NCBI GenBank assembly: GCA_019322375.1 | Contig: JAHWIP010000003.1 | Location: forward strand, 6,792 to 70,791 | Source: Candidatus Woesearchaeota archaeon | Lineage (GTDB): Archaea > Nanobdellota > Nanobdellia > Woesearchaeales > SM23-78 | Reading direction: 5' to 3' | Length of the DNA stretch: 64,000 nucleotides | In this document: positions 1 through 64,000 of the stretch, piece after piece | How the letters are laid out: each line of letters begins with the position of its first letter | How positions within the stretch are numbered: the stretch's first letter is position 1 | Made by a program: the position numbers and the translations under genes | The notes under the pieces: generated by a model | Databases searched by the model: none | What the model was told of the DNA's origin: nothing | The model's input: only the letters and a program-made list of their open reading frames with translations

Positions 1-25
1 GGATAGAGCTAAACAGGATAAGAAA

Positions 26-1891
26 TTGGATCTTATAAAAATATATGCCATAGGGGAGGACCTCCCTTTTTCATTCTCAGTCCCTGCGATAGATAGAAAA
101 CTTAAATTTGTAGAGTTCCCTTACACCAGCAAAGGGGTATTCGGAGTGTCTCTCTCGTTTCTATTTATCTTTGGCTTTTTCACTCTGATCTCGCTCATAA
201 TAAAGTTATCATCTTTTTTTATTTATTCATTTTTTTTCATAGGACTTATCCTGGTCCTTATCTCTTACATGTATCCTGTTCACATATTCTACACCCAGAG
301 AATGATGAGTTATAGAGAAGAGATGCTTAAATCAATTATGAGAATAGCAACCTTTATCTCAATGAACACCAGCATGGAATATGCAATTATTAATACAAGG
401 CGGCATTTGTGGGGCACTCTGAAAACCCAGTTCACAGATATAGTGAACAAACTCCAAAGAAGAGACTACAACACACTGGGTGATGCTTTTGAACACTACA
501 CTCCCATATGGAACGAGGTTAACCCTGATTTTGTAAAATCCCTTAGATTGATAGAGACCGCAGCCATGTCAAAAGAAGAGGACAGGATGAAAATCCTGGA
601 TGAAGTTCAGGAAACATTAATCATAAGCTATCACACAATGGGCAAGCGGTTTGCAGAAGACCTGTCATCAAAAGCAAAATCATTAGTAACCATAGGAGTT
701 CTTTTTCCTGTAATCTCTTTAATGCTTCTTCCATTAGTATCAGTGTTTCTTCCAGAAGTGGTCAGCACTCCCTTGGTAACCTTCTTCTATACTATCCTGT
801 TTCCTGTGTTGCTCTTGGTCATGGCTCTTAATTTTTCAGCTTTGAGAATACAAGTAGATACTATTCGTATATCAGACTCTCCCTTATACAAGAAACCTTC
901 TGCATGGCTGCTTCTTATAGGAGCAATAATAATCCTTGTTTTTTCAGCACCCACAATAGCCCACCTGCTAACAATTGACATGGCAATACCTGAGAGTGTT
1001 GAGAATGAATACAAATTTGTCTCAATAATTATTTGCCTGCTTTTAGGACTTGGAGTTGCCTTGGCAATTTTTGTTCTAAGCCAGATATATGTAAGGAAAT
1101 ATCATAAGCTATGGAAAGACGTGGATATGACCGAGAGAGACCTGCCTCATCTGTTACAATCCTTTTCAACCTATCTGACCCTGAACCGGTCTGTTGAGAG
1201 CATAATATCTGATATTGTTGATGATTACAAGATTCATGGGTTTTCAAAACACCCTGTTGTAAAATTTTTCTCAAATATTATTCTCCAGTTAAAAGTAAGC
1301 AAAAAGTCAGTTGCAAATCTTGCCAAGACTCTTTTACCCAAGATTTGCCCTTCAAGAAAAGTGAGCGGAACCCTGTCCCAGATAATCTCTTTCACAGACA
1401 TTTCCCAGGAGAGCGCTGCAAAAGCTGCCAAGATGATAAGAAAACAAACCATATCCATTTATCAGCTGGATGATTACATACAAACCATGCTGAGTGAGAC
1501 CATTTCCTTAATCAACATCACAGTATCCCTGCTTGCACCCATATTATGTGCAGCTGCTGTGCTAATGTCAATGGCAATTGTGAAGTCCCTGGTATTTGTA
1601 GAGAAAATACTCTCAGCCCTGGCCTTTGGAGCCAAGATAGATCTGGCCCTGGCAAAAGTGGAATTAATCATTCCCCCAACCATAATCGAAGTTGTAGTGG
1701 CAATCTACCTCTTGGAAATGATACTGGTGCTTTCCTTATTCTCATCAAACATAAAGTATGGTCATGACATGTTTCAATTTGTTAAAACCCTGCTCTCAAA
1801 CCTGATGGGCTTTCTTATCTTTGTGGTAATCCTGGTCCTGGGTTACTACTTTCTTGAAACCCTGGTGTTTGGCGAAATCTTTGCTACGTAG
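26..1891 (+). CDS. Type IV pilus/archaellum-type assembly platform membrane protein (TadC/FlaJ/PilC family, two T2SS-F-like repeats); N-terminus may extend upstream of window
   Basis: 621 aa polytopic membrane protein with two repeated cytoplasmic helical modules each followed by TM segments (GDAFEHY..LRLIETAAMS..ILDEVQETL then TM; second copy SKHPVVKFF..LAKTL..AAKMIRKQ then TM), architecture typical of T2SS-F/FlaJ; followed by many pilin-like genes. Confidence 0.55.
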   Translation: MDLIKIYAIGEDLPFSFSVPAIDRKLKFVEFPYTSKGVFGVSLSFLFIFGFFTLISLIIKLSSFFIYSFFFIGLILVLISYMYPVHIFYTQRMMSYREEMLKSIMRIATFISMNTSMEYAIINTRRHLWGTLKTQFTDIVNKLQRRDYNTLGDAFEHYTPIWNEVNPDFVKSLRLIETAAMSKEEDRMKILDEVQETLIISYHTMGKRFAEDLSSKAKSLVTIGVLFPVISLMLLPLVSVFLPEVVSTPLVTFFYTILFPVLLLVMALNFSALRIQVDTIRISDSPLYKKPSAWLLLIGAIIILVFSAPTIAHLLTIDMAIPESVENEYKFVSIIICLLLGLGVALAIFVLSQIYVRKYHKLWKDVDMTERDLPHLLQSFSTYLTLNRSVESIISDIVDDYKIHGFSKHPVVKFFSNIILQLKVSKKSVANLAKTLLPKICPSRKVSGTLSQIISFTDISQESAAKAAKMIRKQTISIYQLDDYIQTMLSETISLINITVSLLAPILCAAAVLMSMAIVKSLVFVEKILSALAFGAKIDLALAKVELIIPPTIIEVVVAIYLLEMILVLSLFSSNIKYGHDMFQFVKTLLSNLMGFLIFVVILVLGYYFLETLVFGEIFAT

Positions 1892-1894
1892 CGA

Positions 1895-2100
1895 TTAATG
1901 TGCATTTCTTCTGAGTTAGGGGTATCTATGTTGGAGCAAGGGTGGGTGAGGCCGATTCGCGAGGGCATCCCTTAGCTTAACAATCAGAGCGGAGTCGGGG
2001 GACGCCCCAGCCGGGGGAACGGAGCCCTAGGAAAAATAACTAGGCCCGAGCTGGCCCCACCCTTGCGAAGCAACGGCTTGGAGAAATCAGGGCTAATTAG
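1895..2100 (+). ncRNA. GC-rich ORF-free island, candidate structured ncRNA (SRP 7S RNA considered but not confirmed)
   Basis: About 60 percent GC in a one-third GC genome, between convergent genes; perfect 11-bp long-range pairing GCAAGGGTGGG(1938-1948)/CCCACCCTTGC(2059-2069) enclosing several local hairpins (CGGGGGACGCCCC, CCTAGGAAAAATAACTAGG); contains GAAGCAACGG reminiscent of SRP helix-8 3' strand but no GGAA tetraloop in expected place. Confidence 0.35.
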
Positions 2101-2161
2101 CTAAAAATTTATTTTATCTATACAGAATAATAAACAAAATATTTTTCTTTGATAATTCCAT

Positions 2162-2782
2162 TCATATTGTTTTTACAAGGTAGTCTTGCATTATTGTTTC
2201 TCCAGTATTGCCAACTAAGAAATTTTTTGGTAATCCACATCCACCGCCTTTTGCAAACTCTCCAGAATTCGGGTCAAACTCAACCAGATAACAATAATTT
2301 CTTCCAATTACTGGCACCATGTAGTACCATGGCTCTGTTCCACCATTATTTTTTATACCGAATTTAAGGATTGGCTCCTTAATTTCTTCAACTTCTTTAT
2401 CTATATTATCCCTTCCTAGAAGAATCACATTTCCTTGCACAATATCTCCTGCTTTTATCTTTAAATCTTGAAGTCCTTCTTCAGTTAAACCAGTCTCAGT
2501 TTCTATAGGCAGTATATTCTGATTTATTGTTTCTTCAACTTCATTTTTAGAAAGAACAGTTCCTATCTCATACCTACCACCTTCTACACGATTTTTTCCA
2601 ACCACCAGGTAATACCTATCCTGTCCATTTACATCAATTTTAAATAACCAACCACTTAAATACGAATAAGGCCCTTGTGGTATCTGGGTACTTAAAAGAG
2701 AGGAACTTGAAAGAAGGTACAATCCAATGATAGCACAAATCACTATTTCAATTCCAATTATTATCTTATGTGAAGTCTTCAT
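2162..2782 (-). CDS. Hypothetical secreted/membrane-anchored protein
   Basis: 206 aa ORF with N-terminal hydrophobic anchor (IIIGIEIVICAIIGLYLL), no recognisable catalytic motif. Confidence 0.4.
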   Translation of the reverse strand: MKTSHKIIIGIEIVICAIIGLYLLSSSSLLSTQIPQGPYSYLSGWLFKIDVNGQDRYYLVVGKNRVEGGRYEIGTVLSKNEVEETINQNILPIETETGLTEEGLQDLKIKAGDIVQGNVILLGRDNIDKEVEEIKEPILKFGIKNNGGTEPWYYMVPVIGRNYCYLVEFDPNSGEFAKGGGCGLPKNFLVGNTGETIMQDYLVKTI

Positions 2783-2922
2783 ATCTATTCTAATTTTACT
2801 GTTATCTCTATAAAAAACTTTTGTTTAAATTAGAATTATCCTGTGAACCAGCTTTGACTGGATTTATTTCTCAAGCCTCCTAAGCACAAAAGTTATAAAG
2901 GATAAAGCCAGAAATCTAGTGT

Positions 2923-3018
2923 ATGAATCGTACTTTGATTGAGATTATTGGCCTGGTGATAGCTGTGATTGCTATTGGCTTTGCTATTTACAAGGTTATC
3001 CAGGTGCTGGGTGGTTGA
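2923..3018 (+). CDS. Small hydrophobic peptide (31 aa), possible Flp-like mini-pilin or membrane peptide
   Basis: ATG..TGA ORF MNRTLIEIIGLVIAVIAIGFAIYKVIQVLGG ending exactly where next gene starts (tgaATG), below ORF-track size cutoff. Confidence 0.25.
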   Translation: MNRTLIEIIGLVIAVIAIGFAIYKVIQVLGG

Positions 3019-3441
3019 ATGGAAACTGTTGAAATCATTGTGTTCATAGTATTTGCTTTTATGGTTGGCTTTTTAATACTGGGTGTTGTTACTGGCTGGG
3101 ATTTTGGAAAGTATAATGAGGGCTTGAAAAAAGTCTTTTCAGGTGGAGAAGGCGGGGATTTTAAGAAAACCAGTAAAGAAGAATTTGCAGCAGAGGTTTA
3201 TTCTTTTTTTCAGGAATGCAAGGATAAAGGAACCAATATATCCACTTCGTTTTATTTAAAAGAAGAAGGCTCTTTTTCAAAGCAGGAATTATTCCAGGTG
3301 TACAAGGGTTTTGGCTGGTGCAAGTCAATCCAGTCCTTGGAGAATGAGTGCGGCCAGAGAGAGGATGTGACTATGCAGGACCTCCAGCTGCCCAGAGTTG
3401 TGCGTCTGGAATGCAGAGACGAGCACTTAACCATATCTTAG
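3019..3441 (+). CDS. N-terminally anchored small secreted protein (pilin-like/minor pilin candidate)
   Basis: 140 aa; short N-terminus then hydrophobic helix (IIVFIVFAFMVGFLILGVV), several Cys in C-terminal part; first of tandem array downstream of TadC/FlaJ. Confidence 0.4.
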   Translation: METVEIIVFIVFAFMVGFLILGVVTGWDFGKYNEGLKKVFSGGEGGDFKKTSKEEFAAEVYSFFQECKDKGTNISTSFYLKEEGSFSKQELFQVYKGFGWCKSIQSLENECGQREDVTMQDLQLPRVVRLECRDEHLTIS

Positions 3442-3480
3442 TCCATATTGGAATGAAATGTAGAGAGGAATTAAGATAAA

Positions 3481-3891
3481 ATGCAGGTAGCAGAAATTAT
3501 GATTTATGTGATAGTAGCCATTCTTGTCGGCTCTTTAATACTCCTGGCTATGAGGATTGATTATTCAAAGCAGCATTCTGGTTATCAAGAAGCTTTTGCT
3601 AATGAAGAAAAGCCTGTTTTTAAAGTAGAGTCAAAGGATTTTCCTTTGGAAGTTGCTAAGAGATGGGAGGAGTGCGGCTTGGGCACCATGAACAAGTCTT
3701 CTTCTGTTTATGTTCATGATGATGCTCTTATTAATGAGAGTTTTGTGATTACAGAACTAAAAAGGCTTGATAAATGCGATATTATTGATTGTTATAATAC
3801 AGAAAACAGATTTATACTCACAAACTTTCCTATAACCACACCAAAAATTATAAATATCCGTTGTTTTAATAATACTTTAATAATAGGATAG
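3481..3891 (+). CDS. N-terminally anchored small secreted protein (pilin-like)
   Basis: 136 aa; MQVAEIMIYVIVAILVGSLILLAM N-terminal helix; Cys pairs in C-terminus. Confidence 0.4.
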   Translation: MQVAEIMIYVIVAILVGSLILLAMRIDYSKQHSGYQEAFANEEKPVFKVESKDFPLEVAKRWEECGLGTMNKSSSVYVHDDALINESFVITELKRLDKCDIIDCYNTENRFILTNFPITTPKIINIRCFNNTLIIG

Positions 3892-3901
3892 GAACTTTCA
3901 A

Positions 3902-4327
3902 ATGGAACTACCAATAAGAATAATGATAATATTGTTTGTTGCAATTGTTGTAGGTGTGATGATAATAGCTTTTTCAAGAAATATCCTGGAAAGGTCCAAG
4001 GAAAAATTGGACAATCCTCCTGGCTTGGATTTATCAGATGCTGAGGAGCAAAAGATTGTTGAATTAAACAATCTGGATAATTCGCAGTTAATAGAGATGG
4101 TAAGGGCTTGTTATGAGATGCATCATGCAAAGACTTTTAACAGAGAGCTCTGCTTTGTGGTGATAGCCAGCACTTCTTCATGGACCCAGGGTGGTGTGCA
4201 AGGCTATTTTCAGCAGCCAGACAACCTGATTAGTGCCAGTATTGAGTTTGTAGGAAACCCGGATTATGCATTAAAAATATACTATGAAGCCTCTCCTGAT
4301 ATTGAGCAAATCGAGATTTCAAGATAA
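3902..4327 (+). CDS. N-terminally anchored small secreted protein (pilin-like)
   Basis: 141 aa; MELPIRIMIILFVAIVVGVMIIAF N-terminal helix. Confidence 0.4.
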   Translation: MELPIRIMIILFVAIVVGVMIIAFSRNILERSKEKLDNPPGLDLSDAEEQKIVELNNLDNSQLIEMVRACYEMHHAKTFNRELCFVVIASTSSWTQGGVQGYFQQPDNLISASIEFVGNPDYALKIYYEASPDIEQIEISR

Positions 4328-4440
4328 ATAATAGATAAAAATATATAAAAAACAGATAAAAATAACAAACTATATTAATAAGGATTATAATAAACTAATA
4401 ATATATAAGAATAATACATAATAAAAGAAGAGGTGATAAA

Positions 4441-5037
4441 ATGACATTAAAGGTTTCTAGAGGAAAAAAAGGCACAGACAAGCCAATTGAAATCTTTATT
4501 GCTTTATTCGTAATACTGGCAGTGGCAATGGTGCTGTTAAAGATGTTCTCCAGCCAGATAGAGTCTAAGAAGAGAGAAATGGAGGAACAACAGCTACAAG
4601 AGGCTGCAAGAGCAGCCATGGAAGACCTTAACACGTTCTGTGATTCTCAGTGCACGCATGCACACCGTTCATTAAAGGACAAAGTAACTTTTTGCACAAG
4701 CTACTATCGAGAGCACGTTGATATAAATAAAAACAATGTTGTTGATTACACAATGGCATTGGATAATATATACGGCTATTGCGAGGATAGGATTTACTGC
4801 GCTGTTTACAGGCCCTGCAGCAATCTTAACATGGAAAATTGCATTGAAATTCTATGTGATTATTTGGGTGTCAATGCTAATTTAAGAGTCTTTGACATAC
4901 AATACGGCCTTATACTGCCAGGAGATTGTTATGACGCAATAAGAACCTCTGCTGACCAGGATGACATTTTTAAAAAGGCAAATCACTGGTATACAAGCTT
5001 GCTGTCTTCATTTGGCGATCCACCAACCTGCCCTTAA
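4441..5037 (+). CDS. Pilin-like Cys-rich secreted protein
   Basis: 198 aa; basic N-term RGKKGTDKPIEIFIALFVILAVAMVLL (class III signal-peptide-like), about 10 Cys in extracellular part; SD-like GAGGTGA 8 nt upstream. Confidence 0.45.
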   Translation: MTLKVSRGKKGTDKPIEIFIALFVILAVAMVLLKMFSSQIESKKREMEEQQLQEAARAAMEDLNTFCDSQCTHAHRSLKDKVTFCTSYYREHVDINKNNVVDYTMALDNIYGYCEDRIYCAVYRPCSNLNMENCIEILCDYLGVNANLRVFDIQYGLILPGDCYDAIRTSADQDDIFKKANHWYTSLLSSFGDPPTCP

Positions 5038-5086
5038 TCATTATAATAAAGCAAGAAAAAAGCTATCTGTAGGAGCATGACTCAAG

Positions 5087-5353
5087 ATGGACCAGGCAGT
5101 TTGGGCAGTTTTTGGTATTATAGCAGTTCTTATTGGAATCGGGATTTTATTAAATGTGCTTGGAGAGAACAAGGATGAATCAAAGTATATTCTTTTTAAA
5201 CAATCCTTAGACTCACTAAAGAACCAGTGCGATTTTGTGTGCAACTCGCCTGCAGAAACTTATTTATCAATAATGGTTGAGCTGCCTTCTGGCATGCGCC
5301 TCTACACAGACCAGAACAGGATTTGCGCTCATCTGAATATTTATAAAAAATAA
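5087..5353 (+). CDS. Small pilin-like protein
   Basis: 88 aa; N-terminal hydrophobic helix AVFGIIAVLIGIGILL, 4 Cys. Confidence 0.35.
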   Translation: MDQAVWAVFGIIAVLIGIGILLNVLGENKDESKYILFKQSLDSLKNQCDFVCNSPAETYLSIMVELPSGMRLYTDQNRICAHLNIYKK

Positions 5354-5471
5354 TCTGATGAAACCAAGTGCGTGTTATGCAGTTGCCAGGTTGTAGTAAA
5401 AAACAATGAACTCAATCTCCAAACCCCGGCTGCTCTGAAAGCTTTTTCTTCTCATAAATATTCTTGCTTTT

Positions 5472-6119
5472 TTGAAAGAAAAGAAAATGAGATTGAAATC
5501 GAATGTAAGGGCTGATATCCTTGCTAATACTGTTTTATGGTTTGGAATCCTTATAGCAGCCATGATTTGCATGGCATGGCTAGTCAAGAATCTTCGCTCG
5601 CCTTATCTTCCAACAAAAGAACTGGATAATGAGCTTGACCAGTTGCAGCTGGATTTAAACAAGGCCTGCACAATGGATTATTTTTGGAAAAGATACTATC
5701 CCAAGGTTAACAAGGGCAAGCTGATATTCAATGACTTCCAGGTGTGCATGAATGCAGGAGAATGCAAAGTGCTTTTTTTTAAGCCAACCATGCCCAATGC
5801 ATCAGGGCACTTACTTGAAGGAAAAGATATCCTTCTGCCCAATGCAACAGAATGCGAGAATATTGAGCTTTGCCAAGCACTTTTTTTTACATCAGACAAT
5901 GAACCCCCTCTTATTGATTATATTGATGATGCTCAGGGCAGCAGGATAAGGATTAATAATGCTAATGTTTGTGAGCTTAAACCAAAACCAATAACAAGAT
6001 GCAGGCTGCTTACATGTTCATTAAATATAACAGAACATTTTTCCCTGGATAAAATTGTTTACCTTAACATAACAAGAGATAAAAGTGGTGTTTTCAGTGT
6101 TCAGCCAAAAGAATCCTAA
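5472..6119 (+). CDS. Pilin-like Cys-rich secreted protein
   Basis: 215 aa; basic N-term then TM (VLWFGILIAAMICMAWL), about 10 Cys. Confidence 0.4.
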   Translation: MKEKKMRLKSNVRADILANTVLWFGILIAAMICMAWLVKNLRSPYLPTKELDNELDQLQLDLNKACTMDYFWKRYYPKVNKGKLIFNDFQVCMNAGECKVLFFKPTMPNASGHLLEGKDILLPNATECENIELCQALFFTSDNEPPLIDYIDDAQGSRIRINNANVCELKPKPITRCRLLTCSLNITEHFSLDKIVYLNITRDKSGVFSVQPKES

Positions 6120-6147
6120 GCAGAATAAGTCTGGAAAGAAAAAGCCT

Positions 6148-6597
6148 ATGCAAAAAAAATCCAGGCAAAACAAGGGCATATATTCCTTAGCCACTTCCTT
6201 CTTATTTATTATCATATTAATATTTGTGGTCATAGCTGTGGTTTTCTTTTTTAACCTGTTAAAAGCCAAGAGAATGCAGGCAAGTGATGAGCTAGTAAAA
6301 TATGTGCATATAAGGGATGCTAAGAACAAGATTCTTTCATCTGAGTGCTATACGCATATTATAGAAGAAGCAGATGCTGAGCAGGAGTGCTTTCTGCCTG
6401 AAGGCTTTATCAAGGGATATGTTATTGAGATGCTGGTTTATCCTAACTGCACAACCCAGCACAAGACATGGGAGCATATGCTTGTTGAAGATGAAGCAGG
6501 GGCTGGTGAAGAAGGAGAAATTTATCCTTACTTTGTGCCTGTTCAAGCCAATACCACAGGCAATATTTGCCCTGGAAAACTAAAGGTGATATATTAA
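6148..6597 (+). CDS. Pilin-like secreted protein
   Basis: Internal ATG chosen (MQKKSRQNKGIYSLATSFLFIIILIFVVIAVVFFF) giving basic N-term + G + hydrophobic helix; ORF-track start 6085 overlaps previous gene. Confidence 0.4.
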   Translation: MQKKSRQNKGIYSLATSFLFIIILIFVVIAVVFFFNLLKAKRMQASDELVKYVHIRDAKNKILSSECYTHIIEEADAEQECFLPEGFIKGYVIEMLVYPNCTTQHKTWEHMLVEDEAGAGEEGEIYPYFVPVQANTTGNICPGKLKVIY

Positions 6598-6628
6598 AAG
6601 ACAGTATATTAAAAGGTGGTTCACTAAA

Positions 6629-8074
6629 ATGGGAGTTGTTGACAATATAATGGGAGCGGTTCTTGTTGTCCTTATACTATTGATTGCTGGCATTATTTAT
6701 CTGTCCCTTTTTGCACGCGAAGCATCACAGGATATTAGTGTGACCAGCACTGCTTTTTTTAATGGTATAAACACAAATAATTTTAACACTGTTCTTAAAA
6801 TAACAGAGGAGAATTCCCAAAAATCTTTGGGTGTTTTAATTTCAGAAATAACTTATTACAGGTCTTTGCCTGCGCAGTCAGATGACGGACCTAATGTAAC
6901 AGGGACTTTAAAGGATTTGCTGGATACTGCTTTTTCCACTAATGATTATTATTTCAAAGCAGAACCAGAACTAACACAGATTAGTCTGAACTTTGTTTTT
7001 GACGGCACACCCAGCTCTATGCTTAAGAGAAATGTATTAGCAAACAATCTGGTGAATATAATAGACTTTACCCAGGAAAAAATGGATAATAAAAGCAGAA
7101 GCGAGGGGCGTATTCCAAAAAACTCGGTTACAGCAGATGTATACATCATGGGTCCAAGAGGTGACAAATGCAATATCTTTGATGATTTAAACAGGGTTGA
7201 TATAAACTGCCATGGCATTCGCAGCAATGAGATATATTTAAGCGAGGACATGATGCAAGGACTTTTTGTGCCTGGTTTTCTGCTTGACTATGAAATGTAT
7301 CCTCCTTTTGGTTTTGAATGGATTGAGGAGGATGCTAACAGAGAAGACTCATACGTGGCTAATGAAGAAGATTATTATCAAGCTGACTGGGGTTTTGGAA
7401 CAGCTTATGTATCGCATAAACTAAGCAGTGCAGCTTATAGGAATCGTTTAAACCTTATTTTTCCTGTGAGTGATGAACTATCCACCAGCTCTATACCTGA
7501 TGATTGTTTTTACAAGACATTTATTCCTGACTGGGTTGTGTGCGCTCTTTGCGAGGATGAATGCCCTGTTGAAAGAGCTAACATATCCATTAGCAAGGCA
7601 ATAGAAGTGGCAACAGATTATAATCATGTGCTCATACCTGTTTATGGTTATGGAGGTGATTATGAAATAACCCATCCCCAGATTTATGATTGGAATGGCC
7701 TTGCAGGCACTTCAAGATATGTTGATGGTTTTGGAAGCCCTGGAAATACCTGGTGTGATGCTTCTGGGTGTGGTGGTTGTTCAGAACAACAAGGAGGCAT
7801 ATGCTTTCATCCTGATTGTGCAAGCATTCTGCAGGAGCACATGAACAGAATGGCTGATGAAACCAATGGAATATTCATTGACCTGACTGCTAGCCAGCAG
7901 GAATTTGCAGACACCATCTTTTCAACAATAAGCAATATCATGGACCAGTTCACAATAGAGATTGGGGTGAAAAATGAGAGCAGGGAAAGGGATGTGGTGG
8001 AAGTGAAACAGCCCCTGCCAGATGGAAATTCTCTTCCCTTGAAGTTATGGGTGTATAAGAATCAAAACATTTAA
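6629..8074 (+). CDS. Large pilin-like secreted protein (possible pilus tip/adhesin)
   Basis: 481 aa; N-terminal helix MGAVLVVLILLIAGIIYLSLF; Cys-rich C-terminal region. Confidence 0.4.
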   Translation: MGVVDNIMGAVLVVLILLIAGIIYLSLFAREASQDISVTSTAFFNGINTNNFNTVLKITEENSQKSLGVLISEITYYRSLPAQSDDGPNVTGTLKDLLDTAFSTNDYYFKAEPELTQISLNFVFDGTPSSMLKRNVLANNLVNIIDFTQEKMDNKSRSEGRIPKNSVTADVYIMGPRGDKCNIFDDLNRVDINCHGIRSNEIYLSEDMMQGLFVPGFLLDYEMYPPFGFEWIEEDANREDSYVANEEDYYQADWGFGTAYVSHKLSSAAYRNRLNLIFPVSDELSTSSIPDDCFYKTFIPDWVVCALCEDECPVERANISISKAIEVATDYNHVLIPVYGYGGDYEITHPQIYDWNGLAGTSRYVDGFGSPGNTWCDASGCGGCSEQQGGICFHPDCASILQEHMNRMADETNGIFIDLTASQQEFADTIFSTISNIMDQFTIEIGVKNESRERDVVEVKQPLPDGNSLPLKLWVYKNQNI

Positions 8075-8127
8075 ATCAGAATAAATTAAATATATAGAAA
8101 GAAATAATATATAACGAGGTTGGTACT

Positions 8128-9744
8128 ATGAAACTTGATAAAAAAGCATTTGGTAAAAAAGCAAATGTACTTGCTGCTGTTTTAGTAATAATAGTTGTTG
8201 TTGCAGGAACTGTTGTGTTCTCTAATATTGTTGTTAAGAAGTACCCGACAGAAGATTCTCAGGAAAACTTTAACACCCAGGCAGATGCTACTCTTAGGGA
8301 AGCTATTTTCTCAGGCATTGCTGACTGGCTTGAGAACGGGTTTTCGCACAGAACTCCTTTCTGGTATAACAATGAGCCCCGTCCTGTTTCTTTTTCAGAA
8401 GCCCTGGATGCTCTGTACTACTATGTGAATAACAGTGTGAGCAAGAATGCAGATTTATTAACTGATGATGAATCTGATTTCTATGTGGCTCCAGGCGTGC
8501 GCGTGGTGTTTGATATACATAACTCTTTTGACCCTGAATCCCTGGACGGCTCTTTAGAGGATTTTGAGGTTGGCATACAAAAAGAGGATTTAGAGCAATT
8601 ACAAGACCTTTCATCTGAGTTTTCTTATCCTGTAAAAGCAGGCTTGTTCTTCACCACCTTTAACACTTGGATGGAGAGCAATGCTGATAATGTTACCCAG
8701 AACATGTTTGACAAGCTCCTGGAAAAACCATGCCAGTTAGTGACAGGGGTGTGCCTGTGTGATGAGCCTGGAGCAGAGTTTGACCCAGATGCTATAGATA
8801 ATATAAAGCTCAAGTACAGTGATGTTCAGGATGTGCTTGATGAAAGAGTGCAGGCCTTGGAAGATTTGTTTCCTGCTGACGAAAACATTGAGTGCGGATA
8901 CATAGTTGAGAAGCTGAACATAAACAATCATATGTATTCTGACTGGAGCAGAGAAGAAATCGGGCCTGAGCGTACTATAGAAGTTCCAGTGAGAGTAGAC
9001 CCTGATCCGTTTGGCTATGTTTTTAACTTTTTAGAATGGAATGAAACCACAACTTATCCTGAGGAAGAAGACTTGACTTATTTTAACCTAAGACCTCCTC
9101 TGCCTGTTGACACAGGAATACAAGGAGTTTATCCAGGCGATGCAGAGGTTATGAAGAGCTGTGAGGAAGCAATTGCAGACATCCCAGAAGACCCTGACAA
9201 GCCTGTAAAAGTTGGCATGCTTGCCATGAACAAAAAAGTTGCTTTGCTGGCAAAAATCTACTGTGCTCATCCAGAAATAAAAAAATATGGAGAAACAGGT
9301 TTTGAGCCTTTAACAGCAGAATTCAGAATAAGGGTATCCCTTGCTTTGGACTGTCCTTTGCCTAGCTATGATGTGGACAAGCATGTTGGTGAGCCAATAT
9401 ATCAGGAACCATTTATTAATTGCGAAATACCTCCGCCTCCTCTTCCTGAACCTGCTGAGATACCAGTTCCTTGCATGAGTCCTGAGGACTGCCCTGACCC
9501 ATGCGAGGAATGTAATTTAGCTACTGGCAGATGCGTGGATATTCCTAATTGCTGCTGCGGAGTAATTATGCCGTCTGGAATGAAGTGCTGTAGTTGTAAT
9601 AATATCTGCAGTGCTTGCTGTGGCAGGAATTGCCTGCCTGCTGGACGAGTGTGCTGCAAAGGCCAGGTGTGCGCATCAGGACAGATTTGCTGTGGCGGAG
9701 AGTTCTGCTCTTCAAGTGCTGCATGCAGTGCAGCAGTTAGCTAA
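8128..9744 (+). CDS. Large pilin-like secreted protein with extremely Cys-rich C-terminus
   Basis: 538 aa; MKLDKKAFGKKANVLAAVLVIIVVVAGTVVF class III-like N-term; C-terminal 90 aa contain more than 25 Cys (CCCGV..CCSCNNICSACCGRNC..). Confidence 0.45.
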   Translation: MKLDKKAFGKKANVLAAVLVIIVVVAGTVVFSNIVVKKYPTEDSQENFNTQADATLREAIFSGIADWLENGFSHRTPFWYNNEPRPVSFSEALDALYYYVNNSVSKNADLLTDDESDFYVAPGVRVVFDIHNSFDPESLDGSLEDFEVGIQKEDLEQLQDLSSEFSYPVKAGLFFTTFNTWMESNADNVTQNMFDKLLEKPCQLVTGVCLCDEPGAEFDPDAIDNIKLKYSDVQDVLDERVQALEDLFPADENIECGYIVEKLNINNHMYSDWSREEIGPERTIEVPVRVDPDPFGYVFNFLEWNETTTYPEEEDLTYFNLRPPLPVDTGIQGVYPGDAEVMKSCEEAIADIPEDPDKPVKVGMLAMNKKVALLAKIYCAHPEIKKYGETGFEPLTAEFRIRVSLALDCPLPSYDVDKHVGEPIYQEPFINCEIPPPPLPEPAEIPVPCMSPEDCPDPCEECNLATGRCVDIPNCCCGVIMPSGMKCCSCNNICSACCGRNCLPAGRVCCKGQVCASGQICCGGEFCSSSAACSAAVS

Positions 9745-9845
9745 GGATACCCCAAACTTTAAAAAGAGAAACCAAATCTTAATTTATATAAATATAAAAG
9801 GTGATTTATGTGGTAGTAGAATTTAGTGAATTCAAAGGCAATAAA

Positions 9846-9965
9846 ATGATTGTTTTAAAGAGAAGCGATGAAGACCCTTTTCCATTCAGGTTTGGAAAGA
9901 ACAAAGCCAAACTCTTAGTAGAAAATTACGAAGCTGTTAAGAAGTTTGCTGAGGAAGAGGACTGA
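9846..9965 (+). CDS. Small hypothetical protein whose 3' end is duplicated downstream (integration target?)
   Basis: 39-aa ATG ORF (51 aa from GTG 9810) MIVLKRSDEDPFPFRFGKNKAKLLVENYEAVKKFAEEED; last 27 nt repeated at 11047-11073. Confidence 0.3.
   Translation: MIVLKRSDEDPFPFRFGKNKAKLLVENYEAVKKFAEEED
9939..9965 (+). repeat. 27-bp direct repeat copy 1 (AAGAAGTTTGCTGAGGAAGAGGACTGA)
   Basis: Exact 27-nt identity with 11047-11073; read directly from sequence. Confidence 0.9.
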
Positions 9966-10041
9966 TTTTTTAACTAATAACTATTTTATTTTTAGTTTTC
10001 TTTCATAAGCTTTATATAATTGTAATACTTTCCTATTCATT

Positions 10042-10485
10042 ATGGAGAAAATAGAAGAAATAATAATAAATACTTTACGAAATCCGAAATCAGCCAGGCA
10101 AATTAAATATTTAGCTCTTGATTTACTATCTAATGCATTGAATATAAATGTTTTGGCTGATTTAGCTAAAAAGCACAACATTGAAAATAGAATGGGTTAC
10201 TTAGCGGAGATTAGTGCTATTGCTGCTAAAAAAGAAGGGCTATCCTCTTACTCAAAATTGAATAAATTGAAAAATCAATTATCTAATGGAAAGCGTTCTT
10301 GGGCTTATTTAGAACCTACTTTGCCTGAATATGCTAAACGAATAATCGCTGATAACCCTCAAACTAAATATAATAGAAAATGGAAAGTATATTCTACTCT
10401 TAAACCCAAAGAAATTTGTGATTGGGTTAAACTTTATGGTTTAAAGAAAAATGCCCCCTCTTTATCAAGACAAGGAGCTTACTAA
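10042..10485 (+). CDS. Putative HTH/winged-helix antitoxin-like protein
   Basis: 147 aa, basic, overlaps downstream NTase gene by 35 nt in different frame; position and size fit transcriptional-regulator partner of NTase toxin. Confidence 0.35.
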   Translation: MEKIEEIIINTLRNPKSARQIKYLALDLLSNALNINVLADLAKKHNIENRMGYLAEISAIAAKKEGLSSYSKLNKLKNQLSNGKRSWAYLEPTLPEYAKRIIADNPQTKYNRKWKVYSTLKPKEICDWVKLYGLKKNAPSLSRQGAY

Positions 10486-11002
10486 GGAAAATGTTCTTTC
10501 TATTTTAAGAGAAATAGATTCTGATTTAGAAGGATTACAGAGAAAATTAAGATTATATTGTTTAGGAGGCACACAACTAGCTCTTATAGACCTTAGAACT
10601 GTTTCTAAAGATATCGATTTTATAGTGTCTCATAATGATTGGATGATGTTAAGCGGTCCAGTTGCAAGGATAGAGAATAAAAAGGAAATAAGGTTTGATG
10701 TATTTCCAGGAGGCGAACTTCCTAACTACACATACCAATCTTATACTTTCCATGCGAAGAAACTTCCTTTCTATTTTAATAACTTAGAGATTTATTCCAT
10801 AGATGATGCAGATTTTGTATTGACAAAAGCACTTTCTGGCAGAGGAATAGATTACGAAGATATTGATACCCTCCTTTCCGGGGGAATTGAAATTCCTAAA
10901 GAAGTTCTTGTTGAACGATTTAAGGGTGTAAAACCCATGAAAGGAAAAGAAAGGGAGATTAAAGATAAATTTGAAAAATTCCTTAATGAATTTTATAAAT
11001 AA
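10451..11002 (+). CDS. Nucleotidyltransferase-fold protein (AbiEii/MNT-like toxin candidate)
   Basis: 183 aa; RLYCLGGTQLALIDLRTVSKDIDFIV (GG...S.DIDF motif of pol-beta-type NTases). Confidence 0.45.
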   Translation: MPPLYQDKELTKENVLSILREIDSDLEGLQRKLRLYCLGGTQLALIDLRTVSKDIDFIVSHNDWMMLSGPVARIENKKEIRFDVFPGGELPNYTYQSYTFHAKKLPFYFNNLEIYSIDDADFVLTKALSGRGIDYEDIDTLLSGGIEIPKEVLVERFKGVKPMKGKEREIKDKFEKFLNEFYK

Positions 11003-11046
11003 TAATTGTAAACTCTACATTATATTCATCCTTTTGAAAGTAAATC

Positions 11047-11073
11047 AAGAAGTTTGCTGAGGAAGAGGACTGA
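11047..11073 (+). repeat. 27-bp direct repeat copy 2
   Basis: Exact copy of 9939-9965. Confidence 0.9.
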
Positions 11074-11134
11074 GCCAATTTTTTAGTTTACCAGAACATT
11101 TATATATTTTCATTGTTTTCTTTACTATTCTAGA

Positions 11135-11875
11135 ATGAAAAGAAGAGATTTTATTAAGACAACAGGTTTGGGATTAGCAGGCCTTACTTTGAGTTTGAAT
11201 GAGGTAAATTGTTTTTCTCCTAAAGAACAAGAATTCTCTGTCCGTTTTGGAACAAATATACGTGGATATTTATGTATAGATGATTTTATAGCAGAAAAGA
11301 CCGGAACTGTCAAGGAATTAAAAGATTTTTACAAAAACACTTTTATCAAGTATCATCCCATTATAGAGGTGTGGGATAAGGATTTAGATGAGAATATTAT
11401 TGCAATGCTTGAAAATGACAAAGATATCTTACCAGTTCCATACAAACCACGTGATTTTCATGATTCTGATATAGAGAGACTTCATTATAAAATAAGTCCT
11501 GTTGTGAAGAAACTACGTTATTTTAAGCGTTTTAACATAGACAATATAACTCATGAGTTTGTATTTGAATTTATGTTTTCAGCAGGCAAGATTCTTGGCT
11601 TGCACGGATTTAGTATTGGGAAAGAAATAAAAGAAGACAGGGGTTTCAATGCCTTTTTCTTTTTAGGATATCATGATAAGGATGATTTTGGAGCAGGGGC
11701 TGGTACAACTTTGAGTGCTAGAACTTTTGGGATTAATTATAAACCAATTAAGGATTTAAATGATAACAAGATATTTAATTCACTTGCTAATCATGTAGAT
11801 ATGAGTGATAAAAGAAAGCGTTTGATTAAAGCGCTTGAAGGCCAGAAAGAAGTTCAGAAATATATGCATGGTTAG
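11135..11875 (+). CDS. Secreted hypothetical protein with twin-arginine (Tat) signal
   Basis: MKRRDFIKTTGLGLAGLTLSL = RRxFxK Tat motif followed by hydrophobic stretch; 246 aa. Confidence 0.45.
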   Translation: MKRRDFIKTTGLGLAGLTLSLNEVNCFSPKEQEFSVRFGTNIRGYLCIDDFIAEKTGTVKELKDFYKNTFIKYHPIIEVWDKDLDENIIAMLENDKDILPVPYKPRDFHDSDIERLHYKISPVVKKLRYFKRFNIDNITHEFVFEFMFSAGKILGLHGFSIGKEIKEDRGFNAFFFLGYHDKDDFGAGAGTTLSARTFGINYKPIKDLNDNKIFNSLANHVDMSDKRKRLIKALEGQKEVQKYMHG

Positions 11876-11885
11876 AATAATATCT

Positions 11886-12875
11886 TCATATCTTCTTCAC
11901 TATCATGCCTTTAAAATCTTTGCTTAGCATTTCTTTGGCTTTTTTAGTCATGTCTGCTGTTGTTATGAATATTACCGGCAGTTTCCTGGCCTGTCCTTGC
12001 ACATAAGCACTGCTTAGGTCGCCGTCATTTATTTTCTTTTTCTTTTTTGCTTTGCAATAGTATTCCTGGCTTCCTATACGAGAAGGAACTGCCAGAGTTA
12101 GTTCTATGTCTGATTTTTTCCTTTTAATCTTGTACTCAAGCACCTGTATATCATTCTTTTTGCAATAACCCCAAACTTTTTTGAAGAAAGAATCTTTTTC
12201 TCTTTCCAAATCTTCAGATGGTATGCCTAGTTCTTGCTGGACTTCTTCTCTTGATTCTTTCTTTTCGTCTTTTTCCTCTTCCTTTGCCACAGCAACCCTC
12301 GCGAGCTTTGGGCGAGCGAGCAACAAATCTTTTTCTTTTTCAGTTTTTTCTTCAGTTTTTATTTCTTCTTGCTTTATTTCGGGTTTCTTTTCCTCAACTT
12401 TCTTAACAGGCACCTTTACCACTTTTCTCGCAGGCCTTATCTCACTTAGTATCATCTGCTCTGCTTCCTTTGTCGGCGTCATATACCATTTCCAATAGAT
12501 TTCTCTCTGCCCTTTAACTGTTACTTCCAATGGCTTTGCAAAATCCCTTATGCTTCTCAAACTAACTCTTACTAATGGGCTTAAATCCCTGTCTTTCAAA
12601 ATCTTTTTCTGCCTTAACAACTCTGCTGTTTTCCTGTCTTTTTCATTCAAATACTTCATTAAGTTCTGCAGCCTTACCTCTGTTCCTGGCGTGTAATAAG
12701 CAGGTGTGCTCCCAACTTTTGTATTGGTTACATTGACTTTGCCTGCTTCTTTTAACTCTGCGAGTATAGCTCCAAGAAGAATTGTATCTCCTGCCTTGAT
12801 AATCTTTTTCAGCTCATTAGGAATAAGAGGCCCTCTCATCTGCACAACTTTAAGAATGTCTTCTTTGTTAACCAT
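11886..12875 (-). CDS. Winged-helix N-terminal domain + Mrr-like restriction-endonuclease catalytic domain protein with K/E-rich linker
   Basis: 329 aa; C-terminus DIELTLAVPS..QEYYCKAK..KLPVIFITTADMTKKAKEM resembles Mrr_cat (PD-(D/E)xK; vqCK and ifiTTs.ft motifs); linker contains GC-rich palindromic element. Confidence 0.4.
   Translation of the reverse strand: MVNKEDILKVVQMRGPLIPNELKKIIKAGDTILLGAILAELKEAGKVNVTNTKVGSTPAYYTPGTEVRLQNLMKYLNEKDRKTAELLRQKKILKDRDLSPLVRVSLRSIRDFAKPLEVTVKGQREIYWKWYMTPTKEAEQMILSEIRPARKVVKVPVKKVEEKKPEIKQEEIKTEEKTEKEKDLLLARPKLARVAVAKEEEKDEKKESREEVQQELGIPSEDLEREKDSFFKKVWGYCKKNDIQVLEYKIKRKKSDIELTLAVPSRIGSQEYYCKAKKKKKINDGDLSSAYVQGQARKLPVIFITTADMTKKAKEMLSKDFKGMIVKKI
12297..12323 (-). 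repeat. GC-rich palindromic element copy B (TTGCTCGCTCGCCCAAAGCTCGCGAGG), in-frame inside CDS
   Basis: Near-identical to 47995-48023 and ends match 61421-61447. Confidence 0.8.
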
Positions 12876-12979
12876 TTTGTTATATTATTATCTTATATTA
12901 TCTTCTCCAAGTGAATAATTTTAGTATTAGAACTCTGTTTATATAAATTTATATTATTTACTTATAGAATCCAGGCAAA

Positions 12980-13717
12980 TCAGGGTCTCATCCATTTAAT
13001 CTCATAATAAGTAACATCGCCTTCGTCGTCTACTATGCCCATCATTAATCTCTTTTTGGTACTATGAGCCACCCTGTTCTTGGCTGCAAACTCATACCAT
13101 GTTAAGGTTTCTCCTTCATGTACTGGAAAGATTATCCATCTTGCATGGTCTTCTCCTGGCCTTATTCCTCTGTCATAAACCCTGAAATCAGCTCCAAACT
13201 TTAGCGCAGTCTTAATTATATACCCGCGATTCCTCATATCCTTAAACACACAATACCTTATCCAGAAGTTTGGCTCTACTGTTCTTGCTTTTTTTATGAA
13301 TTCCTCTGAGGTAATTGCTTTTTTTCTTTTTTCAGAAATGATTATCTTGCCTTTTTCAAGCAGATACAGTGCTTCTGGCAGTGAGAGCTGCACTTTGCCG
13401 TCTTCCATTACTTGTCCATAAGCACTTTTGCTAAACAGGTTTCTTGCTTCATCTGTTGACTCTGTTATCACTCTTTCCCTTGCAAACATGGCTTTGATTA
13501 CTTCTTTTGGCTTTTTTTCTGTTAGTTTTTCTTTTGGTTTTTCAGCTACTTTAACCTCTACTTTGGCTTTCTTCTTGCTTTCTTTCTTCTTAGCACTTTT
13601 CTTTTTTTTACTGGTTTTCTTCTTTGAAGAAATGCTCAAAGGTTTACCTTTGGCACTCAAAGGCTCTGCCTTTGATGGCTCAGAAGATTTATCTTCTGTT
13701 GTTTTTTTCTTTGCCAT
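12980..13717 (-). CDS. endA: tRNA-splicing endonuclease catalytic subunit (EndA) with lysine-rich N-terminal extension
   Basis: C-terminal ALKFGADFRVYDRG..HARWIIF..RVAHSTKKRLMMG matches EndA catalytic domain (Y, H, K triad context); start chosen at MAKKKTT (ORF-track start 13825 would overlap divergent gene). Confidence 0.7.
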   Translation of the reverse strand: MAKKKTTEDKSSEPSKAEPLSAKGKPLSISSKKKTSKKKKSAKKKESKKKAKVEVKVAEKPKEKLTEKKPKEVIKAMFARERVITESTDEARNLFSKSAYGQVMEDGKVQLSLPEALYLLEKGKIIISEKRKKAITSEEFIKKARTVEPNFWIRYCVFKDMRNRGYIIKTALKFGADFRVYDRGIRPGEDHARWIIFPVHEGETLTWYEFAAKNRVAHSTKKRLMMGIVDDEGDVTYYEIKWMRP

Positions 13718-13837
13718 GCTTGTTCTTAGCACATATATTCTGTTTAAAAATTTTTGTAAATAAATATATCTTTCCATATAGAAAATAATTCTCTTTTGCA
13801 AAATGTTAAAAACCAAACAAAACACCTACTCTACACG

Positions 13838-14740
13838 ATGGAAATCACAATACTAGGCACCAGCTGCATGGTGCCAACCAAGGACAGGAATGTGCAAGGC
13901 ATTTACCTAGAGTATAAAGGAGAAGGCATCTTAATAGACTGCGGAGAAGGAACCCAGAGACAGATGAACATAGCAGGCATTAACCGCAACAAGATAAGAA
14001 AGATTTTGATAACACACTGGCACGGAGATCATGTATCTGGATTAATAGGCTTGCTGCAAACCATTAGCAACAATGAAAACCCTCAGAAAGTAACCTTGTT
14101 TGGGCCAAGAGAAACCAAGGAAAGAATCTTTCACTTATTAAAAGCAGTTAGTTTTGAACATAACAGATTAGAGCTTGATATAAAGGAATTAAACCCAAAA
14201 GGAGTTGAAAAAATCTTTCAAAACAAAGATTATTACATAGAATGCGCTTACATGGACCATAAAATGCCCTGCTTAGGCTATAGTTTTATAGAAAAAGATG
14301 TTCGAAAAATAAACATGGCAAAAGCAAAAAAATATGGCTTAAAACAAGGGCCAAACATAGGCAAACTGCAGAGAGGACAGACAATCACATTCAAAAGCAA
14401 AACCATAAAGCCAGACGATGTATCATTTATTCAGAAAGGCAAAAAGCTAAGTGTGATACTTGACACACTTCCATGCACAAATGCCTATGAGCTAGCCAAA
14501 GAAGCAGATATATTGATATCTGAGGCTGCTTACCTGGCAGAACTAGAAGAAAAAGGAGAGGAATACAAACACTTAACAACCAAAGATGCAGGATTAATAG
14601 CAACCAAAGCCAATGTAAAAAAACTAATAATAACCCATTTCTCCCAGAGATACAAGACAAACAAAGAATTACAAGAAGAAATAAAAACCTATTTCAAGAA
14701 CAGCAAAGCAGCGCATGACTTTATGAAGATTAAGCTTTAG
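13838..14740 (+). CDS. rnz: Ribonuclease Z (tRNA 3' endonuclease, metallo-beta-lactamase fold)
   Basis: MEITILGTS..LIDCGEGTQRQM..ITHWHGDHVSGL (HxHxDH motif), about 300 aa. Confidence 0.8.
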   Translation: MEITILGTSCMVPTKDRNVQGIYLEYKGEGILIDCGEGTQRQMNIAGINRNKIRKILITHWHGDHVSGLIGLLQTISNNENPQKVTLFGPRETKERIFHLLKAVSFEHNRLELDIKELNPKGVEKIFQNKDYYIECAYMDHKMPCLGYSFIEKDVRKINMAKAKKYGLKQGPNIGKLQRGQTITFKSKTIKPDDVSFIQKGKKLSVILDTLPCTNAYELAKEADILISEAAYLAELEEKGEEYKHLTTKDAGLIATKANVKKLIITHFSQRYKTNKELQEEIKTYFKNSKAAHDFMKIKL

Positions 14741-14764
14741 AAATTATTGATTATTTATTTCTGA

Positions 14765-14983
14765 TTATTTATTATTCTTACTAGCCAGCTTAATATCCCC
14801 TGCTTTAACAGTCCTTCTTTTAGCATGCCTGCTCAGCTCAATAGCATCCCTGCTAATCTTATCACCAAGCTCCTCAAGAACATCACGTAAAGCTTCTTTA
14901 GACTCCTCGCTAACCCTGTAAGCACCAGCAGCCTTCATAAGCTTTTCCATAGCAGACAAGGACAAAATCTTTTTAGATGCCAT
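14765..14983 (-). CDS. Archaeal histone (HMf-like histone fold)
   Basis: 72 aa; AMEKLMKAAGAYRVSEESKEALRDVLEELGDKISRDAIELSRHAKRRTVKAGDIKLA closely matches archaeal histone consensus. Confidence 0.8.
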   Translation of the reverse strand: MASKKILSLSAMEKLMKAAGAYRVSEESKEALRDVLEELGDKISRDAIELSRHAKRRTVKAGDIKLASKNNK

Positions 14984-15039
14984 AAAAAAGGTTAATTTGG
15001 AGGTTTTTATAAAGTTATTGAAAAATATTTGTTAAGCTT

Positions 15040-15630
15040 TTATTTTTTCCTTAATCCAAAGAAATTAGACTTGTTTATTAAATATGCATAAACCCCTATG
15101 ATTAAAATCACTAGAATTAAAATGATTATTGGGTTAAAACTGACTCCCCATTTACCACTCATTAAATTAATTCCTAAATAAAAAAGCAAAAATATAATTA
15201 GTGAAGTCATTAAGGCCAGCAACAGGATTCTCCATTTTTGCGGGTGCTTATACCAAGCAACCAAGAGACATGCAAATATGAACCAAAAGATTATATCAAT
15301 CACCAAATTAAACCATGAAAAATTAAGAGGCTCAGGGCATTTTCCTCCCCAGCACATTGCAGAACCAACAGGATAAAAACCAAGCGGGATTCCCACAAGC
15401 ATTTGCGCGTCTAAAATACATGTCTGAGTTGAGCATTTATAAGCAGGGTAAACCATAAAAATCAGTATGAAAACAACCAGAATGATTAATTTAGAAATGT
15501 TTGGTTTAAAAAATTCTTTCCAATCCATGTTTCTTATTGGAATACACAGATATAAATAATTATCGTAAAAATCAAAAATCTTCGATTTTTGGCCCCAAAA
15601 AAACAAAGTTTTTCTGGAAATCAAAAACAA
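15040..15630 (-). CDS. Polytopic membrane protein, unknown function
   Basis: Multiple TM helices; start may be internal M (MDWKEFF). Confidence 0.4.
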   Translation of the reverse strand: MFLISRKTLFFWGQKSKIFDFYDNYLYLCIPIRNMDWKEFFKPNISKLIILVVFILIFMVYPAYKCSTQTCILDAQMLVGIPLGFYPVGSAMCWGGKCPEPLNFSWFNLVIDIIFWFIFACLLVAWYKHPQKWRILLLALMTSLIIFLLFYLGINLMSGKWGVSFNPIIILILVILIIGVYAYLINKSNFFGLRKK

Positions 15631-15659
15631 TTAAATAAGAAAACATATTAACCACTATC

Positions 15660-16067
15660 ATGGGCATTAGCCACAGCAGAAGAAAGAGCAAAGGCAGCAA
15701 AGCAGAGCGGGACTTAATCCATTTATTCTGGAGTAAAGGCTTTGCTGCTATGAGAGCAGCTGGCTCTGGTTCTACACAGCACCCAAGCCCTGATATTGTT
15801 GTTGGCAATGGTAAGAAATTTTTTGCTTTTGAGTGCAAATCCAGTCGAGATAAGTCAAAATACTTAACAAAAGATGAAATCACTCAATTGGATTTGTTTT
15901 CCAATAGTTTCGGAGCAAGGGCTTTTGTTGCAATAAAGTTTGATAATGAGCAATGGTATTTTTTAAGGTTGACTGATTTAAAGAAAACAGCCAAGAGTTA
16001 TGTTGTGACGCTTGAACTTGCAAAGAAGAAAGGGCTGGGGTTTGAGGATTTAGCAGGCAAAACATAA
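15660..16067 (+). CDS. hjc: Holliday junction resolvase Hjc
   Basis: 135 aa; GSKAERDLIHLFWSKGFAAMRAAGSG..PDIVVGNGKKFFAFECKSS = archaeal Hjc PD-(D/E)xK signature. Confidence 0.8.
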   Translation: MGISHSRRKSKGSKAERDLIHLFWSKGFAAMRAAGSGSTQHPSPDIVVGNGKKFFAFECKSSRDKSKYLTKDEITQLDLFSNSFGARAFVAIKFDNEQWYFLRLTDLKKTAKSYVVTLELAKKKGLGFEDLAGKT

Positions 16068-16103
16068 AGTTATTTATACTAAACTTTATTTTCTGGATTA
16101 ATA

Positions 16104-16583
16104 ATGATAAAAACAGATAAAATAATTAAATTCATAGTTTCTATTGTTGTATGCCAACTAGCAGGCATAATCGGCTCATTTTTCACTGCTAGCTCTGTCT
16201 CTACATGGTATGTTGGCCTTGCAAAACCTTCTTTTAATCCTCCTAATTGGGTATTTGCACCTGTATGGACCGCCTTGTTCATATTAATGGGAATATCACT
16301 TTATTTTATATGGGAAAAGGGCTTTAAAGCAAAAGGAGTTAAAACAGGTTTATTATTATTTAGTGTACAGTTAATACTAAACATATTATGGTCAATTCTT
16401 TTCTTTGGATTACAAAATCCACTGATAGCATTCATAGAAATAGTAGTACTTTGGATAGCAATCCTGTTCACTATTTTGAAGTTCTACAAGGTTTCTAGAA
16501 CAGCAGCATACTTGTTAATACCATACATACTATGGGTAACATTTGCAGCAGTATTAAACCTGGCAATATTTATTCTGAATTAG
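16104..16583 (+). CDS. tspO: TspO/MBR family tryptophan-rich sensory protein
   Basis: 159 aa; WYVGLAKPSFNPPNWVFAPVWTALFILMGISLY is the TspO signature. Confidence 0.8.
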   Translation: MIKTDKIIKFIVSIVVCQLAGIIGSFFTASSVSTWYVGLAKPSFNPPNWVFAPVWTALFILMGISLYFIWEKGFKAKGVKTGLLLFSVQLILNILWSILFFGLQNPLIAFIEIVVLWIAILFTILKFYKVSRTAAYLLIPYILWVTFAAVLNLAIFILN

Positions 16584-16597
16584 TAGACAAATAAAAT

Positions 16598-16611
16598 ATG
16601 CGCCGACCGGG
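16598..16611 (+). repeat. 14-nt direct repeat ATGCGCCGACCGGG (copy 1)
   Basis: 13/14 match with ATGAGCCGACCGGG at 16854-16867, flanking a 59-aa ORF. Confidence 0.7.
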
Positions 16612-16625
16612 AAACAACCAATTCT

Positions 16626-16805
16626 TCATTCCTTTATTTTCTCTATAATGAGAACTTTTTTTACTTTTGCCCCATAAAATAAGAAAAGTGTTTCAACATC
16701 GGGAATGATTGAAATAACTTCTCCTTTCAGATTATTAAGGAAATCCTCAAGCGAATCAGGTTCTTTAGCTAAGTTAATATTTAATTTGTGTACTTTATAT
16801 TTCAT
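16626..16805 (-). CDS. Small hypothetical protein (59 aa) between direct repeats
   Basis: ATG..TGA ORF MKYKVHKLNINLAKEPDSLEDFLNNLKGEVISIIPDVETLFLFYGAKVKKVLIIEKIKE, below ORF-track cutoff. Confidence 0.3.
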   Translation of the reverse strand: MKYKVHKLNINLAKEPDSLEDFLNNLKGEVISIIPDVETLFLFYGAKVKKVLIIEKIKE

Positions 16806-16853
16806 CTAAATCTACCTCCCAATTTTTTTCCTTCTGCCAGGTAATTTTTATCA

Positions 16854-16867
16854 TGAGCCGACCGGGC
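16854..16867 (+). repeat. 14-nt direct repeat copy 2 (ATGAGCCGACCGGG)
   Basis: see 16598. Confidence 0.7.
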
Positions 16868-16868
16868 T

Positions 16869-17510
16869 TCACCTCAGCCTCATCTGCCTTAGCTTCAAAT
16901 ACTTCTTATCTGGTCTGAAGGCATAGGCTGTATGCTCATCAAAGTATCCACACATTATCCTGTTTAAGGGTATGCCTGTTCTTCTGCTCAGCATCAGGGC
17001 ATAGAAAAAGACCTGTGTAGAAGCATATTTTTCCTGCTCTGCTCTTGGCTTGTAATCCCAGACCCATACTTTGTCATTATCAATTCTTAGAACATCTATG
17101 TGTCCTGATAAAGGCTCTTTGCTCTGAAATAATTCCTCATGCTTCCTGCCCAGCTCATATGCTTTAAGCCAGATAGGAACCTCAACTCCTACAGTAGAGT
17201 TATCATAGCTTAGCATGAACACCTGAACATTGCTGTGGGCATTTGTGTATTTATTCCAGTCAAGCCCTTCTCTTGCCAGCATTGATACTTCGTGGTTGTC
17301 TATCTGCCTGGGCCTTATTCCTATATCAAACCTTAGCCTGCTTCCCCTGGGTCCTGCTAGAAAAGGCTCTTGAGGGCAGTTTTCAAAAACCCTGTTAAGG
17401 TAGGTGTGCAGAGGAGAGAGACCATTATCTCTGAGCAAGCCCAGCTTTGCCCTGTGCAGCCTGTAGTGATAATACCATCCATGGTCTAGAGAAACGTGTT
17501 GCAGCATCAT
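16869..17510 (-). CDS. RecB-family PD-(D/E)xK nuclease domain protein (Cas4-like fold, no Fe-S cysteine cluster)
   Basis: 213 aa; GHIDVLRIDNDKVWVWDYKP (motif II/III) followed by TQVFFYALML (QxxxY motif). Confidence 0.45.
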   Translation of the reverse strand: MMLQHVSLDHGWYYHYRLHRAKLGLLRDNGLSPLHTYLNRVFENCPQEPFLAGPRGSRLRFDIGIRPRQIDNHEVSMLAREGLDWNKYTNAHSNVQVFMLSYDNSTVGVEVPIWLKAYELGRKHEELFQSKEPLSGHIDVLRIDNDKVWVWDYKPRAEQEKYASTQVFFYALMLSRRTGIPLNRIMCGYFDEHTAYAFRPDKKYLKLRQMRLR

Positions 17511-17554
17511 GATATATATGAAATTAATTAAAATAAAAATTTTTTGAAAAGAAT

Positions 17555-17764
17555 TTATCTTTTCTTCTTTCTAAGCATCCTCTCAATCTTGAGCTCTTCT
17601 GCTTCTATCTTTTTTTCCTCAGCAGCAATCTTCAACACAATCCTTTCAAGATTAAGGTCAATTTTGGCAATCCTTCTCTCCATTAAAACCAGAATCCTGA
17701 GGCTGTACACAATTGCTGCCAGTGTGCCAATAATGATTGCAAGTATCACAGTGTCCATTCCCAT
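17555..17764 (-). CDS. Small membrane/coiled-coil protein
   Basis: 69 aa; TM helix then charged coiled-coil; preferred over overlapping plus-strand low-complexity ORF. Confidence 0.35.
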   Translation of the reverse strand: MGMDTVILAIIIGTLAAIVYSLRILVLMERRIAKIDLNLERIVLKIAAEEKKIEAEELKIERMLRKKKR

Positions 17765-17928
17765 TTTAAAATACCTCCACCTCTTTTTTATTAAATGTCT
17801 CTTGTTTTAACTTATCTTACGAGGTTTAAATATTTTTTCTTTTTTTGGCGTTACGTCCAGATGAATATCAAAACCTTTATATATTCCTGCCTCTTTATCT
17901 TCTTCATAAATGATTAAAGGTGGTATGA

Positions 17929-18195
17929 ATGCTTAAGATGAAAAGAATATCTGAAACCTTTGAAATGAGAGTTTTTACTGATACTGGTGATTATTTTGGT
18001 GATGTGGAAGAAGCTATTCTGACTCAGAACAAGGTGTTTGGCTGGAGAGTGAGAGCTACCAAGAACAGTTTCTTGAACAAAGTCCTGGGTAGTGCCAAAG
18101 GCGTTATTGTGCCTCACCAGCTGGTAAAAAGCATTGGCGACATAATGATTATTAACAAGTCAGCAGTGCCAAGCTATGGGCCAGAGGAAGAATAA
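17929..18195 (+). CDS. PRC-barrel domain protein
   Basis: 88 aa; V.G.RV..GD..G.V....L.......V..GD.II pattern typical of PRC barrel. Confidence 0.5.
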   Translation: MLKMKRISETFEMRVFTDTGDYFGDVEEAILTQNKVFGWRVRATKNSFLNKVLGSAKGVIVPHQLVKSIGDIMIINKSAVPSYGPEEE

Positions 18196-18227
18196 ATTTT
18201 TTATTTATCTTATTTCTCTTGTTTTTT

Positions 18228-19388
18228 TTAAATTATGTGCTCTATTTCATGCACCTGCATTAGCTTGCTCTTAGTATAATTCTTTTCCAGTGCTTTCATC
18301 CTTTCGTATAGTGTTGTTAAGCAGATAAATTTCTGGTCTTCTTCTTTTTTCAAATGGTACTGCGGGGTGAATGGAAACTCTTCTAGAACTCTGAGATTGT
18401 TTTCAAGCCCATAGTAAAAAATAACCAGCTCTCCAATATTCCCTTCTAATGATGTCCATTTTTTTAAAGAAAATTCTAAGGTTGGCTTATAATCTTCAAG
18501 AAGCCGGATATAATTCTCTGGCCTGGCAATAACAGGCAGTTCTGTGCTTCCTTTTGGTTTTTGTTTCTGTGGAATTTTAAACAAGCGGTGGATTGTTTTT
18601 CCAGCCTGTCTTCTTGACTGGGGAATGCTTATTACTCTGTAAAGCAGTTTTGAGAATTGTTCCCAGTATAATTGTTTTTCTTTTGGCATTTTTTTCTTTG
18701 TTATGCCTGTTCTTTTGGCCATCTCTTTTTTTACAGGCTCTATTGTTTCCTCTGTTACTTCATCATAAAATCGGCTTGCTAGGTACCATAATTTTGCGCT
18801 TCCAGGTTTTTCTATATCAAAATCTTTTGCTATGTTTGCAGGTATAACCAGTTCTTCAAGTTTCATTTCTTTCATTTCTTTTGGAGAAATAATTTTTTCT
18901 ATTTCATTTGTCACTCTTAGATCTGTTGCATTTGAAACATATCCCAGCATATTGGTCATTAGGCATTTCCATTCAAGAAAAGGCGCTTTTTCTAATGTTT
19001 TTTTGCCTCTTCTTGTAACTTCTATTTCATAGGTTCTCATGACGTTCATTTCAACTCCTTGCTTCCAAAGGTCGGTCATGTGTTTTACAAATATGGACAT
19101 TTCATCAAATACATCCTGATATTTTGGGTTTATTACCTGCACATCTGTTACTAATCCAAAACTGATTCCATCCAGGCTAAAGTCTTTTGGTCTTATTGGT
19201 GATTCTTTTGGAAGGTGTTTATCATCATACCCTGTTTTTGCTTTTAGCTGTGCTGTGCCTAAATCTATTATTCCTTCTTTTATATCAGAAAGAACATCTC
19301 TGTCTGCCCTTACCCTTTCTTTGGTTGCTTTTTCCCCCATTTCCTCATAAGCTTGGGGTTTTACCAGAATTGCATGTTCTAAATTCAT
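18228..19388 (-). CDS. Conserved hypothetical protein (386 aa), function not recognised
   Basis: Long uninterrupted ORF with normal composition; no motif identified by eye. Confidence 0.4.
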   Translation of the reverse strand: MNLEHAILVKPQAYEEMGEKATKERVRADRDVLSDIKEGIIDLGTAQLKAKTGYDDKHLPKESPIRPKDFSLDGISFGLVTDVQVINPKYQDVFDEMSIFVKHMTDLWKQGVEMNVMRTYEIEVTRRGKKTLEKAPFLEWKCLMTNMLGYVSNATDLRVTNEIEKIISPKEMKEMKLEELVIPANIAKDFDIEKPGSAKLWYLASRFYDEVTEETIEPVKKEMAKRTGITKKKMPKEKQLYWEQFSKLLYRVISIPQSRRQAGKTIHRLFKIPQKQKPKGSTELPVIARPENYIRLLEDYKPTLEFSLKKWTSLEGNIGELVIFYYGLENNLRVLEEFPFTPQYHLKKEEDQKFICLTTLYERMKALEKNYTKSKLMQVHEIEHII

Positions 19389-19569
19389 TTTAACTACCTC
19401 TTCTTTGGTTAGGTCTAACCTTTTATCATATCCTCCTAATCATTTCTCAAAGTCTTTTAGGTAATACTGTAATTTTTATTAAACTATCTAATCTATTTAA
19501 ATTTTTGAGGTGATAAACTTCACCACACTATTCAAAAGCTTTTTAAACCAAGTCCTCTTTCTGAGCAGT

Positions 19570-20289
19570 ATGAACCAGCACTTCCTGGAACAAGCAGGAT
19601 TAACATCAACAGAAGCAAAAATATACCTGTGCCTGCTGGAAAAAGGCTCAATAAGAGCAGGAGAGATATCAACACACACAGGCATACACAGGAGAAGCGT
19701 GTATGACTCTGTTGAACGCCTGATACAAAAAGGCCTGGCATCGTATATAAAAACTAACAACAGAAGGTATTACAAGGCAGCTGACCCTGAGAAGCTGCTG
19801 GAACTGCTCAAAGAAAAACAAGACAACATAAAGCAGATAATGCCAGAGCTAGAACTCCTGAGAAAATATTCAGAAGAAAAAAAAGAAACTGTTTTTTTCA
19901 GGGGCAAACAAGCCATAAAAACAGTTTTTGACGACCAGATAAAAGCAGGCAAGGAAATACTGGTGTTTGGAGACGCAGTTAATGTAAACGAGATAATAAA
20001 ATACTATTTCCTGCACTTTGACAAGCAAAGAATAGACAAGAAGATAAGAGTAAAAATGCTTTTTGATGAGAGCGCAAGAAAAGAAAAATACCTGAAAAAA
20101 ATCCCCTTGGCAGAGATAAGATTCATAAAAAAAGGAAGCAAAGCATCCACATCAACAAACATATACGGCGATAAAGTGTCCATAATCATGTGGGAAAAGA
20201 ATCCCAAAGCTATATTAATAAAAGAAGCCTCCCTGGCCCAGAGCTTTAAAAGCTATTTTGAATTCATGTGGGGGTTTGCAAGGAAATGA
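19570..20289 (+). CDS. TrmB-family transcriptional regulator
   Basis: GLTSTEAKIYLCLLEKGSIRAGEISTHTGIHRRSVYDSVERLIQKGLA = TrmB N-terminal wHTH; heads glycosylation operon. Confidence 0.65.
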   Translation: MNQHFLEQAGLTSTEAKIYLCLLEKGSIRAGEISTHTGIHRRSVYDSVERLIQKGLASYIKTNNRRYYKAADPEKLLELLKEKQDNIKQIMPELELLRKYSEEKKETVFFRGKQAIKTVFDDQIKAGKEILVFGDAVNVNEIIKYYFLHFDKQRIDKKIRVKMLFDESARKEKYLKKIPLAEIRFIKKGSKASTSTNIYGDKVSIIMWEKNPKAILIKEASLAQSFKSYFEFMWGFARK

Positions 20290-21788
20290 AAAAACCCAAA
20301 AACGGAAAAAAGAAATTTTCAAGAGAATACTTCTTTGTAATCCTGCTCTTCCTGATAATCCTGGGTGCAAGGCTCTTTATTACTTTAAATGAGCCAGGCT
20401 TTGAATATGATGCTTATGATGCTCTTAGGCAGGCAGAGCATATAAAACAAACAGGGCTTCCATTATTCCAGGACTCTCTTAGTTACTCTGGCAGAATCCT
20501 GGTCTTTCCTCCGTTTTTCTATTACTTGCTGGCTGGTTTTAGCTTTATCCTTCCTTTGACCCTTGTTGCCAAGCTAATACCCAGCATTGCATTCTCTGCT
20601 TTGGTCATAGTGATATATCTCATAGCAAAGCATATTACCAAGAACAGAACAGCTGCTTTTATTGCAGCATTGTTTTCAGGCTTTGTGCCTGTACTGTACA
20701 CCACTCTTAACCAGGTGTCTGTTTATTCATTAAGCCTTTTGCTCATCTTTCTTCTTAGCTATGCATTTCTACGCATAGAGGAAAAAGGCTTTGTAATTCT
20801 GAGCATAGTTTTAACAGCAGTACTATTACTAACCCACACCTCTATTTTTGTTCTGCTCATAAGCTTTCTGGTATATTTCCTTATCTTAAGGCTTGAAAAG
20901 CAAAAACTTAGCATAAAAGAAGTTGAGACAACCCTGTTCCTGTTTTTTCTAGCCCTTTGGTTAAATATTTTATTATATAAAAAAGCCTTTTTTTTACATG
21001 GGATAAGCTTTATACGGCAGAACATTCCTGCGCCCTTGTTATCTGCTTATTTTATGGATATAAGCTTTTTAGGGGTGATATATGCTGTTGGACTAATCCC
21101 TCTTCTGCTTGGAGTGTATGCTGTTTATCATGTTCTCTTTAAAACCAGGAGCAGAGCAGCAACCCTGTTCATCAGTTTTGCTCTTGTCTCTTTCATTATG
21201 CTCTGGCTTAAACTAATACCTTTTAGAGCAGGCTTATTGTTCCTAAGCCTAAACCTCATAATCCTTTCTGCTTATTCAATAAAGATAATTCTGGTCAGCA
21301 TAAGCAAAACAAGAATGCCCCGCTTGTCAATAATAGCAATAACCTTTATTATAATCCTTTTTGTGCTAACAACTGCAACTCCTTTTGTTTCCACCCTGAC
21401 CATCCACAGACCCCCTGCCGAGGATATTAAGGCTTTGGAATGGATTAAGGAGAACACACATGAAGATGATATTGTTCTTGGCAGAGTTGAAGAAGGCTTT
21501 TTAATTAATTATATAGCAGAAAGAAAGAATGTTGCTGATTCCAACTTCTTATTTATCAAGAATATTAATCAAAGATACGAGGATGTTAATCATTTGTTTA
21601 CTCTGAGACTAAAATCAGAAGCTGTCAGGCTTATTAACAAGTATGACATTGATTACATCTTTTTATCAACTCGGAGCATGGATGAATACAGCATGGCTGA
21701 GCTCTTTTATGCAGAGGAGGACTGCCTTGAACTGGTTTATGACAAGGATGCCCTTATATACGAGTTCCTGAGGTGCAATATAGAATGA
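20286..21788 (+). CDS. GT-C-type integral membrane glycosyltransferase (ArnT/PMT-like) with C-terminal soluble domain
   Basis: About 500 aa, about 11 TM helices then about 130-aa soluble tail; paralog of next gene. Confidence 0.4.
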   Translation: MKKPKNGKKKFSREYFFVILLFLIILGARLFITLNEPGFEYDAYDALRQAEHIKQTGLPLFQDSLSYSGRILVFPPFFYYLLAGFSFILPLTLVAKLIPSIAFSALVIVIYLIAKHITKNRTAAFIAALFSGFVPVLYTTLNQVSVYSLSLLLIFLLSYAFLRIEEKGFVILSIVLTAVLLLTHTSIFVLLISFLVYFLILRLEKQKLSIKEVETTLFLFFLALWLNILLYKKAFFLHGISFIRQNIPAPLLSAYFMDISFLGVIYAVGLIPLLLGVYAVYHVLFKTRSRAATLFISFALVSFIMLWLKLIPFRAGLLFLSLNLIILSAYSIKIILVSISKTRMPRLSIIAITFIIILFVLTTATPFVSTLTIHRPPAEDIKALEWIKENTHEDDIVLGRVEEGFLINYIAERKNVADSNFLFIKNINQRYEDVNHLFTLRLKSEAVRLINKYDIDYIFLSTRSMDEYSMAELFYAEEDCLELVYDKDALIYEFLRCNIE

Positions 21789-23254
21789 AAAAATCAGCTG
21801 ATAATAAAACCATTCAGACTGAAAGAACAATAAAGAACAAGCACAGGATATTAATCTTTGCATTAGTATTGCTGGTCATTGTATTGTCACTGGTAATCAT
21901 TATACGTCTTAAACAGCACCAGCCAATTTTCCCGGCAGGCGAGTCTTATTATAATCTTAGGATGGCGCAAGCCTTGAAATCTGATTTCTTGTTAACCAAG
22001 GACCCTGTCCAGGGAACCCTTTATGAACCCAACCCTTACCACTACTTGCTGGCCCTGCTGTTATTTTTATTCCCTGTTGAAATAGTATCCTTGTTCCTCC
22101 CATTAATCCTAGGAGTGGTTTGCGCAGCCCTTTTCTATAAATTACTCTTATTAATCAGGGTTAAGCAGAAGATGGCAGCTTTTTCCCTTATAATATTGTC
22201 AGTTACTCCTGCTTTTATCAGTTTGTTCACCGGGGTATACATGCCTGGCTTTGTAATCTTTGTGAGCCTGCTCATTCTTGTGCTTTCTCTTAATAAGAGG
22301 CATGCTTATCAGGCTCTGTGTGTTTTGTTATTCATACTCCTGGCTTTAACCAGCCTGACAGGTTTTGTTATAACCTTGCTAATACTATTATTTCTTTGCC
22401 TGGTTCTTAAGAGGAAAGTCAAAGTCTTTTATGTTCCTTTAATAATTTCAGGCCTGCTGATTGCTCTCTTAACCATTTTCTCAAATCATACTAATTATAC
22501 TCCCAGGATGCTTGGGTTTCATGGGTTTGCTTTTAAGAGCATATTATCGGTTCTGCAGGCAACTCTTGGGTTTGACTTGTTTCTTATTCTTTTGTTCTGC
22601 TCTGGCTTTGTCATTGTATGGATTAAGGCAAAGGAAAAAAAACTGTTTCACCTGCCAGTCCTGCTTTTTGTAATTCTCTCTTTTTTTAACATCATTGCAA
22701 GGGCTTATGCTAGTGTTATAATAACTGTTTACTGTGTTAGTGCAATAACTTATTTTTATAACAGGAAATGGGACTTAAAGGTTATCAGAACAGGCACTTT
22801 GCTCTTGGTATTCTGCAGCCTGGTATTCTCAGTTCTGAACCAGGTCAACATACTCTCAGCTGCTCAGCCAGATATAGAAATGGAAAAGGCTCTTTTATTT
22901 CTCAGAGATTTGGATGAGGGCAGGGTTTTAACTGTTGAAGAAAACGGCTTTTTAGTTGAGTTTTACTCTGGGAAAAAAGTACTGCTTGACTCAAATTCAT
23001 TCATGTATTCAGATTATCCTGTGTTAAAAAAAGATTCAGATGATTTATTCAGTGCTACAAGGCTTAAGGAAGCAGAGCCTTTGCTTGAAAAGCATGATTT
23101 GCATTATATATTGATAACCCCTGCTATGAAGGAAGAGTTATGGGAGGGCCGTGAGCAGGAACTCTGGTTCCTGGTCATGCACAGCGAGAGCTTTACCAAG
23201 AAGTATGATAAGCAGGATGTGGAGATATGGGAATACACATCAACACCTGTTTAG
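21773..23254 (+). CDS. GT-C-type integral membrane glycosyltransferase, paralog
   Basis: 493 aa, same architecture; start overlaps upstream stop. Confidence 0.4.
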   Translation: MQYRMKKSADNKTIQTERTIKNKHRILIFALVLLVIVLSLVIIIRLKQHQPIFPAGESYYNLRMAQALKSDFLLTKDPVQGTLYEPNPYHYLLALLLFLFPVEIVSLFLPLILGVVCAALFYKLLLLIRVKQKMAAFSLIILSVTPAFISLFTGVYMPGFVIFVSLLILVLSLNKRHAYQALCVLLFILLALTSLTGFVITLLILLFLCLVLKRKVKVFYVPLIISGLLIALLTIFSNHTNYTPRMLGFHGFAFKSILSVLQATLGFDLFLILLFCSGFVIVWIKAKEKKLFHLPVLLFVILSFFNIIARAYASVIITVYCVSAITYFYNRKWDLKVIRTGTLLLVFCSLVFSVLNQVNILSAAQPDIEMEKALLFLRDLDEGRVLTVEENGFLVEFYSGKKVLLDSNSFMYSDYPVLKKDSDDLFSATRLKEAEPLLEKHDLHYILITPAMKEELWEGREQELWFLVMHSESFTKKYDKQDVEIWEYTSTPV

Positions 23255-23267
23255 AGGAGGATTGTTA

Positions 23268-24530
23268 ATGCTGGAATTCGGAGAGGTCCTGATATCTGTA
23301 ATTGCTTTTGTTAGTTTGTACACTGCTATTTTCTTTATAATTACTCTTCTTGAGCATAAAAACAACATCACCAGGCCAGAGCATCGCTTAAAAAATCCTT
23401 TTGTGTGCATAATTGTTCCTTGCTATAATGAAGAAGCAACTCTTGCAAAAACTCTTGACTCGCTTTTAAAACTTGATTATCCAAGAAATAAATTGGATAT
23501 ACTTGTTGTTGATGACGGCTCAACAGATAATACTTACAAAGTTGCAAAGAAGTATGTTTCAAAAGGCATAAGAGTATTTAGAAAAAAAAATGAAGGAAAA
23601 TACACTGCTCTTAACCTTGGGCTTTCAAAAACCAAAGCAGAGTTTGTAGGGGCGCTTGATGCTGATTCATTTGTCCATCCCAAAGCGCTTAAAAGAATAA
23701 TTGCTTATTTTGATAATCCAAAAGTAATGGCAGTAACCCCGTCTTTAAGAGTTTACAAGCCCAAAAAATTAATTCAAAAAATCCAGATGATTGAATATGC
23801 TTTTGGCATCTTTTTTAGAAAGATGTATTCGTTAATCGGGAGTGTGCATGTAACTCCAGGTCCTCTTTCAATTTACAGGAAAAGCTTTTTTGACAAGCAC
23901 GGCATTTACAAAAAAGCTCACTTAACAGAAGATATTGAAATGGCTCTTAGAATTCAGTCTCATAATTACCTTATTGAGAATGCAGTCAATGCATATGTTT
24001 TTACTGTCAGCCCCCAGAACTTCAGGGACCTTTATAACCAGCGAAAAAGGTGGTACAATGGTTTTTTAAAAAACATAATAGATTATAAGCACATGATGTT
24101 CTCAAAAAGGCATGGCAATCTGGGGATGTACACCCTTCCTCTTGCATTTATCTCGATAGGGCTTCTAATAGTTACCTTAAGTTATGTGGTTTACAAATTT
24201 GTAAAAGGAACATGGGATAATTATCTGTATGCAAGAGCAGTTGACTTTGACATTTTCAGATTTAATTTTGACTTTGACCTGTTCTTGGTAAACGTGAACA
24301 CAGCCATTATACTGGGATTAATAACAATATTAATAGGAGTGGTGCTCTTTATCCTCTCTGTCAAGTATTCAGAAGAAAAAAAGAAAATAGTTTTTTCATA
24401 CATAATATACACTCTTACGTATGCCTTTTTTTTTGGTTTTTGGTGGCTTGCTGTGATTTTTAATAATATAATCGGAAGAAAGGTTGTTTGGAAACCCAAA
24501 AAAGCAATTGATAAGAAATCAATTACCTGA
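23268..24530 (+). CDS. Processive family-2 glycosyltransferase (cellulose/chitin-synthase-like, QxxRW)
   Basis: CIIVPCYNEE..LVVDDGSTDNT (DXD region), ..DAD.., QRKRWYNG (Q(Q/R)xRW), TM helices both ends; AGGAGG 10 nt upstream of ATG. Confidence 0.7.
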   Translation: MLEFGEVLISVIAFVSLYTAIFFIITLLEHKNNITRPEHRLKNPFVCIIVPCYNEEATLAKTLDSLLKLDYPRNKLDILVVDDGSTDNTYKVAKKYVSKGIRVFRKKNEGKYTALNLGLSKTKAEFVGALDADSFVHPKALKRIIAYFDNPKVMAVTPSLRVYKPKKLIQKIQMIEYAFGIFFRKMYSLIGSVHVTPGPLSIYRKSFFDKHGIYKKAHLTEDIEMALRIQSHNYLIENAVNAYVFTVSPQNFRDLYNQRKRWYNGFLKNIIDYKHMMFSKRHGNLGMYTLPLAFISIGLLIVTLSYVVYKFVKGTWDNYLYARAVDFDIFRFNFDFDLFLVNVNTAIILGLITILIGVVLFILSVKYSEEKKKIVFSYIIYTLTYAFFFGFWWLAVIFNNIIGRKVVWKPKKAIDKKSIT

Positions 24531-24608
24531 CCTTACCTGATATTGCCTGACAGTTGGTGGCTGTTCAATAGAAAATATTTATAAAAAGAACCGGTTTTGT
24601 GTGTTAAG

Positions 24609-25319
24609 ATGGCAAAGAAAAAACATCCCAGAAATATTGATTTACAAAAATATGTTCTGGTATTAGCACTTACAATAATTATCTTTGGCTCAGGAGTGGC
24701 GCTTGGTAACTGGGTTGCTTCAAAAAAATTCACAAGCGTGGAAAACCTGGGCCAGGAACTGAGAACAGACATTATTGCCCTTGAGCTCCAGCAGGACCTT
24801 ATAGAAGCTGACCCTTGCAGGGAAACAGGCCTGGGCCCTCTTTCACAGCAACTTTACACCCTGGGCACAAGGCTGGATTTTATGGAGAGCCGGCTTGGGA
24901 CTAATAACGAGGAGGTTATACGCTTAAAACAGTATTATTCATTAATTGAGATAAGGCACTGGCTTTTTATGAGAGAGATTAACCAGGGATGCAACCAGAG
25001 CAATGTGTTAATACTCTATTTTTATTCCAACCTGAACGACTGTTCTAAGTGCGAGGAGCAAGGATATGTTTTGTCTTATCTTCACAAAAAGCATCCTGAT
25101 GTTATGATTTACTCTTTTGACAAGAACATGAATAATCCTGCTCTTGACACTATCAAAGAAGAATTTAATATCCATCAAGCCCCTACTATTGTGATTAACA
25201 CTGATGCTTATCCTGGCTATCAGAGCAGGAACTTTATAGAAAGAATGATAAGCTATTACCAGGGAGAAGAAGAACGAGAAGAAGAAGCTGTTGAACAGCA
25301 GGAGCAGCAAGAACAATAG
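24609..25319 (+). CDS. Membrane-anchored thioredoxin-fold protein (CxxC) with acidic C-terminal tail
   Basis: N-terminal TM; LNDCSKCEEQGYV..APTIVIN (CxxC and cis-Pro region); tail EEEREEEAVEQQEQQEQ. Confidence 0.35.
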   Translation: MAKKKHPRNIDLQKYVLVLALTIIIFGSGVALGNWVASKKFTSVENLGQELRTDIIALELQQDLIEADPCRETGLGPLSQQLYTLGTRLDFMESRLGTNNEEVIRLKQYYSLIEIRHWLFMREINQGCNQSNVLILYFYSNLNDCSKCEEQGYVLSYLHKKHPDVMIYSFDKNMNNPALDTIKEEFNIHQAPTIVINTDAYPGYQSRNFIERMISYYQGEEEREEEAVEQQEQQEQ

Positions 25320-25329
25320 AAACTTTTAT

Positions 25330-25815
25330 TCATTTTATGTTTATCAAGTCACCAATGGTTATATCCCCTGACAAACCCTTTTTCTTACTGCTGATTCCTG
25401 GATCATCAAGCTCAACTTCTTCTATCACTTTTATTCTTAAGAATTTCTCAAGCTTTCTGGCTAAAGGAATGCCTGGCTTTATTCTCCCAGACTCAAGCTT
25501 GTGAATAACACTCTCTTTTTCAGCAATCTTTTTAGCAAGCTCTTTTTGCTTTAACCCTAGTTTTTCCCTTTTTTTCTTAATTAATCCTGGGTAAGTAGAA
25601 GTGATAATCTGCACTGTTTCAGATTCTTTCTTAGGCTTGATATCCATGTGCTCAAACATGCCTTGTTTTTTCTTCTTGCTTTTCTTAACAGGCTCTTCCC
25701 TCTTAAGCCTGGCAATAATCCTGCCATAAGAAGAACATTTCTCGCAAACATTTAATCTGGAACCTTCTAATTCAATCCTATAAACACTTTCAGGAGAAGA
25801 ACACATGTCGCACAT
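25330..25815 (-). CDS. Archaeal MBF1 (Zn-ribbon + XRE-type HTH)
   Basis: MCDMCSS..CEKCSS Zn ribbon; C-terminal LGLKQKELAKKIAEKESVIHKLESG HTH. Confidence 0.7.
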   Translation of the reverse strand: MCDMCSSPESVYRIELEGSRLNVCEKCSSYGRIIARLKREEPVKKSKKKKQGMFEHMDIKPKKESETVQIITSTYPGLIKKKREKLGLKQKELAKKIAEKESVIHKLESGRIKPGIPLARKLEKFLRIKVIEEVELDDPGISSKKKGLSGDITIGDLINIK

Positions 25816-25877
25816 GCTATCACCCCACTTACAGGTATCATGGCTTGAGCCATATATAAAATTATTGGTAGTTAGTT

Positions 25878-26279
25878 CTATATATATTCAAGTAATTTAT
25901 TAATTTGGTGTTTATAAACATGGTTGTTCGGTAGCTTTCCAAACATTTCTTCTAAAGCATCTAACGAAACCCATTTTAATGCACTAATTTCATCTTTTTT
26001 TCTACTTTCTTTTCCTCTGCTTACTTTAGCATGATAATCAAATCTTTCAAGAATATCTCCTTTGGAGCCTGAATGAAAATAATGATCAAGTAATTTAACA
26101 ATTTCAATTAAATATCCTGTTTCTTCCTTTATACCTCTTTTAATTCCTTCTTCTGGTGTTTCCGCAGGTTTAATTGTTTCTGATGGAATTTTCCATTTTT
26201 TAGAATCTATTTCTTTAACTAATAGATATTCTCCTTTATTATTTTCAACAAAGGCACTGCTTATTATGACTTTATTCAT
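25878..26279 (-). CDS. NUDIX hydrolase
   Basis: GIKRGIKEETGYLIE = Nudix box (REx2EExGU). Confidence 0.65.
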   Translation of the reverse strand: MNKVIISSAFVENNKGEYLLVKEIDSKKWKIPSETIKPAETPEEGIKRGIKEETGYLIEIVKLLDHYFHSGSKGDILERFDYHAKVSRGKESRKKDEISALKWVSLDALEEMFGKLPNNHVYKHQINKLLEYI

Positions 26280-26359
26280 AAAAACCTAAGAACAAGGCGC
26301 CATATTTAAATTTTACTATTATGAAGTAATAAATTAATTTGTTATTGAATACAACGTAT

Positions 26360-27526
26360 TCATACTTTTTCAACCACCACAACCTCATACCTCTGCTTGC
26401 CAGCCCAGAGTTCATATTCTTTTATTAATTTGAAGGCCTTGGTTATCATTTGTTTGAGCAGGCTGGTGTTTTCTGTTAACAAAACCATTAATCCTTGCTT
26501 TTTCATCACAAACTCTGCTTGGTAAAACAATTCTTTGTAAAGCTTGGTTATGAATGATTTAGATGTGTGCTTGCTTGGGCATGGTATTCTTGAGGCAATA
26601 ATATCAACACTTGCCTTGTCTAGCTTGGTGTCAAGCCATTCAACATCCATTTTAGAGAATCCAATGATTTTATCAACTCCTGCAAGCTTTGAGTTCTTTT
26701 TAGAAGCCTCAACATTTCTTAGCATTGAATCCAGGCCTAATATATTTAACTTTGTTTTTGTATCTGCTTTTGAATCAAGTTTTTTAAAAAAACCATCCCA
26801 GTTATTTTTTTTGTATGGCTTTAGTTTTTTAAAAGCAAAATCCTTTGAATAATAATTAACACTTAGCTTGGAGGCATAAAGAGCAGCTTCTATGCACACA
26901 AGCCCTGACTTGCAAATAACATCAACCAACTTCTTTTTGCCATCAAACCCTGCAATCCTTGAAATGGCATAGCTAAGATTAGCATTAACAATTCCTGGTG
27001 CAGAAAAGATTTTGTACTGGCGCTTGCTTAAATCCCTGCCAATCAGGTCAACTCCAAGATAAGCCTTGTTATTGTTTATAAAAACATAAAAAATAGTATC
27101 AGGCGATTCCATTTTAGCCTTAGGAGCAAAGCCAAGCTCTTTTTTCACTCTTAAAATGATTTTTTCTCCCAAGTCCTGCTCAACAGTGCTGCTCCCAAAT
27201 CTGTGCCTGCCCATGCGCTTGCACTCAACCTTAAAAGTGGTGTTTTTATCAAACCACTCCTTAAACTTGATTTTATTTATTTCTTTCTCAAACTTTGATA
27301 ATAAGTCTTTAGACTCTTTAAACTCAAAGTTTGCAAATAATAATAAAACTCTTTCAATGCTCTGGGCAAAGTAGCAGAACTTAAACAAATCCTGAAAGGA
27401 TTTGCAATTAAAAATAACAGCGCAATCCTCTGCTTTTACTTCTTTACCTTTGACCTTTATAAGTTCATCTAGTTCTAAGAGAGCAATCCTTTCTAAGCCT
27501 TTGTCAGTGATGGTGAAGGCTTGCAT
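26360..27526 (-). CDS. THUMP-domain RNA methyltransferase family (Trm14/RlmL-like); canonical NPPY motif not evident
   Basis: N-term ITDKGLERIALLEL, ..YLGVDLIGRDLSKRQYKIFSAPGIVNANLSYAI..LVDVICKSGLVCIEAA matches RlmL/Trm14 pattern; motif IV region reads RIPCP. Confidence 0.5.
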   Translation of the reverse strand: MQAFTITDKGLERIALLELDELIKVKGKEVKAEDCAVIFNCKSFQDLFKFCYFAQSIERVLLLFANFEFKESKDLLSKFEKEINKIKFKEWFDKNTTFKVECKRMGRHRFGSSTVEQDLGEKIILRVKKELGFAPKAKMESPDTIFYVFINNNKAYLGVDLIGRDLSKRQYKIFSAPGIVNANLSYAISRIAGFDGKKKLVDVICKSGLVCIEAALYASKLSVNYYSKDFAFKKLKPYKKNNWDGFFKKLDSKADTKTKLNILGLDSMLRNVEASKKNSKLAGVDKIIGFSKMDVEWLDTKLDKASVDIIASRIPCPSKHTSKSFITKLYKELFYQAEFVMKKQGLMVLLTENTSLLKQMITKAFKLIKEYELWAGKQRYEVVVVEKV

Positions 27527-27568
27527 GGTAAAAAAGAGAAAATCTGATGTTTATAAAAAGTTTGTTTA

Positions 27569-28780
27569 TTAGAGTAATTCTTCAGGAAAAGGATATTGCT
27601 CTTTTTCCCATATCTCTTTTCCATCACTAGATTTATAATAGTAATTAGCCAAGTAGTTCTCAGTAAAACAAACTACTAATTTATTAAACCAATAAAGATT
27701 GCAGGCTTCTGTTTTTTCTATTTTAAAGCAAACCAAGCCGTCATCCAAAACAACCTTTTCGATCTCTTCTTCAGGACATTCTTCATATTGGTATATACGT
27801 TTTAATACATTAAAGAGAAATAGTTTTTGCATTTGTTCAGGATTCTCTTCAAATAGTGTACTATTTCGGATAATTCTTTTCTCTCCTGTTTCTTCATTAG
27901 TTTTTAATAATAAATACTGGATATACTCTCCATTACAGAAGTAAGCATGTTCTTTATTAATTTCAATAGAAAACTCAGAGCCAGGGAAATAATTGTGTGT
28001 GGTTTGGTTAACTTTAAAGCAATCTTCAGAAGGATTTCCAAGATAACTGATTAATTCTGGATAAACCGACTCCTTGCAATCTCCTTCGCAGCCTTTGAGT
28101 TGCTCACTAATCTTAAAATCAAAAATTAATTGTTCAAAGGTTTTCTTTATATCATTAATTTGATTTGTATCTAATTCATATCCTACAAGCTTCCATCTAA
28201 CCAGATTTCCACAATGTCCTCCATAATCCTCATAATACATTAATTCATCATTATTATTAAAACATATCATAAAAGTCGGTTTATCTAATTCCAGAATAGA
28301 AAAACAGTTTATACCATTAATTGGAACTTTTGAAAAATGAATATCTAGCTTTGGTTGAAGCTTGTTCTTCAATATGTTAATGATTCTATCAATAGATAGT
28401 GGTGTAGTACGTAAACTAATTTCGTCAGATAAATTAACGTTTTCATATAAAGGTTCACACTCTTCATGGCTTTTACACGAATATTTTTCTTCATCTTTAT
28501 ATCCTTCGCGTCCATAAAAACCATCTATTTTATGAAATTCTACTAACCGACCATCTTCAAATCTTCCAGACATATTTTTTTCTATTGTTCCTCCTGACCA
28601 TGAGCATCTATAAAATTGTGTGAATTGATAATCACCTGGGATTCCAACAGATTCCAGTTTATCGTAGAATTCTTTATTCTCACCAACCAAATTAGAAGCA
28701 TCTTCTGGTGGCTTAGAACCACATCCAGTAATCAAGAAAAGAAGGCATATTATTAAGATTCCATTTAATATTTTGTGCAT
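27569..28780 (-). CDS. Cys-rich lipoprotein, unknown function
   Basis: MHKILNGILIICLLFLITGCGSK = signal peptide + lipobox; 403 aa with about 20 Cys. Confidence 0.5.
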   Translation of the reverse strand: MHKILNGILIICLLFLITGCGSKPPEDASNLVGENKEFYDKLESVGIPGDYQFTQFYRCSWSGGTIEKNMSGRFEDGRLVEFHKIDGFYGREGYKDEEKYSCKSHEECEPLYENVNLSDEISLRTTPLSIDRIINILKNKLQPKLDIHFSKVPINGINCFSILELDKPTFMICFNNNDELMYYEDYGGHCGNLVRWKLVGYELDTNQINDIKKTFEQLIFDFKISEQLKGCEGDCKESVYPELISYLGNPSEDCFKVNQTTHNYFPGSEFSIEINKEHAYFCNGEYIQYLLLKTNEETGEKRIIRNSTLFEENPEQMQKLFLFNVLKRIYQYEECPEEEIEKVVLDDGLVCFKIEKTEACNLYWFNKLVVCFTENYLANYYYKSSDGKEIWEKEQYPFPEELL

Positions 28781-28820
28781 ATTACATATTTATTTTCTTT
28801 TTTTAAATTATTTTCTATTA

Positions 28821-29609
28821 TTACTCCCCCAACCCCATCTCTTTTAGCACATAATCCTGCATGCTTCTGCTCTTCTTGTTTATACTTGAAAAATATTTTT
28901 CTCCTAGAAGAAGTCCTGCCACTCTTTCATACTCTTTGCTGGCTTTGCTTTTTGGATGGCTGTGAGTAACAGGATACTTTTTCTTTTGGGCTTTTCTCAC
29001 GCTTTTATCATAAGGTATTGCTCCGATAACAGGAATATTCAGGAGTTTTTCAACTTCATTAACTTTTAATTCGTGCTTATCCTCTTTGACTTTGTTAACA
29101 ACAACTCCAAGAATGGTTTTTCCAAGCTCCTGCGCTACCTGGATTGTTTTCTGGGCATCAAGCACAGAGCTGAGCTCAGGATTAATTATAATTAATACTT
29201 CATCACTTGCTTCTATTGCACTAATCGCTTCTCTGCTAAGCCCTGCTCCGCTGTCTAATAAGATAATATCTGCTTCTCCTTCAAGGTCTCTGATAGTGTT
29301 TTTTAGTTTTTCAAACTTTAATCTTTTTAAGTCATGCACATTGCTTATAGTGGGAACAAGCCTTAAGCCTGATTCATGAGTGTATATTGCTTGTTTTAGA
29401 GAAGCTTCATCTCTTAACACACTCATCAAAGTCTTTCTTAGAACAGGAGCTCCTAAATGGATATTAACATTAGGGGTTGTAAGATTAGCGTCCACTAATA
29501 ATGTTTTTTTATGCTTGCCCATGGCATGAGCCAGGCTAATGGCGCTGGTAGTCTTGCCTACTCCTCCTTTGCCACTAACAATGCAGATGTAACGGCTCAA
29601 AAAAAACAC
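28821..29609 (-). CDS. minD: MinD/ParA-family ATPase
   Basis: SGKGGVGKTT deviant Walker A, ILLDSGAG Walker B region; 262 aa. Confidence 0.75.
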   Translation of the reverse strand: MFFLSRYICIVSGKGGVGKTTSAISLAHAMGKHKKTLLVDANLTTPNVNIHLGAPVLRKTLMSVLRDEASLKQAIYTHESGLRLVPTISNVHDLKRLKFEKLKNTIRDLEGEADIILLDSGAGLSREAISAIEASDEVLIIINPELSSVLDAQKTIQVAQELGKTILGVVVNKVKEDKHELKVNEVEKLLNIPVIGAIPYDKSVRKAQKKKYPVTHSHPKSKASKEYERVAGLLLGEKYFSSINKKSRSMQDYVLKEMGLGE

Positions 29610-29623
29610 CTCTTTTTTTATGG

Positions 29624-30079
29624 TTACTCATTAACCTTGTTCTCAACCCATTCATGAAACTCTTTTATCATGTTATAGTAATCTGTTGCTATATCTATAT
29701 CCACTGTGACTTCTTTATCATCAATTATTGTTCTCAGAGTGACGTGCCGTCTGAATTCCTGCTCTTTTTTAGGATTAGTTTTAATAATCTTTCTTAGTAA
29801 AAAGTAGAGCTCCATGTTCTTCTGAACAATATCATCTGTAAAGAGCTGTTTTACAAGATTGCCTTTTTCCAAAGGGGTCTTGGGTATGTGCTCTTCTAGT
29901 CTCATTTTTTTATCAACAGCCAGTTTTAACAAGCAGTCTATCAAGCAGTTATAAGCATCTATCATTCTGCCAATAGTATTCATAAGCACATCCACTGTTC
30001 TTGTGTATTTCAAACTAACATATATCTGGTGGTCTACTCTTTTCAGCTCATCAAGGGCTTCTTGTAAAGATTCTTTCAT
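29624..30079 (-). CDS. Hypothetical protein, paralog of upstream gene, co-operonic with MinD
   Basis: 151 aa; N-terminus E.LQEALDELKRVDHQIY.. resembles neighbour. Confidence 0.35.
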   Translation of the reverse strand: MKESLQEALDELKRVDHQIYVSLKYTRTVDVLMNTIGRMIDAYNCLIDCLLKLAVDKKMRLEEHIPKTPLEKGNLVKQLFTDDIVQKNMELYFLLRKIIKTNPKKEQEFRRHVTLRTIIDDKEVTVDIDIATDYYNMIKEFHEWVENKVNE

Positions 30080-30545
30080 GCTGGCTCACGATTTTGTTTA
30101 TATTATCCACAAAAACCTTGGTTTCAAAAATATATTTTTTTACCAGGTTAATATCAATGGTTTTTAAGCTGTAGCTAGGAGAGCAGATAACAAACTTGTC
30201 TTTTCTTGCGAATTCAACAGGGCTTTTTTTATGCTCAGAGATTATTGTTCTTACATCATTTATCAGCTTGGCATGGCTTGGGCTGAGCTTGTACCTGGGC
30301 ACCATCTTGCTCTTAAAAATATCAAACCTGGAAGGGAAGGTATCATGATAAGGAGGAATCCTCTTAAACAGTCTTTCATGCTGCAATAAAGCACTCATGC
30401 CAAAATCAAGGCTTGCAAATATATTTTCAATAATAGCCAGCAATAACTTAGGGTCTTTTACCAGGGGATAAGTCATAAAAAGCATGTGGTCAGCTACTTT
30501 TATCTTTTGTAGAGCCTTATCTCTCAGAATCTGGAATTCTTCCAT
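30051..30545 (-). CDS. Hypothetical protein (MinD-operon paralog)
   Basis: 164 aa; overlaps next gene by 29 nt. Confidence 0.35.
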   Translation of the reverse strand: MEEFQILRDKALQKIKVADHMLFMTYPLVKDPKLLLAIIENIFASLDFGMSALLQHERLFKRIPPYHDTFPSRFDIFKSKMVPRYKLSPSHAKLINDVRTIISEHKKSPVEFARKDKFVICSPSYSLKTIDINLVKKYIFETKVFVDNINKIVSQHERIFTRSP

Positions 30546-30634
30546 GCTAATTCATTTCACCCTCAAGAATATTAAGCACAGAAAGTATATAAATCTTTGT
30601 GTTGGGAAGTATTTCTTTGTGTTAAGAACTAGTT

Positions 30635-30976
30635 TTACTCCTTCTTCAACTTTAAAATAGCTTCTGCAAGGTCTCCTTTGCATTCCTCAATAGCAGCTTT
30701 AGCATCCTTTTCAGAAGCATCTGTCTGCTCCATCACAGTTTTGACATCATCATCACTAATATCAGGTGTAGAATCAAGTTCTCTGATCTCTTCTTCACCA
30801 ACAACCTGGTAAGTCTGTTGCCCCATCATGTTAACCTTGGACACACTAGGGTTAGAAATAACAATCTCTTTGTCCTCAAGCTTAATAATAACTTCTTTAG
30901 CATCTATTTCCTGCTGCTGAATACCCATACGTTTCATGGCCTGCTTCATTTGTCTAGGATTCATACCCGGGATCAT
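30635..30976 (-). CDS. nac: Nascent polypeptide-associated complex alpha subunit (archaeal NAC, NAC + UBA)
   Basis: MNPRQMKQAMKRMGIQQQEIDAKEVIIK.. and C-terminal DDDVKTVMEQTDASEKDAKAAIEECKGDLAEAILKL UBA-like. Confidence 0.8.
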   Translation of the reverse strand: MIPGMNPRQMKQAMKRMGIQQQEIDAKEVIIKLEDKEIVISNPSVSKVNMMGQQTYQVVGEEEIRELDSTPDISDDDVKTVMEQTDASEKDAKAAIEECKGDLAEAILKLKKE

Positions 30977-30992
30977 TTAAACACCTCTTAAT

Positions 30993-31160
30993 CTAAAAGC
31001 CTCCACCTTGAAGATGAAGAATAATAACAATAATAACAACAAGAATTACAAGAACAATTACATGCTCTGGCTTGAACTCAATCTTAGACTTATAATCATC
31101 AAAATACCTGGTAATACCTGCTCCTGAGCTAGGCATCTGAATCTTGTCTTGTTTTCCCAT
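30993..31160 (-). CDS. secG: Preprotein translocase subunit Sec61-beta (SecG)
   Basis: 55 aa MGKQDKIQMPSSGAGITRYFDDYKSKIEFKPEHVIVLVILVVIIVIILHLQGGGF; SSGAGITRYFD..KPEHV + C-terminal TM matches archaeal Sec61-beta; below ORF-track cutoff. Confidence 0.7.
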   Translation of the reverse strand: MGKQDKIQMPSSGAGITRYFDDYKSKIEFKPEHVIVLVILVVIIVIILHLQGGGF

Positions 31161-31195
31161 AGTTTTAAGGAGTTAAAAGGTGTTTAAAAAGGTTA

Positions 31196-31633
31196 TTATT
31201 TAAACAGATGTTCTTTTATTTTTTCAATCCTTTTTTGGTTGCATTCTATTATTTCTAATTCACACATATTTATGAATTCATTTATGGTTTCAAGGTTTGG
31301 AGGCTTTGGCTTTTTTAGATAGTACTGTGTGTTAATTCTGTTTTCTTTTAAGCCTTCAAGGAAATCTGTGAATCTTTTGAGTCTTTCATAGTGTTGTGTT
31401 AGAAGAATACTGCATGAATGTATTTCGCTTTTGATCCCATACCTAATGAGTAAAGCAGATAACGCATTGTAGCATGCATAATAAGAGATTATTACCTTCC
31501 AAATAGGATTTTGTCTTTCTATGTTTTCCTGGTCTAATTTTGCTCTTTTAAGGTATGAATCTGAAAGGTTTTTGTTTGGATGAATTAGTTTTATTCCTTT
31601 TGGTTGTTTTAAGCACCATTTTAATTGTTCCAT
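31196..31633 (-). CDS. HEPN-domain protein (toxin of HEPN/MNT pair)
   Basis: 145 aa all-helical; downstream of and overlapping MNT gene by 13 nt. Confidence 0.5.
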   Translation of the reverse strand: MEQLKWCLKQPKGIKLIHPNKNLSDSYLKRAKLDQENIERQNPIWKVIISYYACYNALSALLIRYGIKSEIHSCSILLTQHYERLKRFTDFLEGLKENRINTQYYLKKPKPPNLETINEFINMCELEIIECNQKRIEKIKEHLFK

Positions 31634-32199
31634 TCCAGCACCATTTTTGCGAATTCATTATAATTACCAAACAAGACATGGTTTTTTATTACCTCAACTG
31701 CTAATGTATTCTTGTTTTTATAGAGTTTCCTGAATTCGTTTAAGGTGATGAAATGAGCATGTGCTTTATTAATCTTGCCAAGAATTTTTCGTATTTTTTG
31801 ACTTTTTTTCGCAAAAATTACTAAATCCAAGTCTGAATCTTTTATATTGGTTTTTAAGGCGTGACTCCCGAATATTACAAAATCTGCTTCTTTATGAAGT
31901 TCAGTTAAGATTGGTTTTAATAAAGGGTTTTTCTCTAGGAATTCCAGAGCTCTGTATGTTTCTGTCATTGTAAGGACAAATTCTGTGTTAAGGTTCTTTT
32001 TTAGGAAGTATTGTTTTATTTTTCCTTTAATTTCATAATCAAGAATGTTGTTTTCAACCAGCCCGCTTAGTTCTTTGCTGATTATTTTAATATCTGTCTT
32101 TGTAATCCTTTCTAGTTCTCTCATATAAGCTTCTTTTTTTTCTTTTTCAATAAGAGCCTGCATTATTTTAAAAATATTATTGTTGAATTTATTCATCAT
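31621..32199 (-). CDS. Minimal nucleotidyltransferase (MNT antitoxin-type)
   Basis: FVIFGSHALKTNIKDSDLDLVIF = GS..G...SDLDL pol-beta NTase motif. Confidence 0.6.
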   Translation of the reverse strand: MMNKFNNNIFKIMQALIEKEKKEAYMRELERITKTDIKIISKELSGLVENNILDYEIKGKIKQYFLKKNLNTEFVLTMTETYRALEFLEKNPLLKPILTELHKEADFVIFGSHALKTNIKDSDLDLVIFAKKSQKIRKILGKINKAHAHFITLNEFRKLYKNKNTLAVEVIKNHVLFGNYNEFAKMVLEWNN

Positions 32200-32261
32200 A
32201 TGTTGAAATAATTCAACAAAGTTTATAAATTTTGCTGAAAATTGATGCGTAATTTAGAAAA

Positions 32262-32630
32262 CTTAAGGTAGAGCAGTTATAAGCCGCCTTTTGTCAGCCT
32301 CCACGTCTTGCATGGGCAGGCTGTGCTTAACATTCTACTAAGCGTCTCAAAGGACTTGCACCAGTGAGGACTCGCCGTTTCACCCATTCCCATGGCTTAA
32401 AGCGGTCGGGTTGTTAACTCGCGCCCTGTTGCCAGAGTGCTTCATTACCCTCATTCCTATCCATAGGTGGTCTCGTTTCTGAGCCGTTGCCCTGGCTTTC
32501 ACCAGCTAGCTTCCACTAGTCACTTTTCATGGTGGGCGGACTTTCCTAAGCAGAACAAGTCAAAACCGCGCCTTTGAAAGCGCAGGAAATGATAGGTCCT
32601 ACCTGCTGTTAAGCCACTGCCCTACCTGTG
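32262..32630 (-). ncRNA. rnpB: RNase P RNA (type A)
   Basis: On minus strand: GGAAAGUCCGCCCACC (P4 5' strand), AUGGGUGAAACGGCGAGUCC (conserved J11/12-like block), ACAAAAGGCGGCUUAUA (P4 3' strand complementary to GUCCGCC); GC-rich ORF-free about 370 nt. Confidence 0.75.
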
Positions 32631-32699
32631 CATAAGAGGGTTTTAAGGGTTTAAAAAGCTTATCTTTTTTCGCCTCTATAGTAACATTTAAATACTAAT

Positions 32700-32754
32700 A
32701 ATTTCAAGGATAAGAGATAGGATTTAATACTTAAAAAAATAGAGGTGATTATCC
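32700..32754 (+). promoter_or_regulatory. Putative promoter/RBS of pilin operon (TATA-like ACATTTAAATACT; SD GAGGTGA)
   Basis: A/T-rich TATA-like box about 60 nt upstream and GAGGTGA 7 nt upstream of ATG 32755. Confidence 0.3.
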
Positions 32755-33042
32755 ATGGATAAAAAAGCCCAGGGTCTGAGTATGAATGTTATTATAATAG
32801 CAGCAATAGCTCTTTTAGTGCTTATCATTCTTGCTGTTCTTATCCTGAGAGCAGGTAAAGGAGTGACTGAAGGTACAGGGTGCAGAGGTGTTGGAGGAAT
32901 TTGTTATTCTAGCTGCACAGACTTGATTGAGGACAGAGGCGGAATGTGGGTTAAGAATCTTCCTAACAGCGGAAAGAATGGTGGCTGTTCAATAGACCAG
33001 GTTTGCTGTGTTGAACTATTAGAAACACCTGAGGATTACTAA
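32755..33042 (+). CDS. Small Cys-rich type IV pilin-like protein (major pilin candidate 1)
   Basis: 95 aa; MDKKAQGLSMNVIIIAAIALLVLIILAVLIL class III signal-like; C-terminal 6-Cys module ending QVCCVEL. Confidence 0.55.
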   Translation: MDKKAQGLSMNVIIIAAIALLVLIILAVLILRAGKGVTEGTGCRGVGGICYSSCTDLIEDRGGMWVKNLPNSGKNGGCSIDQVCCVELLETPEDY

Positions 33043-33044
33043 AA

Positions 33045-33335
33045 ATGAAGTTCTTGAATAATAAGAAAGGAGTCCAGCTAACCCTTTCTACAGTGGTTAT
33101 TGCAGTGCTTGTAATCATTGTGCTCATAGTGTTGATAGTGATTTTTACCCAGGGAACAGGCTTGTTCAACATAGGAATAACCAGCTGCGCTGATAGGGGA
33201 GGTAATTGTAATTACGAATCAGCAGATCAATGCGTTGATACTGGCGGCAGTGTTTACAGGTTTGGCAAGTGCACCGACGGGGTTTGCTGTATTCCTAAGG
33301 ACAAGCTTTCAGGGCAAGATGATAATCAAGACTAA
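33045..33335 (+). CDS. Small Cys-rich type IV pilin-like protein (major pilin candidate 2, tandem paralog)
   Basis: 96 aa; MKFLNNKKGVQLTLSTVVIAVLVIIVLIVL; C-terminal Cys module ending GVCCIPKD. Confidence 0.55.
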   Translation: MKFLNNKKGVQLTLSTVVIAVLVIIVLIVLIVIFTQGTGLFNIGITSCADRGGNCNYESADQCVDTGGSVYRFGKCTDGVCCIPKDKLSGQDDNQD

Positions 33336-35157
33336 TAAGAAGAGGGCTGAGCTCACTATAACCCAAGTAGTACTCATGGTTCTGGGTGTAGTTGTTCTTA
33401 TTGTGCTGCTTTTTGTTTTGAAAATAATACCCACAGGAATTAGAAGTCTTACGAGCTGCTCTGACTGGGGGCAGTGCAGGCCAGGAAATGTTTGCGCACC
33501 AAATGAATACATAAAATTTGAAGCAAAGGATGACTGTCCTGCAAACCATGTGTGCTGCGTGCCTACAACCACAAGGCCAGGACCTCTTCAGGATTTTAAT
33601 GAAAAAGAGCTTGAATACCTGAGAAATGCTATTATCATAAAGCTTAACAATGACCCTACGCCTATAAGCGATGTAGCAAGCCTTAACTTAAAAGTTGATA
33701 CTAATTATACATTTCGTATAAGTATTAATGATAAGCTCACCAAGGATAAAAAAACAAGTGAAAAGCTTGGCCCTTGCGCTGTTTATGTGGTTGACACAAG
33801 AGAAGCAGGCAAGAAATATTTATTAACAAATAAAGGCTGGGACTTGATTCTTTCTGACAAAGAGATTGATTTGAGCGGCATAGAGCTGGCTGAGTGCACT
33901 GAAGAAAGCATTAGGTTAAAAAAATATTCTCCTTCACTAAATGATGTTTACAAGGACTTGGTGCTGTATGTTATTCTTTTGGATAAGGAAGTTGTTGATG
34001 CACTTGAAGTATTAGAAACACACGACCCTGGCTTTGTTAAACTAACTGCTCCTGGGTTTGGCAGTGGAATTAATCTCCCTGATAGGGGGATGGCAGCTTT
34101 TTATAATCTCACAACAATGTACAGCAATGTTGACCACTGGCTTGCTTACAGAGCCATAAGACTTAATGTTGAGCCAGTAGTCCAGATTAGTGGTATGAGC
34201 GGAATATGGGTTGACAAGGACCCAATAACCATATCCTGCCCTGATGTTACCTGCATCAGGTTTGGCTTAAAACTAGTGAAACTAAAAGACAATGATTATT
34301 TACAGTTGGTAGAAGAGTGCAAGAAGCCAGAAGGCTTTAAGTACACTCTTGATTATGTTGCAGGAACAACAACAAAAACAACAGGCATACCATTGAACAT
34401 TAATATTGGAGGTTTCAGGATTCCTCCTCAAAGACAAAAACTCCAGTACATTGTAAGCCAAAAACCAATAACTGTTGTTAATAATAAAGCAGATGTTTTG
34501 ATTGACAGGGCTACCATGCTAAAAACCTTTTACTCAGGAGACCACGAGTTATTAATCGAGGACACTACTTATCTTTGCGTAGAAGCCACCAAGGATGACG
34601 GCTCAAAGGTTCATGGGCTCTCAGAGCAGCCTATTAAAGTGGATGTTTTTCCGCCCATGGTTGACCCTGACAAGGATGTGCAGTTATTTTATCCAGACCC
34701 AGTGATCTCATCAGACATATCAACCCCTTATTATTACAGGAAGTACCCTAAGATTGTTGTTTCTGGATGCTATGATTATGGCCAGAGCGGATGCACTAAT
34801 TATGATTACTATATTCATTCAGGAGAATTTGTTAATCTAAGGTCTCTGACAGCAGAGTGGGAGATAGGAATTGCTTCTTTGATACTAACAGAGGGCTTGA
34901 ATGCCCTGCTCACTTATTTTGCAGAAAAAGATGCTGTCAACACTATATGCCCGTTTATAACCAGCCATTCTTACACAAGAAACACCCGCAATGAGATAAG
35001 AATCCCAAGGCAAGGGCAGGGCATAATATGCATCAGGGTTAGTGACAAAGTAGGCAACAAAGACATTATCTGGAAGGTGCTCTGGACACCTGAAGAGATG
35101 TTCAAGAAAATTATTGCAGAAGGAGTGGCAGAGGCAGAAGAAGCAGTGACTGGATAG
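33319..35157 (+). CDS. Large pilin-like secreted protein (N-terminal module paralogous to small pilins)
   Basis: Start at MIIKTNKKRAELTITQVVLMVLGVVVLIVLL; same Cys module (..NHVCCVP) then about 500-aa extracellular region. Confidence 0.5.
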   Translation: MIIKTNKKRAELTITQVVLMVLGVVVLIVLLFVLKIIPTGIRSLTSCSDWGQCRPGNVCAPNEYIKFEAKDDCPANHVCCVPTTTRPGPLQDFNEKELEYLRNAIIIKLNNDPTPISDVASLNLKVDTNYTFRISINDKLTKDKKTSEKLGPCAVYVVDTREAGKKYLLTNKGWDLILSDKEIDLSGIELAECTEESIRLKKYSPSLNDVYKDLVLYVILLDKEVVDALEVLETHDPGFVKLTAPGFGSGINLPDRGMAAFYNLTTMYSNVDHWLAYRAIRLNVEPVVQISGMSGIWVDKDPITISCPDVTCIRFGLKLVKLKDNDYLQLVEECKKPEGFKYTLDYVAGTTTKTTGIPLNINIGGFRIPPQRQKLQYIVSQKPITVVNNKADVLIDRATMLKTFYSGDHELLIEDTTYLCVEATKDDGSKVHGLSEQPIKVDVFPPMVDPDKDVQLFYPDPVISSDISTPYYYRKYPKIVVSGCYDYGQSGCTNYDYYIHSGEFVNLRSLTAEWEIGIASLILTEGLNALLTYFAEKDAVNTICPFITSHSYTRNTRNEIRIPRQGQGIICIRVSDKVGNKDIIWKVLWTPEEMFKKIIAEGVAEAEEAVTG

Positions 35158-35321
35158 CAAGTTAACTTAACATCTCCCTTCTTAATAAAACCGAAAGTTT
35201 ATTATAATTCTGTTATGATAGATTAGGATATGAAAAAAGGAGATTTGTCAACACTGGCAACTGTTATAATTATATTATTAACTCTTGTGTTTATAATCTT
35301 TATTTTCGGAAGAATCTATGG

Positions 35322-36299
35322 GTGGTGGGGTTGAAAAGGATGAGCAGGATTAATAAAAAAGCAGGATTAAGCACATTACAAACAATTATCATTATCCTGC
35401 TCATATTTGTTGTTCTATTAATCTTTTACCAGGACTTAAGAGCAACTCTGTTAAAAAAATCTAACAGAGAGATATGCAGGGCTACTGCTCTTGCCCAGTC
35501 TGTTGCTGTGTGGGCGCCTGAAGGAGAGAATTTGGTTAGTCTTGAATGCAAGACTTACAAGGTTGTGTTTTTTGAAGACCATGTTGAGATTAATGATGAA
35601 ATAATTGAGGTGTATGACCCCAGGAAAAAAGATGTTGTTAAAAAGTTTAATGGCTTAACAGAGGACATTGTTAACTGGGTGATTGCAGAGGAGCTCAGAT
35701 GGTGCTGGTGGCAGTTTCTTGAAGGAAAAAAAAGCTTGTTAAACATGAAGAACTTTTTTGGCTCAGCAGAAAGAACCTGTTTTTTATGCACTGAAATAAC
35801 TTTTGATGAATCAGTTAAGACTGATGAATTCAAAAACTTCTTTAAGTACACCAAGGAAAAAACAATGCCTAATTCTGAAATGACTTATTACCAGTACTAT
35901 GCTGAGGAGCCCAGGAAGTGCATCTGGAGGTATGAAGAGATTATTGATGCAGATAATTGCTGGGAAGCCTATGCACAGGGCATCTCGCCTAATATAATAA
36001 CCAGCACTGTACAGCATTTTAAAGAGGCATTTAGCCATTGCTCAGGCATAATACCTGCTCTTTCAACTTACTGGTCTTCTGTAACGCATTATAGTGTTGT
36101 TAAAAACATAACCTTTGAGAAAGATAAAAAGTATGCTGTGACTTTTGTAAGGGAAGGAGCAACCTCAAGGCATCTTGAGCTAGAAAAATTAGTAAAAGGA
36201 GAGACTGATTGTTTTTTTGAAACTTATTTTTCATATGTAATCCCTTCTGATGAACTAGGAAAGCACTGCGGCCCTGTGAGAAGAGGCTCTATGAAATAA
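35322..36299 (+). CDS. Pilin-like secreted protein
   Basis: MSRINKKAGLSTLQTIIIILLIFVVLLIF (KKAG|LSTLQ class III motif); 325 aa, Cys/Trp-rich. Confidence 0.5.
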   Translation: MVGLKRMSRINKKAGLSTLQTIIIILLIFVVLLIFYQDLRATLLKKSNREICRATALAQSVAVWAPEGENLVSLECKTYKVVFFEDHVEINDEIIEVYDPRKKDVVKKFNGLTEDIVNWVIAEELRWCWWQFLEGKKSLLNMKNFFGSAERTCFLCTEITFDESVKTDEFKNFFKYTKEKTMPNSEMTYYQYYAEEPRKCIWRYEEIIDADNCWEAYAQGISPNIITSTVQHFKEAFSHCSGIIPALSTYWSSVTHYSVVKNITFEKDKKYAVTFVREGATSRHLELEKLVKGETDCFFETYFSYVIPSDELGKHCGPVRRGSMK

Positions 36300-36300
36300 A

Positions 36301-37197
36301 ATGAACAAGAAAGCCATTGTGTTTGACAAACTCATGACAGCTGTTCTGATAATCATTGTGCTGGCTGTTTTTATTTTTTTCCTGGTAAAGATAAAAATCC
36401 ATGCCTTAAAAATTGTTGAGGATTCTGAGTGCAAAGCAAGCATTATCAGCCATGCAACTCTTTTAAGGGTGACTGGAGAAGACACAACACCAGACATTCA
36501 CTGCCCTACCAAATATTATACTCTTCCAAAAGAAAGCAATGAAGAAATAAAGCATTATATTGCTGATTCATTAAAGACCTGCTGGGGAACCTGGGGCAAA
36601 GGAGAGCTTCAGTTATTTAACCAGCAAGGCTATTACTGCCATGTGTGCTCTGTGATTGATTTTGATGATAAAACAAAAAAAATACAAGGCCTGAACAATT
36701 ACCTGATTAATACGCCAACAGATAAAGATACCCCTCTCACATACATGGACTACCTCACAGGTTATGCATCTGAAAAAGCAGACCCTGCATTAATACAAGA
36801 GGTTCAGGAAAAAGGTTTTTCAGACACCATACACACTTCAAAGCCTTATGCAGTCATGTTTGTTTATGCCAAAGGAAAAACAGGTGTTAAAGCATTTCTT
36901 GATGGCATGGATGCTCTTGGCCTGGGAACAACAGGAGGAGGAATCACTACAGGGCTTGCACTGGGCTCAGCAGCAGGCATAGGGCTGGCAGCAGCAGGAG
37001 TGGCAAGTGGTGGAGCAGCAATTGTTATAGCAGGAGCAGTCACAGCTGCTGGCGGAGTGATAGGCTATATAACAGCAGATGATACTCACTGGATAGCCCT
37101 TACATTGTTCACAGAATACAATGCTGAAACCCTGAAAAGCATTGGGTGCGAGATAGCCCCTGCAAAGCAGGACAGAAAAACTGATGAAACTGGTTAA
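36301..37197 (+). CDS. Pilin-like protein with C-terminal Gly/Ala-rich glycine-zipper segment
   Basis: MNKKAIVFDKLMTAVLIIIVLAVFIFFLV; C-terminus GLGTTGGGITTGLALGSAAGIGLAAAGVASGGAAIVIAGAVTAAGGVIGYI. Confidence 0.45.
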   Translation: MNKKAIVFDKLMTAVLIIIVLAVFIFFLVKIKIHALKIVEDSECKASIISHATLLRVTGEDTTPDIHCPTKYYTLPKESNEEIKHYIADSLKTCWGTWGKGELQLFNQQGYYCHVCSVIDFDDKTKKIQGLNNYLINTPTDKDTPLTYMDYLTGYASEKADPALIQEVQEKGFSDTIHTSKPYAVMFVYAKGKTGVKAFLDGMDALGLGTTGGGITTGLALGSAAGIGLAAAGVASGGAAIVIAGAVTAAGGVIGYITADDTHWIALTLFTEYNAETLKSIGCEIAPAKQDRKTDETG

Positions 37198-37280
37198 AAA
37201 ACTTAATTTGGTGATTTAGTTAAAGCGAAAGCATTAAAAAACACAAAAGCATAAAAAATCTTGAAACAAGAGGTTTTAAC

Positions 37281-37442
37281 ATGAGTTATGGCATGAACCG
37301 TATGAACAAGAAAGCCCAGGAAACAATGAGTCCTGAAGGCGGCACACTAAGAATAATATGGTTTGTGATTGTCTTATTAGTACTTATTATTATTGTTTAT
37401 TTTGTTGCAACAAATTTTAAACTAATCAAACTGCCATTTTGA
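37281..37442 (+). CDS. Small membrane peptide (53 aa) within pilin cluster
   Basis: MSYGMNRMNKKAQETMSPEGGTLRIIWFVIVLLVLIIIVYFVATNFKLIKLPF; below ORF-track cutoff. Confidence 0.3.
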   Translation: MSYGMNRMNKKAQETMSPEGGTLRIIWFVIVLLVLIIIVYFVATNFKLIKLPF

Positions 37443-37451
37443 GGTTAAGAA

Positions 37452-38285
37452 ATGAAGCTGATAAATGCTATTGGTGCCATTGTTTTAGGATTGTTTGTAT
37501 TAATTATACTAATCCTGATATTTGTTCCAAACACATTCAAAATTGTTAATAATATCTTTCTTATTATTGGCCAACAATTAGGCTTTAACCCAGCAGTTCC
37601 TGGAGGTGAAGACTATGGCTTTGGAGGGCTTTATGGAAGCACACCATCAACTATTCCAACTGATGCTGAGCCAGAGCGTATTAAAAAAGTCAAAACAAAG
37701 CCAGGCATTCCTGTTGATGAAAAATATTTTGGAGAGCTCTACTCTTATTCCAGGGAAGGAGCACTTGTTGACACCATTGTACTGCACCACACAGGGGATA
37801 ATAAAGCTTCGCAAACATTCAATACTCTGAAAAAAAGAGAGCTTTCAGTGCATTATGTTGTTGACAAGGACGGCACAATATATTACTTGATAGATGAGAG
37901 CACAAAAGGCGCTCATTGCGGTTGCTGCCCGCCAAGCAACCCGACTTGTTGCAAAGCAGGAGAAAACTGTCCTGTTTGCCTGAATGAAGAATTAAGAGAA
38001 ATGAATGCCAAATCAATAGGCATTGAAATTGTTAACACAGGATATGCAGATGATTACTACACTAATGAGCAATATGTTTCAATAGATAAACTGATAAATG
38101 ATATTGCAAGCAGATGGACTGCTATTGCTGTTGATAATGAGCATGTGCTTGGGCATTACCAGATTACACTGGGTAAGTGGGATCCTTCACCTGTTTTTAA
38201 ATGGGCAAGAATACAAGGATTGTCAGGCCACTTAATGCTTGCAGACATAGGAAAAAAAGCACCCTCTGAATACGGCTATACATGA
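37452..38285 (+). CDS. N-acetylmuramoyl-L-alanine amidase (Amidase_2/PGRP domain) with pilin-like N-terminal anchor and Cys-rich insert
   Basis: TIVLHHTGDNKAS..LSVHYVVDKDGTIYYLIDESTKGAHCG..NAKSIGIEIVNTG..VLGHYQI..KWDPSP = Amidase_2 signature; N-term MKLINAIGAIVLGLFVLIILILIFV; insert CGCCPPSNPTCCKAGENCPVC. Confidence 0.8.
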   Translation: MKLINAIGAIVLGLFVLIILILIFVPNTFKIVNNIFLIIGQQLGFNPAVPGGEDYGFGGLYGSTPSTIPTDAEPERIKKVKTKPGIPVDEKYFGELYSYSREGALVDTIVLHHTGDNKASQTFNTLKKRELSVHYVVDKDGTIYYLIDESTKGAHCGCCPPSNPTCCKAGENCPVCLNEELREMNAKSIGIEIVNTGYADDYYTNEQYVSIDKLINDIASRWTAIAVDNEHVLGHYQITLGKWDPSPVFKWARIQGLSGHLMLADIGKKAPSEYGYT

Positions 38286-38352
38286 GTTTGTGACAGAGCA
38301 TTAAAATACACTGAGACACATTAAAATAATAGCAAAGTTTATATACAAAGAT

Positions 38353-39081
38353 TTGCAAGAATTATATGAGATGAAACCCTTGTTTTCAAAGAATAAAAAA
38401 AAGAAAGGCTTGTCAACCCTTGGAACCATTATAGGACTAATACTTTTACTAGCAGTCCTGGCAATCTTTCTTCCGGTTATTCTTCGCGCAGGCAAAACAA
38501 CTGATGAAGTCCCCAAAGACATAATGGACCCTGTCAAGGCATGCCATGGAAAAGAGAGTGGTGAGGAATGTTATCTTGGCGGAATAGCTGGTTTTTGCAG
38601 GGATTTCAGGTGTGTTATAGAGACTTCAGCAAAAAACATGAAAGAATCAATAACTATTTTCAAGACAACTTTCAAGGACAGCATTGAGAATTGCCAGAAA
38701 GATGTAGCCCAGTGCCCTGAGGCAACAAAGGCTCTGGACTTAATGATTGGTTATTTCACAGATGCAGGGCTTGTTGTTCATAGATTAGCCTCAGACAGAG
38801 CAGAGTTCAGGCTATACCAGGAAAAAAACTTTTTAGGTATTGGAGGGCATAAAGCCTCTTTTGTTTTTTACGGCGATACTTGTGTAATAGAGAAGAAAGG
38901 GGATAATGATGTTCCTACATCGGGCAAAAACTTTAAGCTTGGGATCAAAAAAGAAAGCAAAGGTTTTGTAGTATATGACCTTGAAAAAACTGCTGCTGAA
39001 CTAGGCACTTTTATATCTTTCAGGCATCAAACCCAGAATGATGCAACCACCCCGGTCTGTGTTTATTACACTACAGATTAG
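38353..39081 (+). CDS. Pilin-like secreted protein
   Basis: MKPLFSKNKKKKGLSTLGTIIGLILLLAVLAIFL (KKG|LSTL); 6 Cys. Confidence 0.5.
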   Translation: MQELYEMKPLFSKNKKKKGLSTLGTIIGLILLLAVLAIFLPVILRAGKTTDEVPKDIMDPVKACHGKESGEECYLGGIAGFCRDFRCVIETSAKNMKESITIFKTTFKDSIENCQKDVAQCPEATKALDLMIGYFTDAGLVVHRLASDRAEFRLYQEKNFLGIGGHKASFVFYGDTCVIEKKGDNDVPTSGKNFKLGIKKESKGFVVYDLEKTAAELGTFISFRHQTQNDATTPVCVYYTTD

Positions 39082-39154
39082 CAATGCTAAAATAAATTTT
39101 ATTATCATAAAATATTTAATTATTAAAAAAAATTGATTGCAAAGGTGAACTATT

Positions 39155-39808
39155 TTGTTAACAAAATCAAGAAAAGGACTTTCCCTTTTAGGAATGCTTG
39201 GTGGTGTAATCATAGTAGTTGTACTGGTTATTGTTCTAATCAATATTTTCATTAACAGAGGAGCCAAGCCTCTGGAGAACATCACTGGAGAGATAATTAC
39301 CTGCGGAGGACTTGCAGGTGTTATTGGCGGGGGAGAAGGGGTTTGTATAAGCAAAAGCACTCTTTGCGACGGCCCAAAGCTTCCTAATCCTGAGTGCAAG
39401 GCTAGCAATCCTGACAAGCCTTATTGCTGTTTTAAACAAGCAGAGGGTGCTGAAGGCCCTCCTGGTTCTGGCCCGACGGCTTGTGTTAAGGATGTTGACC
39501 CCTGGGAACCTGTAATTGTTGAAGACGATTATGTTTGCGCTTCTAGTAAGGAGGCGTGCGAGCAGACTATGAATTTTGTTAATGTTCTGAATGAATGTGC
39601 TCAATTTAGTGAAGGTTGTGAATGCAAGGATGAAGTAGAAGGAATTGAGCACCCTTGTGAAGGCAATCTTAAATGGGCTCTTTTTGGCCTTGATAAATCT
39701 GAGCCTAAACATGAAGTTGTTATGAAATGCTATCCTGCTGTTAAGGAATGCGAGGATTCAAATGAATGTGAGCGTTGTGTTCCAAACCATTTTGAATGTG
39801 CAGAATAA
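39155..39808 (+). CDS. Pilin-like Cys-rich secreted protein
   Basis: MLTKSRKGLSLLGMLGGVIIVVVLVIVLI; about 20 Cys. Confidence 0.5.
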   Translation: MLTKSRKGLSLLGMLGGVIIVVVLVIVLINIFINRGAKPLENITGEIITCGGLAGVIGGGEGVCISKSTLCDGPKLPNPECKASNPDKPYCCFKQAEGAEGPPGSGPTACVKDVDPWEPVIVEDDYVCASSKEACEQTMNFVNVLNECAQFSEGCECKDEVEGIEHPCEGNLKWALFGLDKSEPKHEVVMKCYPAVKECEDSNECERCVPNHFECAE

Positions 39809-39872
39809 TAACTCTGTTAATTCTTCCCCACCGAAACAAATTTATACTTATTAAGCAAGTTTCTTATGTATT

Positions 39873-41027
39873 ATGGCTTGGATGAATAAAAAAGGCGGTG
39901 AAAGACAGATTGGACTTAGCGAACTTACGCTTTATGTGTTTGTCATTCTGCTTATAGTTGTCTTATTTATTGTTAGCTATAGGTTTATCGGAGCTTTTCT
40001 CAGAGGAGGAGTTGATAAAGACACTGAGTCTAATTTTGTGTCACTGGCAGAGAACCTTGAGTTAATGATTGAGAAAGACGCAGGGTTTGAATACCAGACC
40101 ATGATTTTTTATATGAAAGAAAAGCATTTTGTGTTTGGCTTTACATCCAAGCAGGCTCTTTCCTCTTCTCCAGCAAAGCATTTTATGCCTGAGAAATGCA
40201 ATGAGCACTCATGCCTTTGCCTGTATAAAGAACCTGATGATGTAGCAGATGACAAGCCTGTCAAGTGCATATCTTTTGGGCACAAGGTTATTTTTCATGG
40301 CTATGACTTAAAAAAAGTGTCTGCTGCTCAGCTGGTTTATCCTGACCTAGGAGCAGAGCTGGGTGCGCGTGAGCAAGGAGAATCTTATTATTTATCTGAT
40401 TATCCTGAAACTATTTCTTTTTATATAGAAGGCTTGTTTATTGGCCCTTCACTAGACAATCCTCATGACCTTTACCTGGAAAAAATAGTTGCTAATAACA
40501 GGGTGCATGTTTTTGTGACTCCTGGCCTTAAGCAGGAAATGATAGAGACAAGGATTGAACTGTTATCTCCCTGCCCTTTTGATTCTGATGAAGAATGCAT
40601 GGGCAAGAGAAGAAACTCTGTTCTGGGCAGTAATGATTATTGTTTTTATGATGAGAGCCAGGCTAAGTGCTTGTTAAAAAAAGATGTGGATGCCTGTTCT
40701 TTCTCAGACAGAATTACACAGCCCTGTCTTTGCGGCTCTACATTTATAGACCCAGACACCAGGACAGAAGAAACCTATTGTTATCAAAAATCTGATAAAA
40801 GGATTTTTGTCCTTCCATTTGACTGCGATTCAGAGGAATTAAGAGAAAAAAAATGCCTTGCTTACTGCAGGGCAATCACTGATACAGAGGACTGCGACAC
40901 AAGAGAACAGGATTACTGTGATAAAGACCCTTGCGAGTTTGCTTCTAAAGAAAAGCCGTGCGAAGTGCGCCCATTAGGCAAAAAAACTTATTGTGCTTCT
41001 TACTCAAGGGATTACAGCATGGATTAA
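39873..41027 (+). CDS. Pilin-like Cys-rich secreted protein
   Basis: MAWMNKKGGERQIGLSELTLYVFVILLIVVLFIV; about 25 Cys. Confidence 0.5.
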   Translation: MAWMNKKGGERQIGLSELTLYVFVILLIVVLFIVSYRFIGAFLRGGVDKDTESNFVSLAENLELMIEKDAGFEYQTMIFYMKEKHFVFGFTSKQALSSSPAKHFMPEKCNEHSCLCLYKEPDDVADDKPVKCISFGHKVIFHGYDLKKVSAAQLVYPDLGAELGAREQGESYYLSDYPETISFYIEGLFIGPSLDNPHDLYLEKIVANNRVHVFVTPGLKQEMIETRIELLSPCPFDSDEECMGKRRNSVLGSNDYCFYDESQAKCLLKKDVDACSFSDRITQPCLCGSTFIDPDTRTEETYCYQKSDKRIFVLPFDCDSEELREKKCLAYCRAITDTEDCDTREQDYCDKDPCEFASKEKPCEVRPLGKKTYCASYSRDYSMD

Positions 41028-41113
41028 TAATAGTTGCTTGGATTAATAATAATTATTAGTAATTGTTCTAAAAACCTAAATCTTTTTAAACTCGTTTATC
41101 AACAATTTAAGTT

Positions 41114-41596
41114 ATGAGTTTTTATGATTTTAATAACAAGAAAGCCAGGAGCATGATTGCAACTTCTTTTTATGTATTATTTGGCTTGATGCTGGGAGCC
41201 TTTTTTGTGATAGCTGTTCTTGGAAGAGTTAAGGATGCTGTTGGTGATTCTGCTTATCATAAAAAGTTTTATTCCAGGGACCTGGCCTTGCTTGTTGATG
41301 CCTTGCATGCCAGCAATGGAAAGTTTGTTGTTGATTATGATGTTAATCTTCCAGACAACATGCTCCTGGACTTTGGTCTTGAGCCTGGAGCAGTCATCTT
41401 AACAGACCGCTCTGACACACTCATGGATAACAGGCATAAAACTGCTTTTTTGTTTGGGCATAATGATTATGTAAAAATAATTCCTGTCACAATTGACAAG
41501 AACATGCTTAAATTGTTAGTGGTGGCTGATAACAACACCATTACATTTGAAGAGAAAGGGATGGATGATTTAAGTACAAATGATAAAGAGGAGTGA
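41114..41596 (+). CDS. Pilin-like protein
   Basis: MSFYDFNNKKARSMIATSFYVLFGLMLGAFFVIAVL. Confidence 0.45.
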   Translation: MSFYDFNNKKARSMIATSFYVLFGLMLGAFFVIAVLGRVKDAVGDSAYHKKFYSRDLALLVDALHASNGKFVVDYDVNLPDNMLLDFGLEPGAVILTDRSDTLMDNRHKTAFLFGHNDYVKIIPVTIDKNMLKLLVVADNNTITFEEKGMDDLSTNDKEE

Positions 41597-41629
41597 TTTA
41601 AGTATAAATGATTTAAGCAAAGAATAAGG

Positions 41630-42169
41630 ATGAGAATAATAAAAAAGAGGCTGAGCCTGAATAACAAAAAGGGGTTGGGAACTGAGGAGTGGCTTGAACT
41701 TCTGCCTTACATAGTGTTAACAGTGGTTGTAATGGTGGCTATTTTTGCCCTGATAAACCTTTTTGTTAATATTTCTGTTGATGTTAAGCCTGTTCAAAGG
41801 GAAGTTCTTTTCTACAGGCTGATGTATGCTCCTAACTCAATTATGTATATGGATAATCTTACTGGCAGGGTTCACCCTGGTGTTATTAGCTGGGATAATT
41901 TTACCAACCAGACCCTTGACAAATCTATTGCTTATGATTATGAAAGGCATATATCTGCAAAATTGATATTATATAACCTGGAAAAAGAGCCAATCAAAAC
42001 AGCTTATCTTAATGGGCTGTGGTTTAACCGCTTAGAGCCTTTGGCCAGGAGCAGGATTAAGGGTGCAGGCAGTGCAGAGCTCTACACCAAGAAAATCCCT
42101 GTTGTTTACAGGAGAAATGATGTGAACAGGGCAGGCTATCTTAAAGTTGAGATTATCATTCCAAACTAA
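41630..42169 (+). CDS. Pilin-like protein
   Basis: ..NNKKGLGTEEWLELLPYIVLTVVVMVAIFALI (KKG|LGTEE, Glu at +5 as in bacterial T4 pilins). Confidence 0.5.
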   Translation: MRIIKKRLSLNNKKGLGTEEWLELLPYIVLTVVVMVAIFALINLFVNISVDVKPVQREVLFYRLMYAPNSIMYMDNLTGRVHPGVISWDNFTNQTLDKSIAYDYERHISAKLILYNLEKEPIKTAYLNGLWFNRLEPLARSRIKGAGSAELYTKKIPVVYRRNDVNRAGYLKVEIIIPN

Positions 42170-42184
42170 CAGCGAGTGATTTGA

Positions 42185-42853
42185 ATGAGCAGTTTGATTA
42201 ATTCAAGAAAAGGCATGAAAACCATTGTGACAATATTATCAGTTGTCTTGTTAGTATTCATATTCATAATATTTATTTTTCTTTTCAGGCTTGGCGCCAG
42301 GAACAAGGCAGAAAGCATAGAATCAGATTTTTCCTCTGTAAGAACAGAGTTTTTGCTTAAAACCTTTTTAAGAACACCAGCTGTTATTAGTGATGATTAC
42401 CCTGTTGAAGACTTGTTCCCTGGCATAGGAGAAGGCATTACCAATGCAGACCTGGTATCATGGACATGTAGTAAGGATAAAGACAGGAATTACAAGACCT
42501 TGAAAAACTCAATAAACACTTTTTTTGATGAGGCATATGAAGATGACTGGGAAGCATGGATAATCTATTCTAATCCTAAAGTAAAAAAGAAGGGCTTTGG
42601 GCACAAGAGTTATCTTGAAGGGATTGAGAAAAGCATAAACCGCTTGCTAACAGCAGGACAGCTGGCTTTGCTAGCAGCCAAATCATCAGACCCAGCCAGC
42701 AGGGGATTAATCTTCAAGCTTTTTATAACTCCTTATCGTGAAGCAGGCTTTGGCTCCCAGGTGGTTCCTTGCCCAGACGGAGAACTAGCCCAGATAATGC
42801 TTTACTCCCACACAGCATTTATTGAAATAAAACACCTGAAAGGCTTAACATAA
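42185..42853 (+). CDS. Pilin-like protein
   Basis: MSSLINSRKGMKTIVTILSVVLLVFIFIIFIFLF. Confidence 0.45.
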   Translation: MSSLINSRKGMKTIVTILSVVLLVFIFIIFIFLFRLGARNKAESIESDFSSVRTEFLLKTFLRTPAVISDDYPVEDLFPGIGEGITNADLVSWTCSKDKDRNYKTLKNSINTFFDEAYEDDWEAWIIYSNPKVKKKGFGHKSYLEGIEKSINRLLTAGQLALLAAKSSDPASRGLIFKLFITPYREAGFGSQVVPCPDGELAQIMLYSHTAFIEIKHLKGLT

Positions 42854-42865
42854 GATAAAATAAAA

Positions 42866-45800
42866 ATGGATAAAGTAAAACTGAGATTAAAAAACAGAAA
42901 AGCACAGGTTTACCCGCTTTTTGTAGTGGTCTTTACAATAGTGGCCTTGACAACAGCCCTTATTGGCTTGAGCAATGCAAAAGAGGTTACTGATTTATCT
43001 GGCAGGGAAATGCTTATCGGCACCAAGCAATCAGCTGTTTTTGCATCTCTTCAAGACGCAGATGCTGTTAGTTTATTCATAGAGCAGGCAGCAGAATTTG
43101 CAGGCCAGCAAGCCCTGGATAAAATAAGAAAATCATGCTTTTTTGGAGTTGATGAGGAACAAGAAGTTGATGAGTGGGAGTCTCCATGCGGCAAGTTTGT
43201 TTATCCTCTTTGGAGCACTAATGAAAATCTTTGCCTTCCTGATTGTGAAACAGCTTTTGTCAATGCCTTTAACAAGGATTTTTTAAGCCGAACAAACAAG
43301 TATTATGAGTTCACAAACATAGAGCTGCCTATTTCTTATAACATGAGCCTGGAAATACATGACAATCATTTTTTTGTTCATGGAACCTCTGACACAGAAC
43401 TAAGGATTAATGTGGTTGATATTCAGAGCAGGATTAAGTCTCCCCTGGCAATAGCCCAGACTTATGAGGAAGGCAGGCTTATCTGGCCTGTTGATTACTC
43501 TGACCACACAATCACCTCTTGCTTTGGTGAAAGAGATGTTGTTGGGGGGAGCAAATACCATCCTGCTGTTGATATCCGGGCTCCAAAAGGAACACCAGTG
43601 CTGGCAGCTGCTTTAGGAAAAGTGATTCTTACTGACCCTTGCTGGGGAAGAATTGTTATTAATCATGGCTCTGGCTTAAGCACAGAGTATCTTCACTTGG
43701 AAAAAATTGATGTTAAGGTTAATGATGATGTGGTGCAGGGACAAAGAATAGGAACTTCTGGCAGCAATGGCTGTGACACAAGAGAGTTTGTTCCGCACCT
43801 GCATTTTGGGGTTATATATCAAGGTGTTCAGTCACCCATGCATTATAAAGGGCAGGAAATAGTTTTGAGCAACAACCATATCCAGCCCATGTGCTTGATT
43901 GAAAAAGGGTATGCTGCTAAGCCAGAAAGCAACTGCAACCAGCTTGTGAACACAGACTTAGACAAGATTTGTGAATTGTATAATCTGCCAGAAGAATTTT
44001 TTGAATCATCAGAATCATCAAAGCCATCAGAGCCATCAGAACCAGACCAAGACACTTCTTCTGAAGAAAGTGCTGATGCAGAGAATGCTGGTGCAGAAAG
44101 TGTTAATGCAGAAAGCACTGAGCTGGATTATTCTCTGGCACAGGCTCCTGGCAGCTATGCTTTTAAACCATCTTTTACCTTGAGGGTTAACAAGAAAATA
44201 GAAAACCCTATTGAGCCAGTAACAGAGTGGTTTGAGAACACCTGGAACGAGTGCGAGGATGACCCTTGGAAATGTTTAAGAGAAAAAATGAGTGAGTTTA
44301 ATGAGCAGGACTATGATTACAAGCTCATGTTTGCTGACAGGTGCGAGGAAGGCTATCACTTGTTCTATGACATACTGGAGTTTTTTGAGGACTGCTTTTC
44401 AAACCAGAAGTATGGGTGCTCATGCGAGTTTAATTTATCAGATGCTTTTTCAATAACTGACTTGCGAATAGTTTTTGACACACAAGCAAACACAGCCTCT
44501 CTTTTTTCCAAGCAGGGAGATAAGCCTGGTGATGAATATGAATTAATTGATTCATACCAGTTCTATTATGGAAGCATAACCAAGCCAGCCCCTGCTTCTC
44601 CTTATAGGTATTATGTGTATCAGCTTGATTATGATGATTATGGGGAGCTGGAAAATGCAGAGCTTATGCAAATGAAGTCATTGCTTGATGTATTTGATGT
44701 TGTGCCTTTTTTTGATTACAAAGAACTAAGACTGGCAAAGCCAGGAGAGGCTGAGCAAGGATATTTTGTGAACACAGAAACAATTCAGTGCAAGTACAAG
44801 AAGAACAAGTTCAGGCTGTGTGCAAAGCCAGCACAGGAAAGAGAAGACTTGTTCCCTATAAGGTTTGCTTTTCACTTAAAAGACAAGCCTCCTGAGCCTG
44901 TTAAAAAAGGAGATGTGGAAATTATAGAGGTGGAGGAGAGTTCTGAGTCAGATGTTGACAAGGTAATGCAGGCAGCAGGCTTTCTAGGAACCATATTCCC
45001 TCCTCTAGGCTACTTGTTCACAGCAATTAATATTCTCAGTGTGTTGGAAGACTTTAAACCAAGAAAGTTCGAGGTAATAGTTGATGTTCCTCTTGACAAG
45101 GATGGCAAACCCCTGGATGTTGCTGGCTATGAAGTTTATTGCAGTGATTACCTGACAAACATCCTGCCAGTGGATGTTTTGGATAAATATAATCCAAGTC
45201 ATTTTGTTGTGATGGCTAATGATGAGATGAATAAAAAAGTAAGCCAGCTAGACCAGTATGTTAAGAAGAACCCTTACACAGACTTTCTGAATCTTGAGAG
45301 CTGTGATGTGCCTGTGAGCAAGTTCACAGGAGAAACCATTCTTGTGCCTGGAATCAAAGGGGTTGTTAAGGACGGTAAAATGGTTTTCAACCTTCATAAA
45401 TGCGGGGACTTGGCAATAATTATAGATAAACTAATAAGAAAAGACTACTGTGTATCACTAATACCTGTTGACAAGAATGGCAACAAGATAATGGAGCATG
45501 CTGTGAGCAACTGCGCGCAAACCAATTCACTGCTTGACCTGGTTATTAGTGAGATGATAGAGGAACAGCTAGGAGAATTTATTCCTGCAAGCCTTATACC
45601 TGATAATTTAAAGCCTTATATCAAGCTGCCTGACACAAGCGATATTGTTAATGCAGTAACAGGGGAAGGCAGTTTTGACATGATAGACATTGTTAATCTT
45701 GACAAGCTGGACGCAGACATAAAAAATTATCTTGAGGAATTCGTGGTTGGAACTATTAATGAAGACATAATAGGCACTTCTGTTGTTAATTCTATTGATG

Positions 45801-46639
45801 ACTTAAAGCTCTGGGAAAAACAAACAGTGCTTAACACCCTGTCAAACCAGATAAAAAATGATGATGCAAAAACCTTGTTTGATGCCTTTGTAACAGGAGA
45901 AGGTGTTGCTGAGTCTGCCAAGCGCATGGCTTATGAAAAAGGAGTAGGATATATAGACCAGACAAAAACACCTGAGATACTTAAGGAGATAGCCAAAGGA
46001 GAAGACCCTAAAAGCCTTGCATACCAGGAACTGGTAAAAGCAGCTGAGAAAGAGCTCAGCACTGACGAGAAAAAACAGGCTCTGCTGGAGATAGCCAGGA
46101 GCAGCAGTGGAAGAGAGGTAAAAGATAAGATAATAGAAAAAGCCCTTGAAAAAGGATGCGGCGAGTCATATGGAATAAGTGCAGAGCAGGCAATCAACTG
46201 CCTTGACAATGAAGAGGTAGAAAATATTTATCACAAAGTTCTGACAGACTACAGCACACCAGACAAGGTAAAACAGTTTTTGCTTGACAAGGCAATTGAC
46301 AAGTTTGATGAAAAAACACCAGACGTGCTAAAAGAGATTGTTCTGAAAAGAGACTTTAAAGGAGCAGCAAAGGACATGCTTGAGAAAGAGCTTGACAAGC
46401 TTCCAGACGCTGTTAAGAAAGAGTTTATTACTGATATACTTGAAGGCAGGCTTCCAGATGTTGAGTACTTGCAGCAGGAACTAGTGAAAATGATACCAGC
46501 AGTAAACAATGAATATGTGAATGCCCTGCTAAAAGACGGCAATGTTAAAAACCTGATAGAATCAACCCTTAAATCAGAGATAGAAAAACAACTAGGCTCA
46601 TTCTTCTCAGATGAATGCGTGGCAATTAATAAGGATTGA
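42866..46639 (+). CDS. Giant pilin-like secreted M23 (LytM-type) metallopeptidase
   Basis: 1257 aa; N-term MDKVKLRLKNRKAQVYPLFVVVFTIVALTTALIGL; M23 motifs YHPAVDIRAPKGTPV (HxxxD) and VPHLHFGV (HxH) at about residues 230-320; acidic Ser-rich linker; long K/E-rich helical C-terminus. Confidence 0.8.
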   Translation: MDKVKLRLKNRKAQVYPLFVVVFTIVALTTALIGLSNAKEVTDLSGREMLIGTKQSAVFASLQDADAVSLFIEQAAEFAGQQALDKIRKSCFFGVDEEQEVDEWESPCGKFVYPLWSTNENLCLPDCETAFVNAFNKDFLSRTNKYYEFTNIELPISYNMSLEIHDNHFFVHGTSDTELRINVVDIQSRIKSPLAIAQTYEEGRLIWPVDYSDHTITSCFGERDVVGGSKYHPAVDIRAPKGTPVLAAALGKVILTDPCWGRIVINHGSGLSTEYLHLEKIDVKVNDDVVQGQRIGTSGSNGCDTREFVPHLHFGVIYQGVQSPMHYKGQEIVLSNNHIQPMCLIEKGYAAKPESNCNQLVNTDLDKICELYNLPEEFFESSESSKPSEPSEPDQDTSSEESADAENAGAESVNAESTELDYSLAQAPGSYAFKPSFTLRVNKKIENPIEPVTEWFENTWNECEDDPWKCLREKMSEFNEQDYDYKLMFADRCEEGYHLFYDILEFFEDCFSNQKYGCSCEFNLSDAFSITDLRIVFDTQANTASLFSKQGDKPGDEYELIDSYQFYYGSITKPAPASPYRYYVYQLDYDDYGELENAELMQMKSLLDVFDVVPFFDYKELRLAKPGEAEQGYFVNTETIQCKYKKNKFRLCAKPAQEREDLFPIRFAFHLKDKPPEPVKKGDVEIIEVEESSESDVDKVMQAAGFLGTIFPPLGYLFTAINILSVLEDFKPRKFEVIVDVPLDKDGKPLDVAGYEVYCSDYLTNILPVDVLDKYNPSHFVVMANDEMNKKVSQLDQYVKKNPYTDFLNLESCDVPVSKFTGETILVPGIKGVVKDGKMVFNLHKCGDLAIIIDKLIRKDYCVSLIPVDKNGNKIMEHAVSNCAQTNSLLDLVISEMIEEQLGEFIPASLIPDNLKPYIKLPDTSDIVNAVTGEGSFDMIDIVNLDKLDADIKNYLEEFVVGTINEDIIGTSVVNSIDDLKLWEKQTVLNTLSNQIKNDDAKTLFDAFVTGEGVAESAKRMAYEKGVGYIDQTKTPEILKEIAKGEDPKSLAYQELVKAAEKELSTDEKKQALLEIARSSSGREVKDKIIEKALEKGCGESYGISAEQAINCLDNEEVENIYHKVLTDYSTPDKVKQFLLDKAIDKFDEKTPDVLKEIVLKRDFKGAAKDMLEKELDKLPDAVKKEFITDILEGRLPDVEYLQQELVKMIPAVNNEYVNALLKDGNVKNLIESTLKSEIEKQLGSFFSDECVAINKD

Positions 46640-46755
46640 TAAAGCTAATTCTTGCAACAAAAAGCCCATCCTGTGAATTATCCGGCTCTACTATGGAAAA
46701 GTTTTTAAAAAACCCCTCAGTTGTTCTTTTGAAAGAGTTATTAGGGTGGTATTTA

Positions 46756-48078
46756 ATGATTAACATGCCTTTAGAACAGATTAAGAGCAGGATTTCTGAA
46801 AAAACAGGCTTGTCAGATGAGGAGCTGGATGACAAGATTAAGGCTAAGCTTAAGCAGTTGTCAGGGCTTATTTCTGAGCAAGGAGCTGCTCATATAATTG
46901 CTAATGAGCTTGGTGTGAAGCTGTTTGAGATTGGTGAAAAGCTCCAGATAAAAAATGTGTTGACTGGCATGCGCAATGTTGATGTTGTTGGCAAGATACT
47001 GCAGAAATACGAGCTTAGAGAGTTTCAGACAGAAAAGCATTCTGGAAAGGTTTCTAACATGCTCATAGGTGATGAGACAGGTGTTATTCGTGTTGTTATG
47101 TGGCACAAGCAGGCAGAGAATATTAATAGTGTTAAAGAAGGAGATGTGGTCAAGATAAGAGGTGGCTATGTAAGGGATAACCAGGGCAGAAAAGAAATTC
47201 ATCTGAGCGAGCTCTCAAAATTCATTATTAATCCTCCTGGTGTTGAAGTAGAAGCAAAGCCTTATGAGCGCCCTGTTGCTGTTAGAAAGAGCATTGCTGA
47301 TATAAAAGAAGATGATGCTAGTGTTGAAATCTTAGCCACTATTGTGCAGGTGTTTGATATAAACTTTTTTGAGGTGTGCCCGCAGTGCAGCAAGAGGATA
47401 AGGCTTGGGGACCAAGGCTTTTTATGCCCGACCCACAGTATTGTGGAGCCGGATTATAATTATGTATTAAACCTTTACCTTGATGATGGAAGTGATAATA
47501 TAAGAGCTGTTTTCTGGAGGCAGCAGGCAGAGCAACTATTAGATATGGACAAATCCAAGGTAATGGTTTTTAAAGATGACCCTGCCAAGTTTGAGCCAAT
47601 AAAAACAGAGCTCCTGGGAAATATTATTTTGGTGAGTGGAAGAGCTAATAAGAATCAGAACTTTGACAGGATTGAGCTGGTTGCTAATAAGATTGACAAA
47701 AGCCCTGACCCTGATGAAGAGATAAAGAAGTTAAAACAAGAAGCAGACAAAGCAGTTGCGCAGGATGAAGGTGGGGATGAAGAGCAACAGAAATCGAAGA
47801 TTTCTGAGGGTTCCTACGGAACCGAAGAGGAAATAAAGCAGGAAGTAGCTGGTGGGGATGAAGAGGAAGAGATTAAGCAAGAGGAAGTAAAGGCAGAGGA
47901 AATTAAGGAAGAAGAACCTGTTGAAGAGGAAGTAAAAGAAGAAAAAATAGAAGAAGAGCCTATTAAAAAGAAAACAAAAGAAAAAGAAGATTCATTGCTC
48001 GCTCGCCAAGGCTCGCGAGAAAGCCAGGATGACTTAGAAAACCTTGACCTGGATAAAGAGTTAGAGGATATTGAGTGA
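46756..48078 (+). CDS. rpa: Replication protein A (RPA) with OB folds, Zn-ribbon and acidic repetitive tail
   Basis: LISEQGAAHIIANELGV.., NVDVVGKIL..GDETGVIRVVMWHK (OB fold), CPQCSKR..CPTHS Zn ribbon; start set at MINMPLEQ (ORF-track start 46636 overlaps upstream gene). Confidence 0.7.
   Translation: MINMPLEQIKSRISEKTGLSDEELDDKIKAKLKQLSGLISEQGAAHIIANELGVKLFEIGEKLQIKNVLTGMRNVDVVGKILQKYELREFQTEKHSGKVSNMLIGDETGVIRVVMWHKQAENINSVKEGDVVKIRGGYVRDNQGRKEIHLSELSKFIINPPGVEVEAKPYERPVAVRKSIADIKEDDASVEILATIVQVFDINFFEVCPQCSKRIRLGDQGFLCPTHSIVEPDYNYVLNLYLDDGSDNIRAVFWRQQAEQLLDMDKSKVMVFKDDPAKFEPIKTELLGNIILVSGRANKNQNFDRIELVANKIDKSPDPDEEIKKLKQEADKAVAQDEGGDEEQQKSKISEGSYGTEEEIKQEVAGGDEEEEIKQEEVKAEEIKEEEPVEEEVKEEKIEEEPIKKKTKEKEDSLLARQGSRESQDDLENLDLDKELEDIE
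47995..48023 (+). repeat. GC-rich palindromic element copy A (TTGCTCGCTCGCCAAGGCTCGCGAGAAAG), in-frame in RPA tail
   Basis: Matches 12297-12323 (minus) over 26 nt and 61421-61447 (minus) at both arms. Confidence 0.8.
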
Positions 48079-48091
48079 ATTAAAAATGTAC

Positions 48092-50200
48092 TTATCTTAC
48101 AACCCTGTCAAGACCAGCTTTTATAAAGGGCTCTTTTAATTTGTTTAATGCTTTTAATTCAATCTGTCTTATTCTTTCCCTGGTAACTTTGAATTCTATA
48201 CCAACTTCGTCCAAGGTATGGAAATTATACTTACCAATTCCAAAGCGCATGTAAAGAATTTTAATTTTTCTTTTACGGTCAGGATCCTTTTTAAAAGTGT
48301 CATGGATAACTTTTCTGACCTGATAACCTACTAATGATTGTGCAGCAGCATGTTCAGTATCAGCTTTTGGATCCTCAACAAGCTCACCTATTTCAACCTC
48401 TACTTCTTCTCCTATTGTTGTTGATAGTGAGATTGGTTTTTCAGCCCATTTTTTATACTTCTCAACTCTTTCCTCAGCAACATTCATTTCTTTAGCAACT
48501 TCTTCTGTTGTTGGCTCTCTGCCTAACCTGCCAAATAATTTCCTGGCAATTCCCAAGTACTTGTTTATTTTTTCCACTGAATGCACAGGAGTCCTGATAG
48601 TCCTTGCCTGGTCTGCTATAGCCCTTGTTATTGACTGTTTAATCCACCAAGTAGCATATGTTGAAAATTTATACCCTCTTCTGTATTCCCAGCTGTCTAT
48701 TGCTCTTAGAGCTCCCATGTTTCCCTCCTGAATCAGGTCAGTAAATTCCATACCCCTGTGCTGGTATTTTTTTGCTATACTCACAACCAGTTTTGTATTT
48801 GAACTTGCAAGCTCATTTTTGTTAGATATAAGCTCATCATGAAGCTTTTCTATTTCAGGGCTAACAGGGTCAAGATGAGGAAATATTGATTTGTAAGTTT
48901 CATAAGTTTTTTTCCAGTATTTTTTTTTGAATTTAAGTTTGCTAAGAAGCTTTTTCAGTGCAAAATCTCCTTTTTCTTTGGCATTATGAAAGTTCTCTAT
49001 AAATTCTATTTTTTCCCGAGCAGTCTTCTCATAACCTTTCCAAAGTCGTACTATTTCATCCGGGTGATTTATTTTAATAGCCTTTTCTATATCTTTTACA
49101 ACATAATCAACCAGGCATTCTGGCTTCTTATTGTCGCCTTGCAGGGAGCGCTCTTCAGACAATCCATTGTACAAGAAATTCCTGCTCTCAATTGTTTTGA
49201 ACTCATTAAACAGTTCTGTTAAGTATTTTGTTACAAACAAGTATTTTCCTAGAAAAGATTTTAGGGCTTTCTCCCTTCTTTTCTCAGCCTTTTCAAACTT
49301 TTTTTTGAAGACGTTCACATCTTCACAACAAATAATATCTTCAAGGTCTTTTCCCTTGTTTTCAAGGGTTTCATCCAAGCTTTCACCATGTTTTTTATTC
49401 AAGGCTTCCTGGGCTTCCAGGGCTTCATTAATATCCTTTCTTATTTTATTTAAGATATATTTTTTCTCAATAATATGCTTGAATATTTCTTCTCTTTTCT
49501 GCTCTATTTTTTTTCCAAAAGCATATTCCTGCTCTCTTGTTAGCAAGGCGTGCTTGCCCATGGAACTTAAAATAAAACTTGTTTCACTGCCAATATATGT
49601 CTTTCTCAAGTCTACTTTATCCTCCTCAAGGTCAGAGTACTCTTTTATCAAGAACTTATAATTATCATTAAAAATCTTATTTTTGTTTTCCAGAGCAGTT
49701 CTGTGCATGTCAAGAAGCAAGTTATAATAGAACTTTCTAACATCTGCCCTGTCATATTTTTTTCCATAGTCTAACTTAACAGGGTCGACATACCTGCTTA
49801 GTATAATGTCATGTTTTTTCATGTATGGGTCTCCGAATTCTTTTGGAGTCTTGGTTTCAATCTCTCTTTTTTTTTGCATCAGGTATGCCATAAATCCCCT
49901 TAACGAGATATAACTGTCTCTGTTTATATAGTCCAGGCAGAAAAAAGGATTTTTCTTAGCAAGCTTGATAAGAGCGCTGTTTTCAATATGAAATACTTTA
50001 GCAAGGTCAGCTGTTCTGAGCCTTTGGGAGTATCCAACTTCTTGTTTTAGAACAGAACCTTTTTGTATCAGGTCAAGAAAGAATTTTGAATCCATCTCTA
50101 TGTTTTCCCAGACAGAGGCTCCGAATTTTTCTTTGATTTGAGCAGGGCGCAGGTATATACCTTTGCTCTCTTCTAGAAAAGCATGGGCTGCTTCTTGCAT
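48092..50200 (-). CDS. Bacterial-type primary sigma-70 family factor homologue (regions 1.2, 2, 3, 4 present)
   Basis: [17 protein letters not shown] (region 1.2); [76 protein letters not shown] (regions 2.1-2.4, near-identical to RpoD consensus); ..[38 protein letters not shown] (region 4 HTH). Confidence 0.8.
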
Positions 50201-50266
50201 TTTACTTTTTCACATAATTTAAAATATGTTTTAAATATATTTAAAATAATATATTCATATTTATTT

Positions 50267-52498
50267 TTAAACAATTTGGTATTCTTGCCTTACCTTCTTG
50301 TTTTTTTCAATGATAGGGATGAGCTGCTCTACAGCGCTTTTATGAAAAGCCTTTAAGTAGGTGTCTGTTGATGTCATTTTTAAGAAAGGAAAATCAGGGT
50401 CTGTGCTCATTCTGCTAAGCTGTTTGGGCTGAATCCTCATGCCAGTTGCTTCATATATATAATTTGAAGCTTGATGCACTCCAATTGTTTCTTTCTTGTC
50501 TTTTTTTATTAGTTCTATTTTTTCATCAAAGAACTTGGTAATAAAGATTTCTTCAAAACCGTTTTTTACAAGATAAACAGGCATGGTATTGCCTAGTTTT
50601 TCTATGTAGCTTATTTTCTTTTCAGGGTTATTGAACTCGTATCTTCTGAGATTCTTGATTAGTTTGGTTTCTATATGCTGGAACCGGGTTACACTTGTCC
50701 TTGCAAAGTTCTCTCTTATTATCTCAACCAGAAGTTTGTGCCCCCTAATTTTCTGAAGAATTTCAATTGCTTCAGCTCCCTTGTAAGTTTCGCTTGGTCT
50801 TTGATTAAAGAGACCTGCTTCTGCAAGCCTTCTGAAAACCAAAAGATTTCTTCCAGTGATTTCTGAAAGTTCTGACCCAGGGTACAGCCTTAAAGGATAA
50901 ATCTCTAGCATGTCTGGCCTGGTTTCAAGCCTTAAATCACCAATGCCTTCAAAAATCTGGGCAAGAGTCCTGCTGTTTTTAGATATAAGATTGTCATCTT
51001 CTTCAAAATACATTTCATCCAGCATGTCTATGAAACGCTTCATACCAAACTCTTTGAACTGCTCTGCTCTGTGCTTTGCAATAGCATACCCACAGTCCCT
51101 GCGAAATTCTGCTTTGAGGTGAGCCAAAAGATTTCTATCATCCTCAATTCTTTTTTCCTTATTTATGTAAATAACAGCACCATCTTCCTCTGTTTCCATA
51201 TATTTAGCAAAAGGGCCGGAAACTGATGGTTCTGCCAGCTCAATTTTAGTTTTTTTGTCTAATCTTTTTTCAACCCAGTCTGTTGCTTCTTTAAGAAAAT
51301 TTCTTAGCTTTGCTTCTTCTTTTTTTTCCTGCTCTCTCTTTATGTTTGTATAGATTCCGCGAGCAATATTTTTTATATGACTTTTTAGTTCTAAAAGCTC
51401 CTCAGTCCCTTTTTGTATGCGCTGCTTGTCAAATCCAAGATCTGGCTTTAATGATTCTACTTCTATAAACCCATATGTGCGTGCTGCAAAACCCAGAGCC
51501 ATTTCTTCCAGCTTGACAATTCCTCCTTCGCCCAGGGTTCTTCCAACCACAAGATGAATTCCACGCACATCCTTTTCTATTGTTTTATGCGGAAGATAAT
51601 ATATATGCCCTCTAATAGGACCGCATTTTTCTAGGGCATCCTTGATTTCATAAACAATTGCTTCTTTTGGAATAGGGGTTTCTATCTCTATATCATTCAT
51701 TTTTACTCTAAAAGCAGGGCTGAGCTGGAGTGCAAACTTTTGTTTAATCAAATCAGCAAGCTTGTCTGTTTCAATTGTGATTTTTCCTTTTTTAGAACCC
51801 AAAGGCTTCATAATGATTTCTGTGCCATGTTTTTTTTGGTCAGTTATTCTTTCTTCACTATAACTAACCTTTCCCCATAAGCCCTGATTAATTATTTTTT
51901 CTAAAGAACCATACTCTTCCTCAACATCCTCTATAAGCAGACTGGTGTTTAACTCAGGTATGGTGTGAGGGGATTCTCTTTTATCAAGAACTCTTTTGAC
52001 AATCCGCTCAATATATTTATCTTTTTGCTTCTCATTAAGATTCATCTCTTCAAACTTAGGGCTGGTTAAGATGGAGTGCTGAATGGTTTTTCTTACAAAC
52101 ACCTCTTTGGTATGATATTTTTTTCCTTTTCCTTTTTTTACTGTGCTCATTTGATAGCCAAAACAAAGGTATCTTATGAACTCCTTGCCTACTCCTGCAT
52201 CACCTATTTTTAGTCTTCCAGTGCGGGTTCTGGGGTTAAGCTTCTTAATATTAGTGCCATAAGTATTGAAGTGCTTAAGGTCTTCAAGATTCATGCCTTC
52301 CCCATTATCTCTTATGAGAAGACTTTTATTTTTATCATCAATTATTATTTCCACAAGAGGAGCATCTGCATCCCAGGCATTATCAATGCCCTGTATTATT
52401 GCTTCATAAGGGCTTAGAAATAGGGATTTGCCAAGATTCTCATGAAACTCTTTTGAGATTCCTCTCCTTACTTTAACAGTTTTCTTTGTCATCAACAC
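50267..52498 (-). CDS. GHKL (Bergerat-fold) ATPase, MORC/TopoVIB/MutL-like N-terminal domain, large C-terminal region of unknown function
   Basis: YEAIIQGIDNAWDADA (N box), LIRDNGEGM (G1), RTRTGRLKIGDAGVGKEF (G2 GxxGxG followed by K); 743 aa; 66 bp upstream of sigma gene on same strand. Confidence 0.6.
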   Translation of the reverse strand: MLMTKKTVKVRRGISKEFHENLGKSLFLSPYEAIIQGIDNAWDADAPLVEIIIDDKNKSLLIRDNGEGMNLEDLKHFNTYGTNIKKLNPRTRTGRLKIGDAGVGKEFIRYLCFGYQMSTVKKGKGKKYHTKEVFVRKTIQHSILTSPKFEEMNLNEKQKDKYIERIVKRVLDKRESPHTIPELNTSLLIEDVEEEYGSLEKIINQGLWGKVSYSEERITDQKKHGTEIIMKPLGSKKGKITIETDKLADLIKQKFALQLSPAFRVKMNDIEIETPIPKEAIVYEIKDALEKCGPIRGHIYYLPHKTIEKDVRGIHLVVGRTLGEGGIVKLEEMALGFAARTYGFIEVESLKPDLGFDKQRIQKGTEELLELKSHIKNIARGIYTNIKREQEKKEEAKLRNFLKEATDWVEKRLDKKTKIELAEPSVSGPFAKYMETEEDGAVIYINKEKRIEDDRNLLAHLKAEFRRDCGYAIAKHRAEQFKEFGMKRFIDMLDEMYFEEDDNLISKNSRTLAQIFEGIGDLRLETRPDMLEIYPLRLYPGSELSEITGRNLLVFRRLAEAGLFNQRPSETYKGAEAIEILQKIRGHKLLVEIIRENFARTSVTRFQHIETKLIKNLRRYEFNNPEKKISYIEKLGNTMPVYLVKNGFEEIFITKFFDEKIELIKKDKKETIGVHQASNYIYEATGMRIQPKQLSRMSTDPDFPFLKMTSTDTYLKAFHKSAVEQLIPIIEKNKKVRQEYQIV

Positions 52499-52676
52499 CC
52501 CCCGCGCCCCTCTGTTTTGCTACTGAATAATAGATATTTTATTTAAACCTTTCTATTTTAGAGACACAGATTTGACAGATAATAATTGCAAGCCATGTTT
52601 ATATACTTTACTCAGGGATGTCCAGTGCCTATTTTAGAAAATTTTTTAAACTACTGTTCTTATACCATATACTAGA

Positions 52677-53210
52677 ATGCCTAAAAAAAAGGATTCAAGC
52701 CCTGTTTTTGAAATATTCGTTGTTCTGGCCATAGTAGCTATTGTGGCTGTTACAGGACAGGTGCTGTTGCGTTATGAAAACACAGGCAGTTCTGCCAATG
52801 CTATTACTGGCTTTGCAGTTGCTGAGTATGAAGAGGAAATGGTTGAAGAAGAATTTCTTGATGTGGGTGTAGATGATATAAAGGTTAATCCTCCAAGCCC
52901 GTTAATAGGAGAGCCGTTTGAAATCAGGGTGATAGTTGCTAACAAAGGCTTTGTGGAGATAAACACTCCTTTTTATGTGCAGGCAAAACTAATACCTAAT
53001 GCAGAGAATGTTAAGCCCACGCTTCTCAACAGCGTGATAACCCAGATATTAAAGCCAGGAGAAACCTCAACAGCTGTTTTCAGGATAGCAACAGTAACAA
53101 AGGAAGGTCCTATGAAGATAATAGCAACAGCTGATTCTACTGCCAAACTAGGAGATGATAATCCTTCAAATGACCAAAGAAGCAAAACAATTATATTAAC
53201 CAATCAATAG
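52677..53210 (+). CDS. CARDB-like adhesion-domain protein with N-terminal membrane anchor
   Basis: N-terminal TM; IKVNPPSPLIGEPFEIRVIVANKG..LGDDNPSNDQRSKTIIL typical of CARDB. Confidence 0.5.
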   Translation: MPKKKDSSPVFEIFVVLAIVAIVAVTGQVLLRYENTGSSANAITGFAVAEYEEEMVEEEFLDVGVDDIKVNPPSPLIGEPFEIRVIVANKGFVEINTPFYVQAKLIPNAENVKPTLLNSVITQILKPGETSTAVFRIATVTKEGPMKIIATADSTAKLGDDNPSNDQRSKTIILTNQ

Positions 53211-53223
53211 ATTATTTCTTAAA

Positions 53224-53682
53224 ATGATGTATATAACCCATATGGCAGTTGCATTATTTGCAGGGCTTTTAAAAGTAAAAATAATCCCTTTGCCCATAAA
53301 CAAATATGTTTTTCTATCAATCGTGGTGGTATCAGCTCTTCTGCCAGACATAGATTATGACTCATTCATAGCCAGGAAACTAAAACTAAGATTTGTGCGT
53401 TTCTTTTTTGCACACAGAGGCTTTTTCCACAGCATCCTGCCCATGGTATTCTTTATGATACTAGCCTTTTTAATCACAGGCAATCCTTACTACTCCTTAG
53501 CTGTTCTGATAGGCTTTGGCTCCCACCTGGCCTTTGACAGCATAACCATGAAAGGAATAGCATGGTTCTGGCCAAGCAAACTAAGAGCAAAAGGCCCCTT
53601 AAAAACAGGAGGAATAGTAGATTGGATACTGCTGTTAGTATTTATACTAATGGATGCAGTGATGGTGGTGGTTGTTTTCTGA
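53224..53682 (+). CDS. Membrane-bound metal-dependent hydrolase-like protein (YdjM/DUF457 family)
   Basis: LPDIDYDS..HRGFFHS..GSHLAFDSIT motifs in 4-TM protein. Confidence 0.5.
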   Translation: MMYITHMAVALFAGLLKVKIIPLPINKYVFLSIVVVSALLPDIDYDSFIARKLKLRFVRFFFAHRGFFHSILPMVFFMILAFLITGNPYYSLAVLIGFGSHLAFDSITMKGIAWFWPSKLRAKGPLKTGGIVDWILLLVFILMDAVMVVVVF

Positions 53683-53739
53683 ATTGGTTATTTTGAAGAG
53701 AAAGAGTTAATAAAAAAAGAAATAATTTATAATTTTAAC

Positions 53740-54135
53740 TTAATAAAGATAGTCCGGAGTTCCCCAGTACCCTCCGCAGCCTTTACAAGCAGATTCTGAG
53801 CTACATGCACGGTTATACTTGCAGCATCCAGGAGTTTTTCTTGAAGTTGCATAACAAAAACATGTCACCCGACCACAATGAGGATCTCCCCCGCCAGATT
53901 CCATTGGCTTTCCCACCACGTTTTCTTCTTCCATTACTTCAGAAAGCATGTCATATTCCTCATCAGTAAGCCCAGACACAACATATGCCTTTTGTAATTC
54001 AGGTTCAGATGTTGTTGTAATTGTGGCTGCCTCTTCCCCTCTATTCATAAACATAACTACTATTGCCACTATGGCTACTATTGCTACCATTGCTATTAGT
54101 GCGAATAAGTAGTTGCCTTTGTCTTTTTCTGCCAT
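53740..54135 (-). CDS. Small secreted Cys-rich protein
   Basis: N-terminal TM (LFALIAMVAIVAIVAIVVMF) then 12 Cys in 45 aa. Confidence 0.4.
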   Translation of the reverse strand: MAEKDKGNYLFALIAMVAIVAIVAIVVMFMNRGEEAATITTTSEPELQKAYVVSGLTDEEYDMLSEVMEEENVVGKPMESGGGDPHCGRVTCFCYATSRKTPGCCKYNRACSSESACKGCGGYWGTPDYLY

Positions 54136-54264
54136 TTATTCACCTCGTTTTGTTGAATATAAGCTCTTTATTTTTGTTTTTTGGTTTGGGTTTATAAAAA
54201 GCTTTCGCAGGAATAAGCCACAAATTAGTTACTACTTTAGAATGGATAACATATTTAAATGTAG

Positions 54265-57200
54265 ATGTTTTCCTGGGCTTGTATGGCACAATCATCCATG
54301 TTTATTGGCAAGTTTGAATTTGAAGGGCCAGGCTCACACCTAACCATGACTCTTTGGCAGGGTAACAAGGCTTACCAGTTCTCAACTAATTTCATAGGGG
54401 TTTATCCTAATGACCAGACCAAGCTTAAGAAGAAAAAAACCATTTGGCCTGCAAGCAGGGAAAAAAAGATTTCTCTTGAAAAAATACTTGTGGAACAGGG
54501 CTTGGAAAAATCAGATTCTTTTGATATAAAACAGGGAGAATACGCCTTTGATATAATAGACAAAAGAATTGTGCAGCTTTTTCTGGATAAAAGAGATTAT
54601 GACAAGCTTCCGGAAGAAGCAACCAATGAGCTGATCACCTGCCACACTCAAAGCATGAAATGGGATTTTGGAATCATGCAAAAAGCAGAGATAGAGTCCT
54701 GGTTGTTAAAGATACTAAAGGAAAAGAGCAAGTTAGACCAGGAAATTGATTCCTTGTACAAGGCAATGCTCAGGACCAATAAGAAACAATTAACAGGTTC
54801 ATTAGATGATATAACGAGTTTTATTAAAAAAGATTATCATAAAGATGACTTTGATAAAAAAATTATTCCTTTGCTTTTTGAAAGCATTGGGTACAGATTT
54901 AAACAACAAGAAGATAAAAATTTATTGATTCACCTATTTCAGCAGACCAGGTATTCTTTTAAGCACAAGCATCATTATATTAATGCACAGAAAAAAGTGT
55001 TTGAGCCTTTAGACATAGAGATTGATTACCCTAAATTAACAGACAAGAAAAATGATGCTTATTATAAAAAGATATTAAAAAAGCCTTTTGGCAGAAGATT
55101 TCTTGAAAACAGCAAGCAGGTGCTTGGTGAAAAAGGCATAGATGCAATATTTTCCAAAGATAAGGAGATATACATCCTTAAATCAGAGCAGGAAGAATTG
55201 TTTAATACCTTTAAGAGACTGCTGAGCCATAAAGCAGAGTATCCTGATGTAGAGGACTATGTGGAGAGCATAAAATACCAGCTGGAAGACTTGTTCTGCA
55301 GAGTACAATACTTTAATCTTCACAGCAAGACACGCAAAGACCTTAGGAAGCTGGTTAAGGAAAAACTAGAAGAAATAGGGGGCGAAGAGAGAGACAAAGA
55401 TAATTTGAATTATGATAAAAAGATTTTTGAACGTGCACAAAGACTCAGGCAAAAAAAGCAGGACTTGGAGAGCAGGATTAAGCAGATAAAAAGCTCCAAC
55501 ACCCTGAAGTATGACTTTGACTACCAGAGAACAATGCTCTTTCTTGACATAATGCACAGGCATCCTGAAGTAAAAGGAGATGATAAGCTTAAAAAAAAGC
55601 TTAGAAAAAAGATTTATTTTGAAGGAATAAAACCAAAAGGAATGATTAATGAGCATGAATGGCTTGACCAGACACCCAGTGTTTTCCTGGACATAGAAAA
55701 ATTTCAGTATGGAACACCAGAAGAGGTTATTAATGCAATTATATCTTCTGTAAGAAGAGTAGATGGAGAATACATAGGGCGGATAGATACTGATATTGAT
55801 TCAGGAGAAAAAAATATTCTTGGTTTTCAAATAAAACACCACCATAATAATATGAACCTGATGCTATCCTCTGCTGATTTTATTAATCCAGAAAGATGCT
55901 ATACTTACTTTACCCAGGGCGACTATGATTTTAAGCATTTAAGCAAAACCAGGCTTTTTAGGACTGGCAAGGAAAAAGTGATTGTTCCAAGGCAAAAGGT
56001 GCATGAGGAGTTTATCAGGCGTTATGACATACCAGGCGTATCTATTAACACAGTCACGCTTGCAAAAATAATTTGGCCTCACCTGCTTAATCACAGATTA
56101 GCAACTCTTGTCAACAAATTATATCAAAAAGAAGGAACAGAAAAAGTATTTGAAAAATCATTTGACTATGAAGAATTAAGAGAACAAGCAGGGTTGGCCA
56201 AAAAAGGAGATAAAGAAAAAGCTTATGACATACTATATTATGGAGGGGATGATGTTGATAAACCATTCAAAGCCTGGCTTCATCCAAAAGCCAGATACAT
56301 CTTTAAAGACCTGCTGGAAGTGTGCAACACCTTTGGCATAACACCTGACCAGGCAAGCTCTAATGCTAACACAGCAGCCCATCTTTTTGAAAAAAGATTT
56401 TATGAAAAATCCGGAGGCATACTCTCTCCAGGCATCTTTAGGCAGAAACACCAGGAATTGGCCAAGGAGTTCAGAAACAAATATACTGAGTACAGAACCA
56501 AACATTTGCTAGAGCAAGGCCTGAAAATAGATTTTGAAAGAGGAGTCCAGGACAATGTCAGCCAGCTCTACTTTTCTCCAGAACTGTTCATATGCAAAGT
56601 GCTTTACCCTGATTTTCCAGGAGTAAAAGCCTTTGTTGACAGAACCATGCGCATGAAAAACCCTGAAAGAAAGGTCAGCAGGCTGCAGTATGTAAAACCC
56701 TTTGTGGTAAGCATGCTAACAGATTTATACGGAATTCATAAGATACAAGACGAGATAAAAGTGCTTGAGAAAGAAAAAGCTGAACTTCTTGAGGAAATAA
56801 GAGGAATGCCTGAAAGCCAGGAAAAACAGTCGGAAAAAGAACAAAAAATAAAGGCTTTTGGAGGGAAATGGGAAAAAATCATTGACAAATTAATAAGCAT
56901 GAATAATAAGAAGTATTTCTTTGGACAACTATTCGGAGTTAAATGCGAAAAAGTAGAGGAAAGAGTACAGCAGGCATACAAAACAATAGCAGATGTAATC
57001 AATGAGAATGATATTCATCCCTTGCAAATAAAAGGCAACTTTATCTATGCAAAAGAAAATCTTCCTGACAAGGTGCTGAGAAAAGCAGGCTTGTTCAGGA
57101 TGAGGAATATGCGAATATTTAATATGCAGAAAAATGAACTCACTTTTCATGCAGAAGACCAGTACGCAGGCTACCCGCCCAGGCTTGACCGCCCGGGTTT

Positions 57201-64000: not shown

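What the first reader, a model, noticed from the sequence alone, without database searches (positions are those of the whole stretch)
26..9744. Second pilus-like locus holds a TadC/FlaJ platform followed by about 10 anchored secreted proteins
A 621-aa two-repeat T2SS-F-like polytopic membrane protein at the window edge is followed on the same strand by a tiny hydrophobic peptide and nine genes. Each begins with an N-terminal helix, and most are Cys-rich. The last has more than 25 Cys in its final 90 residues (CCCGV..CCSCNNICSACCGRNC). The assembly ATPase (FlaI/TadA-like) is expected just upstream, off-window. Together with cluster 2 this genome devotes more than 23 kb of this 64 kb window to surface filament or secretion components.
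Basis: partly seen in the sequence, partly recalled or inferred. Interest (0 to 1): 0.55.

Follow-up and report, generated by a model that had tools for sequence, protein, structure and literature searches.

The report
DPANN archaeal type IV pilus-like gene cluster
This is a conserved but so far unannotated type IV pilus-like assembly machine of tiny symbiotic (DPANN) archaea, encoding a membrane platform plus nine pilin-like surface proteins, five of which oddly lack the leader peptide that normally defines pilins.

Summary
The window is from a Candidatus Woesearchaeota (DPANN) contig.

- **ATPase.** The predicted off-window ATPase exists. An identical Logan contig holds a 576-aa PF00437 ATPase ending 10 nt before the window.
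- **Downstream genes.** A conserved 31-aa membrane peptide and nine plus-strand genes follow. They are conserved and mostly collinear with the ATPase-platform pair in 41 of 50 related DPANN loci.
- **Pilin-like families.** Four have canonical class III signal peptides. Five start directly at Met1 with a conserved Glu/Asp at position 2 or 5 and no leader. One of these is a VWA-fold adhesin-like protein.

Corrections:
- A non-conserved minus-strand gene (2162-2782) interrupts the array.
- One gene carries an in-frame stop.
- The last 90 residues hold 22 Cys, not more than 25.
- No prepilin peptidase is in the window.
- Cluster 2 is not paralogous.

Verdict: a new variant of a known kind, of moderate interest.

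The parts
1..25 (+). Intergenic spacer. The FlaI/TadA-type secretion ATPase (576 aa, off-window) ends 10 nt before window position 1.
   Evidence: L001 overlaps window 1-2017 with 0 mismatches. The ATPase is at L001 1347-3077 and window position 1 equals L001 3087. PF00437 scores 62.9 bits. Walker A GPRGSGKT, Asp box RIITIEDTQEL and Walker B LIIGEVR are readable in the translation.
26..1891 (+). Platform protein (621 aa): a divergent T2SS-F/FlaJ/TadC/PilC-type polytopic membrane protein with two cytoplasmic helical domains.
2162..2782 (-). Non-conserved 206-aa membrane-anchored ORF inserted in the cluster. It is probably not part of the machine.
   Evidence: It has no tblastn hit in 49 related loci. 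It is a singleton cluster, NCBI KY348_00220.
2923..3018 (+). Conserved 31-aa single-helix membrane peptide (M-[NSQ]-[KR]-T-...). Its stop codon abuts the start of the next gene.
   Evidence: A 30-37-aa ORF with the same N-terminal motif lies 0-7 nt upstream of the g03 homologue in at least 15 loci, and 27-61 nt upstream in three more.
3019..3441 (+). g03: leaderless pilin-like protein (140 aa) with M1-E2-x-x-E5, a hydrophobic helix and 4 conserved Cys.
   Evidence: Glu5 is present in 24 of 26 family members.
3481..3891 (+). g04: paralogue of g03 (136 aa), leaderless, with M1-Q/E2-x-x-E5 and 4 conserved Cys.
   Evidence: hhalign g03~g04 probability 100%. Glu5 is present in 22 of 22 members.
3902..4327 (+). 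g05: leaderless pilin-like protein (141 aa) with N-terminus M-E-L-P-I and 2 invariant Cys.
   Evidence: hhalign aligns g05 residues 1-39 with g06 residues 12-50 (probability 96.3%, E 1.5e-9), so Met1 aligns with the +1 residue after the g06 cleavage site.
4441..5037 (+). g06: pilin-like protein (198 aa) with a canonical class III signal peptide (RGKKG|TDKPIEIFIALFVILAVAMV). It has the most conserved helix and 8-9 conserved Cys.
   Evidence: (24-sequence alignment). Homologues were found in 33 loci.
5087..5515 (+). g07: leaderless pilin-like protein (M-D/E-Q-x-V-W, 8 conserved Cys). In this window it is interrupted by an in-frame TAA at 5351-5353.
   Evidence: Homologues are single ORFs of 132-152 aa. 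The stop replaces a Tyr of the closest relatives.
5472..6119 (+). g08: pilin-like protein with a class III-type signal peptide (..VRA|DILANTVLWFG). The likely true start is the ATG at 5487.
   Evidence: (family motif [KR][GA]|D[ST]).
6085..6597 (+). [quoted passage not shown] The likely true start is the ATG at 6148.
   Evidence: family motif [KR]G|[IV]Y; 4 conserved Cys.
6629..8074 (+). g10: leaderless N-terminal helix (M-x-x-x-D/E5-N) fused to a VWA-fold domain with a MIDAS-like motif (DGTPS here, DGSxS in the family consensus). It is adhesin-like.
8128..9744 (+). [quoted passage not shown]
   Evidence: Homologues of 800-1100 aa extend the Cys-rich region, and some carry Hint/intein-like modules.

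Best explanation
Window 26-9744, together with the ATPase gene just upstream, encodes a type IV filament (type IV pilus-like) assembly machine that is specific to and widespread in DPANN archaea.

**Shown**
- A FlaI/TadA-clade hexameric-type secretion ATPase gene sits next to a very divergent two-domain T2SS-F-type membrane platform.
- These two are genetically linked, across Woesearchaeota, Iainarchaeia, Micrarchaeota and Nanoarchaeota-labelled MAGs, to one conserved 30-aa membrane peptide and nine families of proteins.
- Each of the nine has a pilin-style N-terminal hydrophobic helix and a Cys-rich domain with conserved, mostly even-numbered cysteines.

**Inferred mechanism**
- The ATPase docks on the cytoplasmic domains of the platform.
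- The platform extracts the helix-anchored subunits from the membrane and stacks them through their N-terminal helices into a filament or a short pseudopilus.
- Four subunits (g06, g08, g09, g11) carry class III signal peptides. They must first be trimmed by a PibD/FlaK-type prepilin peptidase encoded elsewhere.
- Five subunits (g03, g04, g05, g07, g10) are translated without any leader. Met1 lies where the mature residue +1 of a pilin would be, with a conserved Glu/Asp at position 5 (g03, g04, g10) or 2 (g05, g07).
- I take these five to be 'born-mature' minor-pilin-like subunits that form the priming or tip complex.
- In that complex the VWA-fold protein g10 and the large Cys-rich g11 act as the adhesive modules that contact a host or partner cell.
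- The abundant shaft subunit is either g06, which has the most conserved helix, or small class III pilins encoded elsewhere, for example the tandem 95/96-aa genes of cluster 2.
For: **ATPase**
- PF00437 above threshold. It lies 34 nt upstream of the platform start.
- Nearest solved relatives are A. fulgidus GspE2 (3.7e-21), CpaF and FlaI.

**Platform**
- The family profile reaches a PF00482-positive protein at 1.5e-47.

**Linkage**
- The ATPase-platform pair is adjacent in 45 of 45 loci with upstream DNA.
- At least one of g03-g11 lies within 10 kb in 41 of 50 loci.
- The full collinear order g03..g11 is kept in L007, L008, L010, L011, L013 and L018. L005 runs off its contig end after g09, and in L009 g11 lies on the opposite strand.

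**Class III motifs**
- They are conserved per family: [KR][KR]G|[TS]EKPIEIF, [KR][GA]|D[ST], [KR]G|[IV]Y and KK[AG]|N.

**Leaderless starts**
- The conserved Met is the first possible start in most loci.
- SD-like 5-mers lie upstream in 17-39% of cases, against 3% at random positions.
- The N-flank averages about 5 residues with 0-0.5 Lys+Arg. The class III families have 11-19 residues with 3-4.6.
- g05 Met1 aligns to g06 residue +1 (hhalign 96.3%, E 1.5e-9). g03~g05 scores 88.7%.

**Extracytoplasmic location**
- Cys content is 2.3-5.6% against 0.75% in cytoplasmic proteins.
- Cys columns are 85-100% conserved and mostly lack CxxC spacing.

**g10 and the literature**
- g10 has a VWA fold, with pilus tip adhesins and the S. 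sanguinis T4P modular pilin PilB among its hits.
- The role of Glu5 and of tip complexes of minor pilins is established knowledge (PMC10191384; PMC12075869).
Against: - No filament has been seen, and nothing here is experimental.
- The window platform protein itself fails Pfam T2SSF and a PDB profile search. The Foldseek E-values were not significant.
- No prepilin peptidase was found in the 64-kb window or in the flanks of 49 loci, though that was only a crude GxGD-plus-TM scan.
- The five leaderless proteins fail the defining feature of type 4 pilins, a leader ending in Gly/Ala.
- With an acidic N-flank that has no Lys/Arg, the positive-inside rule would if anything favour an N-out/C-in topology. 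That would put their domains in the cytoplasm.
- No pilin Pfam or PDB sequence match exists for any of the nine.
- No obvious small, duplicated major pilin lies in the locus.
- g07 is broken in this genome.
- The closest relative locus L004 has the ATPase-platform pair without the pilin set nearby.
Confidence: 0.68

Rival explanations
1. The machine is the same, but the five leaderless proteins are not filament subunits. They stay in the membrane as unprocessed structural parts of the apparatus: a stator, alignment or anchor complex. FlaF/FlaG play this role in the archaellum, and PilN/PilO or TadG in bacterial systems. Only the four class III proteins would be polymerised.
For: - They lack the leader and the Gly/Ala cleavage site that define pilins (definition in PMC10191384).
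- FlaF and FlaG are listed as single-copy 'minor archaellins' among the seven archaellum components (PMC4858521). That they are N-terminally anchored and left unprocessed is my own knowledge.
- TadG-type VWA proteins have been proposed to anchor pili to the membrane (PMC4858521).
- Each is single-copy and strictly conserved, as expected of machine parts.
Against: - Glu/Asp5 is conserved inside the hydrophobic helix: 46 of 48 in g03/g04 and 18 of 24 in g10. This is the signature of helix-helix packing in filaments.
- g05's N-terminus is homologous, in register, to the mature end of the processed g06.
- Long g10 homologues carry beta-helix, PKD, Ig and reprolysin modules typical of distal adhesins.
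Confidence: 0.3
2. This is not a long pilus. It is a short pseudopilus or 'bindosome'-like surface-display or secretion device. The ATPase-platform pair would insert or project a fixed set of nine different helix-anchored proteins, adhesins and enzymes, at the cell surface. It might also push out or position other class III proteins such as the cluster 2 hydrolases.
For: - Nine different single-copy subunits are present and none is an obvious small major pilin.
- The Sulfolobus bindosome and bacterial T2SS are precedents (10.64898/2026.04.22.720090).
- Cluster 2 (32755-46639) holds 13 class III-type proteins, including Amidase_2 and Peptidase_M23, but has no ATPase or platform of its own in the window.
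Against: - g06 has an extremely conserved helix, as expected of a polymerising subunit.
- Tip-adhesin-like architecture (VWA, large modular homologues) fits an extended filament better.
- No substrate-binding-protein or ABC transporter genes are linked.
Confidence: 0.2
3. The downstream genes are ordinary signal-anchored secreted or surface proteins that merely lie next to an ATPase-platform pair, with no functional connection. Alternatively the locus is an archaellum or a conjugation/DNA-transfer (VirB11-type) system.
For: - No Pfam, NCBIfam or PDB sequence match ties any of the nine to pilins.
- The ATPase also gives weak matches to TrbB/VirB11 models.
- L004 shows the pair alone.
Against: - Linkage and gene order are conserved across deeply diverged DPANN lineages, at platform identity 40-67%.
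- Four families have canonical class III motifs.
- No archaellin, FlaH, VirB4 or VirD4 was found among the proteins scanned in the window or in L001.
- The ATPase scores 100 bits against a 550-bit FlaI equivalog cut-off and 54 against 250 for VirB11.
Confidence: 0.04

Closest known systems
Archaeal type IV pili / TFF systems, e.g. the 11-gene Epd pilus cluster of Methanococcus maripaludis and the DPANN 'dark matter' pilus islands noted by Makarova, Wolf & Koonin (PMC4858521, PMC6393860; classification in bioRxiv 10.64898/2026.04.22.720090)
   Same: - A FlaI/TadA-clade ATPase lies next to a TadC/FlaJ-type platform, followed by many fast-evolving class III signal-peptide proteins.
- The cluster is of similar size, about 12 genes.
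- The organisms are archaeal.
- The literature already anticipated that DPANN components escape sequence detection.
   Different: - There is a single fused platform of about 620 aa that Pfam T2SSF does not detect. The DPANN members of system 1 and subsystem 4A are described with two platform genes.
- Five of the nine pilin-like families have no leader peptide.
- A conserved 30-aa peptide is present.
- No dedicated peptidase lies in the locus, whereas Epd has EpdA.
- I could not assign it to an arCOG-based subsystem because those models are not available here.
Bacterial Tad (type IVc) pilus with the TadE/TadF/TadG tip complex, and the Myxococcus Kil system
   Same: - The ATPase is closest to TadA/CpaF and FlaI.
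- The platform is of the TadB/TadC type.
- There is a set of minor-pilin-like proteins with modular C-terminal domains.
- A large VWA-type member (g10) parallels TadG.
   Different: - There is no Flp-type pilin of 40-60 aa with a G|xxxxEY motif.
- There is no secretin and no RcpC or TadZ, and the cell has an archaeal envelope.
- TadE and TadF are processed by a prepilin peptidase (my own knowledge), whereas g03, g04, g05, g07 and g10 have nothing to cleave.
Streptococcus sanguinis T4P modular minor pilin PilB (vWA module; PDB 7b7p) and other VWA pilus tip adhesins (SpaC, RrgA, GBS104, Mfa5)
   Different: - Pfam VWA does not detect g10.
- g10 has no leader peptide.
- It has 11 conserved Cys, including CxxC-type clusters.
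Archaellum accessory proteins FlaF/FlaG (ArlF/ArlG)
   Same: They are small, single-copy proteins, listed as 'minor archaellins', encoded in a type IV filament operon. From my own knowledge, they have an N-terminal hydrophobic helix and are not processed by the prepilin peptidase.
   Different: - There is no sequence match.
- The locus lacks archaellins, FlaH and FlaC/D/E.
- g03/g04 carry a conserved Glu5 and disulfide-type Cys that are not described for FlaF/FlaG.

Membership tests
T2SS-F / PilC / TadC / FlaJ platform proteins (Pfam PF00482) | The protein itself matches the PF00482 T2SSF domain model. | tested here: not met
   No Pfam family at E<=1 for window 26-1891. Only 2 of 32 family members give sub-threshold T2SSF hits, and 8 of 32 hit the related Spore_III_AB.
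T2SS-F / PilC / TadC / FlaJ platform proteins (Pfam PF00482) | Homology to proteins that pass the PF00482 threshold. | tested here: met
   The family profile A1 matches P0160 over positions 20-615 at E 1.5e-47. P0160 scores 36.2 bits on PF00482 against a 25.2 cut-off, at residues 111-238.
T2SS-F / PilC / TadC / FlaJ platform proteins (Pfam PF00482) | Helical-bundle cytoplasmic domain fold of GspF/PilC. | tested here: met
T2SS-F / PilC / TadC / FlaJ platform proteins (Pfam PF00482) | Two tandem T2SSF repeats, each followed by transmembrane helices. | tested here: inconclusive
   Relatives hit T2SSF in the N-half (P0087 112-232, P0160 111-238) and in the C-half (P0099 384-522). The TM pattern fits two repeats. 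Direct N-half versus C-half hhalign is weak (probability 6%, E 0.006), although it is in register at 101-160 versus 373-438.
T2SS-F / PilC / TadC / FlaJ platform proteins (Pfam PF00482) | Encoded next to its cognate T2SS-E family ATPase. | tested here: met
   Shown by L001, L002-L004 and 45 of 45 loci with upstream DNA.
T2SS-E / FlaI / TadA secretion ATPases (PF00437) | PF00437 above threshold with Walker A, Asp box and Walker B motifs. | tested here: met
   62.9 bits against 24.9. GPRGSGKT, RIITIEDTQEL and LIIGEVR are visible in the translation. PDB relatives are GspE2, CpaF and FlaI.
Archaellum (FlaI equivalog plus archaellins, FlaH, FlaF/G) | The ATPase reaches the FlaI equivalog score, and archaellin and FlaH genes are present. 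| tested here: not met
   NF058587 scores 100 bits against a 550 cut-off. No Arch_flagellin or FlaH hit in any scanned protein.
Type 4 pilins (class III signal peptide, IPR012902-type) | Short hydrophilic leader ending in Gly/Ala, preceded by Lys/Arg, then 20-25 hydrophobic residues. | tested here: met
   Met for g06 (KKG|T), g08 (VRA|D), g09 (NKG|I) and g11 (KKA|N), with the motif conserved in each family. This row refers to these four proteins only.
Type 4 pilins (class III signal peptide, IPR012902-type) | The same leader feature, tested for g03, g04, g05, g07 and g10. | tested here: not met
   The hydrophobic helix starts about 5 residues after Met1, and the N-flank has 0-0.5 Lys+Arg with no conserved Gly/Ala at position -1. 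The hydrophobic helix and the Glu/Asp5 feature are present: 24/26, 22/22 and 18/24.
Type 4 pilins (class III signal peptide, IPR012902-type) | Processing by a prepilin peptidase (Peptidase_A24) encoded in the genome. | not testable with these tools
   None was found among the window proteins scanned, nor by a GxGD-plus-TM scan of the window and 49 loci. The rest of the genome could not be searched.
Type 4 pilins (class III signal peptide, IPR012902-type) | 'Lollipop' fold and incorporation into a filament. | not tested
   Only g10 was modelled (N-terminal helix 4-33 plus VWA).
von Willebrand factor A domain (PF00092), for g10 | VWA Rossmann-like fold. | tested here: met
von Willebrand factor A domain (PF00092), for g10 | Match to the Pfam VWA model, and a MIDAS DxSxS motif. 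| tested here: inconclusive
   No PF00092 hit in any of 23 family members at E<=0.01. The family consensus has FVxDGSxS with invariant D125 and G126, and the window protein has DGTPS. A g03-like protein in L039 does carry PF00092.

The most novel reading that the evidence does not exclude
DPANN archaea possess a class of 'born-mature' type IV pilin-like subunits. They are translated without any leader peptide, so Met1 occupies the position of the mature residue +1 and a conserved Glu/Asp sits at position 5 (or 2). They would be incorporated by the ATPase-platform machine into the filament tip without any prepilin peptidase step. This would break the rule that a cleavable class III leader ending in Gly/Ala defines every type 4 pilin. 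It would also raise the question of how such proteins achieve N-in/C-out topology without positive charges.
Probability: 0.3. Interest if true: 0.7.

Novelty: new variant of a known kind. Interest (0 to 1): 0.45.

Why it matters
- **Biology.** DPANN archaea are ultra-small and, where cultivated, are obligate episymbionts. How they find and hold on to hosts is largely unknown.
- **What the cluster offers.** This ATPase-platform pair, with its linked 30-aa peptide and pilin-like genes, recurs across Woesearchaeota, Iainarchaeia, Micrarchaeota and Nanoarchaeota-labelled MAGs. Related platform proteins occur in Aenigmatarchaeota. Every member for which a source gives a name is called 'hypothetical protein'. 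That makes it a concrete, testable candidate for the attachment apparatus, with a VWA-fold candidate adhesin.
- **Annotation.** Standard domain models (Pfam T2SSF, VWA and the pilin families) miss the whole system, so censuses based on them may undercount type IV filament machines in DPANN.
- **General interest.** The leaderless pilin-like families, if they are true filament subunits, would bear on the role of leader peptides and prepilin peptidases in type IV filament assembly.

Tried and rejected
- **Direct Pfam and NCBIfam scans.** Scans of all ten locus proteins gave nothing meaningful.
- **PDB profile searches.** Searches for the platform, g06, g10 and g11 families gave nothing.
- **Paralogy between locus 1 and cluster 2.** BLASTP and family HMMs found no significant match. 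Rejected.
- **Internal duplication of the platform at sequence level.** Only a weak in-register match was found.
- **AF2 on g10 with a 21-sequence alignment taken from loci.** It was redone with 11 database homologues.
- **More upstream DNA.** The look-up through the NCBI 540-aa version of the platform failed because it is not on record. The look-up for g10 failed likewise.
- **Read-through between the tiny ORF and g03.** They are in the same frame in the window, but spacing in other loci is 0-7 nt and often not a multiple of 3. A read-through fusion is therefore rejected and tight translational coupling is more likely.
- **Tiny peptide as an Flp-like pilin.** The window copy reads R-T-L-I-E, like bacterial FTLIE. 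The Glu is not conserved in homologues and the peptide is only about 30 aa. Not supported.
- **Bacterial promoter and terminator scan.** The counts were at background level.
- **tRNA scan.** None was found.
- **Motif scan for a prepilin peptidase.** It found only a signal-peptide-peptidase (SPP) gene in L039.

Full report
**Origin and observation**

The window is archaeal. It carries an archaeal RNase P RNA at 32269-32573, plus RadA and tRNA-splicing endonuclease genes. The 621-aa protein is 100% identical to KY348_00215 of a Candidatus Woesearchaeota MAG.

- A 621-aa polytopic ORF lies at 26-1891.
- A 31-aa hydrophobic ORF lies at 2923-3018.
- Nine plus-strand genes follow, ending at 9744. 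Each has a single N-terminal hydrophobic helix, and most are Cys-rich.

Three details need correcting:
- The last 90 residues of the final protein hold 22 Cys, not more than 25 (30 in all).
- A 206-aa minus-strand gene (2162-2782) interrupts the array. It has no homologue in related loci.
- The gene at 5087-5515 is broken by an in-frame TAA at 5351-5353. All homologues are single 132-152-aa ORFs, and the closest have Tyr at that position. The Logan assembly of run SRR14699983 is identical over 3692-5279 but ends 72 nt before the stop, so I cannot say whether the stop is real.

**The upstream ATPase**

An exact-protein look-up returned a Logan contig (L001) whose last 2017 bases are identical to window 1-2017. 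It encodes a 576-aa protein ending 10 nt before the window.
- The protein passes Pfam T2SSE (62.9 bits, cut-off 24.9).
- Its best NCBIfam matches are TadA and FlaI, about 100 bits each. That is far below the equivalog cut-offs, so it is not an archaellum FlaI.
- Its nearest solved relatives are A. fulgidus GspE2, CpaF and FlaI.
- Walker A, Asp box and Walker B motifs are intact in the translation. The N-terminus has a C-x2-C...C-x2-C motif.

**The platform protein**

Direct tests failed. There was no Pfam hit at E<=1, nothing in NCBIfam, and no PDB sequence hit with a 32-sequence profile.

Indirect tests succeeded:
- A profile search of 1.84 billion representatives found 605 relatives. Among them is P0160, matched end to end at E 1.5e-47. 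P0160 scores 36.2 bits on PF00482 against a 25.2 cut-off.
- Two other relatives give sub-threshold T2SSF hits, one in the N-half and one in the C-half. Eight of 32 family members hit the related Spore_III_AB model.

I conclude that this is a highly divergent member of the T2SS-F/TadC/FlaJ superfamily. The 'two-repeat' description is plausible but only weakly shown at sequence level.

The family and its sister groups occur in Woesearchaeota, Iainarchaeia/Diapherotrites, Micrarchaeota, Nanoarchaeota-labelled MAGs, Aenigmatarchaeota and Nanopusillaceae. Every member for which a source gives a name is called 'hypothetical protein'.

**Conservation of the whole cluster**

A scan of GTDB species representatives gave 49 loci. 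tblastn with the window proteins shows three things:
- The ATPase lies directly upstream of the platform in all 45 loci that hold upstream DNA.
- At least one of the nine downstream families lies within 10 kb in 41 of 50 loci.
- The full collinear order is kept in L007, L008, L010, L011, L013 and L018. L005 keeps it as far as its contig end (g09), and L009 keeps it except that g11 lies on the opposite strand. Elsewhere the set is rearranged in blocks (g03/g04; g05-g06-g07; g08-g09-g10-g11).

The tiny ORF is also conserved. A 30-37-aa ORF beginning M-[NSQ]-[KR]-T lies 0-7 nt upstream of the g03 homologue in at least 15 loci, and 27-61 nt upstream in three more. Chance co-location is therefore excluded. 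This is a conserved module of about 12 genes.

**What the nine proteins are**

None matches a Pfam, NCBIfam or PDB sequence family. Their N-termini fall into two conserved classes.

*Class III signal peptides (g06, g08, g09, g11).*
- The motifs are KKG|TDKPIEIF (g06), VRA|D (g08), NKG|IY (g09) and KKA|N (g11).
- The N-flank is 11-19 residues with 3-4.6 Lys+Arg.

*Leaderless (g03, g04, g05, g07, g10).*
- They start at a conserved Met only about 5 residues before the helix, with essentially no Lys/Arg.
- A conserved acidic residue is present. Glu5 occurs in 24/26 (g03) and 22/22 (g04) members, and Asp/Glu5 in 18/24 (g10). Glu/Asp2 occurs in 27/28 (g05) and 27/27 (g07).
- In most loci no in-frame start exists further upstream.
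- SD-like motifs are enriched 6-13-fold over background before these Met codons.

Profile-profile comparison links the families:
- g03 and g04 are paralogues (probability 100%).
- g03 and g05 are distant relatives (88.7%).
- g05 residues 1-39 align with g06 residues 12-50 (96.3%, E 1.5e-9). Met1 of g05 therefore sits exactly at the residue that follows the predicted cleavage site of g06.

The cysteines point to disulfide-bonded, extracytoplasmic domains. They are 85-100% conserved, mostly in even numbers, and usually lack CxxC spacing. Cys content is 2.3-5.6%, against 0.75% in cytoplasmic proteins of the same window.

**g10 and g11**

g11 homologues are often 800-1100 aa with an extended Cys-rich region. 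In L007 and L009 they carry two tandem Hint/intein-like modules.

**Mechanism**

*Shown.* The gene content, the homologies above and the conserved linkage are shown.

*Inferred.*
- The ATPase powers the platform to extract helix-anchored subunits from the membrane and assemble them through their N-terminal helices.
- The four class III proteins need a prepilin peptidase encoded elsewhere.
- The five leaderless proteins mimic already-processed pilins. Their free Met1 amine and Glu5 are the pair that forms the inter-subunit salt bridge in type IV filaments (PMC10191384).
- I take the five to form the priming or tip complex together with the VWA protein. Minor-pilin tip complexes in bacteria are the model, namely S. 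sanguinis PilA/B/C and TadE/F/G (PMC12075869).
- A role in host or partner-cell attachment is inferred from the DPANN lifestyle and the adhesin-type domains.

*Weak points.*
- No peptidase was found in the window or in locus flanks.
- The leaderless proteins fail the formal pilin definition.
- Their acidic N-flank, which lacks Lys/Arg, would by the positive-inside rule favour the opposite topology.
- The main rival is that the leaderless proteins are unprocessed machine parts in the manner of FlaF/FlaG or TadG.

**Comparison with the literature**
- Makarova et al. (PMC4858521) catalogued archaeal type IV pili. For one ATPase subclade also present in nanoarchaea they could not identify the cognate pilins, and two nanoarchaea lacked a peptidase.
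- Makarova, Wolf and Koonin (PMC6393860) explicitly described DPANN 'dark matter' islands next to the secretion ATPase (written 'FliI' in the text) and TadC as probable diverse pilins.
- The 2026 preprint by Sivabalasarma and Albers classifies archaeal TFF systems. It assigns DPANN members to system 1, to Aap-like systems and to subsystem 4A, the first and last with two platform genes.

The present cluster fits the general kind, but its details differ. It has a single fused, Pfam-invisible platform, a conserved 30-aa peptide, a fixed set of nine families, five of them leaderless, and a VWA-fold member. I could not run arCOG or MacSyFinder models, so its place in that classification is open.

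**Cluster 2**

The 13 genes at 32755-46639 all have class III-like N-termini. They include an Amidase_2 and a Peptidase_M23 protein. They show no sequence relationship to locus 1, and no ATPase or platform of their own lies in the window. They may be additional substrates of the same machine, but this is speculation.

**Verdict**

It is a new variant of a known kind of system. Interest is moderate (0.45), because such DPANN pilus islands were anticipated in the literature. The conserved leaderless pilin-like families are the one feature that could prove surprising.

Noticed in passing
window 48092-50200 (-): A 702-aa protein with complete bacterial sigma-70 regions 1.2, 2, 3 and 4 (Pfam, all above threshold) lies on an archaeal (Woesearchaeota) contig, next to an RPA-like OB-fold protein (46636-48078).
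   Followed up: no
window 32755-46639 (+): 'Cluster 2' is 13 consecutive genes that all have class III-type N-termini (..KKG|LS.., ..KKA|..). They include an N-acetylmuramoyl-L-alanine amidase (37452-38285, PF01510) and a 1257-aa Peptidase_M23 protein (42866-46639). These are bacterial cell-wall hydrolases carrying pilin-type signal peptides in an archaeon. No ATPase or platform is nearby, and there is no paralogy to locus 1.
   Followed up: partly
window 5351-5353: An in-frame TAA splits g07. Homologues have Tyr here. The independent Logan assembly breaks 72 nt upstream, so this could be a real pseudogene, a strain variant or an assembly error.
   Followed up: partly
window 2162-2782 (-): An orphan 206-aa membrane-anchored ORF is inserted between the platform gene and the conserved tiny ORF. 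It is a singleton among about 15 billion proteins at 90% clustering and is absent from 49 related loci.
   Followed up: partly
L007 17497-20775 and L009 18427-21732 (g11 homologues): Two tandem Hint/intein-like modules (Pfam Hint, Intein_splicing, PT-HINT, Hom_end_hint) are inserted at about residues 430-735 of the g11 homologues in close relatives. They are absent from the window copy.
   Followed up: partly
L001 619-1215 (-), i.e. about 1.9-2.5 kb upstream of the window: A 198-aa coiled-coil protein with a C-terminal membrane anchor is divergently transcribed from the ATPase. tblastn finds homologues in 13 related loci (L004, L005, L007-L014, L022, L029, L030), and in most of them the hit lies upstream of the ATPase. 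It is a possible additional component or regulator.
   Followed up: partly
L001 1347-3077 (ATPase), residues 17-36: The secretion ATPase has an N-terminal C-x2-C...C-x2-C motif (Cys17, 20, 33, 36), suggesting a zinc-ribbon-like N-terminal domain.
   Followed up: no
L004 (JGI 3300017613) and L006: Two of the closest relatives (66-67% platform identity) keep the ATPase-platform pair but have no g03-g11 homologue in the about 10 kb held downstream. In some genomes the pilin-like set must be elsewhere or lost.
   Followed up: no
window 58923-61412 (-) and 32269-32573 (-): An 829-aa N-terminally anchored protein with a Peptidase_C25 (gingipain-like) domain. Separately, a full-length archaeal RNase P RNA (Rfam RF00373, 121 bits).
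   Followed up: no
L039 1945-6350: In a distant relative the pilin-like proteins upstream of the ATPase carry bona fide Pfam VWA domains. An 815-aa protein has a g03-like N-terminus and PF00092 at E 5e-11. This supports a recurring link between this machine and VWA modules.
   Followed up: partly

What the first reader, a model, noticed from the sequence alone, without database searches (positions are those of the whole stretch)
9810..11073. A toxin-antitoxin-like cassette sits between 27-bp direct repeats that duplicate the end of a small gene
The sequence AAGAAGTTTGCTGAGGAAGAGGACTGA occurs at 9939-9965 and again exactly at 11047-11073. At 9939-9965 it encodes the C-terminus ..KKFAEEED of a small ORF. 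The 1.1 kb between the copies carries an HTH-like gene that overlaps a pol-beta-type nucleotidyltransferase gene (AbiEi/AbiEii- or MNT-like arrangement). This is the footprint expected for site-specific insertion of a small mobile module into the 3' end of a host gene, with att-site duplication regenerating the gene end. No integrase gene is present.
Basis: seen in the sequence. Interest (0 to 1): 0.65.

Follow-up and report, generated by a model that had tools for sequence, protein, structure and literature searches.

The report
Toxin-antitoxin-like cassette inserted between 27-bp repeats
In an uncultured Woesearchaeota genome, a two-gene AbiE-like toxin-antitoxin-type module sits between two exact copies of the last 27 bases of a small conserved gene; this looks like the scar of a recombination event that added the module without breaking the gene, and a related genome carries the mirror-image product.

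Summary
AAGAAGTTTGCTGAGGAAGAGGACTGA occurs exactly twice (9939-9965 and 11047-11073; 0 expected by chance). Copy 1 is the 3' end of a conserved 51-aa gene.

- The closest backbone relatives have the small gene abutting a convergent 329-aa 'anchor' gene, with no cassette.
- In three other genomes the cassette sits at this same locus flush against the anchor, with no right-hand repeat.
- Contigs L019 and L009, from one metagenome, show the reciprocal layout: small gene, window-type 3' end, homologue of window 11074-11098, orphan native 3' end, then the cassette.
- So recombination has recurred at the same point, about 27 nt before the stop codon.

No integrase, terminal inverted repeats, hairpin or tRNA was found.

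The extra DNA relative to the closest relatives is 1.9 kb. It includes ORF246, which has no homologue, and all three genes in it have low GC3.

Verdict: this is a recombination scar at a variable hot spot. The cassette is most likely the inserted piece. Whether the event was site-specific or driven by short homology is unresolved. Interest is moderate.

The parts
9810..9965 (+). Small conserved gene (51 aa), the target of the insertion. It probably has a PC4-like ssDNA-binding fold.
   Evidence: 54 homologues in Nanoarchaeota/Woesearchaeota. AlphaFold model pLDDT 90. Best Foldseek match is the PC4 C-terminal domain, prob 0.92 but E 0.6. A GGTGA motif at 9800-9804 precedes the GTG start.
9939..9965 (+). 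Repeat copy 1 (R1): the last 8 codons plus the stop codon of the small gene.
9966..10041 (+). Left flank of the cassette: a T-run followed by TTTATATA (10011-10018), 24 nt before the ATG. I read these as a terminator and a promoter; that is inference.
   Evidence: 85% identical to the stretch between the orphan 3' end (B) and the partner-gene start in L019. Resembles the stretch downstream of the small gene in L011 (44 of 2000 shuffles score as well).
10042..10485 (+). Partner gene (147 aa), AbiEi-like and mostly helical; presumed antitoxin/regulator.
10451..11002 (+). DUF6036 pol-beta-type nucleotidyltransferase (183 aa); presumed toxin/effector.
   Evidence: PF19502, E 1.7e-5, 25.2 bits against a 23.6-bit cut-off. 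L38-G39-G40, 13 residues, then D54-I55-D56, read from the sequence. G40, D54 and D56 are invariant in alignment A3.
11003..11046 (+). 44-bp 'tail' between the nucleotidyltransferase stop and repeat copy 2; origin unknown.
   Evidence: No significant similarity to the small-gene body, to the L019 spacer or to the anchor 3' end. Absent in L009 and L008, where the nucleotidyltransferase stop lies 2 nt from the anchor stop.
11047..11073 (+). Repeat copy 2 (R2): an orphan, non-coding copy of the small-gene 3' end.
11074..11134 (+). Segment D. Its first ~25 nt are the flank that directly follows an intact small gene in L019. It also contains TTTATATA (11099-11106), 29 nt before the ORF246 ATG.
   Evidence: Window D against L019 D': score 23, matched by 2 of 500 shuffles. 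Weak resemblance to the L020 spacer (201 of 2000 shuffles).
11135..11875 (+). ORF246: an orphan gene with a Tat-like N-terminus (MKRRDFIKTTGLGLAG...). It belongs to the 1.9-kb stretch that the closest relatives lack.
   Evidence: It matches only itself among 5.8 billion proteins. TIGR01409 scores 15.5 bits against a 16.7-bit cut-off. GC3 0.25, z -1.5.
11886..12875 (-). Convergent 329-aa 'anchor' gene: the conserved right-hand border of the variable spot.
   Evidence: 65-79% identical in relatives (tblastn). It is always followed by the tRNA-splicing endonuclease and a metallo-beta-lactamase-fold gene.

Best explanation
The two 27-mers are the junctions of a recombination event. That event placed a ~1.1-kb AbiE-like two-gene module (AbiEi-like partner plus DUF6036 nucleotidyltransferase, each with a flank) into the 3' end of a conserved small gene. 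The last 27 nt of the gene lie on both sides of the module, so the gene stays intact.

The module comes from a related Woesearchaeota lineage. There it sits directly behind the small gene and flush against the convergent anchor gene.

The exchange point is about 27 nt before the stop codon. A circular or looped DNA carrying the gene's 3' end plus the cassette recombined with the chromosomal 3' end (Campbell-type). This produced: small gene-R1-cassette-tail-R2-native flank D-ORF246.

It is not decided whether the strand exchange used a recombinase encoded elsewhere in the genome or the host's RadA/Hjc homologous recombination acting on the short identity.

Shown: the repeat, the gene families and folds, the synteny, the variable spot, and the reciprocal arrangement in L019.

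Inferred: the direction of the event (that the cassette is the insert), the circular intermediate, and toxin-antitoxin activity.
For: 1. The repeat is exact, unique and sharp-edged.

2. The backbone order metallo-beta-lactamase-fold gene / EndA / anchor / [variable spot] / RNaseH-like / FEN1 is conserved in relatives. The closest ones by backbone genes are L003 and L020 (tblastn identity: anchor 75-79%, EndA 91-97%). In these, and in 15 contigs of the P0009 species, the small gene abuts the anchor with no cassette.

3. L019 has an intact small gene followed directly by the homologue of window 11074-11098. The R-to-D junction is therefore a native gene end, which the cassette interrupts in the window.

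4. L019 carries lineage signatures:
- Its small-gene body is L011-like (87% nt, 79% third-position identity, against 78% and 57% to the window).
- Its orphan 3' end B differs from L011's gene end by 2 of 24 nt and is followed by an L011-like flank.
- Its in-gene 3' end A is of the window/L003 'EEED' type and is followed by a window-like D.
- The switch in type falls at the left edge of the window's 27-mer.
Recombination at the same point has therefore happened at least twice, with the partners swapped.

5. The cassette flank 9966-10041 is 85% identical to L019's and resembles L011's native flank, so it is foreign to the L003-like window lineage.

6. The partner gene, the nucleotidyltransferase gene and ORF246 have GC3 of 0.21-0.25 against a window mean of 0.35. 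The small gene and the anchor are typical.

7. The gene pair recurs in unrelated contexts: a 59% GC contig, a site next to a PIN gene, and haloarchaeal plasmids where a MarR-family gene overlaps the DUF6036 gene by 4 bp.

8. RadA and Hjc are encoded in the window.
Against: 1. In L009 (nucleotidyltransferase 86% identical), L008 (69%) and the P0058 contig (68%) the cassette is at this same locus. In L009 and L008 its stop codon is 2 nt from the anchor's stop, with no right-hand repeat. In the P0058 contig the gene calls leave 1 nt between them, but no DNA was available. There the cassette looks resident, and its divergence tracks the backbone.

2. ORF246 has no homologue anywhere, so the D-ORF246 block could be the newer arrival.

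3. No relative shows the exact empty site (small gene-R-D-ORF246).

4. There is no integrase in the cassette or among the 29 neighbouring or integrase-sized ORFs scanned. There are no terminal inverted repeats, no hairpin and no tRNA.

5. If the module had brought an L011/L019-type 3' end, the two copies should differ. Their identity requires a donor with the same 27-mer or later gene conversion.

6. The segment between the two copies in L019 is only 43 nt, too short to have been a circle unless its cargo was later deleted.

7. Only two genomes show the duplication.
Confidence: 0.5

Rival explanations
1. The cassette is the resident piece, and the insert is the block tail-R2-D-ORF246 (11003-11885). 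DNA from a cassette-less allele of the same locus entered an allele of the form small gene-R-cassette|anchor. That DNA began 27 nt inside the small gene and ran through ORF246 into the anchor. It entered by homology-facilitated illegitimate recombination: a homologous crossover in the anchor gene and a non-homologous join after the nucleotidyltransferase gene.
For: The cassette is flush against the anchor in L009 and L008, and by gene calls in the P0058 contig, so that adjacency looks ancestral for cassette-bearing genomes. ORF246 is unique to this genome and has low GC3. The junction between a small-gene 3' end and the cassette is also old, since it is shared with L019. The 44-bp tail has no recognisable origin, as filler DNA at an illegitimate joint would.
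Against: It needs a non-homologous breakpoint exactly at the left edge of the 27-mer. L019 has a breakpoint at the same place in the small gene, and two independent illegitimate joins at one spot are unlikely. The window's small-gene body is L003-like, and that lineage lacks the cassette. D follows an intact small gene in L019, so D is a native-type flank.
Confidence: 0.25
2. There is no mobile DNA involved. The second 27-mer is a short templated insertion, or a local duplication produced by replication template switching or break repair, that copied 27 nt from 1.1 kb upstream. ORF246 and the cassette arrived separately.
For: The copies are exactly identical and only 1.1 kb apart. No recombinase, inverted repeats or structured site was found. 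The surrounding DNA is AT-rich and low in complexity.
Against: It does not explain why the sequence right after copy 2 is the flank that natively follows the small gene in L019. It also does not explain why L019 has the same kind of duplication with swapped partners and lineage-specific sequence types.
Confidence: 0.1
3. Assembly artefact: the MAG contig is a chimera of two strain variants, joined or collapsed at the shared 27-mer.
For: The source is a metagenome-assembled genome. The Logan assembly of SRR14699983 breaks between 9990 and 10007, close to copy 1.
Against: Logan contig L002 runs 25 nt past copy 1 into the cassette flank. L001 runs from inside that flank through the cassette, copy 2, D, ORF246 and the anchor. 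Both junctions are therefore seen without a branch at the 27-mer, which is shorter than the assembler's k of 31 as I recall it. An independent metagenome contig, L019, joins a small-gene 3' end to the same cassette flank.
Confidence: 0.03

Closest known systems
AbiE (AbiEi/AbiEii) type IV toxin-antitoxin / abortive-infection systems (Dy et al. 2014, PMC3985639)
   Same: A two-gene operon in which a putative regulator gene precedes and overlaps a small pol-beta-superfamily nucleotidyltransferase gene. The hGG-x13-DhD catalytic motif is present. Stretches resembling motif III (K126...R131) and motif IV (D134-x-x-D137) can be read in the sequence. The partner's best structural match is AbiEi.
Integrative elements that insert into the 3' end of a gene and regenerate it through att-site duplication (tyrosine-recombinase islands at tRNA genes or protein-gene 3' ends)
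   Same: Exact direct repeats flank the insert. The repeat is the 3' end of the target gene including its stop codon. The gene stays intact. Relatives lack the insert.
   Different: There is no integrase in the element or nearby. The element is only 1.1 kb. The target is a protein-coding gene, not a tRNA gene. The cargo sits at the same locus without a right-hand repeat in other genomes.
Orphan 3'-end cassette arrays behind rhs / cdiA toxin genes, where downstream modules start with a short copy of the main gene's 3' region and are swapped by homologous recombination (from my own knowledge)
   Same: A short piece of the upstream gene's 3' end precedes each downstream module. In two genomes the two modules are stacked in opposite order behind the same gene.
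   Different: Here the repeated piece encodes the same peptide each time, so the protein does not change. The modules are independent genes with their own promoters, not alternative C-termini.
Integron gene cassettes
   Same: Small promoter-proximal modules stacked at one site next to a fixed gene.
   Different: No attC-like hairpin (z-scores 0.5-1.4). No integron integrase. The repeat is coding sequence.

Membership tests
DUF6036 nucleotidyltransferase (Pfam PF19502) | Score above Pfam's gathering cut-off | tested here: met
   25.2 bits against a 23.6-bit cut-off, E 1.7e-5, residues 17-140. Distant relatives on haloarchaeal plasmids are annotated as DUF6036 family.
DNA pol-beta nucleotidyltransferase superfamily | hG[GS]-x9-13-DhD catalytic motif | tested here: met
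   L38-G39-G40, 13 residues, D54-I55-D56, read from the sequence. G40, S52, K53, D54, I55 and D56 are invariant in 6 homologues. The motif definition is from PMC3985639.
AbiE toxin AbiEii (DUF1814, PF08843) | Membership of DUF1814 | tested here: not met
   A Pfam scan at E<=1 returns only DUF6036. PADLOC's models give no hit for it.
AbiE toxin AbiEii (DUF1814, PF08843) | Motif II arginine, motif III (K flanked by hydrophobic residues / K..R) and motif IV (+DxxD) | tested here: inconclusive
   R49 is present in the window protein but not in all homologues. T125-K126-A127...G130-R131 and D134-Y135-x-D137 are invariant and resemble motifs III and IV. Their equivalence was not established by alignment to AbiEii.
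AbiE antitoxin AbiEi (COG5340: wHTH plus C-terminal domain) | Sequence membership in an AbiEi family | tested here: not met
   No AbiEi family in Pfam at E<=1. The only match is HTH_46 at E 0.11. None of the 41 family members hits an AbiEi model.
AbiE antitoxin AbiEi (COG5340: wHTH plus C-terminal domain) | AbiEi fold | tested here: inconclusive
AbiE / toxin-antitoxin system in general | Bicistronic operon with the regulator/antitoxin gene upstream and overlapping the toxin gene | tested here: met
   35-nt overlap, 10451-10485. The pair is conserved in L009, L017, L018, L025 and the P0058 contig. MarR-family plus DUF6036 genes overlap by 4 bp on plasmids.
AbiE / toxin-antitoxin system in general | Toxicity of the nucleotidyltransferase and its neutralisation by the partner | not testable with these tools
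   Needs expression experiments.
MNT-HEPN toxin-antitoxin | HEPN partner with an Rx4-6H motif | tested here: not met
   No HEPN family hit. The partner has a single His (H46) with no Arg 4-6 residues before it, read from the sequence.
Integrase-borne integrative element | Direct repeats flanking the element that duplicate the target's 3' end | tested here: met
Integrase-borne integrative element | Integrase or recombinase gene in the element | tested here: not met
   The element holds only the two genes. No recombinase family among 29 other ORFs of the window scanned with Pfam. Not every ORF of the window was scanned, and none outside it.
Integrase-borne integrative element | Empty site in related genomes | tested here: inconclusive
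   Cassette-less relatives exist but also lack D-ORF246. The R-to-D junction behind an intact small gene is seen only in L019, which carries the cassette 43 nt further on.
Integrase-borne integrative element | Excised circular form or strain polymorphism | not testable with these tools
   Needs read-level data. The Logan contigs show no branch at the repeat.
Transposon / IS / MITE | Terminal inverted repeats and a short target-site duplication | tested here: not met
   No inverted repeat pairs the two ends of the insert. A 27-bp duplication is longer than usual target-site duplications (my own knowledge).
Integron cassette | attC hairpin at the cassette border | tested here: not met
   Both repeat regions, on both strands, fold no better than shuffles (z 0.5-1.4).

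The most novel reading that the evidence does not exclude
The last ~27 nt of this PC4-like small gene act as a dedicated attachment site in a group of Woesearchaeota. Self-contained downstream modules, each consisting of a gene 3' end, terminator, promoter and cargo, are exchanged between lineages at this site. They are stacked by a recombinase encoded elsewhere or by an unusually efficient short-homology pathway. This would amount to an integrase-less, 3'-end-regenerating module-exchange site in DPANN archaea. The AbiE-like cassette and the D/ORF246 block would be two such modules, found in opposite order in two genomes.
Probability: 0.15. Interest if true: 0.6.

Novelty: new variant of a known kind. 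Interest (0 to 1): 0.4.

Why it matters
Little is known about how DPANN archaea, with their tiny genomes and few recognisable mobile-element genes, gain and lose accessory genes. This locus gives a concrete and testable case. A defence/toxin-antitoxin-type module has been added at a fixed point in a conserved gene without disrupting it. A second genome shows the reciprocal product, and no recombinase is in sight.

The locus also links an uncharacterised family pair to the AbiE type of toxin-antitoxin system. The pair is DUF6036 plus a partner with no Pfam family, represented by only 51 clusters among 1.84 billion proteins. This extends AbiE-like systems to Woesearchaeota.

If the exchange proves to be site-specific, it would point to a new kind of small integrative module. 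If it is short-homology recombination, it is an ordinary but clear example of allele stacking at a variable hot spot.

Tried and rejected
1. Larger duplication. The 44 bp before copy 2 was compared with the small-gene body, with the L019 spacer, and with the 3' end of the anchor gene in four genomes. All were at chance level. An apparent shared 'x' segment to the left of the orphan copies in the window and in L019 was therefore dropped.

2. Repeat around the different insert in L011 (131-aa ORF). None found.

3. Extra partial 3' ends in the other loci fetched up to that point. None found, except in the window (and its own Logan contigs) and L019.

4. Virus or plasmid origin. The nucleotidyltransferase has no relative and the 27-mer has no match in IMG/VR. 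The partner has no match in the plasmid collection. The nucleotidyltransferase has only 26%-identical DUF6036 relatives on haloarchaeal plasmids.

5. Terminal inverted repeats, hairpins, Rfam families, tRNA genes. None.

6. Integrase search. 29 other ORFs were scanned with Pfam and none is a recombinase family.

7. PADLOC, NCBIfam and PHROGs gave nothing useful for the three small proteins.

8. Literature. 'DUF6036' appears in no paper of the library.

9. The N-terminal extension of the 174-aa orthologue P0063 was read for a hidden repeat remnant. None was evident.

10. Window D against the L020 spacer is only suggestive (201 of 2000 shuffles).

11. The afdb50 fold library was not available.

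12. DNA of the 17-kb JGI contig carrying P0058 could not be fetched.
Full report
**Observation**

The 27-mer AAGAAGTTTGCTGAGGAAGAGGACTGA occurs at 9939-9965 and 11047-11073. These are the only two matches when up to three mismatches are allowed, and no match appeared in 100 shuffles. It is the only exact long repeat in the window that is not low-complexity.

Copy 1 is the end (KKFAEEED*) of a 51-aa ORF. The ORF most likely starts at GTG 9810, after a GGTGA motif. Copy 2 is preceded by in-frame stop codons and is non-coding.

The 44 bp before copy 2 resemble neither the small-gene body nor the 3' end of the convergent downstream gene. The repeat is therefore sharp-edged and is not part of a larger duplication.

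Independent Logan contigs from SRR14699983 cover both junctions.

The window comes from an NCBI Candidatus Woesearchaeota MAG. The locus tags are KY348_00280 and KY348_00285, and the contig is 71,427 bp.

**The genes**

*Small gene.* It belongs to a tightly conserved family in Nanoarchaeota and Woesearchaeota, with 54 homologues and a conserved C-terminus. Its model (pLDDT 90) is closest to the PC4 C-terminal domain. That match is not statistically significant.

*Gene 10451-11002.* It is a DUF6036 nucleotidyltransferase, scoring above the gathering cut-off. It has an hGG-x13-DhD motif whose key residues are invariant among its six homologues.

*Overlapping upstream gene 10042-10485.*
- It has no Pfam or NCBIfam match that reaches a curated cut-off, and no PADLOC or PDB-sequence match.
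- Its family has only 51 clusters among 1.84 billion proteins.
- Its AlphaFold model is confident (pLDDT 92.8).

*The pair elsewhere.*
- It occurs in a 59% GC contig (L017) and in another low-GC contig (L018).
- It occurs next to a PIN gene in L025, where the nucleotidyltransferase is frameshifted.
- On haloarchaeal plasmids, DUF6036 genes are preceded by a MarR-family gene with a 4-bp overlap.

Measured against the defining features of AbiE in PMC3985639, this is an AbiE-like module in layout and fold. By sequence it is not a member of DUF1814/COG5340. An MNT-HEPN reading fails.

**Comparative anatomy of the locus**

Relatives share the backbone metallo-beta-lactamase-fold gene / EndA / 329-aa 'anchor' / variable spot / RNaseH-like gene / FEN1. 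The variable spot contains:

| Content of the spot | Genomes |
|---|---|
| No relative of the small gene or cassette | L012 (ORFs read); L014 and L015 by tblastn only |
| Small gene only, 12-36 bp from the anchor's stop | L003-L007/L010, L013 with 15 contigs of the P0009 species, L020-L022 |
| Small gene plus an unrelated 131-aa ORF, no repeat | L011 |
| Cassette, nucleotidyltransferase stop 2 nt from the anchor's stop | L009 (nucleotidyltransferase 86% identical), L008 (69%) |
| Cassette, 1 nt from the anchor by gene calls (no DNA available) | P0058 contig (68%) |
| Small gene + cassette + second 27-mer + ORF246 | Only the window |

ORF246 has no homologue among 5.8 billion proteins.

The ten ORFs upstream of the small gene have no Pfam match. 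FEN1 and the RNaseH-like gene are absent from the window.

The partner gene, the nucleotidyltransferase gene and ORF246 form a low-GC3 islet of 0.21-0.25, against a window mean of 0.35.

**The key relative**

L019 comes from the same metagenome as L009. It reads as follows:

1. FEN1 (minus strand).
2. An intact small gene ending AAAAAATTCGCTGAGGAAGAAGATTGA (called A here).
3. 43 nt whose first ~25 nt are homologous to window 11074-11098 (2 of 500 shuffles score as well).
4. A second, orphan 3' end, AAGAAATTTGCTGAGGAGGAATGA (called B).
5. A flank 85% identical to window 9966-10041.
6. The start of the partner gene.

Both genomes therefore hold two copies of the gene's 3' end, but the segments behind them are swapped:
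- Window: gene body | R + cassette | R + D + ORF246.
- L019/L009: gene body | A + D' | B + cassette.

L019 also carries lineage signatures:
- Its gene body is closest to L011 (87% nt, 79% third-position identity).
- B differs from L011's gene end at 2 of 24 positions and is followed by an L011-like flank.
- A is of the window/L003 'EEED' type and is followed by the window-type flank.
- The switch in type lies at the position of the left edge of the window's 27-mer.

In the window the gene body is L003-like, whereas the cassette flank is L011/L019-like.

Synonymous-site identity of the cassette between the window and L009 is 0.70-0.75. This is higher than for the small gene between the window and L019 (0.53, only 51 codons).

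**Interpretation**

Recombination at one point, about 27 nt before the stop of the small gene, has occurred at least twice. Each time it joined a 'small-gene end + D' allele to a 'small-gene end + cassette' allele and kept both.

In the window, the most likely insert is the cassette. Three lines of evidence point that way:
- The closest backbone relatives lack it.
- D is a native-type flank.
- The cassette's flank belongs to another lineage.

The mechanism is open. I found no integrase, inverted repeats, hairpin or tRNA. RadA and Hjc are encoded in the window. A Campbell-type event on the short identity is therefore as plausible as a recombinase encoded elsewhere.

The main rival is that the cassette is resident, as in L009, L008 and the P0058 contig, and that tail-R-D-ORF246 was inserted. 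This is favoured by the uniqueness of ORF246. It requires two independent illegitimate joins at the same spot.

A local templated duplication does not explain the L019 pattern. An assembly artefact does not fit the contig evidence.

**Verdict**

The cassette is a new, unclassified variant of AbiE-like modules. The repeat is a recombination scar at a variable hot spot in Woesearchaeota genomes. The reciprocal product in a second genome is the most interesting aspect.

Interest is moderate (0.4). Read-level tests for empty-site and circle junctions would decide between the models.

Noticed in passing
window 26-9744: Ten consecutive ORFs (136-621 aa) upstream of the small gene have no Pfam match. 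The last one (8128-9744, 538 aa) ends in a very cysteine-rich stretch. Relatives have RNaseH-like and FEN1 genes at this position, and neither is in the window. Synteny therefore breaks exactly at the small gene.
   Followed up: partly
window 11135-11875: ORF246 matches only itself among 5.8 billion proteins. It nevertheless has a clear Tat-like N-terminus (MKRRDFIKTTGLGLAGLTLSL; TIGR01409 scores 15.5 bits against a 16.7-bit cut-off) and its own TTTATATA box.
   Followed up: partly
window 9810-9965: The 51-aa protein is very conserved across DPANN archaea (P25, F26, F28, G29, K32, A33 are invariant). It models as three strands plus two helices. The PC4/Sub1 ssDNA-binding domain is the best fold match, though not significant. 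This may be an unannotated archaeal PC4-like protein.
   Followed up: partly
window 11886-12875 (minus strand): The 329-aa 'anchor' protein is conserved and syntenic with the tRNA-splicing endonuclease in all relatives. It has no family assignment. The only hint is a weak Mrr_cat (restriction endonuclease fold) match at its C-terminus (E 0.083).
   Followed up: no
L025 4517-5470: A distant copy of the partner + nucleotidyltransferase pair lies next to a PIN-domain gene. Its nucleotidyltransferase is split over two reading frames, so it is a decaying copy.
   Followed up: partly
L011 6969-7364 (minus strand of the locus): In this relative the same spot, between the small gene and the anchor, holds an unrelated 131-aa ORF with no flanking repeat. 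This is another sign that the spot is a hot spot for gene gain.
   Followed up: partly
window 25878-26279 and 27569-28780 (minus strand): Two further genes have markedly low GC3 (0.14 and 0.22; z -3.2 and -2.0). They may be other recently acquired genes. The second one (27569-28780) has no Pfam match.
   Followed up: no
window 9990-10007: The Logan assembly of SRR14699983 breaks within this extremely AT-rich stretch between contigs L002 and L001. This is probably a coverage drop, but strain heterogeneity was not excluded.
   Followed up: no
L003 2533-3426: A LAGLIDADG homing-endonuclease-like gene lies about 7 kb from the small gene in the SM23-78-type relatives. There is no counterpart in the window.
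   Followed up: no

What the first reader, a model, noticed from the sequence alone, without database searches (positions are those of the whole stretch)
32755..46639. A 14-gene pilin-like cluster carries two peptidoglycan hydrolases in an archaeon
Fourteen consecutive same-strand genes all encode proteins that start with a short basic N-terminus, a Gly, then an uninterrupted hydrophobic helix. Typical examples are KKAG-LSTLQTIII, KKG-LSTLGTII and RKG-LSLLGMLGG. This is the class III / type IV prepilin pattern. Two members carry unmistakable murein-hydrolase domains: an Amidase_2/PGRP amidase (37452-38285) and an M23/LytM endopeptidase (42866-46639). Archaea do not make peptidoglycan, and pseudomurein is not a known substrate of these families. 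A surface filament or apparatus bearing bacterial cell-wall lytic enzymes suggests an undescribed device in a DPANN-like archaeon for attacking, attaching to, or feeding on bacterial cells.
Basis: partly seen in the sequence, partly recalled or inferred. Interest (0 to 1): 0.88.

Follow-up and report, generated by a model that had tools for sequence, protein, structure and literature searches.

The report
Surface-protein operon carrying swappable murein hydrolases
A tiny symbiotic-type archaeon (Woesearchaeota) carries a conserved 15-gene operon of membrane-anchored, pilin-like surface proteins that always includes enzymes able to cut bacterial cell walls, which suggests it contacts or feeds on bacteria, although similar enzymes have already been reported in this group.

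Summary
Window 32755-46639 holds 15 tightly packed same-strand genes (the 14 reported plus a 34-aa mini-ORF). All encode single-pass membrane proteins.

- **N-terminal motif:** 14 of 15 have a conserved [KR][KR]-[G/A] motif before the hydrophobic helix (7 Gly, 7 Ala). The amidase lacks it.
- **Hydrolases:** Amidase_2 (37452-38285) and Peptidase_M23 (in 42866-46639) score far above the Pfam thresholds, and the residues I checked in their conserved motifs match solved enzymes.
- **Origin:** The contig is archaeal; an archaeal RNase P RNA lies 180 nt upstream. The cluster sits in the same chromosomal position in about 13 related Woesearchaeota/Nanoarchaeia genomes. It is therefore neither an assembly chimera nor a provirus.
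- **New finding:** Two fixed slots hold interchangeable murein-hydrolase domains across relatives (M23, SLT, Amidase_2, a probable lysozyme-like domain), while the surrounding genes stay constant.
- **Pilin status is unproven:** No curated pilin model matches. One confident structure model resembles Cache/PAS-like sensor domains rather than pilins. No prepilin peptidase is visible. A pilus platform-like gene does lie at the window start.

Large murein hydrolases in Woesearchaeota, and the idea that these archaea have bacterial hosts, are already published. The conserved operon and the domain swapping appear to be new. I rate it a new variant of a known kind, of moderate interest.

The parts
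32687..32694 (+). TATA-box-like element TTTAAATA, 68 nt before the first gene; an SD-like GAGGTGA sits just before the ATG. Candidate archaeal promoter of the operon (inferred).
32755..33042 (+). Gene 1: 95 aa, MDKKA|QGLSMNVIII..., with 6 Cys in the ectodomain. Candidate small major subunit.
   Evidence: Motif plus helix is 82% conserved versus 40% for the rest.
33045..33335 (+). Gene 2: 96 aa, ..NNKKG|VQLTLSTVV.., with 6 Cys.
   Evidence: Helix 67% conserved versus 44% for the rest.
33322..35157 (+). Gene 3: 611 aa, ..NKKRA|ELTITQVV.., Cys-rich start of the ectodomain resembling genes 1 and 2. No known domain.
35230..35334 (+). Small ORFs occupy the same position in relatives.
   Evidence: counterparts
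35340..36299 (+). Gene 4: 319 aa, ..NKKA|GLSTLQTIII.., distant paralogue of gene 5.
36301..37197 (+). Gene 5: 298 aa, MNKKA|IVFDKLM.., with a Gly/Ala-rich hydrophobic C-terminal stretch.
37281..37442 (+). Gene 6: 53-aa mini-protein, ..NKKA|QETMS.. followed by one helix.
37452..38285 (+). Gene 7 ('slot 7'): 277-aa membrane-anchored Amidase_2 (N-acetylmuramoyl-L-alanine amidase type). Domain residues 106-247 (nt 37767-38192). Carries a 17-aa Cys-rich insertion. No basic-Gly/Ala motif.
38371..39081 (+). Gene 8: 236 aa, ..KKKG|LSTLGTII.. A TATA-like box lies at 38338.
39155..39808 (+). Gene 9: 217 aa, TTG start supported by orthologues, ..SRKG|LSLLGML.., 18 Cys.
39873..41027 (+). Gene 10: 384 aa, ..NKKG|GERQIG.., 20 Cys.
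41114..41596 (+). Gene 11: 160 aa, ..NNKKA|RSMIATSF.., conserved core gene.
41630..42169 (+). Gene 12: 179 aa, ..NNKKG|LGTEEWLE.., the most conserved gene of the cluster. The model shows a long N-terminal helix plus a six-stranded sheet.
42185..42853 (+). Gene 13: 222 aa, ..NSRKG|MKTIVTIL.., conserved core gene.
42866..46639 (+). Gene 14: 1257-aa modular protein, ..KNRKA|QVYPLFVVV.. It consists of an N-terminal module (about residues 40-205), a Peptidase_M23 domain (residues 231-321, nt 43556-43828), and a lineage-restricted C-terminal region of about 830 aa.
2..1891 (+). Outside the finding: a multi-pass membrane protein that is probably a pilus platform (PilC/TadC-like). It runs off the window start. 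It is a possible assembly partner for the cluster.
   Evidence: its most distant homologue carries Pfam T2SSF; a 66%-identical homologue lies directly after a T2SSE ATPase.

Best explanation
The locus is a vertically inherited, operon-like set of 15 genes in a Woesearchaeota (DPANN) lineage. It builds a cell-surface apparatus made only of single-pass, N-in/C-out proteins and presents murein hydrolases to the outside.

**Proposed parts**
- Two fixed positions carry the enzymes. Gene 7 is a membrane-anchored hydrolase, here an AmpD-type amidase. Gene 14 is a 1257-aa modular protein.
- Gene 14 consists of an N-terminal carrier module, an inserted hydrolase domain (here M23) and a lineage-specific 830-aa C-terminal region.
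- The other genes supply small Cys-rich subunits (genes 1 and 2), larger ectodomain proteins (genes 3-5 and 8-10) and a conserved trio (genes 11-13) next to gene 14.

**Proposed mechanism (inferred)**
- The [KR][KR]-[G/A] N-termini are class III-like signals, processed by a prepilin-type peptidase.
- The subunits are assembled by the pilus ATPase and platform whose platform-like gene lies at the window start.
- Assembly yields a short filament or surface complex. Its large subunit and the anchored amidase locally digest the peptidoglycan of a bacterial partner or prey, to attach, reach its membrane, or release nutrients.

**Shown versus inferred**
- Shown: gene order, topology features, conserved N-terminal motif, intact hydrolase motifs, conserved synteny, domain swapping.
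- Inferred: signal cleavage, filament formation, the bacterial target.
For: - **Enzymes look active.** Amidase_2 and M23 score far above the Pfam cut-offs. H232, D236, H277, H311 and H313 of the M23 domain are invariant in 10 homologues. They align with the HxxxD, H and HxH motifs of C. jejuni Pgp3, PDB 6jmx. The amidase aligns with P. aeruginosa AmpDh2, PDB 4bj4, keeping the HHT / HY / SIGIEIVN / GH..K.DP motifs.
- **Conserved synteny.** The cluster has the same gene order in about 13 distinct relatives. Where the flanks are covered, it lies upstream of RPA-CARDB-YdjM-SpoIIM-RadA. In the window and in L027 an NTP-transferase gene lies upstream of it.
- **Hydrolase domains swap within a constant scaffold.**
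  - Gene 14 carries M23 alone, M23+SLT, M23+Amidase_2 or Amidase_2 alone.
  - More distant members of the family carry M23 or SLT, and two carry no detectable hydrolase domain.
  - Slot 7 holds Amidase_2, SLT, or a domain with weak but consistent GH73/SLT-like hits in 5 of 5 orthologues and a conserved ES motif.
- **N-terminal motif.** It is found in 14/15 cluster proteins versus 6/17 background proteins and is conserved across orthologues.
- **Pilin-like conservation pattern.** The helix is much better conserved than the ectodomain in genes 1, 2, 13 and 14, as in pilins.
- **Carrier module.** The N-terminal module of gene 14 exists as a stand-alone 160-aa last gene in a distant Woesearchaeota cluster that has no hydrolase.
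- **Assembly machinery.** A platform-like gene lies at the window start, and its close homologue sits directly after a T2SSE ATPase.
- **Precedents in the literature.** Archaeal pilin loci are often separate from the ATPase/TadC locus (PMC4858521). Bacterial modular pilins carry grafted functional modules (PMC8179133).
Against: - No curated pilin or class III signal model matches any protein. This holds at E <= 0.01 on the full-length proteins and at E <= 10 on the N-termini of the 10 proteins tested.
- Strict FlaFind-type matching succeeds for only 3 proteins.
- In three proteins the motif is 9-12 residues away from the helix.
- Genes 3, 4, 5 and 10 have poorly conserved helices, like ordinary membrane anchors.
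- No prepilin peptidase or ATPase is visible in the window.
- The ATPase link rests on a homologue's neighbourhood, not on this genome.
- No bacterial partner is known for this lineage.
- Enzyme activity and substrate are untested.
- The gene 14 model was too poor to use (pLDDT 49).
Confidence: 0.5

Rival explanations
1. The locus encodes a membrane-anchored ecto-enzyme complex, not a filament. The N-termini are uncleaved signal anchors, with KK as the positive-inside signal. The 15 proteins form a surface or envelope complex held together in the membrane. Its hydrolases degrade murein fragments or neighbouring bacterial walls for scavenging amino sugars and peptides.
For: - All proteins are simple single-pass proteins.
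- No pilin model matches.
- The gene 12 ectodomain resembles ligand-binding Cache/PAS-like domains.
- The helices of genes 3, 4, 5 and 10 are poorly conserved.
- The amidase is a plain anchor.
- There is no ATPase or peptidase in the cluster.
Against: - A positive-inside patch does not explain the conserved Gly/Ala after the basic pair in 14 of 15 families.
- It also does not explain the near-invariant helices of genes 1, 2, 13 and 14.
- Genes 1 and 2 are small, and a pilus platform gene is present in the same window.
Confidence: 0.3
2. The hydrolases act on a non-bacterial wall. The target would be either the pseudomurein of a methanogen host or a murein-like layer of the archaeon itself, with the enzymes making space so that its own surface structure can be assembled.
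For: - Woesearchaeota have been proposed as partners of methanogens (title and highlights of PMC7844129, listed).
- Bacterial envelope-spanning machines carry their own space-making hydrolases. This point rests on my own knowledge (FlgJ, VirB1, PrgK), not on a test here.
Against: - From established knowledge of these families, M23, Amidase_2, SLT and GH73 all target bonds of bacterial murein. Pseudomurein lacks MurNAc and D-amino-acid cross-links.
- A published survey found archaeal hydrolases largely outside the pseudomurein-producing classes (PMC12352652).
- I saw no murein-synthesis genes in the 64-kb window.
Confidence: 0.08
3. The locus is a conjugation- or secretion-type machine of bacterial origin. 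It would resemble a monoderm type IV secretion system, whose operons combine many single-pass proteins with a multi-domain hydrolase such as PrgK (LytM+SLT+CHAP).
For: - In relatives, gene 14 has an N-terminal anchor followed by M23 and SLT. This resembles PrgK, a resemblance I recall from memory.
- The cluster consists of many small membrane proteins.
Against: - No protein of the cluster has an ATPase (VirB4/VirD4) domain or is multi-pass like VirB6.
- The non-hydrolase families examined (gene 12 and the gene 14 C-terminal region) have very few relatives in very large databases. The gene 12 family has 42 proteins, and every one that carries a source name is Woesearchaeota or Nanoarchaeia. The gene 14 C-terminal region has 23.
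- The cluster is chromosomal and syntenic, not on a mobile element.
Confidence: 0.03
4. The locus is an artefact or foreign DNA. It would be a bacterial/archaeal assembly chimera, or an integrated virus carrying tail-lysin genes.
For: - The hydrolase domains are of bacterial type.
- PHROGs hits for the M23 domain include endolysins and tape-measure proteins.
Against: - An archaeal RNase P RNA lies 180 nt upstream and an RPA gene directly downstream.
- The same junctions recur in independent assemblies from different samples.
- G+C content is even across the region.
- No viral family matches any of the other nine proteins tested. No viral structure matches gene 12.
Confidence: 0.01

Closest known systems
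Large extracellular murein-hydrolase proteins of Woesearchaeota/Pacearchaeota (fam00969 in Castelle et al. 2021, PMC8204110; also Vigneron et al. 2022, PMC9723730; Strock et al. 2025, PMC12352652)
   Same: - Same organism group.
- Very large secreted or anchored proteins with bacterial-type murein-cleaving domains.
- Orthologues of gene 14 carry an SLT lytic transglycosylase domain.
- The same inference is drawn: contact with, or attack on, bacteria.
   Different: - In the passages I read, those papers describe single proteins found by domain search. They give no gene context, and none of the text searches found the word pilin or pili in them.
- Here the enzyme is the last gene of a conserved 15-gene operon of pilin-like proteins.
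- A second hydrolase slot exists, and the catalytic domains are exchanged between lineages.
- The window's own gene 14 has M23 and no SLT.
- I could not test identity with fam00969.
Archaeal type IV pilins and other class III signal-peptide proteins (for example Methanococcus Epd pilins, Haloferax PilA, and the surface-exposed binding proteins of Sulfolobus processed by PibD)
   Same: - A short basic leader ending in Gly/Ala, followed by a hydrophobic helix.
- Several have Gln at +1, as in EppA-type substrates.
- Small subunits with highly conserved helices (genes 1 and 2).
- Pilin gene sets located away from the ATPase/platform locus (PMC4858521).
   Different: - No match to Pfam pilin models.
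- Most proteins fail the strict FlaFind pattern.
- Cleavage and assembly are unproven.
- None of the pilus papers I read reports an archaeal pilin carrying a murein hydrolase.
Bacterial modular type IV pilins and the minor-pilin/PilY1 tip complex (Raynaud et al. 2021, PMC8179133)
   Same: - The idea of a carrier module with a grafted functional module.
- An operon logic of several small subunits followed by one very large protein, like genes 11-13 followed by gene 14.
- The carrier module of gene 14 occurs alone in a distant cluster.
   Different: - Different domain of life.
- No N-methylation-type motif.
- The known grafted modules are mostly adhesive (vWA, lectin) rather than wall-lytic.
- Homology is not detectable.
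Specialised hydrolases of bacterial envelope-spanning machines (PrgK of pCF10, VirB1, FlgJ) and phage tail lysins or tape-measure proteins with M23/SLT domains
   Same: - Multi-domain, often membrane-anchored hydrolases that combine M23 with SLT or an amidase.
- They are encoded inside the operon of the machine they serve.
- They cut locally through murein.
   Different: - In those systems the wall that is cut is the cell's own wall, or the phage's host wall.
- The machines have ATPases or virion proteins, which are absent here.
- The comparison with PrgK, VirB1 and FlgJ is recalled from memory, not tested.
Attachment organelle of Nanobdellota (Johnson et al. 2024, PMC11420986)
   Same: - DPANN cell-surface device with a filament that penetrates the host envelope.
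- Its protein components are unknown, so a conserved surface-protein operon is a candidate type of locus.
   Different: - That organelle was seen on archaeal hosts that lack murein.
- There is no genetic link to this cluster.
- The comparison is purely conceptual.

Membership tests
Archaeal type IV pilin / class III signal peptide proteins | Short charged leader with K/R at -2 and G/A at -1, followed directly by about 20 hydrophobic residues | tested here: inconclusive
   - The [KR][KR]-[G/A] motif is present in 14/15 proteins and conserved in orthologues.
- The strict FlaFind expression matches only 3 of the 14 proteins tested.
- Three proteins have 9-12 polar residues between the motif and the helix.
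- The amidase lacks the motif.
Archaeal type IV pilin / class III signal peptide proteins | Match to curated N-terminal pilin models (Pfam Class_IIIsignal, archaeal Pilin_N, N_methyl) | tested here: not met
   No such hit at E <= 0.01 on the full-length proteins. None at E <= 10 on the first 60 residues of 10 proteins. The nearest is a noise-level TadF hit at E 0.09.
Archaeal type IV pilin / class III signal peptide proteins | Prepilin peptidase (Peptidase_A24: PibD/FlaK/EppA) in the genome, and cleavage of the leader | not testable with these tools
   None of the ORFs of 110 aa or more in the 64-kb window has this domain. The rest of the genome could not be read.
Archaeal type IV pilin / class III signal peptide proteins | Assembly ATPase (T2SSE/PilB/ArlI type) and platform protein (T2SSF/TadC/ArlJ type) | tested here: inconclusive
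   - ORF 2-1891 belongs to a 620-aa Woesearchaeota family whose most distant hit has Pfam T2SSF.
- A 66%-identical homologue directly follows a T2SSE ATPase.
- The ATPase of this genome would lie beyond the window edge.
Archaeal type IV pilin / class III signal peptide proteins | Pilin fold, and an N-terminal helix more conserved than the globular part | tested here: inconclusive
   - The gene 12 model has a helix at residues 19-66 plus a six-stranded sheet.
- The helix is more conserved than the rest in genes 1, 2, 13 and 14, but not in genes 3, 4, 5 and 10.
Peptidase M23 (LytM/lysostaphin type murein endopeptidase) | Domain match above the curated threshold | tested here: met
   76.5 bits against a cut-off of 28.7, residues 231-321. 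PDB hits to Pgp3, DipM, ShyA and lysostaphin.
Peptidase M23 (LytM/lysostaphin type murein endopeptidase) | Zinc and catalytic motifs HxxxD, H and HxH | tested here: met
   H232, D236, H277, H311 and H313 are invariant in 10 homologues. They align with YHSGTD / YYHL / PHLHFG of PDB 6jmx. The roles of these residues come from established knowledge of the family.
Peptidase M23 (LytM/lysostaphin type murein endopeptidase) | Cleavage of murein peptide cross-links | not testable with these tools
   Needs an enzyme assay on sacculi.
Amidase_2 (AmpD / PGRP / T7 lysozyme type N-acetylmuramoyl-L-alanine amidase) | Domain match above the curated threshold | tested here: met
   89 bits against a cut-off of 26, residues 106-247. 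NCBIfam AmpD hit at E 1e-14, below its equivalog cut-off.
Amidase_2 (AmpD / PGRP / T7 lysozyme type N-acetylmuramoyl-L-alanine amidase) | Conserved metal-binding and catalytic residues (His, His, Asp/Cys; Tyr, Lys) | tested here: met
   - Alignment to P. aeruginosa AmpDh2 (PDB 4bj4) keeps LHHT/LHYT, HY, SIGIEIVN and GH...K.DP.
- Assigning these residues as ligands rests on knowledge of AmpD.
- A 17-aa Cys-rich insertion is extra.
Monoderm type IV secretion / conjugation machinery | VirB4-type and VirD4-type ATPases and a multi-pass VirB6-like channel protein in the operon | tested here: not met
   No ATPase domain in any cluster protein. Each protein has a single N-terminal helix; gene 5 alone has an extra Gly/Ala-rich hydrophobic stretch.
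Integrated virus or phage-like element | Viral hallmark proteins (capsid, terminase, portal, tail) or variable genomic location | tested here: not met
   PHROGs matches only the M23 domain. The cluster occupies the same chromosomal position in about 13 genomes.
Woesearchaeota/Pacearchaeota large murein-like lytic transglycosylase family (fam00969, PMC8204110) | Very large extracellular protein with an SLT domain in these lineages | tested here: inconclusive
   Gene 14 orthologues in L009, L013, L023 and L025 have SLT at E about 1e-23. The window's copy has M23 only. The sequences of fam00969 were not available for comparison.

The most novel reading that the evidence does not exclude
The cluster encodes the so far unidentified protein parts of a DPANN host-attachment and penetration device, specialised for bacterial hosts. 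It would be a type IV pilus-like fibre built from the gene 1 and gene 2 subunits and tipped by a complex of genes 11-14. The exchangeable murein-hydrolase domains of gene 14, together with the anchored slot-7 enzyme, would drill through the host's cell wall. Each lineage's set of domains would be matched to the wall chemistry of its host.
Probability: 0.22. Interest if true: 0.85.

Novelty: new variant of a known kind. Interest (0 to 1): 0.58.

Why it matters
No Woesearchaeota has been grown with a known partner, and it is an open question whether any DPANN archaeon lives on bacteria rather than on other archaea. Earlier work noted isolated large murein hydrolases.

This locus adds three things:
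- The enzymes are built into a conserved, chromosomal, multi-protein surface system.
- Selection keeps a murein-cutting activity in two fixed slots while the domain type changes.
- Sixteen named candidate genes can now be tested for an archaeon-to-bacterium contact device (the 15 of the cluster plus the platform-like gene).

The hydrolase set of each lineage could also serve as a predictor of host wall type. If signal cleavage and a filament are shown, this would be an archaeal counterpart of bacterial modular pilins, but with a lytic module.

Tried and rejected
- **Assembly chimera: rejected.** An archaeal RNase P RNA and an RPA gene flank the cluster. The same junctions appear in independent assemblies.
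- **Provirus: rejected.** PHROGs and BFVD gave nothing beyond the M23 domain.
- **Secretion or conjugation machine: rejected.** There is no ATPase or multi-pass protein in the cluster.
- **Gene 14 structure model (residues 1-1200, 10-sequence alignment).** Mean pLDDT was 49, so it was unusable and was not searched.
- **Profiles of genes 11, 12 and 13 against PDB sequences.** No hits.
- **Low-threshold scans.** The Pfam scan of N-termini gave only noise, and the NCBIfam scan of seven cluster proteins gave only noise apart from the two hydrolase domains.
- **BLAST between the cluster and the other set of small membrane proteins at 2162-9744.** No relationship.
- **Attempts to read the contig upstream of the window to find the ATPase: failed.** Exact-sequence look-ups returned only a short contig or nothing. 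The first 25 nt of the window are uninformative.
- **Sigma-70-type promoter and terminator scan.** Not meaningful for an archaeon.

Full report
**1. What is in the sequence**

Between 32755 and 46639 every sizeable ORF lies on the + strand. Spacing between genes ranges from a 14-nt overlap to 182 nt. I count 15 genes.
- Thirteen are ORFs of 95-1257 aa.
- One is a 53-aa ORF at 37281-37442. Gene callers on an identical public contig also call it.
- One is a 34-aa ORF at 35230-35334 in the only large gap. Small ORFs occupy the same position in relatives.

Each product has a single strong N-terminal hydrophobic segment. Only gene 5 has an extra feature, a Gly/Ala-rich hydrophobic C-terminal stretch. 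The ectodomains are often Cys-rich, with 6 to 26 Cys.

A TATA-like TTTAAATA lies 68 nt before gene 1, followed by an SD-like GAGGTGA. A second TATA-like box precedes gene 8. These are candidate archaeal promoters, by inference only.

**2. The N-terminal pattern**

Fourteen of the 15 proteins carry [KR][KR]-[G/A] shortly before the helix. Seven have Gly and seven have Ala.
- The motif is kept at the same position in the orthologues I aligned from five other genomes.
- It is significantly more frequent than in the 17 other N-terminally anchored proteins of the window: 14/15 versus 6/17, Fisher p = 8e-4.
- Four of the six background positives lie in a second cluster of small membrane proteins near a pilus platform-like gene.

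Exceptions and weaknesses:
- The amidase has no such motif.
- In genes 6, 10 and 12 the motif is 9-12 polar residues away from the helix.
- The strict FlaFind expression matches only 3 proteins.
- No Pfam pilin or class III signal model matches at E <= 0.01 on the full-length proteins or at E <= 10 on the isolated N-termini of the 10 proteins tested.

One pilin-like property does hold for a subset. In genes 1, 2, 13 and 14 the motif-plus-helix segment is much better conserved than the rest of the protein (82/40, 67/44, 56/43 and 63/46 %). In genes 3, 4, 5 and 10 it is less conserved, as in ordinary anchors.

**3. The two enzymes**

*Gene 7.* It matches Amidase_2 at 89 bits against a cut-off of 26. 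It aligns with the periplasmic amidase AmpDh2 of P. aeruginosa (PDB 4bj4, E 3e-11). The motifs LHHT, HY, SIGIEIVN and GH..K.DP are retained. From knowledge of AmpD, these contain the metal ligands and catalytic residues. A 17-residue Cys-rich loop is inserted.

*Gene 14.* It matches Peptidase_M23 at 76.5 bits against a cut-off of 28.7. H232, D236, H277, H311 and H313 are invariant in ten homologues. They align with the HxxxD, H and HxH motifs of C. jejuni Pgp3 (PDB 6jmx, E 8e-18).

With the basic residues inside and one helix, both catalytic domains are predicted to face outward. This topology is inferred.

**4. Origin and conservation**

The window is archaeal.
- An archaeal RNase P RNA lies at 32269-32573, 180 nt from gene 1.
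- NAC, tRNA-intron endonuclease, Hjc, RadA and an RPA-like gene are present, the last directly downstream of the cluster.
- NCBI labels the 71,427-bp contig Candidatus Woesearchaeota.
- G+C content is even across the region.

Gene 14 has nine full-length homologues (39-58% identity) among 5.8 billion proteins. Gene 12, the best conserved gene, has 42 relatives. Every one that carries a source name is Woesearchaeota or Nanoarchaeia.

Contexts fetched from public assemblies, GTDB genomes and JGI metagenomes give about 13 distinct loci. All have the same gene order. Where the flanks are covered, the cluster lies upstream of RPA-CARDB-YdjM-SpoIIM-RadA, and in the window and L027 an NTP-transferase gene lies upstream of it. 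This excludes a chimera and argues against a mobile element. PHROGs matches only the M23 domain.

**5. The main new result: exchangeable hydrolase domains in two fixed slots**

Gene 14 orthologues carry different domain combinations:

| Domains in gene 14 | Loci |
|---|---|
| M23 alone | window, L002, L004, L008, L017, L027 |
| M23 + SLT | L009, L013, L023, L025, and three further proteins |
| M23 + Amidase_2 | L006, L024 |
| Amidase_2 alone | L028 |

The position of gene 7 ('slot 7') also varies:
- Amidase_2 in the window, L009, L013 and L023.
- A weak SLT hit in one contig.
- A 229-243-aa protein in L002, L004, L006, L024 and L025. In all five it gives sub-threshold Glucosaminidase/SLT_4 hits (15.6-28.2 bits against 30.2). 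It has a conserved AFFxHESxFG motif and a weak profile hit to a phage cell-wall hydrolase (E 0.014). This is probably a lysozyme-like glycosidase, but that is not proven.

The C-terminal 828 residues of gene 14 have only 23 relatives among 1.84 billion representatives, all with the same layout. The distant ones still carry M23 or SLT. Two carry no detectable hydrolase.

In a remote Woesearchaeota cluster (L015), the genes have the same NKK[G/A] starts and a 32%-identical gene 12 homologue. The last gene there is only 160 aa. It aligns with residues 43-204 of gene 14 (hhalign probability 73%, E 3e-5).

So gene 14 looks like a carrier module onto which hydrolase domains and a large C-terminal region were grafted. 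Murein cleavage is what selection keeps.

**6. Is it a pilus?**

*For:*
- The motif and the helix conservation described in section 2.
- The two small leading subunits (genes 1 and 2).
- Three small conserved proteins followed by one very large one, which resembles bacterial minor-pilin/tip-protein operons. This is an analogy only.
- The ORF at 2-1891. It belongs to a 620-aa Woesearchaeota family whose most distant relative carries Pfam T2SSF. A 66%-identical homologue lies directly behind a T2SSE ATPase.
- Archaeal pilin gene sets are often separate from the ATPase/TadC locus (PMC4858521).

*Against:*
- No pilin model matches.
- No peptidase is visible in the window.

I therefore treat 'type IV pilin-like' as plausible but unproven, at roughly 35-40%.

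**7. Most likely function**

The locus most likely encodes a surface apparatus of a DPANN archaeon that presents murein hydrolases to bacterial cell walls. The purpose would be attachment, access to the partner's membrane, or feeding.

- Shown: anatomy, intact enzyme motifs, conservation, domain swapping.
- Inferred: outward topology, leader cleavage, assembly by the pilus machinery, a bacterial target.

Rivals:
- An uncleaved membrane-anchored ecto-enzyme complex (0.3).
- Action on pseudomurein or on the archaeon's own wall (0.08).
- A secretion or conjugation machine (0.03).
- An artefact or provirus (0.01).

**8. Comparison with the literature**
- Castelle et al. 2021 reported large murein-like lytic transglycosylase proteins in small-genome Woesearchaeota and Pacearchaeota. 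They suggested that some may be episymbionts of bacteria (PMC8204110).
- Vigneron et al. 2022 proposed 'vampiristic' Woesearchaeota with such enzymes (PMC9723730).
- Strock et al. 2025 found hydrolase homologues in about 5% of archaeal genomes. They were prominent in Nanoarchaeota and included M23. The study also showed killing activity for haloarchaeal enzymes (PMC12352652).
- Text searches of these three papers found no mention of pilins, and the passages returned describe no gene cluster or domain swapping.
- Bacterial modular pilins provide the closest mechanistic concept (PMC8179133).
- The protein parts of the DPANN attachment organelle are unknown (PMC11420986).

**9. Verdict**

The conserved operon with two exchangeable hydrolase slots is a new variant of a known kind. 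Interest is moderate (0.58). It would be higher if cleavage, a filament and a bacterial host were shown.

Noticed in passing
window 48092-50200 (-) and 50267-52498 (-): A full-length bacterial-type sigma-70 (Pfam regions 1.2, 2, 3 and 4) lies next to a 743-aa HATPase_c_3 protein, between the RPA-like and CARDB genes. Most relatives have RPA followed directly by CARDB, so this pair looks like a 4.5-kb insertion. Sigma-70 genes in Woesearchaeota are already reported, with unknown function (PMC8204110).
   Followed up: partly
window 2-1891 (+) and 2162-9744: A multi-pass protein running off the window start is probably a pilus platform protein. A close homologue sits right after a T2SSE ATPase. 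It is followed by nine small or medium proteins with N-terminal helices, some with K-G/K-A motifs, and no Pfam hits. This may be the canonical pilus locus of the genome. It shows no BLAST similarity to the finding's cluster.
   Followed up: partly
window 32269-32573 (-): An archaeal RNase P RNA (Rfam RF00373, 121 bits) lies immediately upstream of the cluster. It is a useful taxonomic anchor.
   Followed up: yes
window 31196-32199 (-): A HEPN and nucleotidyltransferase gene pair (toxin-antitoxin-like) lies just upstream of RNase P. A similar NTP_transf_2 gene sits upstream of the cluster in L027.
   Followed up: no
window 57768-58808 (-), 58923-61412 (-), 54265-57738 (+): A SpoIIM-family membrane protein is kept near the cluster in all relatives whose flanks cover that region. 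Next to it in the window are an 829-aa Peptidase_C25 protein with an N-terminal R-A-helix start, and a 1157-aa protein with no known domain. I did not examine any functional link to the cluster.
   Followed up: no
window 37452-38285, residues about 155-182: The amidase domain carries a 17-residue Cys-rich insertion (CGCCPPSNPTCCKAGENCPVC) that is absent from AmpDh2. Its function is unknown. Many ectodomains of the cluster are similarly Cys-rich.
   Followed up: partly
window 36301-37197, residues about 205-260: Gene 5 ends with a long Gly/Ala-rich hydrophobic stretch (..GGGITTGLALGSAAGIGLAAAGVASGGAAIVIAGAV..). It could be a second membrane-interacting segment.
   Followed up: no
L013 (CAYGYA010000038.1): A GTDB genome record titled 'uncultured Methanosarcinales archaeon' carries the complete Woesearchaeota-type cluster with the same flanks. 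The contig is probably mis-binned or mislabelled.
   Followed up: no
L015 1-5236 (Baikal Woesearchaeota): A distant, hydrolase-free version of the cluster. It has eight consecutive genes with NKK[G/A]-type starts. The series ends in a 160-aa protein that matches only the N-terminal module of gene 14.
   Followed up: partly

What the first reader, a model, noticed from the sequence alone, without database searches (positions are those of the whole stretch)
37452..38285. Pilin-anchored Amidase_2 with an inserted poly-Cys segment
The full Amidase_2/PGRP signature (HHTG, HYVVD-DG-IY, GAHC, SIGIEIVNTG, GHY, KWDP) follows a pilin-like N-terminal helix. A Cys-dense insert (CGCCPPSNPTCCKAGENCPVC) sits right at the usual zinc-ligand position. 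The insert could be an extra metal site or a disulfide staple suited to an extracellular life.
Basis: partly seen in the sequence, partly recalled or inferred. Interest (0 to 1): 0.7.

Follow-up and report, generated by a model that had tools for sequence, protein, structure and literature searches.

The report
Archaeal peptidoglycan amidase with cysteine loop
This is an intact bacterial-cell-wall-cutting enzyme (MurNAc-L-alanine amidase) encoded by a tiny Woesearchaeota archaeon that has no such wall itself, sitting in a conserved cluster of pilin-like surface-protein genes together with a second wall-cutting enzyme; its cysteine-rich segment is a lineage-specific, probably disulfide-stapled surface loop, not a change at the catalytic zinc site.

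Summary
The ORF (37452-38285, +, 277 aa) is real. It is 100% identical to an NCBI protein already annotated as N-acetylmuramoyl-L-alanine amidase of a Candidatus Woesearchaeota MAG. It is an AmpDh2/AmiD-type Amidase_2 (Pfam E=4e-25; AF2 pLDDT 89; Foldseek AmpD/AmpDh2/AmiD). Zinc ligands (H112, H235, D244), catalytic E192 and K242 are all intact.

The cysteine segment does not sit at a zinc-ligand position. It replaces the variable loop after the non-ligand His155. It is also not unique: loops with 2, 4 or 6 Cys occur at this site across a large uncharacterised clade (67 even versus 7 odd Cys counts). The other exported products of the operon all carry even Cys counts. This favours disulfide staples over a second metal site.

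"Pilin-anchored" is only partly right. This protein has a plain N-terminal membrane helix, but 13 of the 14 consecutive genes (32755-46639) begin with a [KR][GA]+hydrophobic prepilin-like motif, and many orthologues do too. The operon ends in a 1257-aa catalytically intact M23 peptidase and is syntenic in other Woesearchaeota. In relatives the amidase is fused into that M23 giant, or to SLT or glucosaminidase domains.

Most likely role: a tethered extracellular enzyme attacking bacterial murein. New variant of a known kind.

The parts
37452..38285 (+). Amidase gene, 277 aa. 100% identical to an NCBI protein named 'N-acetylmuramoyl-L-alanine amidase [Candidatus Woesearchaeota archaeon]'.
37455..37577 (+). 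N-terminal hydrophobic membrane helix (res 2-24) plus a second helix (res 28-42). It has no [KR][GA] prepilin motif and is probably an uncleaved signal-anchor.
   Evidence: AF2 secondary structure; motif scan; orthologue N-termini with KKG/KG motifs
37578..37703 (+). Flexible Gly/Pro/Thr-rich linker (res ~43-84; pLDDT <50 at res 44-48 and 50-54).
37704..38282 (+). AmpDh2/AmiD-type Amidase_2 catalytic domain (res ~85-277; Pfam match res 106-247), including a conserved C-terminal tail ending GYT.
37785..37787 (+). His112, first zinc ligand (HHT motif).
   Evidence: invariant in 71 homologues; aligned to the AmpDh2 IVLHYTS motif
37917..38000 (+). Cys-rich loop, res 156-183 (CGCCPPSNPTCCKAGENCPVC + LNEELRE). 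Seven Cys at 156, 158, 159, 166, 167, 173 and 176. It replaces the HAGxSxWxG loop of bacterial AmiD/AmpDh2.
   Evidence: pLDDT 83-95
38025..38027 (+). Glu192, catalytic general base (aligned to AmpD chain residue 116).
   Evidence: alignment; invariant
38154..38183 (+). His235 (zinc ligand), Lys242 and Asp244 (zinc ligand), in GHYQITLGKWD.
   Evidence: aligned to AmpD chain residues 154/162/164; conserved in nearly all of 71 homologues
37281..37442 (+). 53-aa mini-pilin-like ORF (NKKA|QET... + hydrophobic helix) immediately upstream. 46-55 aa counterparts lie upstream of the amidase in L001, L003 and L005, and a 43-aa one occupies the same operon position in L090.
32755..46639 (+). Co-directional 14-gene cluster. 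13 products start with [KR][GA] followed by a ~20-residue hydrophobic helix (prepilin/class-III-signal-like). The cluster is syntenic in other Woesearchaeota and is bounded by the RNase P RNA and the RPA gene.
   Evidence: synteny
42866..46639 (+). 1257-aa pilin-signal-like giant protein with a Peptidase_M23 domain (res 231-321). The HPAVD and HLH zinc motifs are intact.
   Evidence: the orthologue P0181 carries an Amidase_2 domain inserted after M23
41630..42169 (+). 179-aa pilin-like protein. Its family has invariant K13 and G15, then Glu at +4/+5 and a hydrophobic helix.
   Evidence: no fold match

Best explanation
The gene encodes a membrane-tethered, extracellular, zinc-dependent N-acetylmuramoyl-L-alanine amidase of the AmpDh2/AmiD branch of Amidase_2, made by a Woesearchaeota (DPANN) archaeon. 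An N-terminal hydrophobic helix holds it in the membrane, and a ~40-residue flexible linker lets the catalytic domain reach outward. Zn bound by His112/His235/Asp244 polarises the MurNAc-L-Ala amide bond, Glu192 activates water and Lys242 stabilises the transition state (inferred by homology). The 7-Cys segment is an elaborated version of an ancestral Cys-containing loop. It replaces the HAGxSxWxG loop of bacterial homologues. It is most likely locked by three disulfides, tentatively 158-166, 159-176 and 167-173, with Cys156 spare, which would rigidify an exposed loop in a disulfide-rich exoproteome. The enzyme works as one module of a conserved 14-gene cluster of pilin-like surface proteins. 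That cluster also supplies an intact M23 endopeptidase and, in relatives, GH73-like, SLT or glucosaminidase modules. Because the producer has no murein, the substrate is most likely the wall of bacteria it attaches to, feeds on or competes with. Shown here: domain identity, residue conservation, fold, loop distribution, synteny and fusions. Inferred: topology, disulfides, target organism, and any assembly into a pilus-like structure.
For: Amidase_2 at E=4.3e-25. Closest solved relatives are AmpDh2 (E=3e-11; with the profile, 3e-26), AmiD, AmpDh3 and AmpD. The AF2 model has pLDDT 88.8 and pTM 0.80, with Foldseek top hits AmpD, AmpDh2 and AmiD. The catalytic and zinc residues are conserved in essentially all of 71 homologues.

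The contig is archaeal. It carries archaeal RNase P RNA, RPA, RadA, tRNA-intron endonuclease and TrmB, and NCBI names it Woesearchaeota.

Across 74 loops with at least 2 Cys, counts are even in 67 and odd in 7. Operon products carry 6, 6, 16, 10, 6, 8, 18, 20, 2 and 26 Cys, all even, against 0.4-0.8% Cys in cytoplasmic proteins.

Thirteen of 14 consecutive products have a prepilin-like N-terminus. The p179 family has invariant K/G and Glu at +4/+5. The full operon is syntenic in L001, L002, L003, L005 and L090, and the amidase-upstream-of-RPA arrangement is kept in six further Nanoarchaeota loci.

Fusions link the modules. P0181 is the orthologue of the window's M23 giant (54% identity on both flanks) with an Amidase_2 domain inserted after M23. 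SLT+Amidase_2 and Glucosaminidase+Amidase_2 fusions also exist. In L090 the same anchor carries a GH73-like domain.

The literature already proposes that Woesearchaeota and Nanoarchaeota use murein hydrolases against bacteria (PMC8204110, PMC9723730, PMC12352652).
Against: No enzymatic or localisation data exist. No peptidoglycan-binding domain is present. No pilin HMM or pilin fold match was obtained for any operon protein. No secretion ATPase, platform protein or prepilin peptidase was found among the roughly 45 window ORFs scanned. The amidase itself lacks the [KR][GA] motif.

This protein has an odd number of Cys (7). Its nearest relatives have 5 or 7, so a strict all-paired model does not fit. 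A CPxC motif is also typical of zinc knuckles. Many Woesearchaeota live in anoxic habitats, where extracellular disulfides are less expected.

The host or prey is unknown.
Confidence: 0.6

Rival explanations
1. The Cys-rich loop is a second, structural or regulatory metal site (for example Zn(Cys)4 built from C158/C166/C173/C176, or a poly-thiolate Cu/Zn cluster) rather than a disulfide knot. The enzyme is otherwise as described.
For: The commonest form of the loop in the wider clade has exactly four Cys with a CPIC/CPVC knuckle-like motif (C-x7-C-x3-C-P-I-C). The window protein has CPVC and an odd Cys count, and its near relatives have 5 or 7 Cys. Parity is not required for metal binding. AF2 gives the loop a confident, ordered conformation (pLDDT 83-95).
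Against: Two-Cys loops (for example HAGCRSGVQGELAC, HITCQADAC, HAGCMASDPKC) and six-Cys loops with very different spacings occupy the same site. Two Cys cannot make a Zn(Cys)4 site. Parity is 67 even to 7 odd. P0002 and P0003 lack both C167 and C173, as expected for loss of one disulfide pair, and thereby lack the CxxC. The other exported proteins of the operon all have even Cys counts.
Confidence: 0.25
2. The amidase (and the M23 peptidase) are wall-opening accessories of a type-IV-filament/Tad-like apparatus, inherited together with pilus genes. In bacteria they cut the cell's own murein so that the filament can pass. In the archaeon they are retained for a different, self-directed envelope function or are functionally vestigial.
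For: Bacterial members of the Cys-loop clade lie inside Tad loci. P0115 (L084) and P0136 (L089) come directly after Flp (48 aa), TadE and a TadG-like gene. P0095 (L088) lies between a T2SSE ATPase and Peptidase_A24. Two others lie close to a LysM-M23 gene (next gene in L085, three genes away in L086). Cell-wall hydrolases are known to assist assembly of pili and secretion systems (PMC6403190).
Against: Archaea of this group are not known to have murein, so there is no self wall to open. The catalytic residues are strictly conserved in more than 70 archaeal homologues, and the locus is syntenic across divergent Woesearchaeota, which argues for a retained enzymatic function. Archaeal relatives stack several different murein-lytic domains on one protein (M23+amidase, SLT+amidase, glucosaminidase+amidase), which looks like a degradative tool kit rather than a discreet gate-opener.
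Confidence: 0.1
3. The domain is a non-catalytic peptidoglycan-recognition (PGRP-like) adhesin that only binds bacterial walls.
For: Many PGRPs share the fold without activity, and the protein is tethered at the cell surface.
Against: All residues needed for catalysis in the AmpD/AmiD branch are present and conserved (H112, E192, H235, K242, D244). Non-catalytic PGRPs typically lose a zinc ligand (established knowledge).
Confidence: 0.03

Closest known systems
AmpDh2 / AmpDh3 (Pseudomonas aeruginosa) and AmiD (E. coli): exported Amidase_2 murein amidases
   Same: Best sequence and fold matches (4bj4 E=3e-11, and 3e-26 with the profile; 2bh7/3d2z). Same His/His/Asp zinc triad, same Glu and Lys. 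They act outside the cytoplasm and are tethered to a membrane.
   Different: The bacterial enzymes are lipoproteins or periplasmic proteins with a C-terminal PG_binding_1 domain and an 18-residue HAGxSxWxG...N loop. Here there is an N-terminal helix anchor, no binding domain, a 34-residue loop (H155-S188) with seven Cys, and an archaeal producer without murein.
AmpD (cytoplasmic 1,6-anhydro-MurNAc-L-Ala amidase)
   Same: Fold (2y2b E=2.5e-9) and catalytic residues aligned to chain positions 116/154/162/164.
   Different: It scores 54 bits against the 143-bit cut-off of NCBIfam equivalog NF008758, so it is not an AmpD orthologue. It is exported rather than cytoplasmic.
T7 lysozyme / animal PGRPs
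   Same: Same Amidase_2 superfamily fold.
   Different: The third zinc ligand is Asp (KWDP), not Cys. The catalytic Glu of the SIGIE strand is used in place of the T7-type Tyr. This rests on established knowledge plus the sequence.
Uncharacterised bacterial 'Cys-loop' Amidase_2 clade (HVxC-x7-C-x3-CPIC), partly encoded in Tad/Flp pilus loci
   Same: The Cys loop starts at the same H-x-x-C position. An N-terminal hydrophobic anchor plus Pro/Thr linker is present. Genes neighbour pilin/pseudopilin genes or M23 genes. In a loop-masked NJ tree this clade sits closer to the archaeal clade than the AmiD-like clade does.
   Different: These proteins have four Cys (or two) rather than seven, an extra 20-25-residue insertion after the SIGIE strand, and bacterial hosts that possess their own murein.
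Giant extracellular lytic-transglycosylase proteins of Woesearchaeota/Pacearchaeota, and modular archaeal peptidoglycan hydrolases
   Same: Same organisms and the same proposed biology: archaeal enzymes directed at bacterial walls (PMC8204110, PMC9723730, PMC12352652).
   Different: Those reports concern GH23/SLT domains, or hydrolases that carry a wall-binding domain. They do not mention amidases, and M23 only as Halobacteriales/Nanoarchaeia zoocin A homologues (term searches). This amidase has no binding domain, so it would have been excluded from the 2025 survey by design.
Sulfolobus bindosome (functional surface proteins bearing class III pilin-type signal peptides)
   Same: The concept of non-filament 'working' proteins that share pilin-type N-termini and are encoded with small pilin-like genes (PMC4858521).
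   Different: The bindosome carries sugar-binding proteins, is crenarchaeal, and has its assembly ATPase and membrane protein identified. Here the cargo is murein hydrolases and no assembly genes were found in the window.

Membership tests
Amidase_2 (PF01510; N-acetylmuramoyl-L-alanine amidase type 2) | Profile HMM match above the curated threshold | tested here: met
   89 bits against a 26-bit cut-off, E=4.3e-25, profile positions 5-131 of 131
Amidase_2 (PF01510; N-acetylmuramoyl-L-alanine amidase type 2) | Three zinc ligands (His, His, Asp/Cys) in place | tested here: met
   H112, H235 and D244. H235 and D244 align to AmpD chain residues 154 and 164. All three are conserved in essentially all of 71 homologues. 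That these positions bind zinc is established knowledge from the AmpD/AmiD structures.
Amidase_2 (PF01510; N-acetylmuramoyl-L-alanine amidase type 2) | Catalytic Glu (SIGIE strand) and Lys (K-x-D-P) of the AmpD/AmiD branch | tested here: met
   E192 and K242 align to AmpD residues 116 and 162. E192 is invariant and K242 is at least 90% conserved.
Amidase_2 (PF01510; N-acetylmuramoyl-L-alanine amidase type 2) | T7-lysozyme-type alpha/beta fold | tested here: met
   AF2 pLDDT 88.8. Foldseek hits are AmpD, AmpDh2, AmiD, phage endolysins, PGRPs and T7 lysozyme, with 31 hits at E<=1e-3.
Amidase_2 (PF01510; N-acetylmuramoyl-L-alanine amidase type 2) | Hydrolysis of the MurNAc-L-Ala bond | not testable with these tools
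   Requires an enzyme assay.
AmpD equivalog (NCBIfam NF008758) | Score above the equivalog cut-off | tested here: not met
   54.4 bits against a 143-bit cut-off. It is related to AmpD but is not an AmpD orthologue.
PGRP / T7 lysozyme subtype | Cys as the third zinc ligand | tested here: not met
   The sequence reads GKWDP (Asp244), where T7 lysozyme and PGRPs have Cys. The subtype definition comes from established knowledge and PMC5725095.
Archaeal type IV pilin-like protein (class III signal peptide) | [KR]-[GA] cleavage motif directly preceding the hydrophobic helix | tested here: not met
   The amidase N-terminus MKLINAIGAIV... has no such motif. Thirteen neighbouring products and many orthologues (for example P0004 KKG|MT, P0013 KG|VI) do have it.
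Archaeal type IV pilin-like protein (class III signal peptide) | Match to pilin or class-III-signal HMMs, or to a pilin fold | tested here: inconclusive
   No Pfam or NCBIfam pilin hit for the amidase or nine neighbours. The AF2 model of p179 has a long N-terminal helix plus an alpha/beta head, but no PDB match at E<1e-3. Pilin head domains are notoriously divergent.
Archaeal type IV pilin-like protein (class III signal peptide) | Cognate prepilin peptidase, ATPase and platform protein; actual N-terminal processing | tested here: inconclusive
   None were found among the roughly 45 window ORFs scanned. The rest of the genome is not available, and processing needs experiment.
Peptidase_M23 (partner gene 42866-46639) | HxxxD and HxH zinc motifs plus an HMM match | tested here: met
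   PF01551 at 76.5 bits. HPAVD and HLH are read directly in the translation.

The most novel reading that the evidence does not exclude
Woesearchaeales carry a conserved type-IV-filament-like surface apparatus whose pilin-like subunits include the murein hydrolases themselves (amidase, M23, and in relatives GH73/SLT/glucosaminidase). This would be a 'cell-wall drill' that lets a wall-less DPANN archaeon attach to and breach bacterial hosts. The Cys-loop amidase plus mini-pilin module would be shared across domains with bacterial Tad/Flp loci by ancient transfer, and the extra unpaired Cys156 next to the active-site region could act as a redox or metal switch.
Probability: 0.25. Interest if true: 0.75.

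Novelty: new variant of a known kind. Interest (0 to 1): 0.5.

Why it matters
The hosts and lifestyle of Woesearchaeota, one of the most widespread DPANN groups, are unknown. Published hints of bacterial targets rest mainly on lytic-transglycosylase domains. This locus adds a small, soluble-domain, catalytically intact amidase that could be expressed and tested on defined peptidoglycan chemotypes. It lies in a vertically conserved operon with an M23 endopeptidase and interchangeable murein-lytic cassettes. That makes the question 'do these archaea attack bacteria, and which ones?' experimentally approachable. It also points to a possible link between pilin-like secretion or assembly and wall degradation that also appears in bacterial Tad loci. 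The Cys-stapled loop is of secondary interest, for enzyme stability and possibly specificity. It is not a change to the catalytic metal site.

Tried and rejected
- **Insert at a zinc ligand.** Rejected by alignment to AmpDh2 and AmpD.
- **Unique poly-Cys insertion.** Rejected. A profile search and an exhaustive representative search show 2/4/6-Cys loops at the same site in many proteins.
- **Phage endolysin or prophage origin.** Only seven phage records match, at 31% identity or less and about 50% coverage. The context is chromosomal and syntenic.
- **HMM evidence for pilins.** Pfam and NCBIfam scans of the neighbours gave nothing.
- **Fold evidence for a pilin.** The AF2 model of p179 had no significant PDB match, and the afdb50 library was unavailable.
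- **Pilus machinery in the window.** No assembly ATPase, platform protein or prepilin peptidase was found.
- **Locating the loop relative to substrate-binding residues.** I tried the AmpD/AmpDh2 structure papers (not held) and the PGRP Lys/DAP specificity residues. From my recollection of the PGLYRP1 sequence, those residues lie upstream of the conserved His, so the idea was dropped.
- **Cys-Cys distances.** They could not be measured because model coordinates are not exposed.
- **Taxonomy of the bacterial Cys-loop clade.** It could not be determined.
Full report
**Observation.**

The window holds an ORF at exactly 37452-38285 (+), 277 aa. The Cys-dense string HCGCCPPSNPTCCKAGENCPVC occupies residues 155-176, and its seven cysteines are the only ones in the protein.

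Pfam Amidase_2 matches residues 106-247 at E=4.3e-25, 89 bits against a 26-bit cut-off. The identical protein is already in NCBI as 'N-acetylmuramoyl-L-alanine amidase [Candidatus Woesearchaeota archaeon]' on a 71-kb contig.

The window is clearly archaeal. It carries:
- archaeal RNase P RNA at 32269-32573;
- an RPA-type OB protein, RadA, TrmB, tRNA-intron endonuclease and tRNase Z.

GC content is 31-41% throughout, with no compositional break at the gene.

**Catalytic apparatus.**

phmmer against PDB sequences finds P. aeruginosa AmpDh2 (4bj4, E=3e-11) and C. freundii AmpD. A family profile raises AmpDh2 to 3e-26 and adds AmiD, AmpDh3 and T7 lysozyme.

In those alignments:
- IVLHHTG pairs with AmpDh2 IVLHYTS;
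- E192, H235, K242 and D244 pair with AmpD chain residues 116, 154, 162 and 164.

From the AmpD/AmiD literature (my knowledge: Liepinsh 2003; Genereux 2004; Carrasco-Lopez 2011), these positions are the general base, the second zinc His, the catalytic Lys and the zinc Asp.

H112/E192/H235/K242/D244 read HEHKD in 67 of the 71 homologues; the exceptions are two truncated sequences, one K-to-N change and the divergent P0070. An AlphaFold2 model built on that alignment has pLDDT 88.8 and pTM 0.80. Its best PDB fold matches are AmpD, AmpDh2 and AmiD, then phage amidase endolysins, PGRPs and T7 lysozyme.

This is a catalytically competent-looking amidase of the AmpDh2/AmiD branch. It is not an AmpD orthologue (54 bits against the 143-bit NCBIfam cut-off). 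It is not of the Cys-ligand T7/PGRP subtype either.

**Where the cysteine segment sits.**

It follows His155, the conserved His of the 'WHAG' motif, which is not a zinc ligand. It ends before N185-x2-SIGIE.

- In typical bacterial AmiD/AmpDh2-like proteins this is an 18-residue loop, HAG-x-S-x-W-x-G-x4-N.
- In most Woesearchaeal homologues it is only 9 residues (HAKGWNARS).
- In the window protein and about 15 of the 71 first-round homologues it is 26-34 residues and carries cysteines.

The statement that the insert is 'right at the usual zinc-ligand position' is therefore wrong.

**The loop is not unique.**

I searched with a profile of the insert-bearing sequences and ran an exhaustive phmmer search of 1.84 billion cluster representatives (35 hits at E<=1e-30). 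These searches show a large, uncharacterised clade with Cys loops starting at the same H-x-x-C position:
- a four-Cys form, HVxC-x7-C-x3-CPIC;
- a second four-Cys form, C-x4-C-x3-C-x4-C;
- many two-Cys forms;
- CC-x6-C-x2-C forms;
- six-Cys forms;
- the five- and seven-Cys forms, found only in the window's nearest relatives.

Among loops with at least two Cys, 67 have an even count and 7 an odd one. All 25 newly sampled representatives are even.

P0002 and P0003 lack C167 and C173 together, as expected for loss of one disulfide pair. The DSSP string of the model shows isolated beta-bridges at residue 159 and at 175-176. This is compatible with C159 and C176 being neighbours.

Independently, the other Cys-containing products of the operon carry 6, 6, 16, 10, 6, 8, 18, 20, 2 and 26 Cys. 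All ten counts are even, which has a chance probability of about 0.001. Cytoplasmic proteins of the window have 0.4-0.8% Cys with mixed parity.

I therefore favour a disulfide-stapled loop, tentatively 158-166, 159-176 and 167-173, with Cys156 unpaired. A structural metal site remains possible. The CPVC motif and the odd count argue for it; the two-Cys and variably spaced loops argue against it.

A crude neighbour-joining tree with the loop columns masked was also informative.
- It scatters the Cys-loop archaeal sequences among short-loop ones.
- It places the bacterial Cys-loop clade closer to the archaeal clade than the AmiD-like clade is.

This suggests the loop is ancestral, was repeatedly deleted, and was further elaborated here.

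**N-terminus and neighbourhood.**

The protein begins with a hydrophobic helix (res 2-24), a second helix (28-42) and a disordered ~40-residue linker. It lacks a [KR][GA] motif.

It sits, however, in a compact co-directional cluster of 14 genes (32755-46639). The other 13 products all begin with [KR][KR]?[GA], up to 14 residues, and then an ~18-20-residue hydrophobic stretch. A 53-aa mini-pilin-like ORF lies immediately upstream (37281-37442). Counterparts of it occur in L001, L003, L005 and L090.

Many orthologues of the amidase do carry KKG, KG or KA before their helix. The p179 family (41630-42169) has invariant K13 and G15, and Glu at +4/+5 after the Gly, like bacterial prepilins.

Against this:
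- no pilin HMM matches any of these proteins;
- the AF2 model of p179 (pLDDT 81; long N-terminal helix plus alpha/beta head) has no significant PDB match;
- no assembly ATPase, platform protein or prepilin peptidase was found in the scanned part of the window.

'Pilin-like operon' is thus a motif-level inference, and 'pilin-anchored amidase' is only partly supported.

**Functional linkage.**

The last gene of the cluster (42866-46639, 1257 aa) carries a Peptidase_M23 domain with intact HPAVD and HLH motifs.

The whole operon, from the two ~95-aa Cys-knot pilin-like genes to the M23 giant and the downstream RPA gene, is syntenic in L001/L002 and L005. Its first six genes, through the amidase, are also kept in L003, where the contig ends. 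L090 keeps the operon from p325 through the M23 giant. The amidase-upstream-of-RPA arrangement persists in six more Nanoarchaeota/Woesearchaeota loci.

The fusion evidence is strongest:
- P0181 (1489 aa) is the orthologue of the window's M23 giant, 54% identical over both the first 390 and the last 834 residues. It has an Amidase_2 domain with a four-Cys loop inserted after M23, exactly where the window protein has an acidic linker.
- In that genome (L090), the gene in the 'amidase slot' keeps the same anchor (MDIVLALIFLILIILAVFPG...QSLGF). It carries a sub-threshold but full-length Glucosaminidase/GH73 match instead (E=3.6e-4).
- Other relatives fuse Amidase_2 to SLT or Glucosaminidase domains, or place it at the C-terminus of 860-1900-aa proteins.

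Such stacking of amidase, endopeptidase and glycosidase modules is the hallmark of murein-degrading enzymes (PMC6403190). It makes peptidoglycan the only sensible substrate.

**Bacterial parallel.**

Of six bacterial Cys-loop amidases whose contigs I examined:
- two follow Flp (48 aa), TadE and a TadG-like gene (L084, L089);
- one lies inside a Tad locus between a T2SSE ATPase and Peptidase_A24 (L088);
- two lie close to a LysM-M23 gene (next gene in L085, three genes away in L086);
- one has no such context.

In bacteria this probably reflects local opening of the cell's own wall for filament assembly. In a murein-less archaeon, the same pairing of pilin-like genes with a Cys-loop amidase must serve something else.

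**Mechanism proposed.**

The enzyme is an extracellular, membrane-tethered Zn amidase that strips stem peptides from MurNAc. It acts together with the M23 endopeptidase, and in relatives with glycosidases, on the walls of bacteria. Its exposed loop is rigidified by disulfides.

This fits published proposals that Woesearchaeota, Pacearchaeota and Nanoarchaeota use murein hydrolases against bacteria (PMC8204110, PMC9723730, PMC12352652). Those papers concern lytic transglycosylases, or hydrolases with wall-binding domains. They do not mention amidases or a pilin-like operon, and M23 only as zoocin A homologues in Halobacteriales and Nanoarchaeia. The 2025 survey would have excluded this protein by design.

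My confidence by step:
| Step | Confidence |
|---|---|
| Amidase identity | ~0.9 |
| Extracellular tethering | ~0.8 |
| Foreign murein as target | ~0.65 |
| Disulfide staple | ~0.6 |
| Assembly into a pilus-like structure | ~0.35 |

**Verdict.**

The protein is an already-annotated member of a known enzyme family in a lineage where murein hydrolases have been noticed before. The Cys loop is a lineage-specific elaboration of a widespread feature, away from the catalytic metal.

What is not described in the papers I could search is the conserved pilin-like operon with interchangeable murein-lytic modules, and its echo in bacterial Tad loci. I rate it a new variant of a known kind, with interest 0.5.

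Noticed in passing
window 48092-50200 (-): A 701-aa protein with bacterial sigma-70 regions 1.2, 2, 3 and 4 on an archaeal contig. Sigma-70 genes in Woesearchaeota have been reported before, with no anti-sigma partner known (PMC8204110).
   Followed up: partly
window 32755-33042, 33045-33335 and the N-terminus of 33319-35157 (+): Three paralogous modules: a pilin-like N-terminus followed by a small six-Cys domain ending in VCC[VI]P (C...C...C...C..CC spacing). They open the operon, and no family match was found.
   Followed up: partly
L090 10001-14470 (P0181) and L090 4819-5508: In a syntenic relative the Amidase_2 domain sits inside the M23 giant protein. The gene in the amidase's usual slot keeps the same membrane anchor but carries a sub-threshold GH73 glucosaminidase-like domain (E=3.6e-4). 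This is cassette exchange of murein-lytic domains.
   Followed up: yes
L084 6446-8921; L089 3999-5870; L088 133-6857: Bacterial four-Cys-loop Amidase_2 genes are embedded in Tad/Flp pilus gene clusters (Flp, TadE, TadG-like, T2SSE ATPase, Peptidase_A24). In L084 and L089 the cluster is followed by Rad52, SSB, RadC and DnaN genes, and in L084 also a DUF6094 helicase, suggesting a mobile element.
   Followed up: partly
window 38220-38282 (res ~257-277) and homologues: Nearly all archaeal homologues end in a conserved tail ...LxxLGKxxPxxxGY[PSTA]-COOH. It is modelled with pLDDT >90. Its function is unknown; it could be a docking or autoregulatory element.
   Followed up: no
window 31196-31633 and 31621-32199 (-): An overlapping HEPN-domain and nucleotidyltransferase gene pair (a toxin-antitoxin-like module) next to the RNase P RNA gene.
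   Followed up: no
window 5472-9744 (+), 53740-54135 (-) and 58923-61412 (-): Further proteins with [KR][GA]+hydrophobic N-termini lie outside the operon. They include a Cys-rich 538-aa protein (30 Cys) and an 829-aa Peptidase_C25 protein. This N-terminal type may be the general export or anchoring signal of this organism's surface proteome.
   Followed up: partly
L005, L008, L027: Three MAG contigs titled 'uncultured Methanosarcinales archaeon' encode a homologue of the Woesearchaeal amidase, and L005 also carries the operon from the 95-aa genes through the M23 giant to RPA. They are probably taxonomically mislabelled bins.
   Followed up: no
L004 6755-10492, L012 6851-10495, L013 7943-10528, L049 7085-10456: In several Nanoarchaeota/Woesearchaeota genomes the amidase is the C-terminal domain of 860-1245-aa proteins. 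One contig (JBBSWH010000006.1) carries two copies, one giant and one short.
   Followed up: partly
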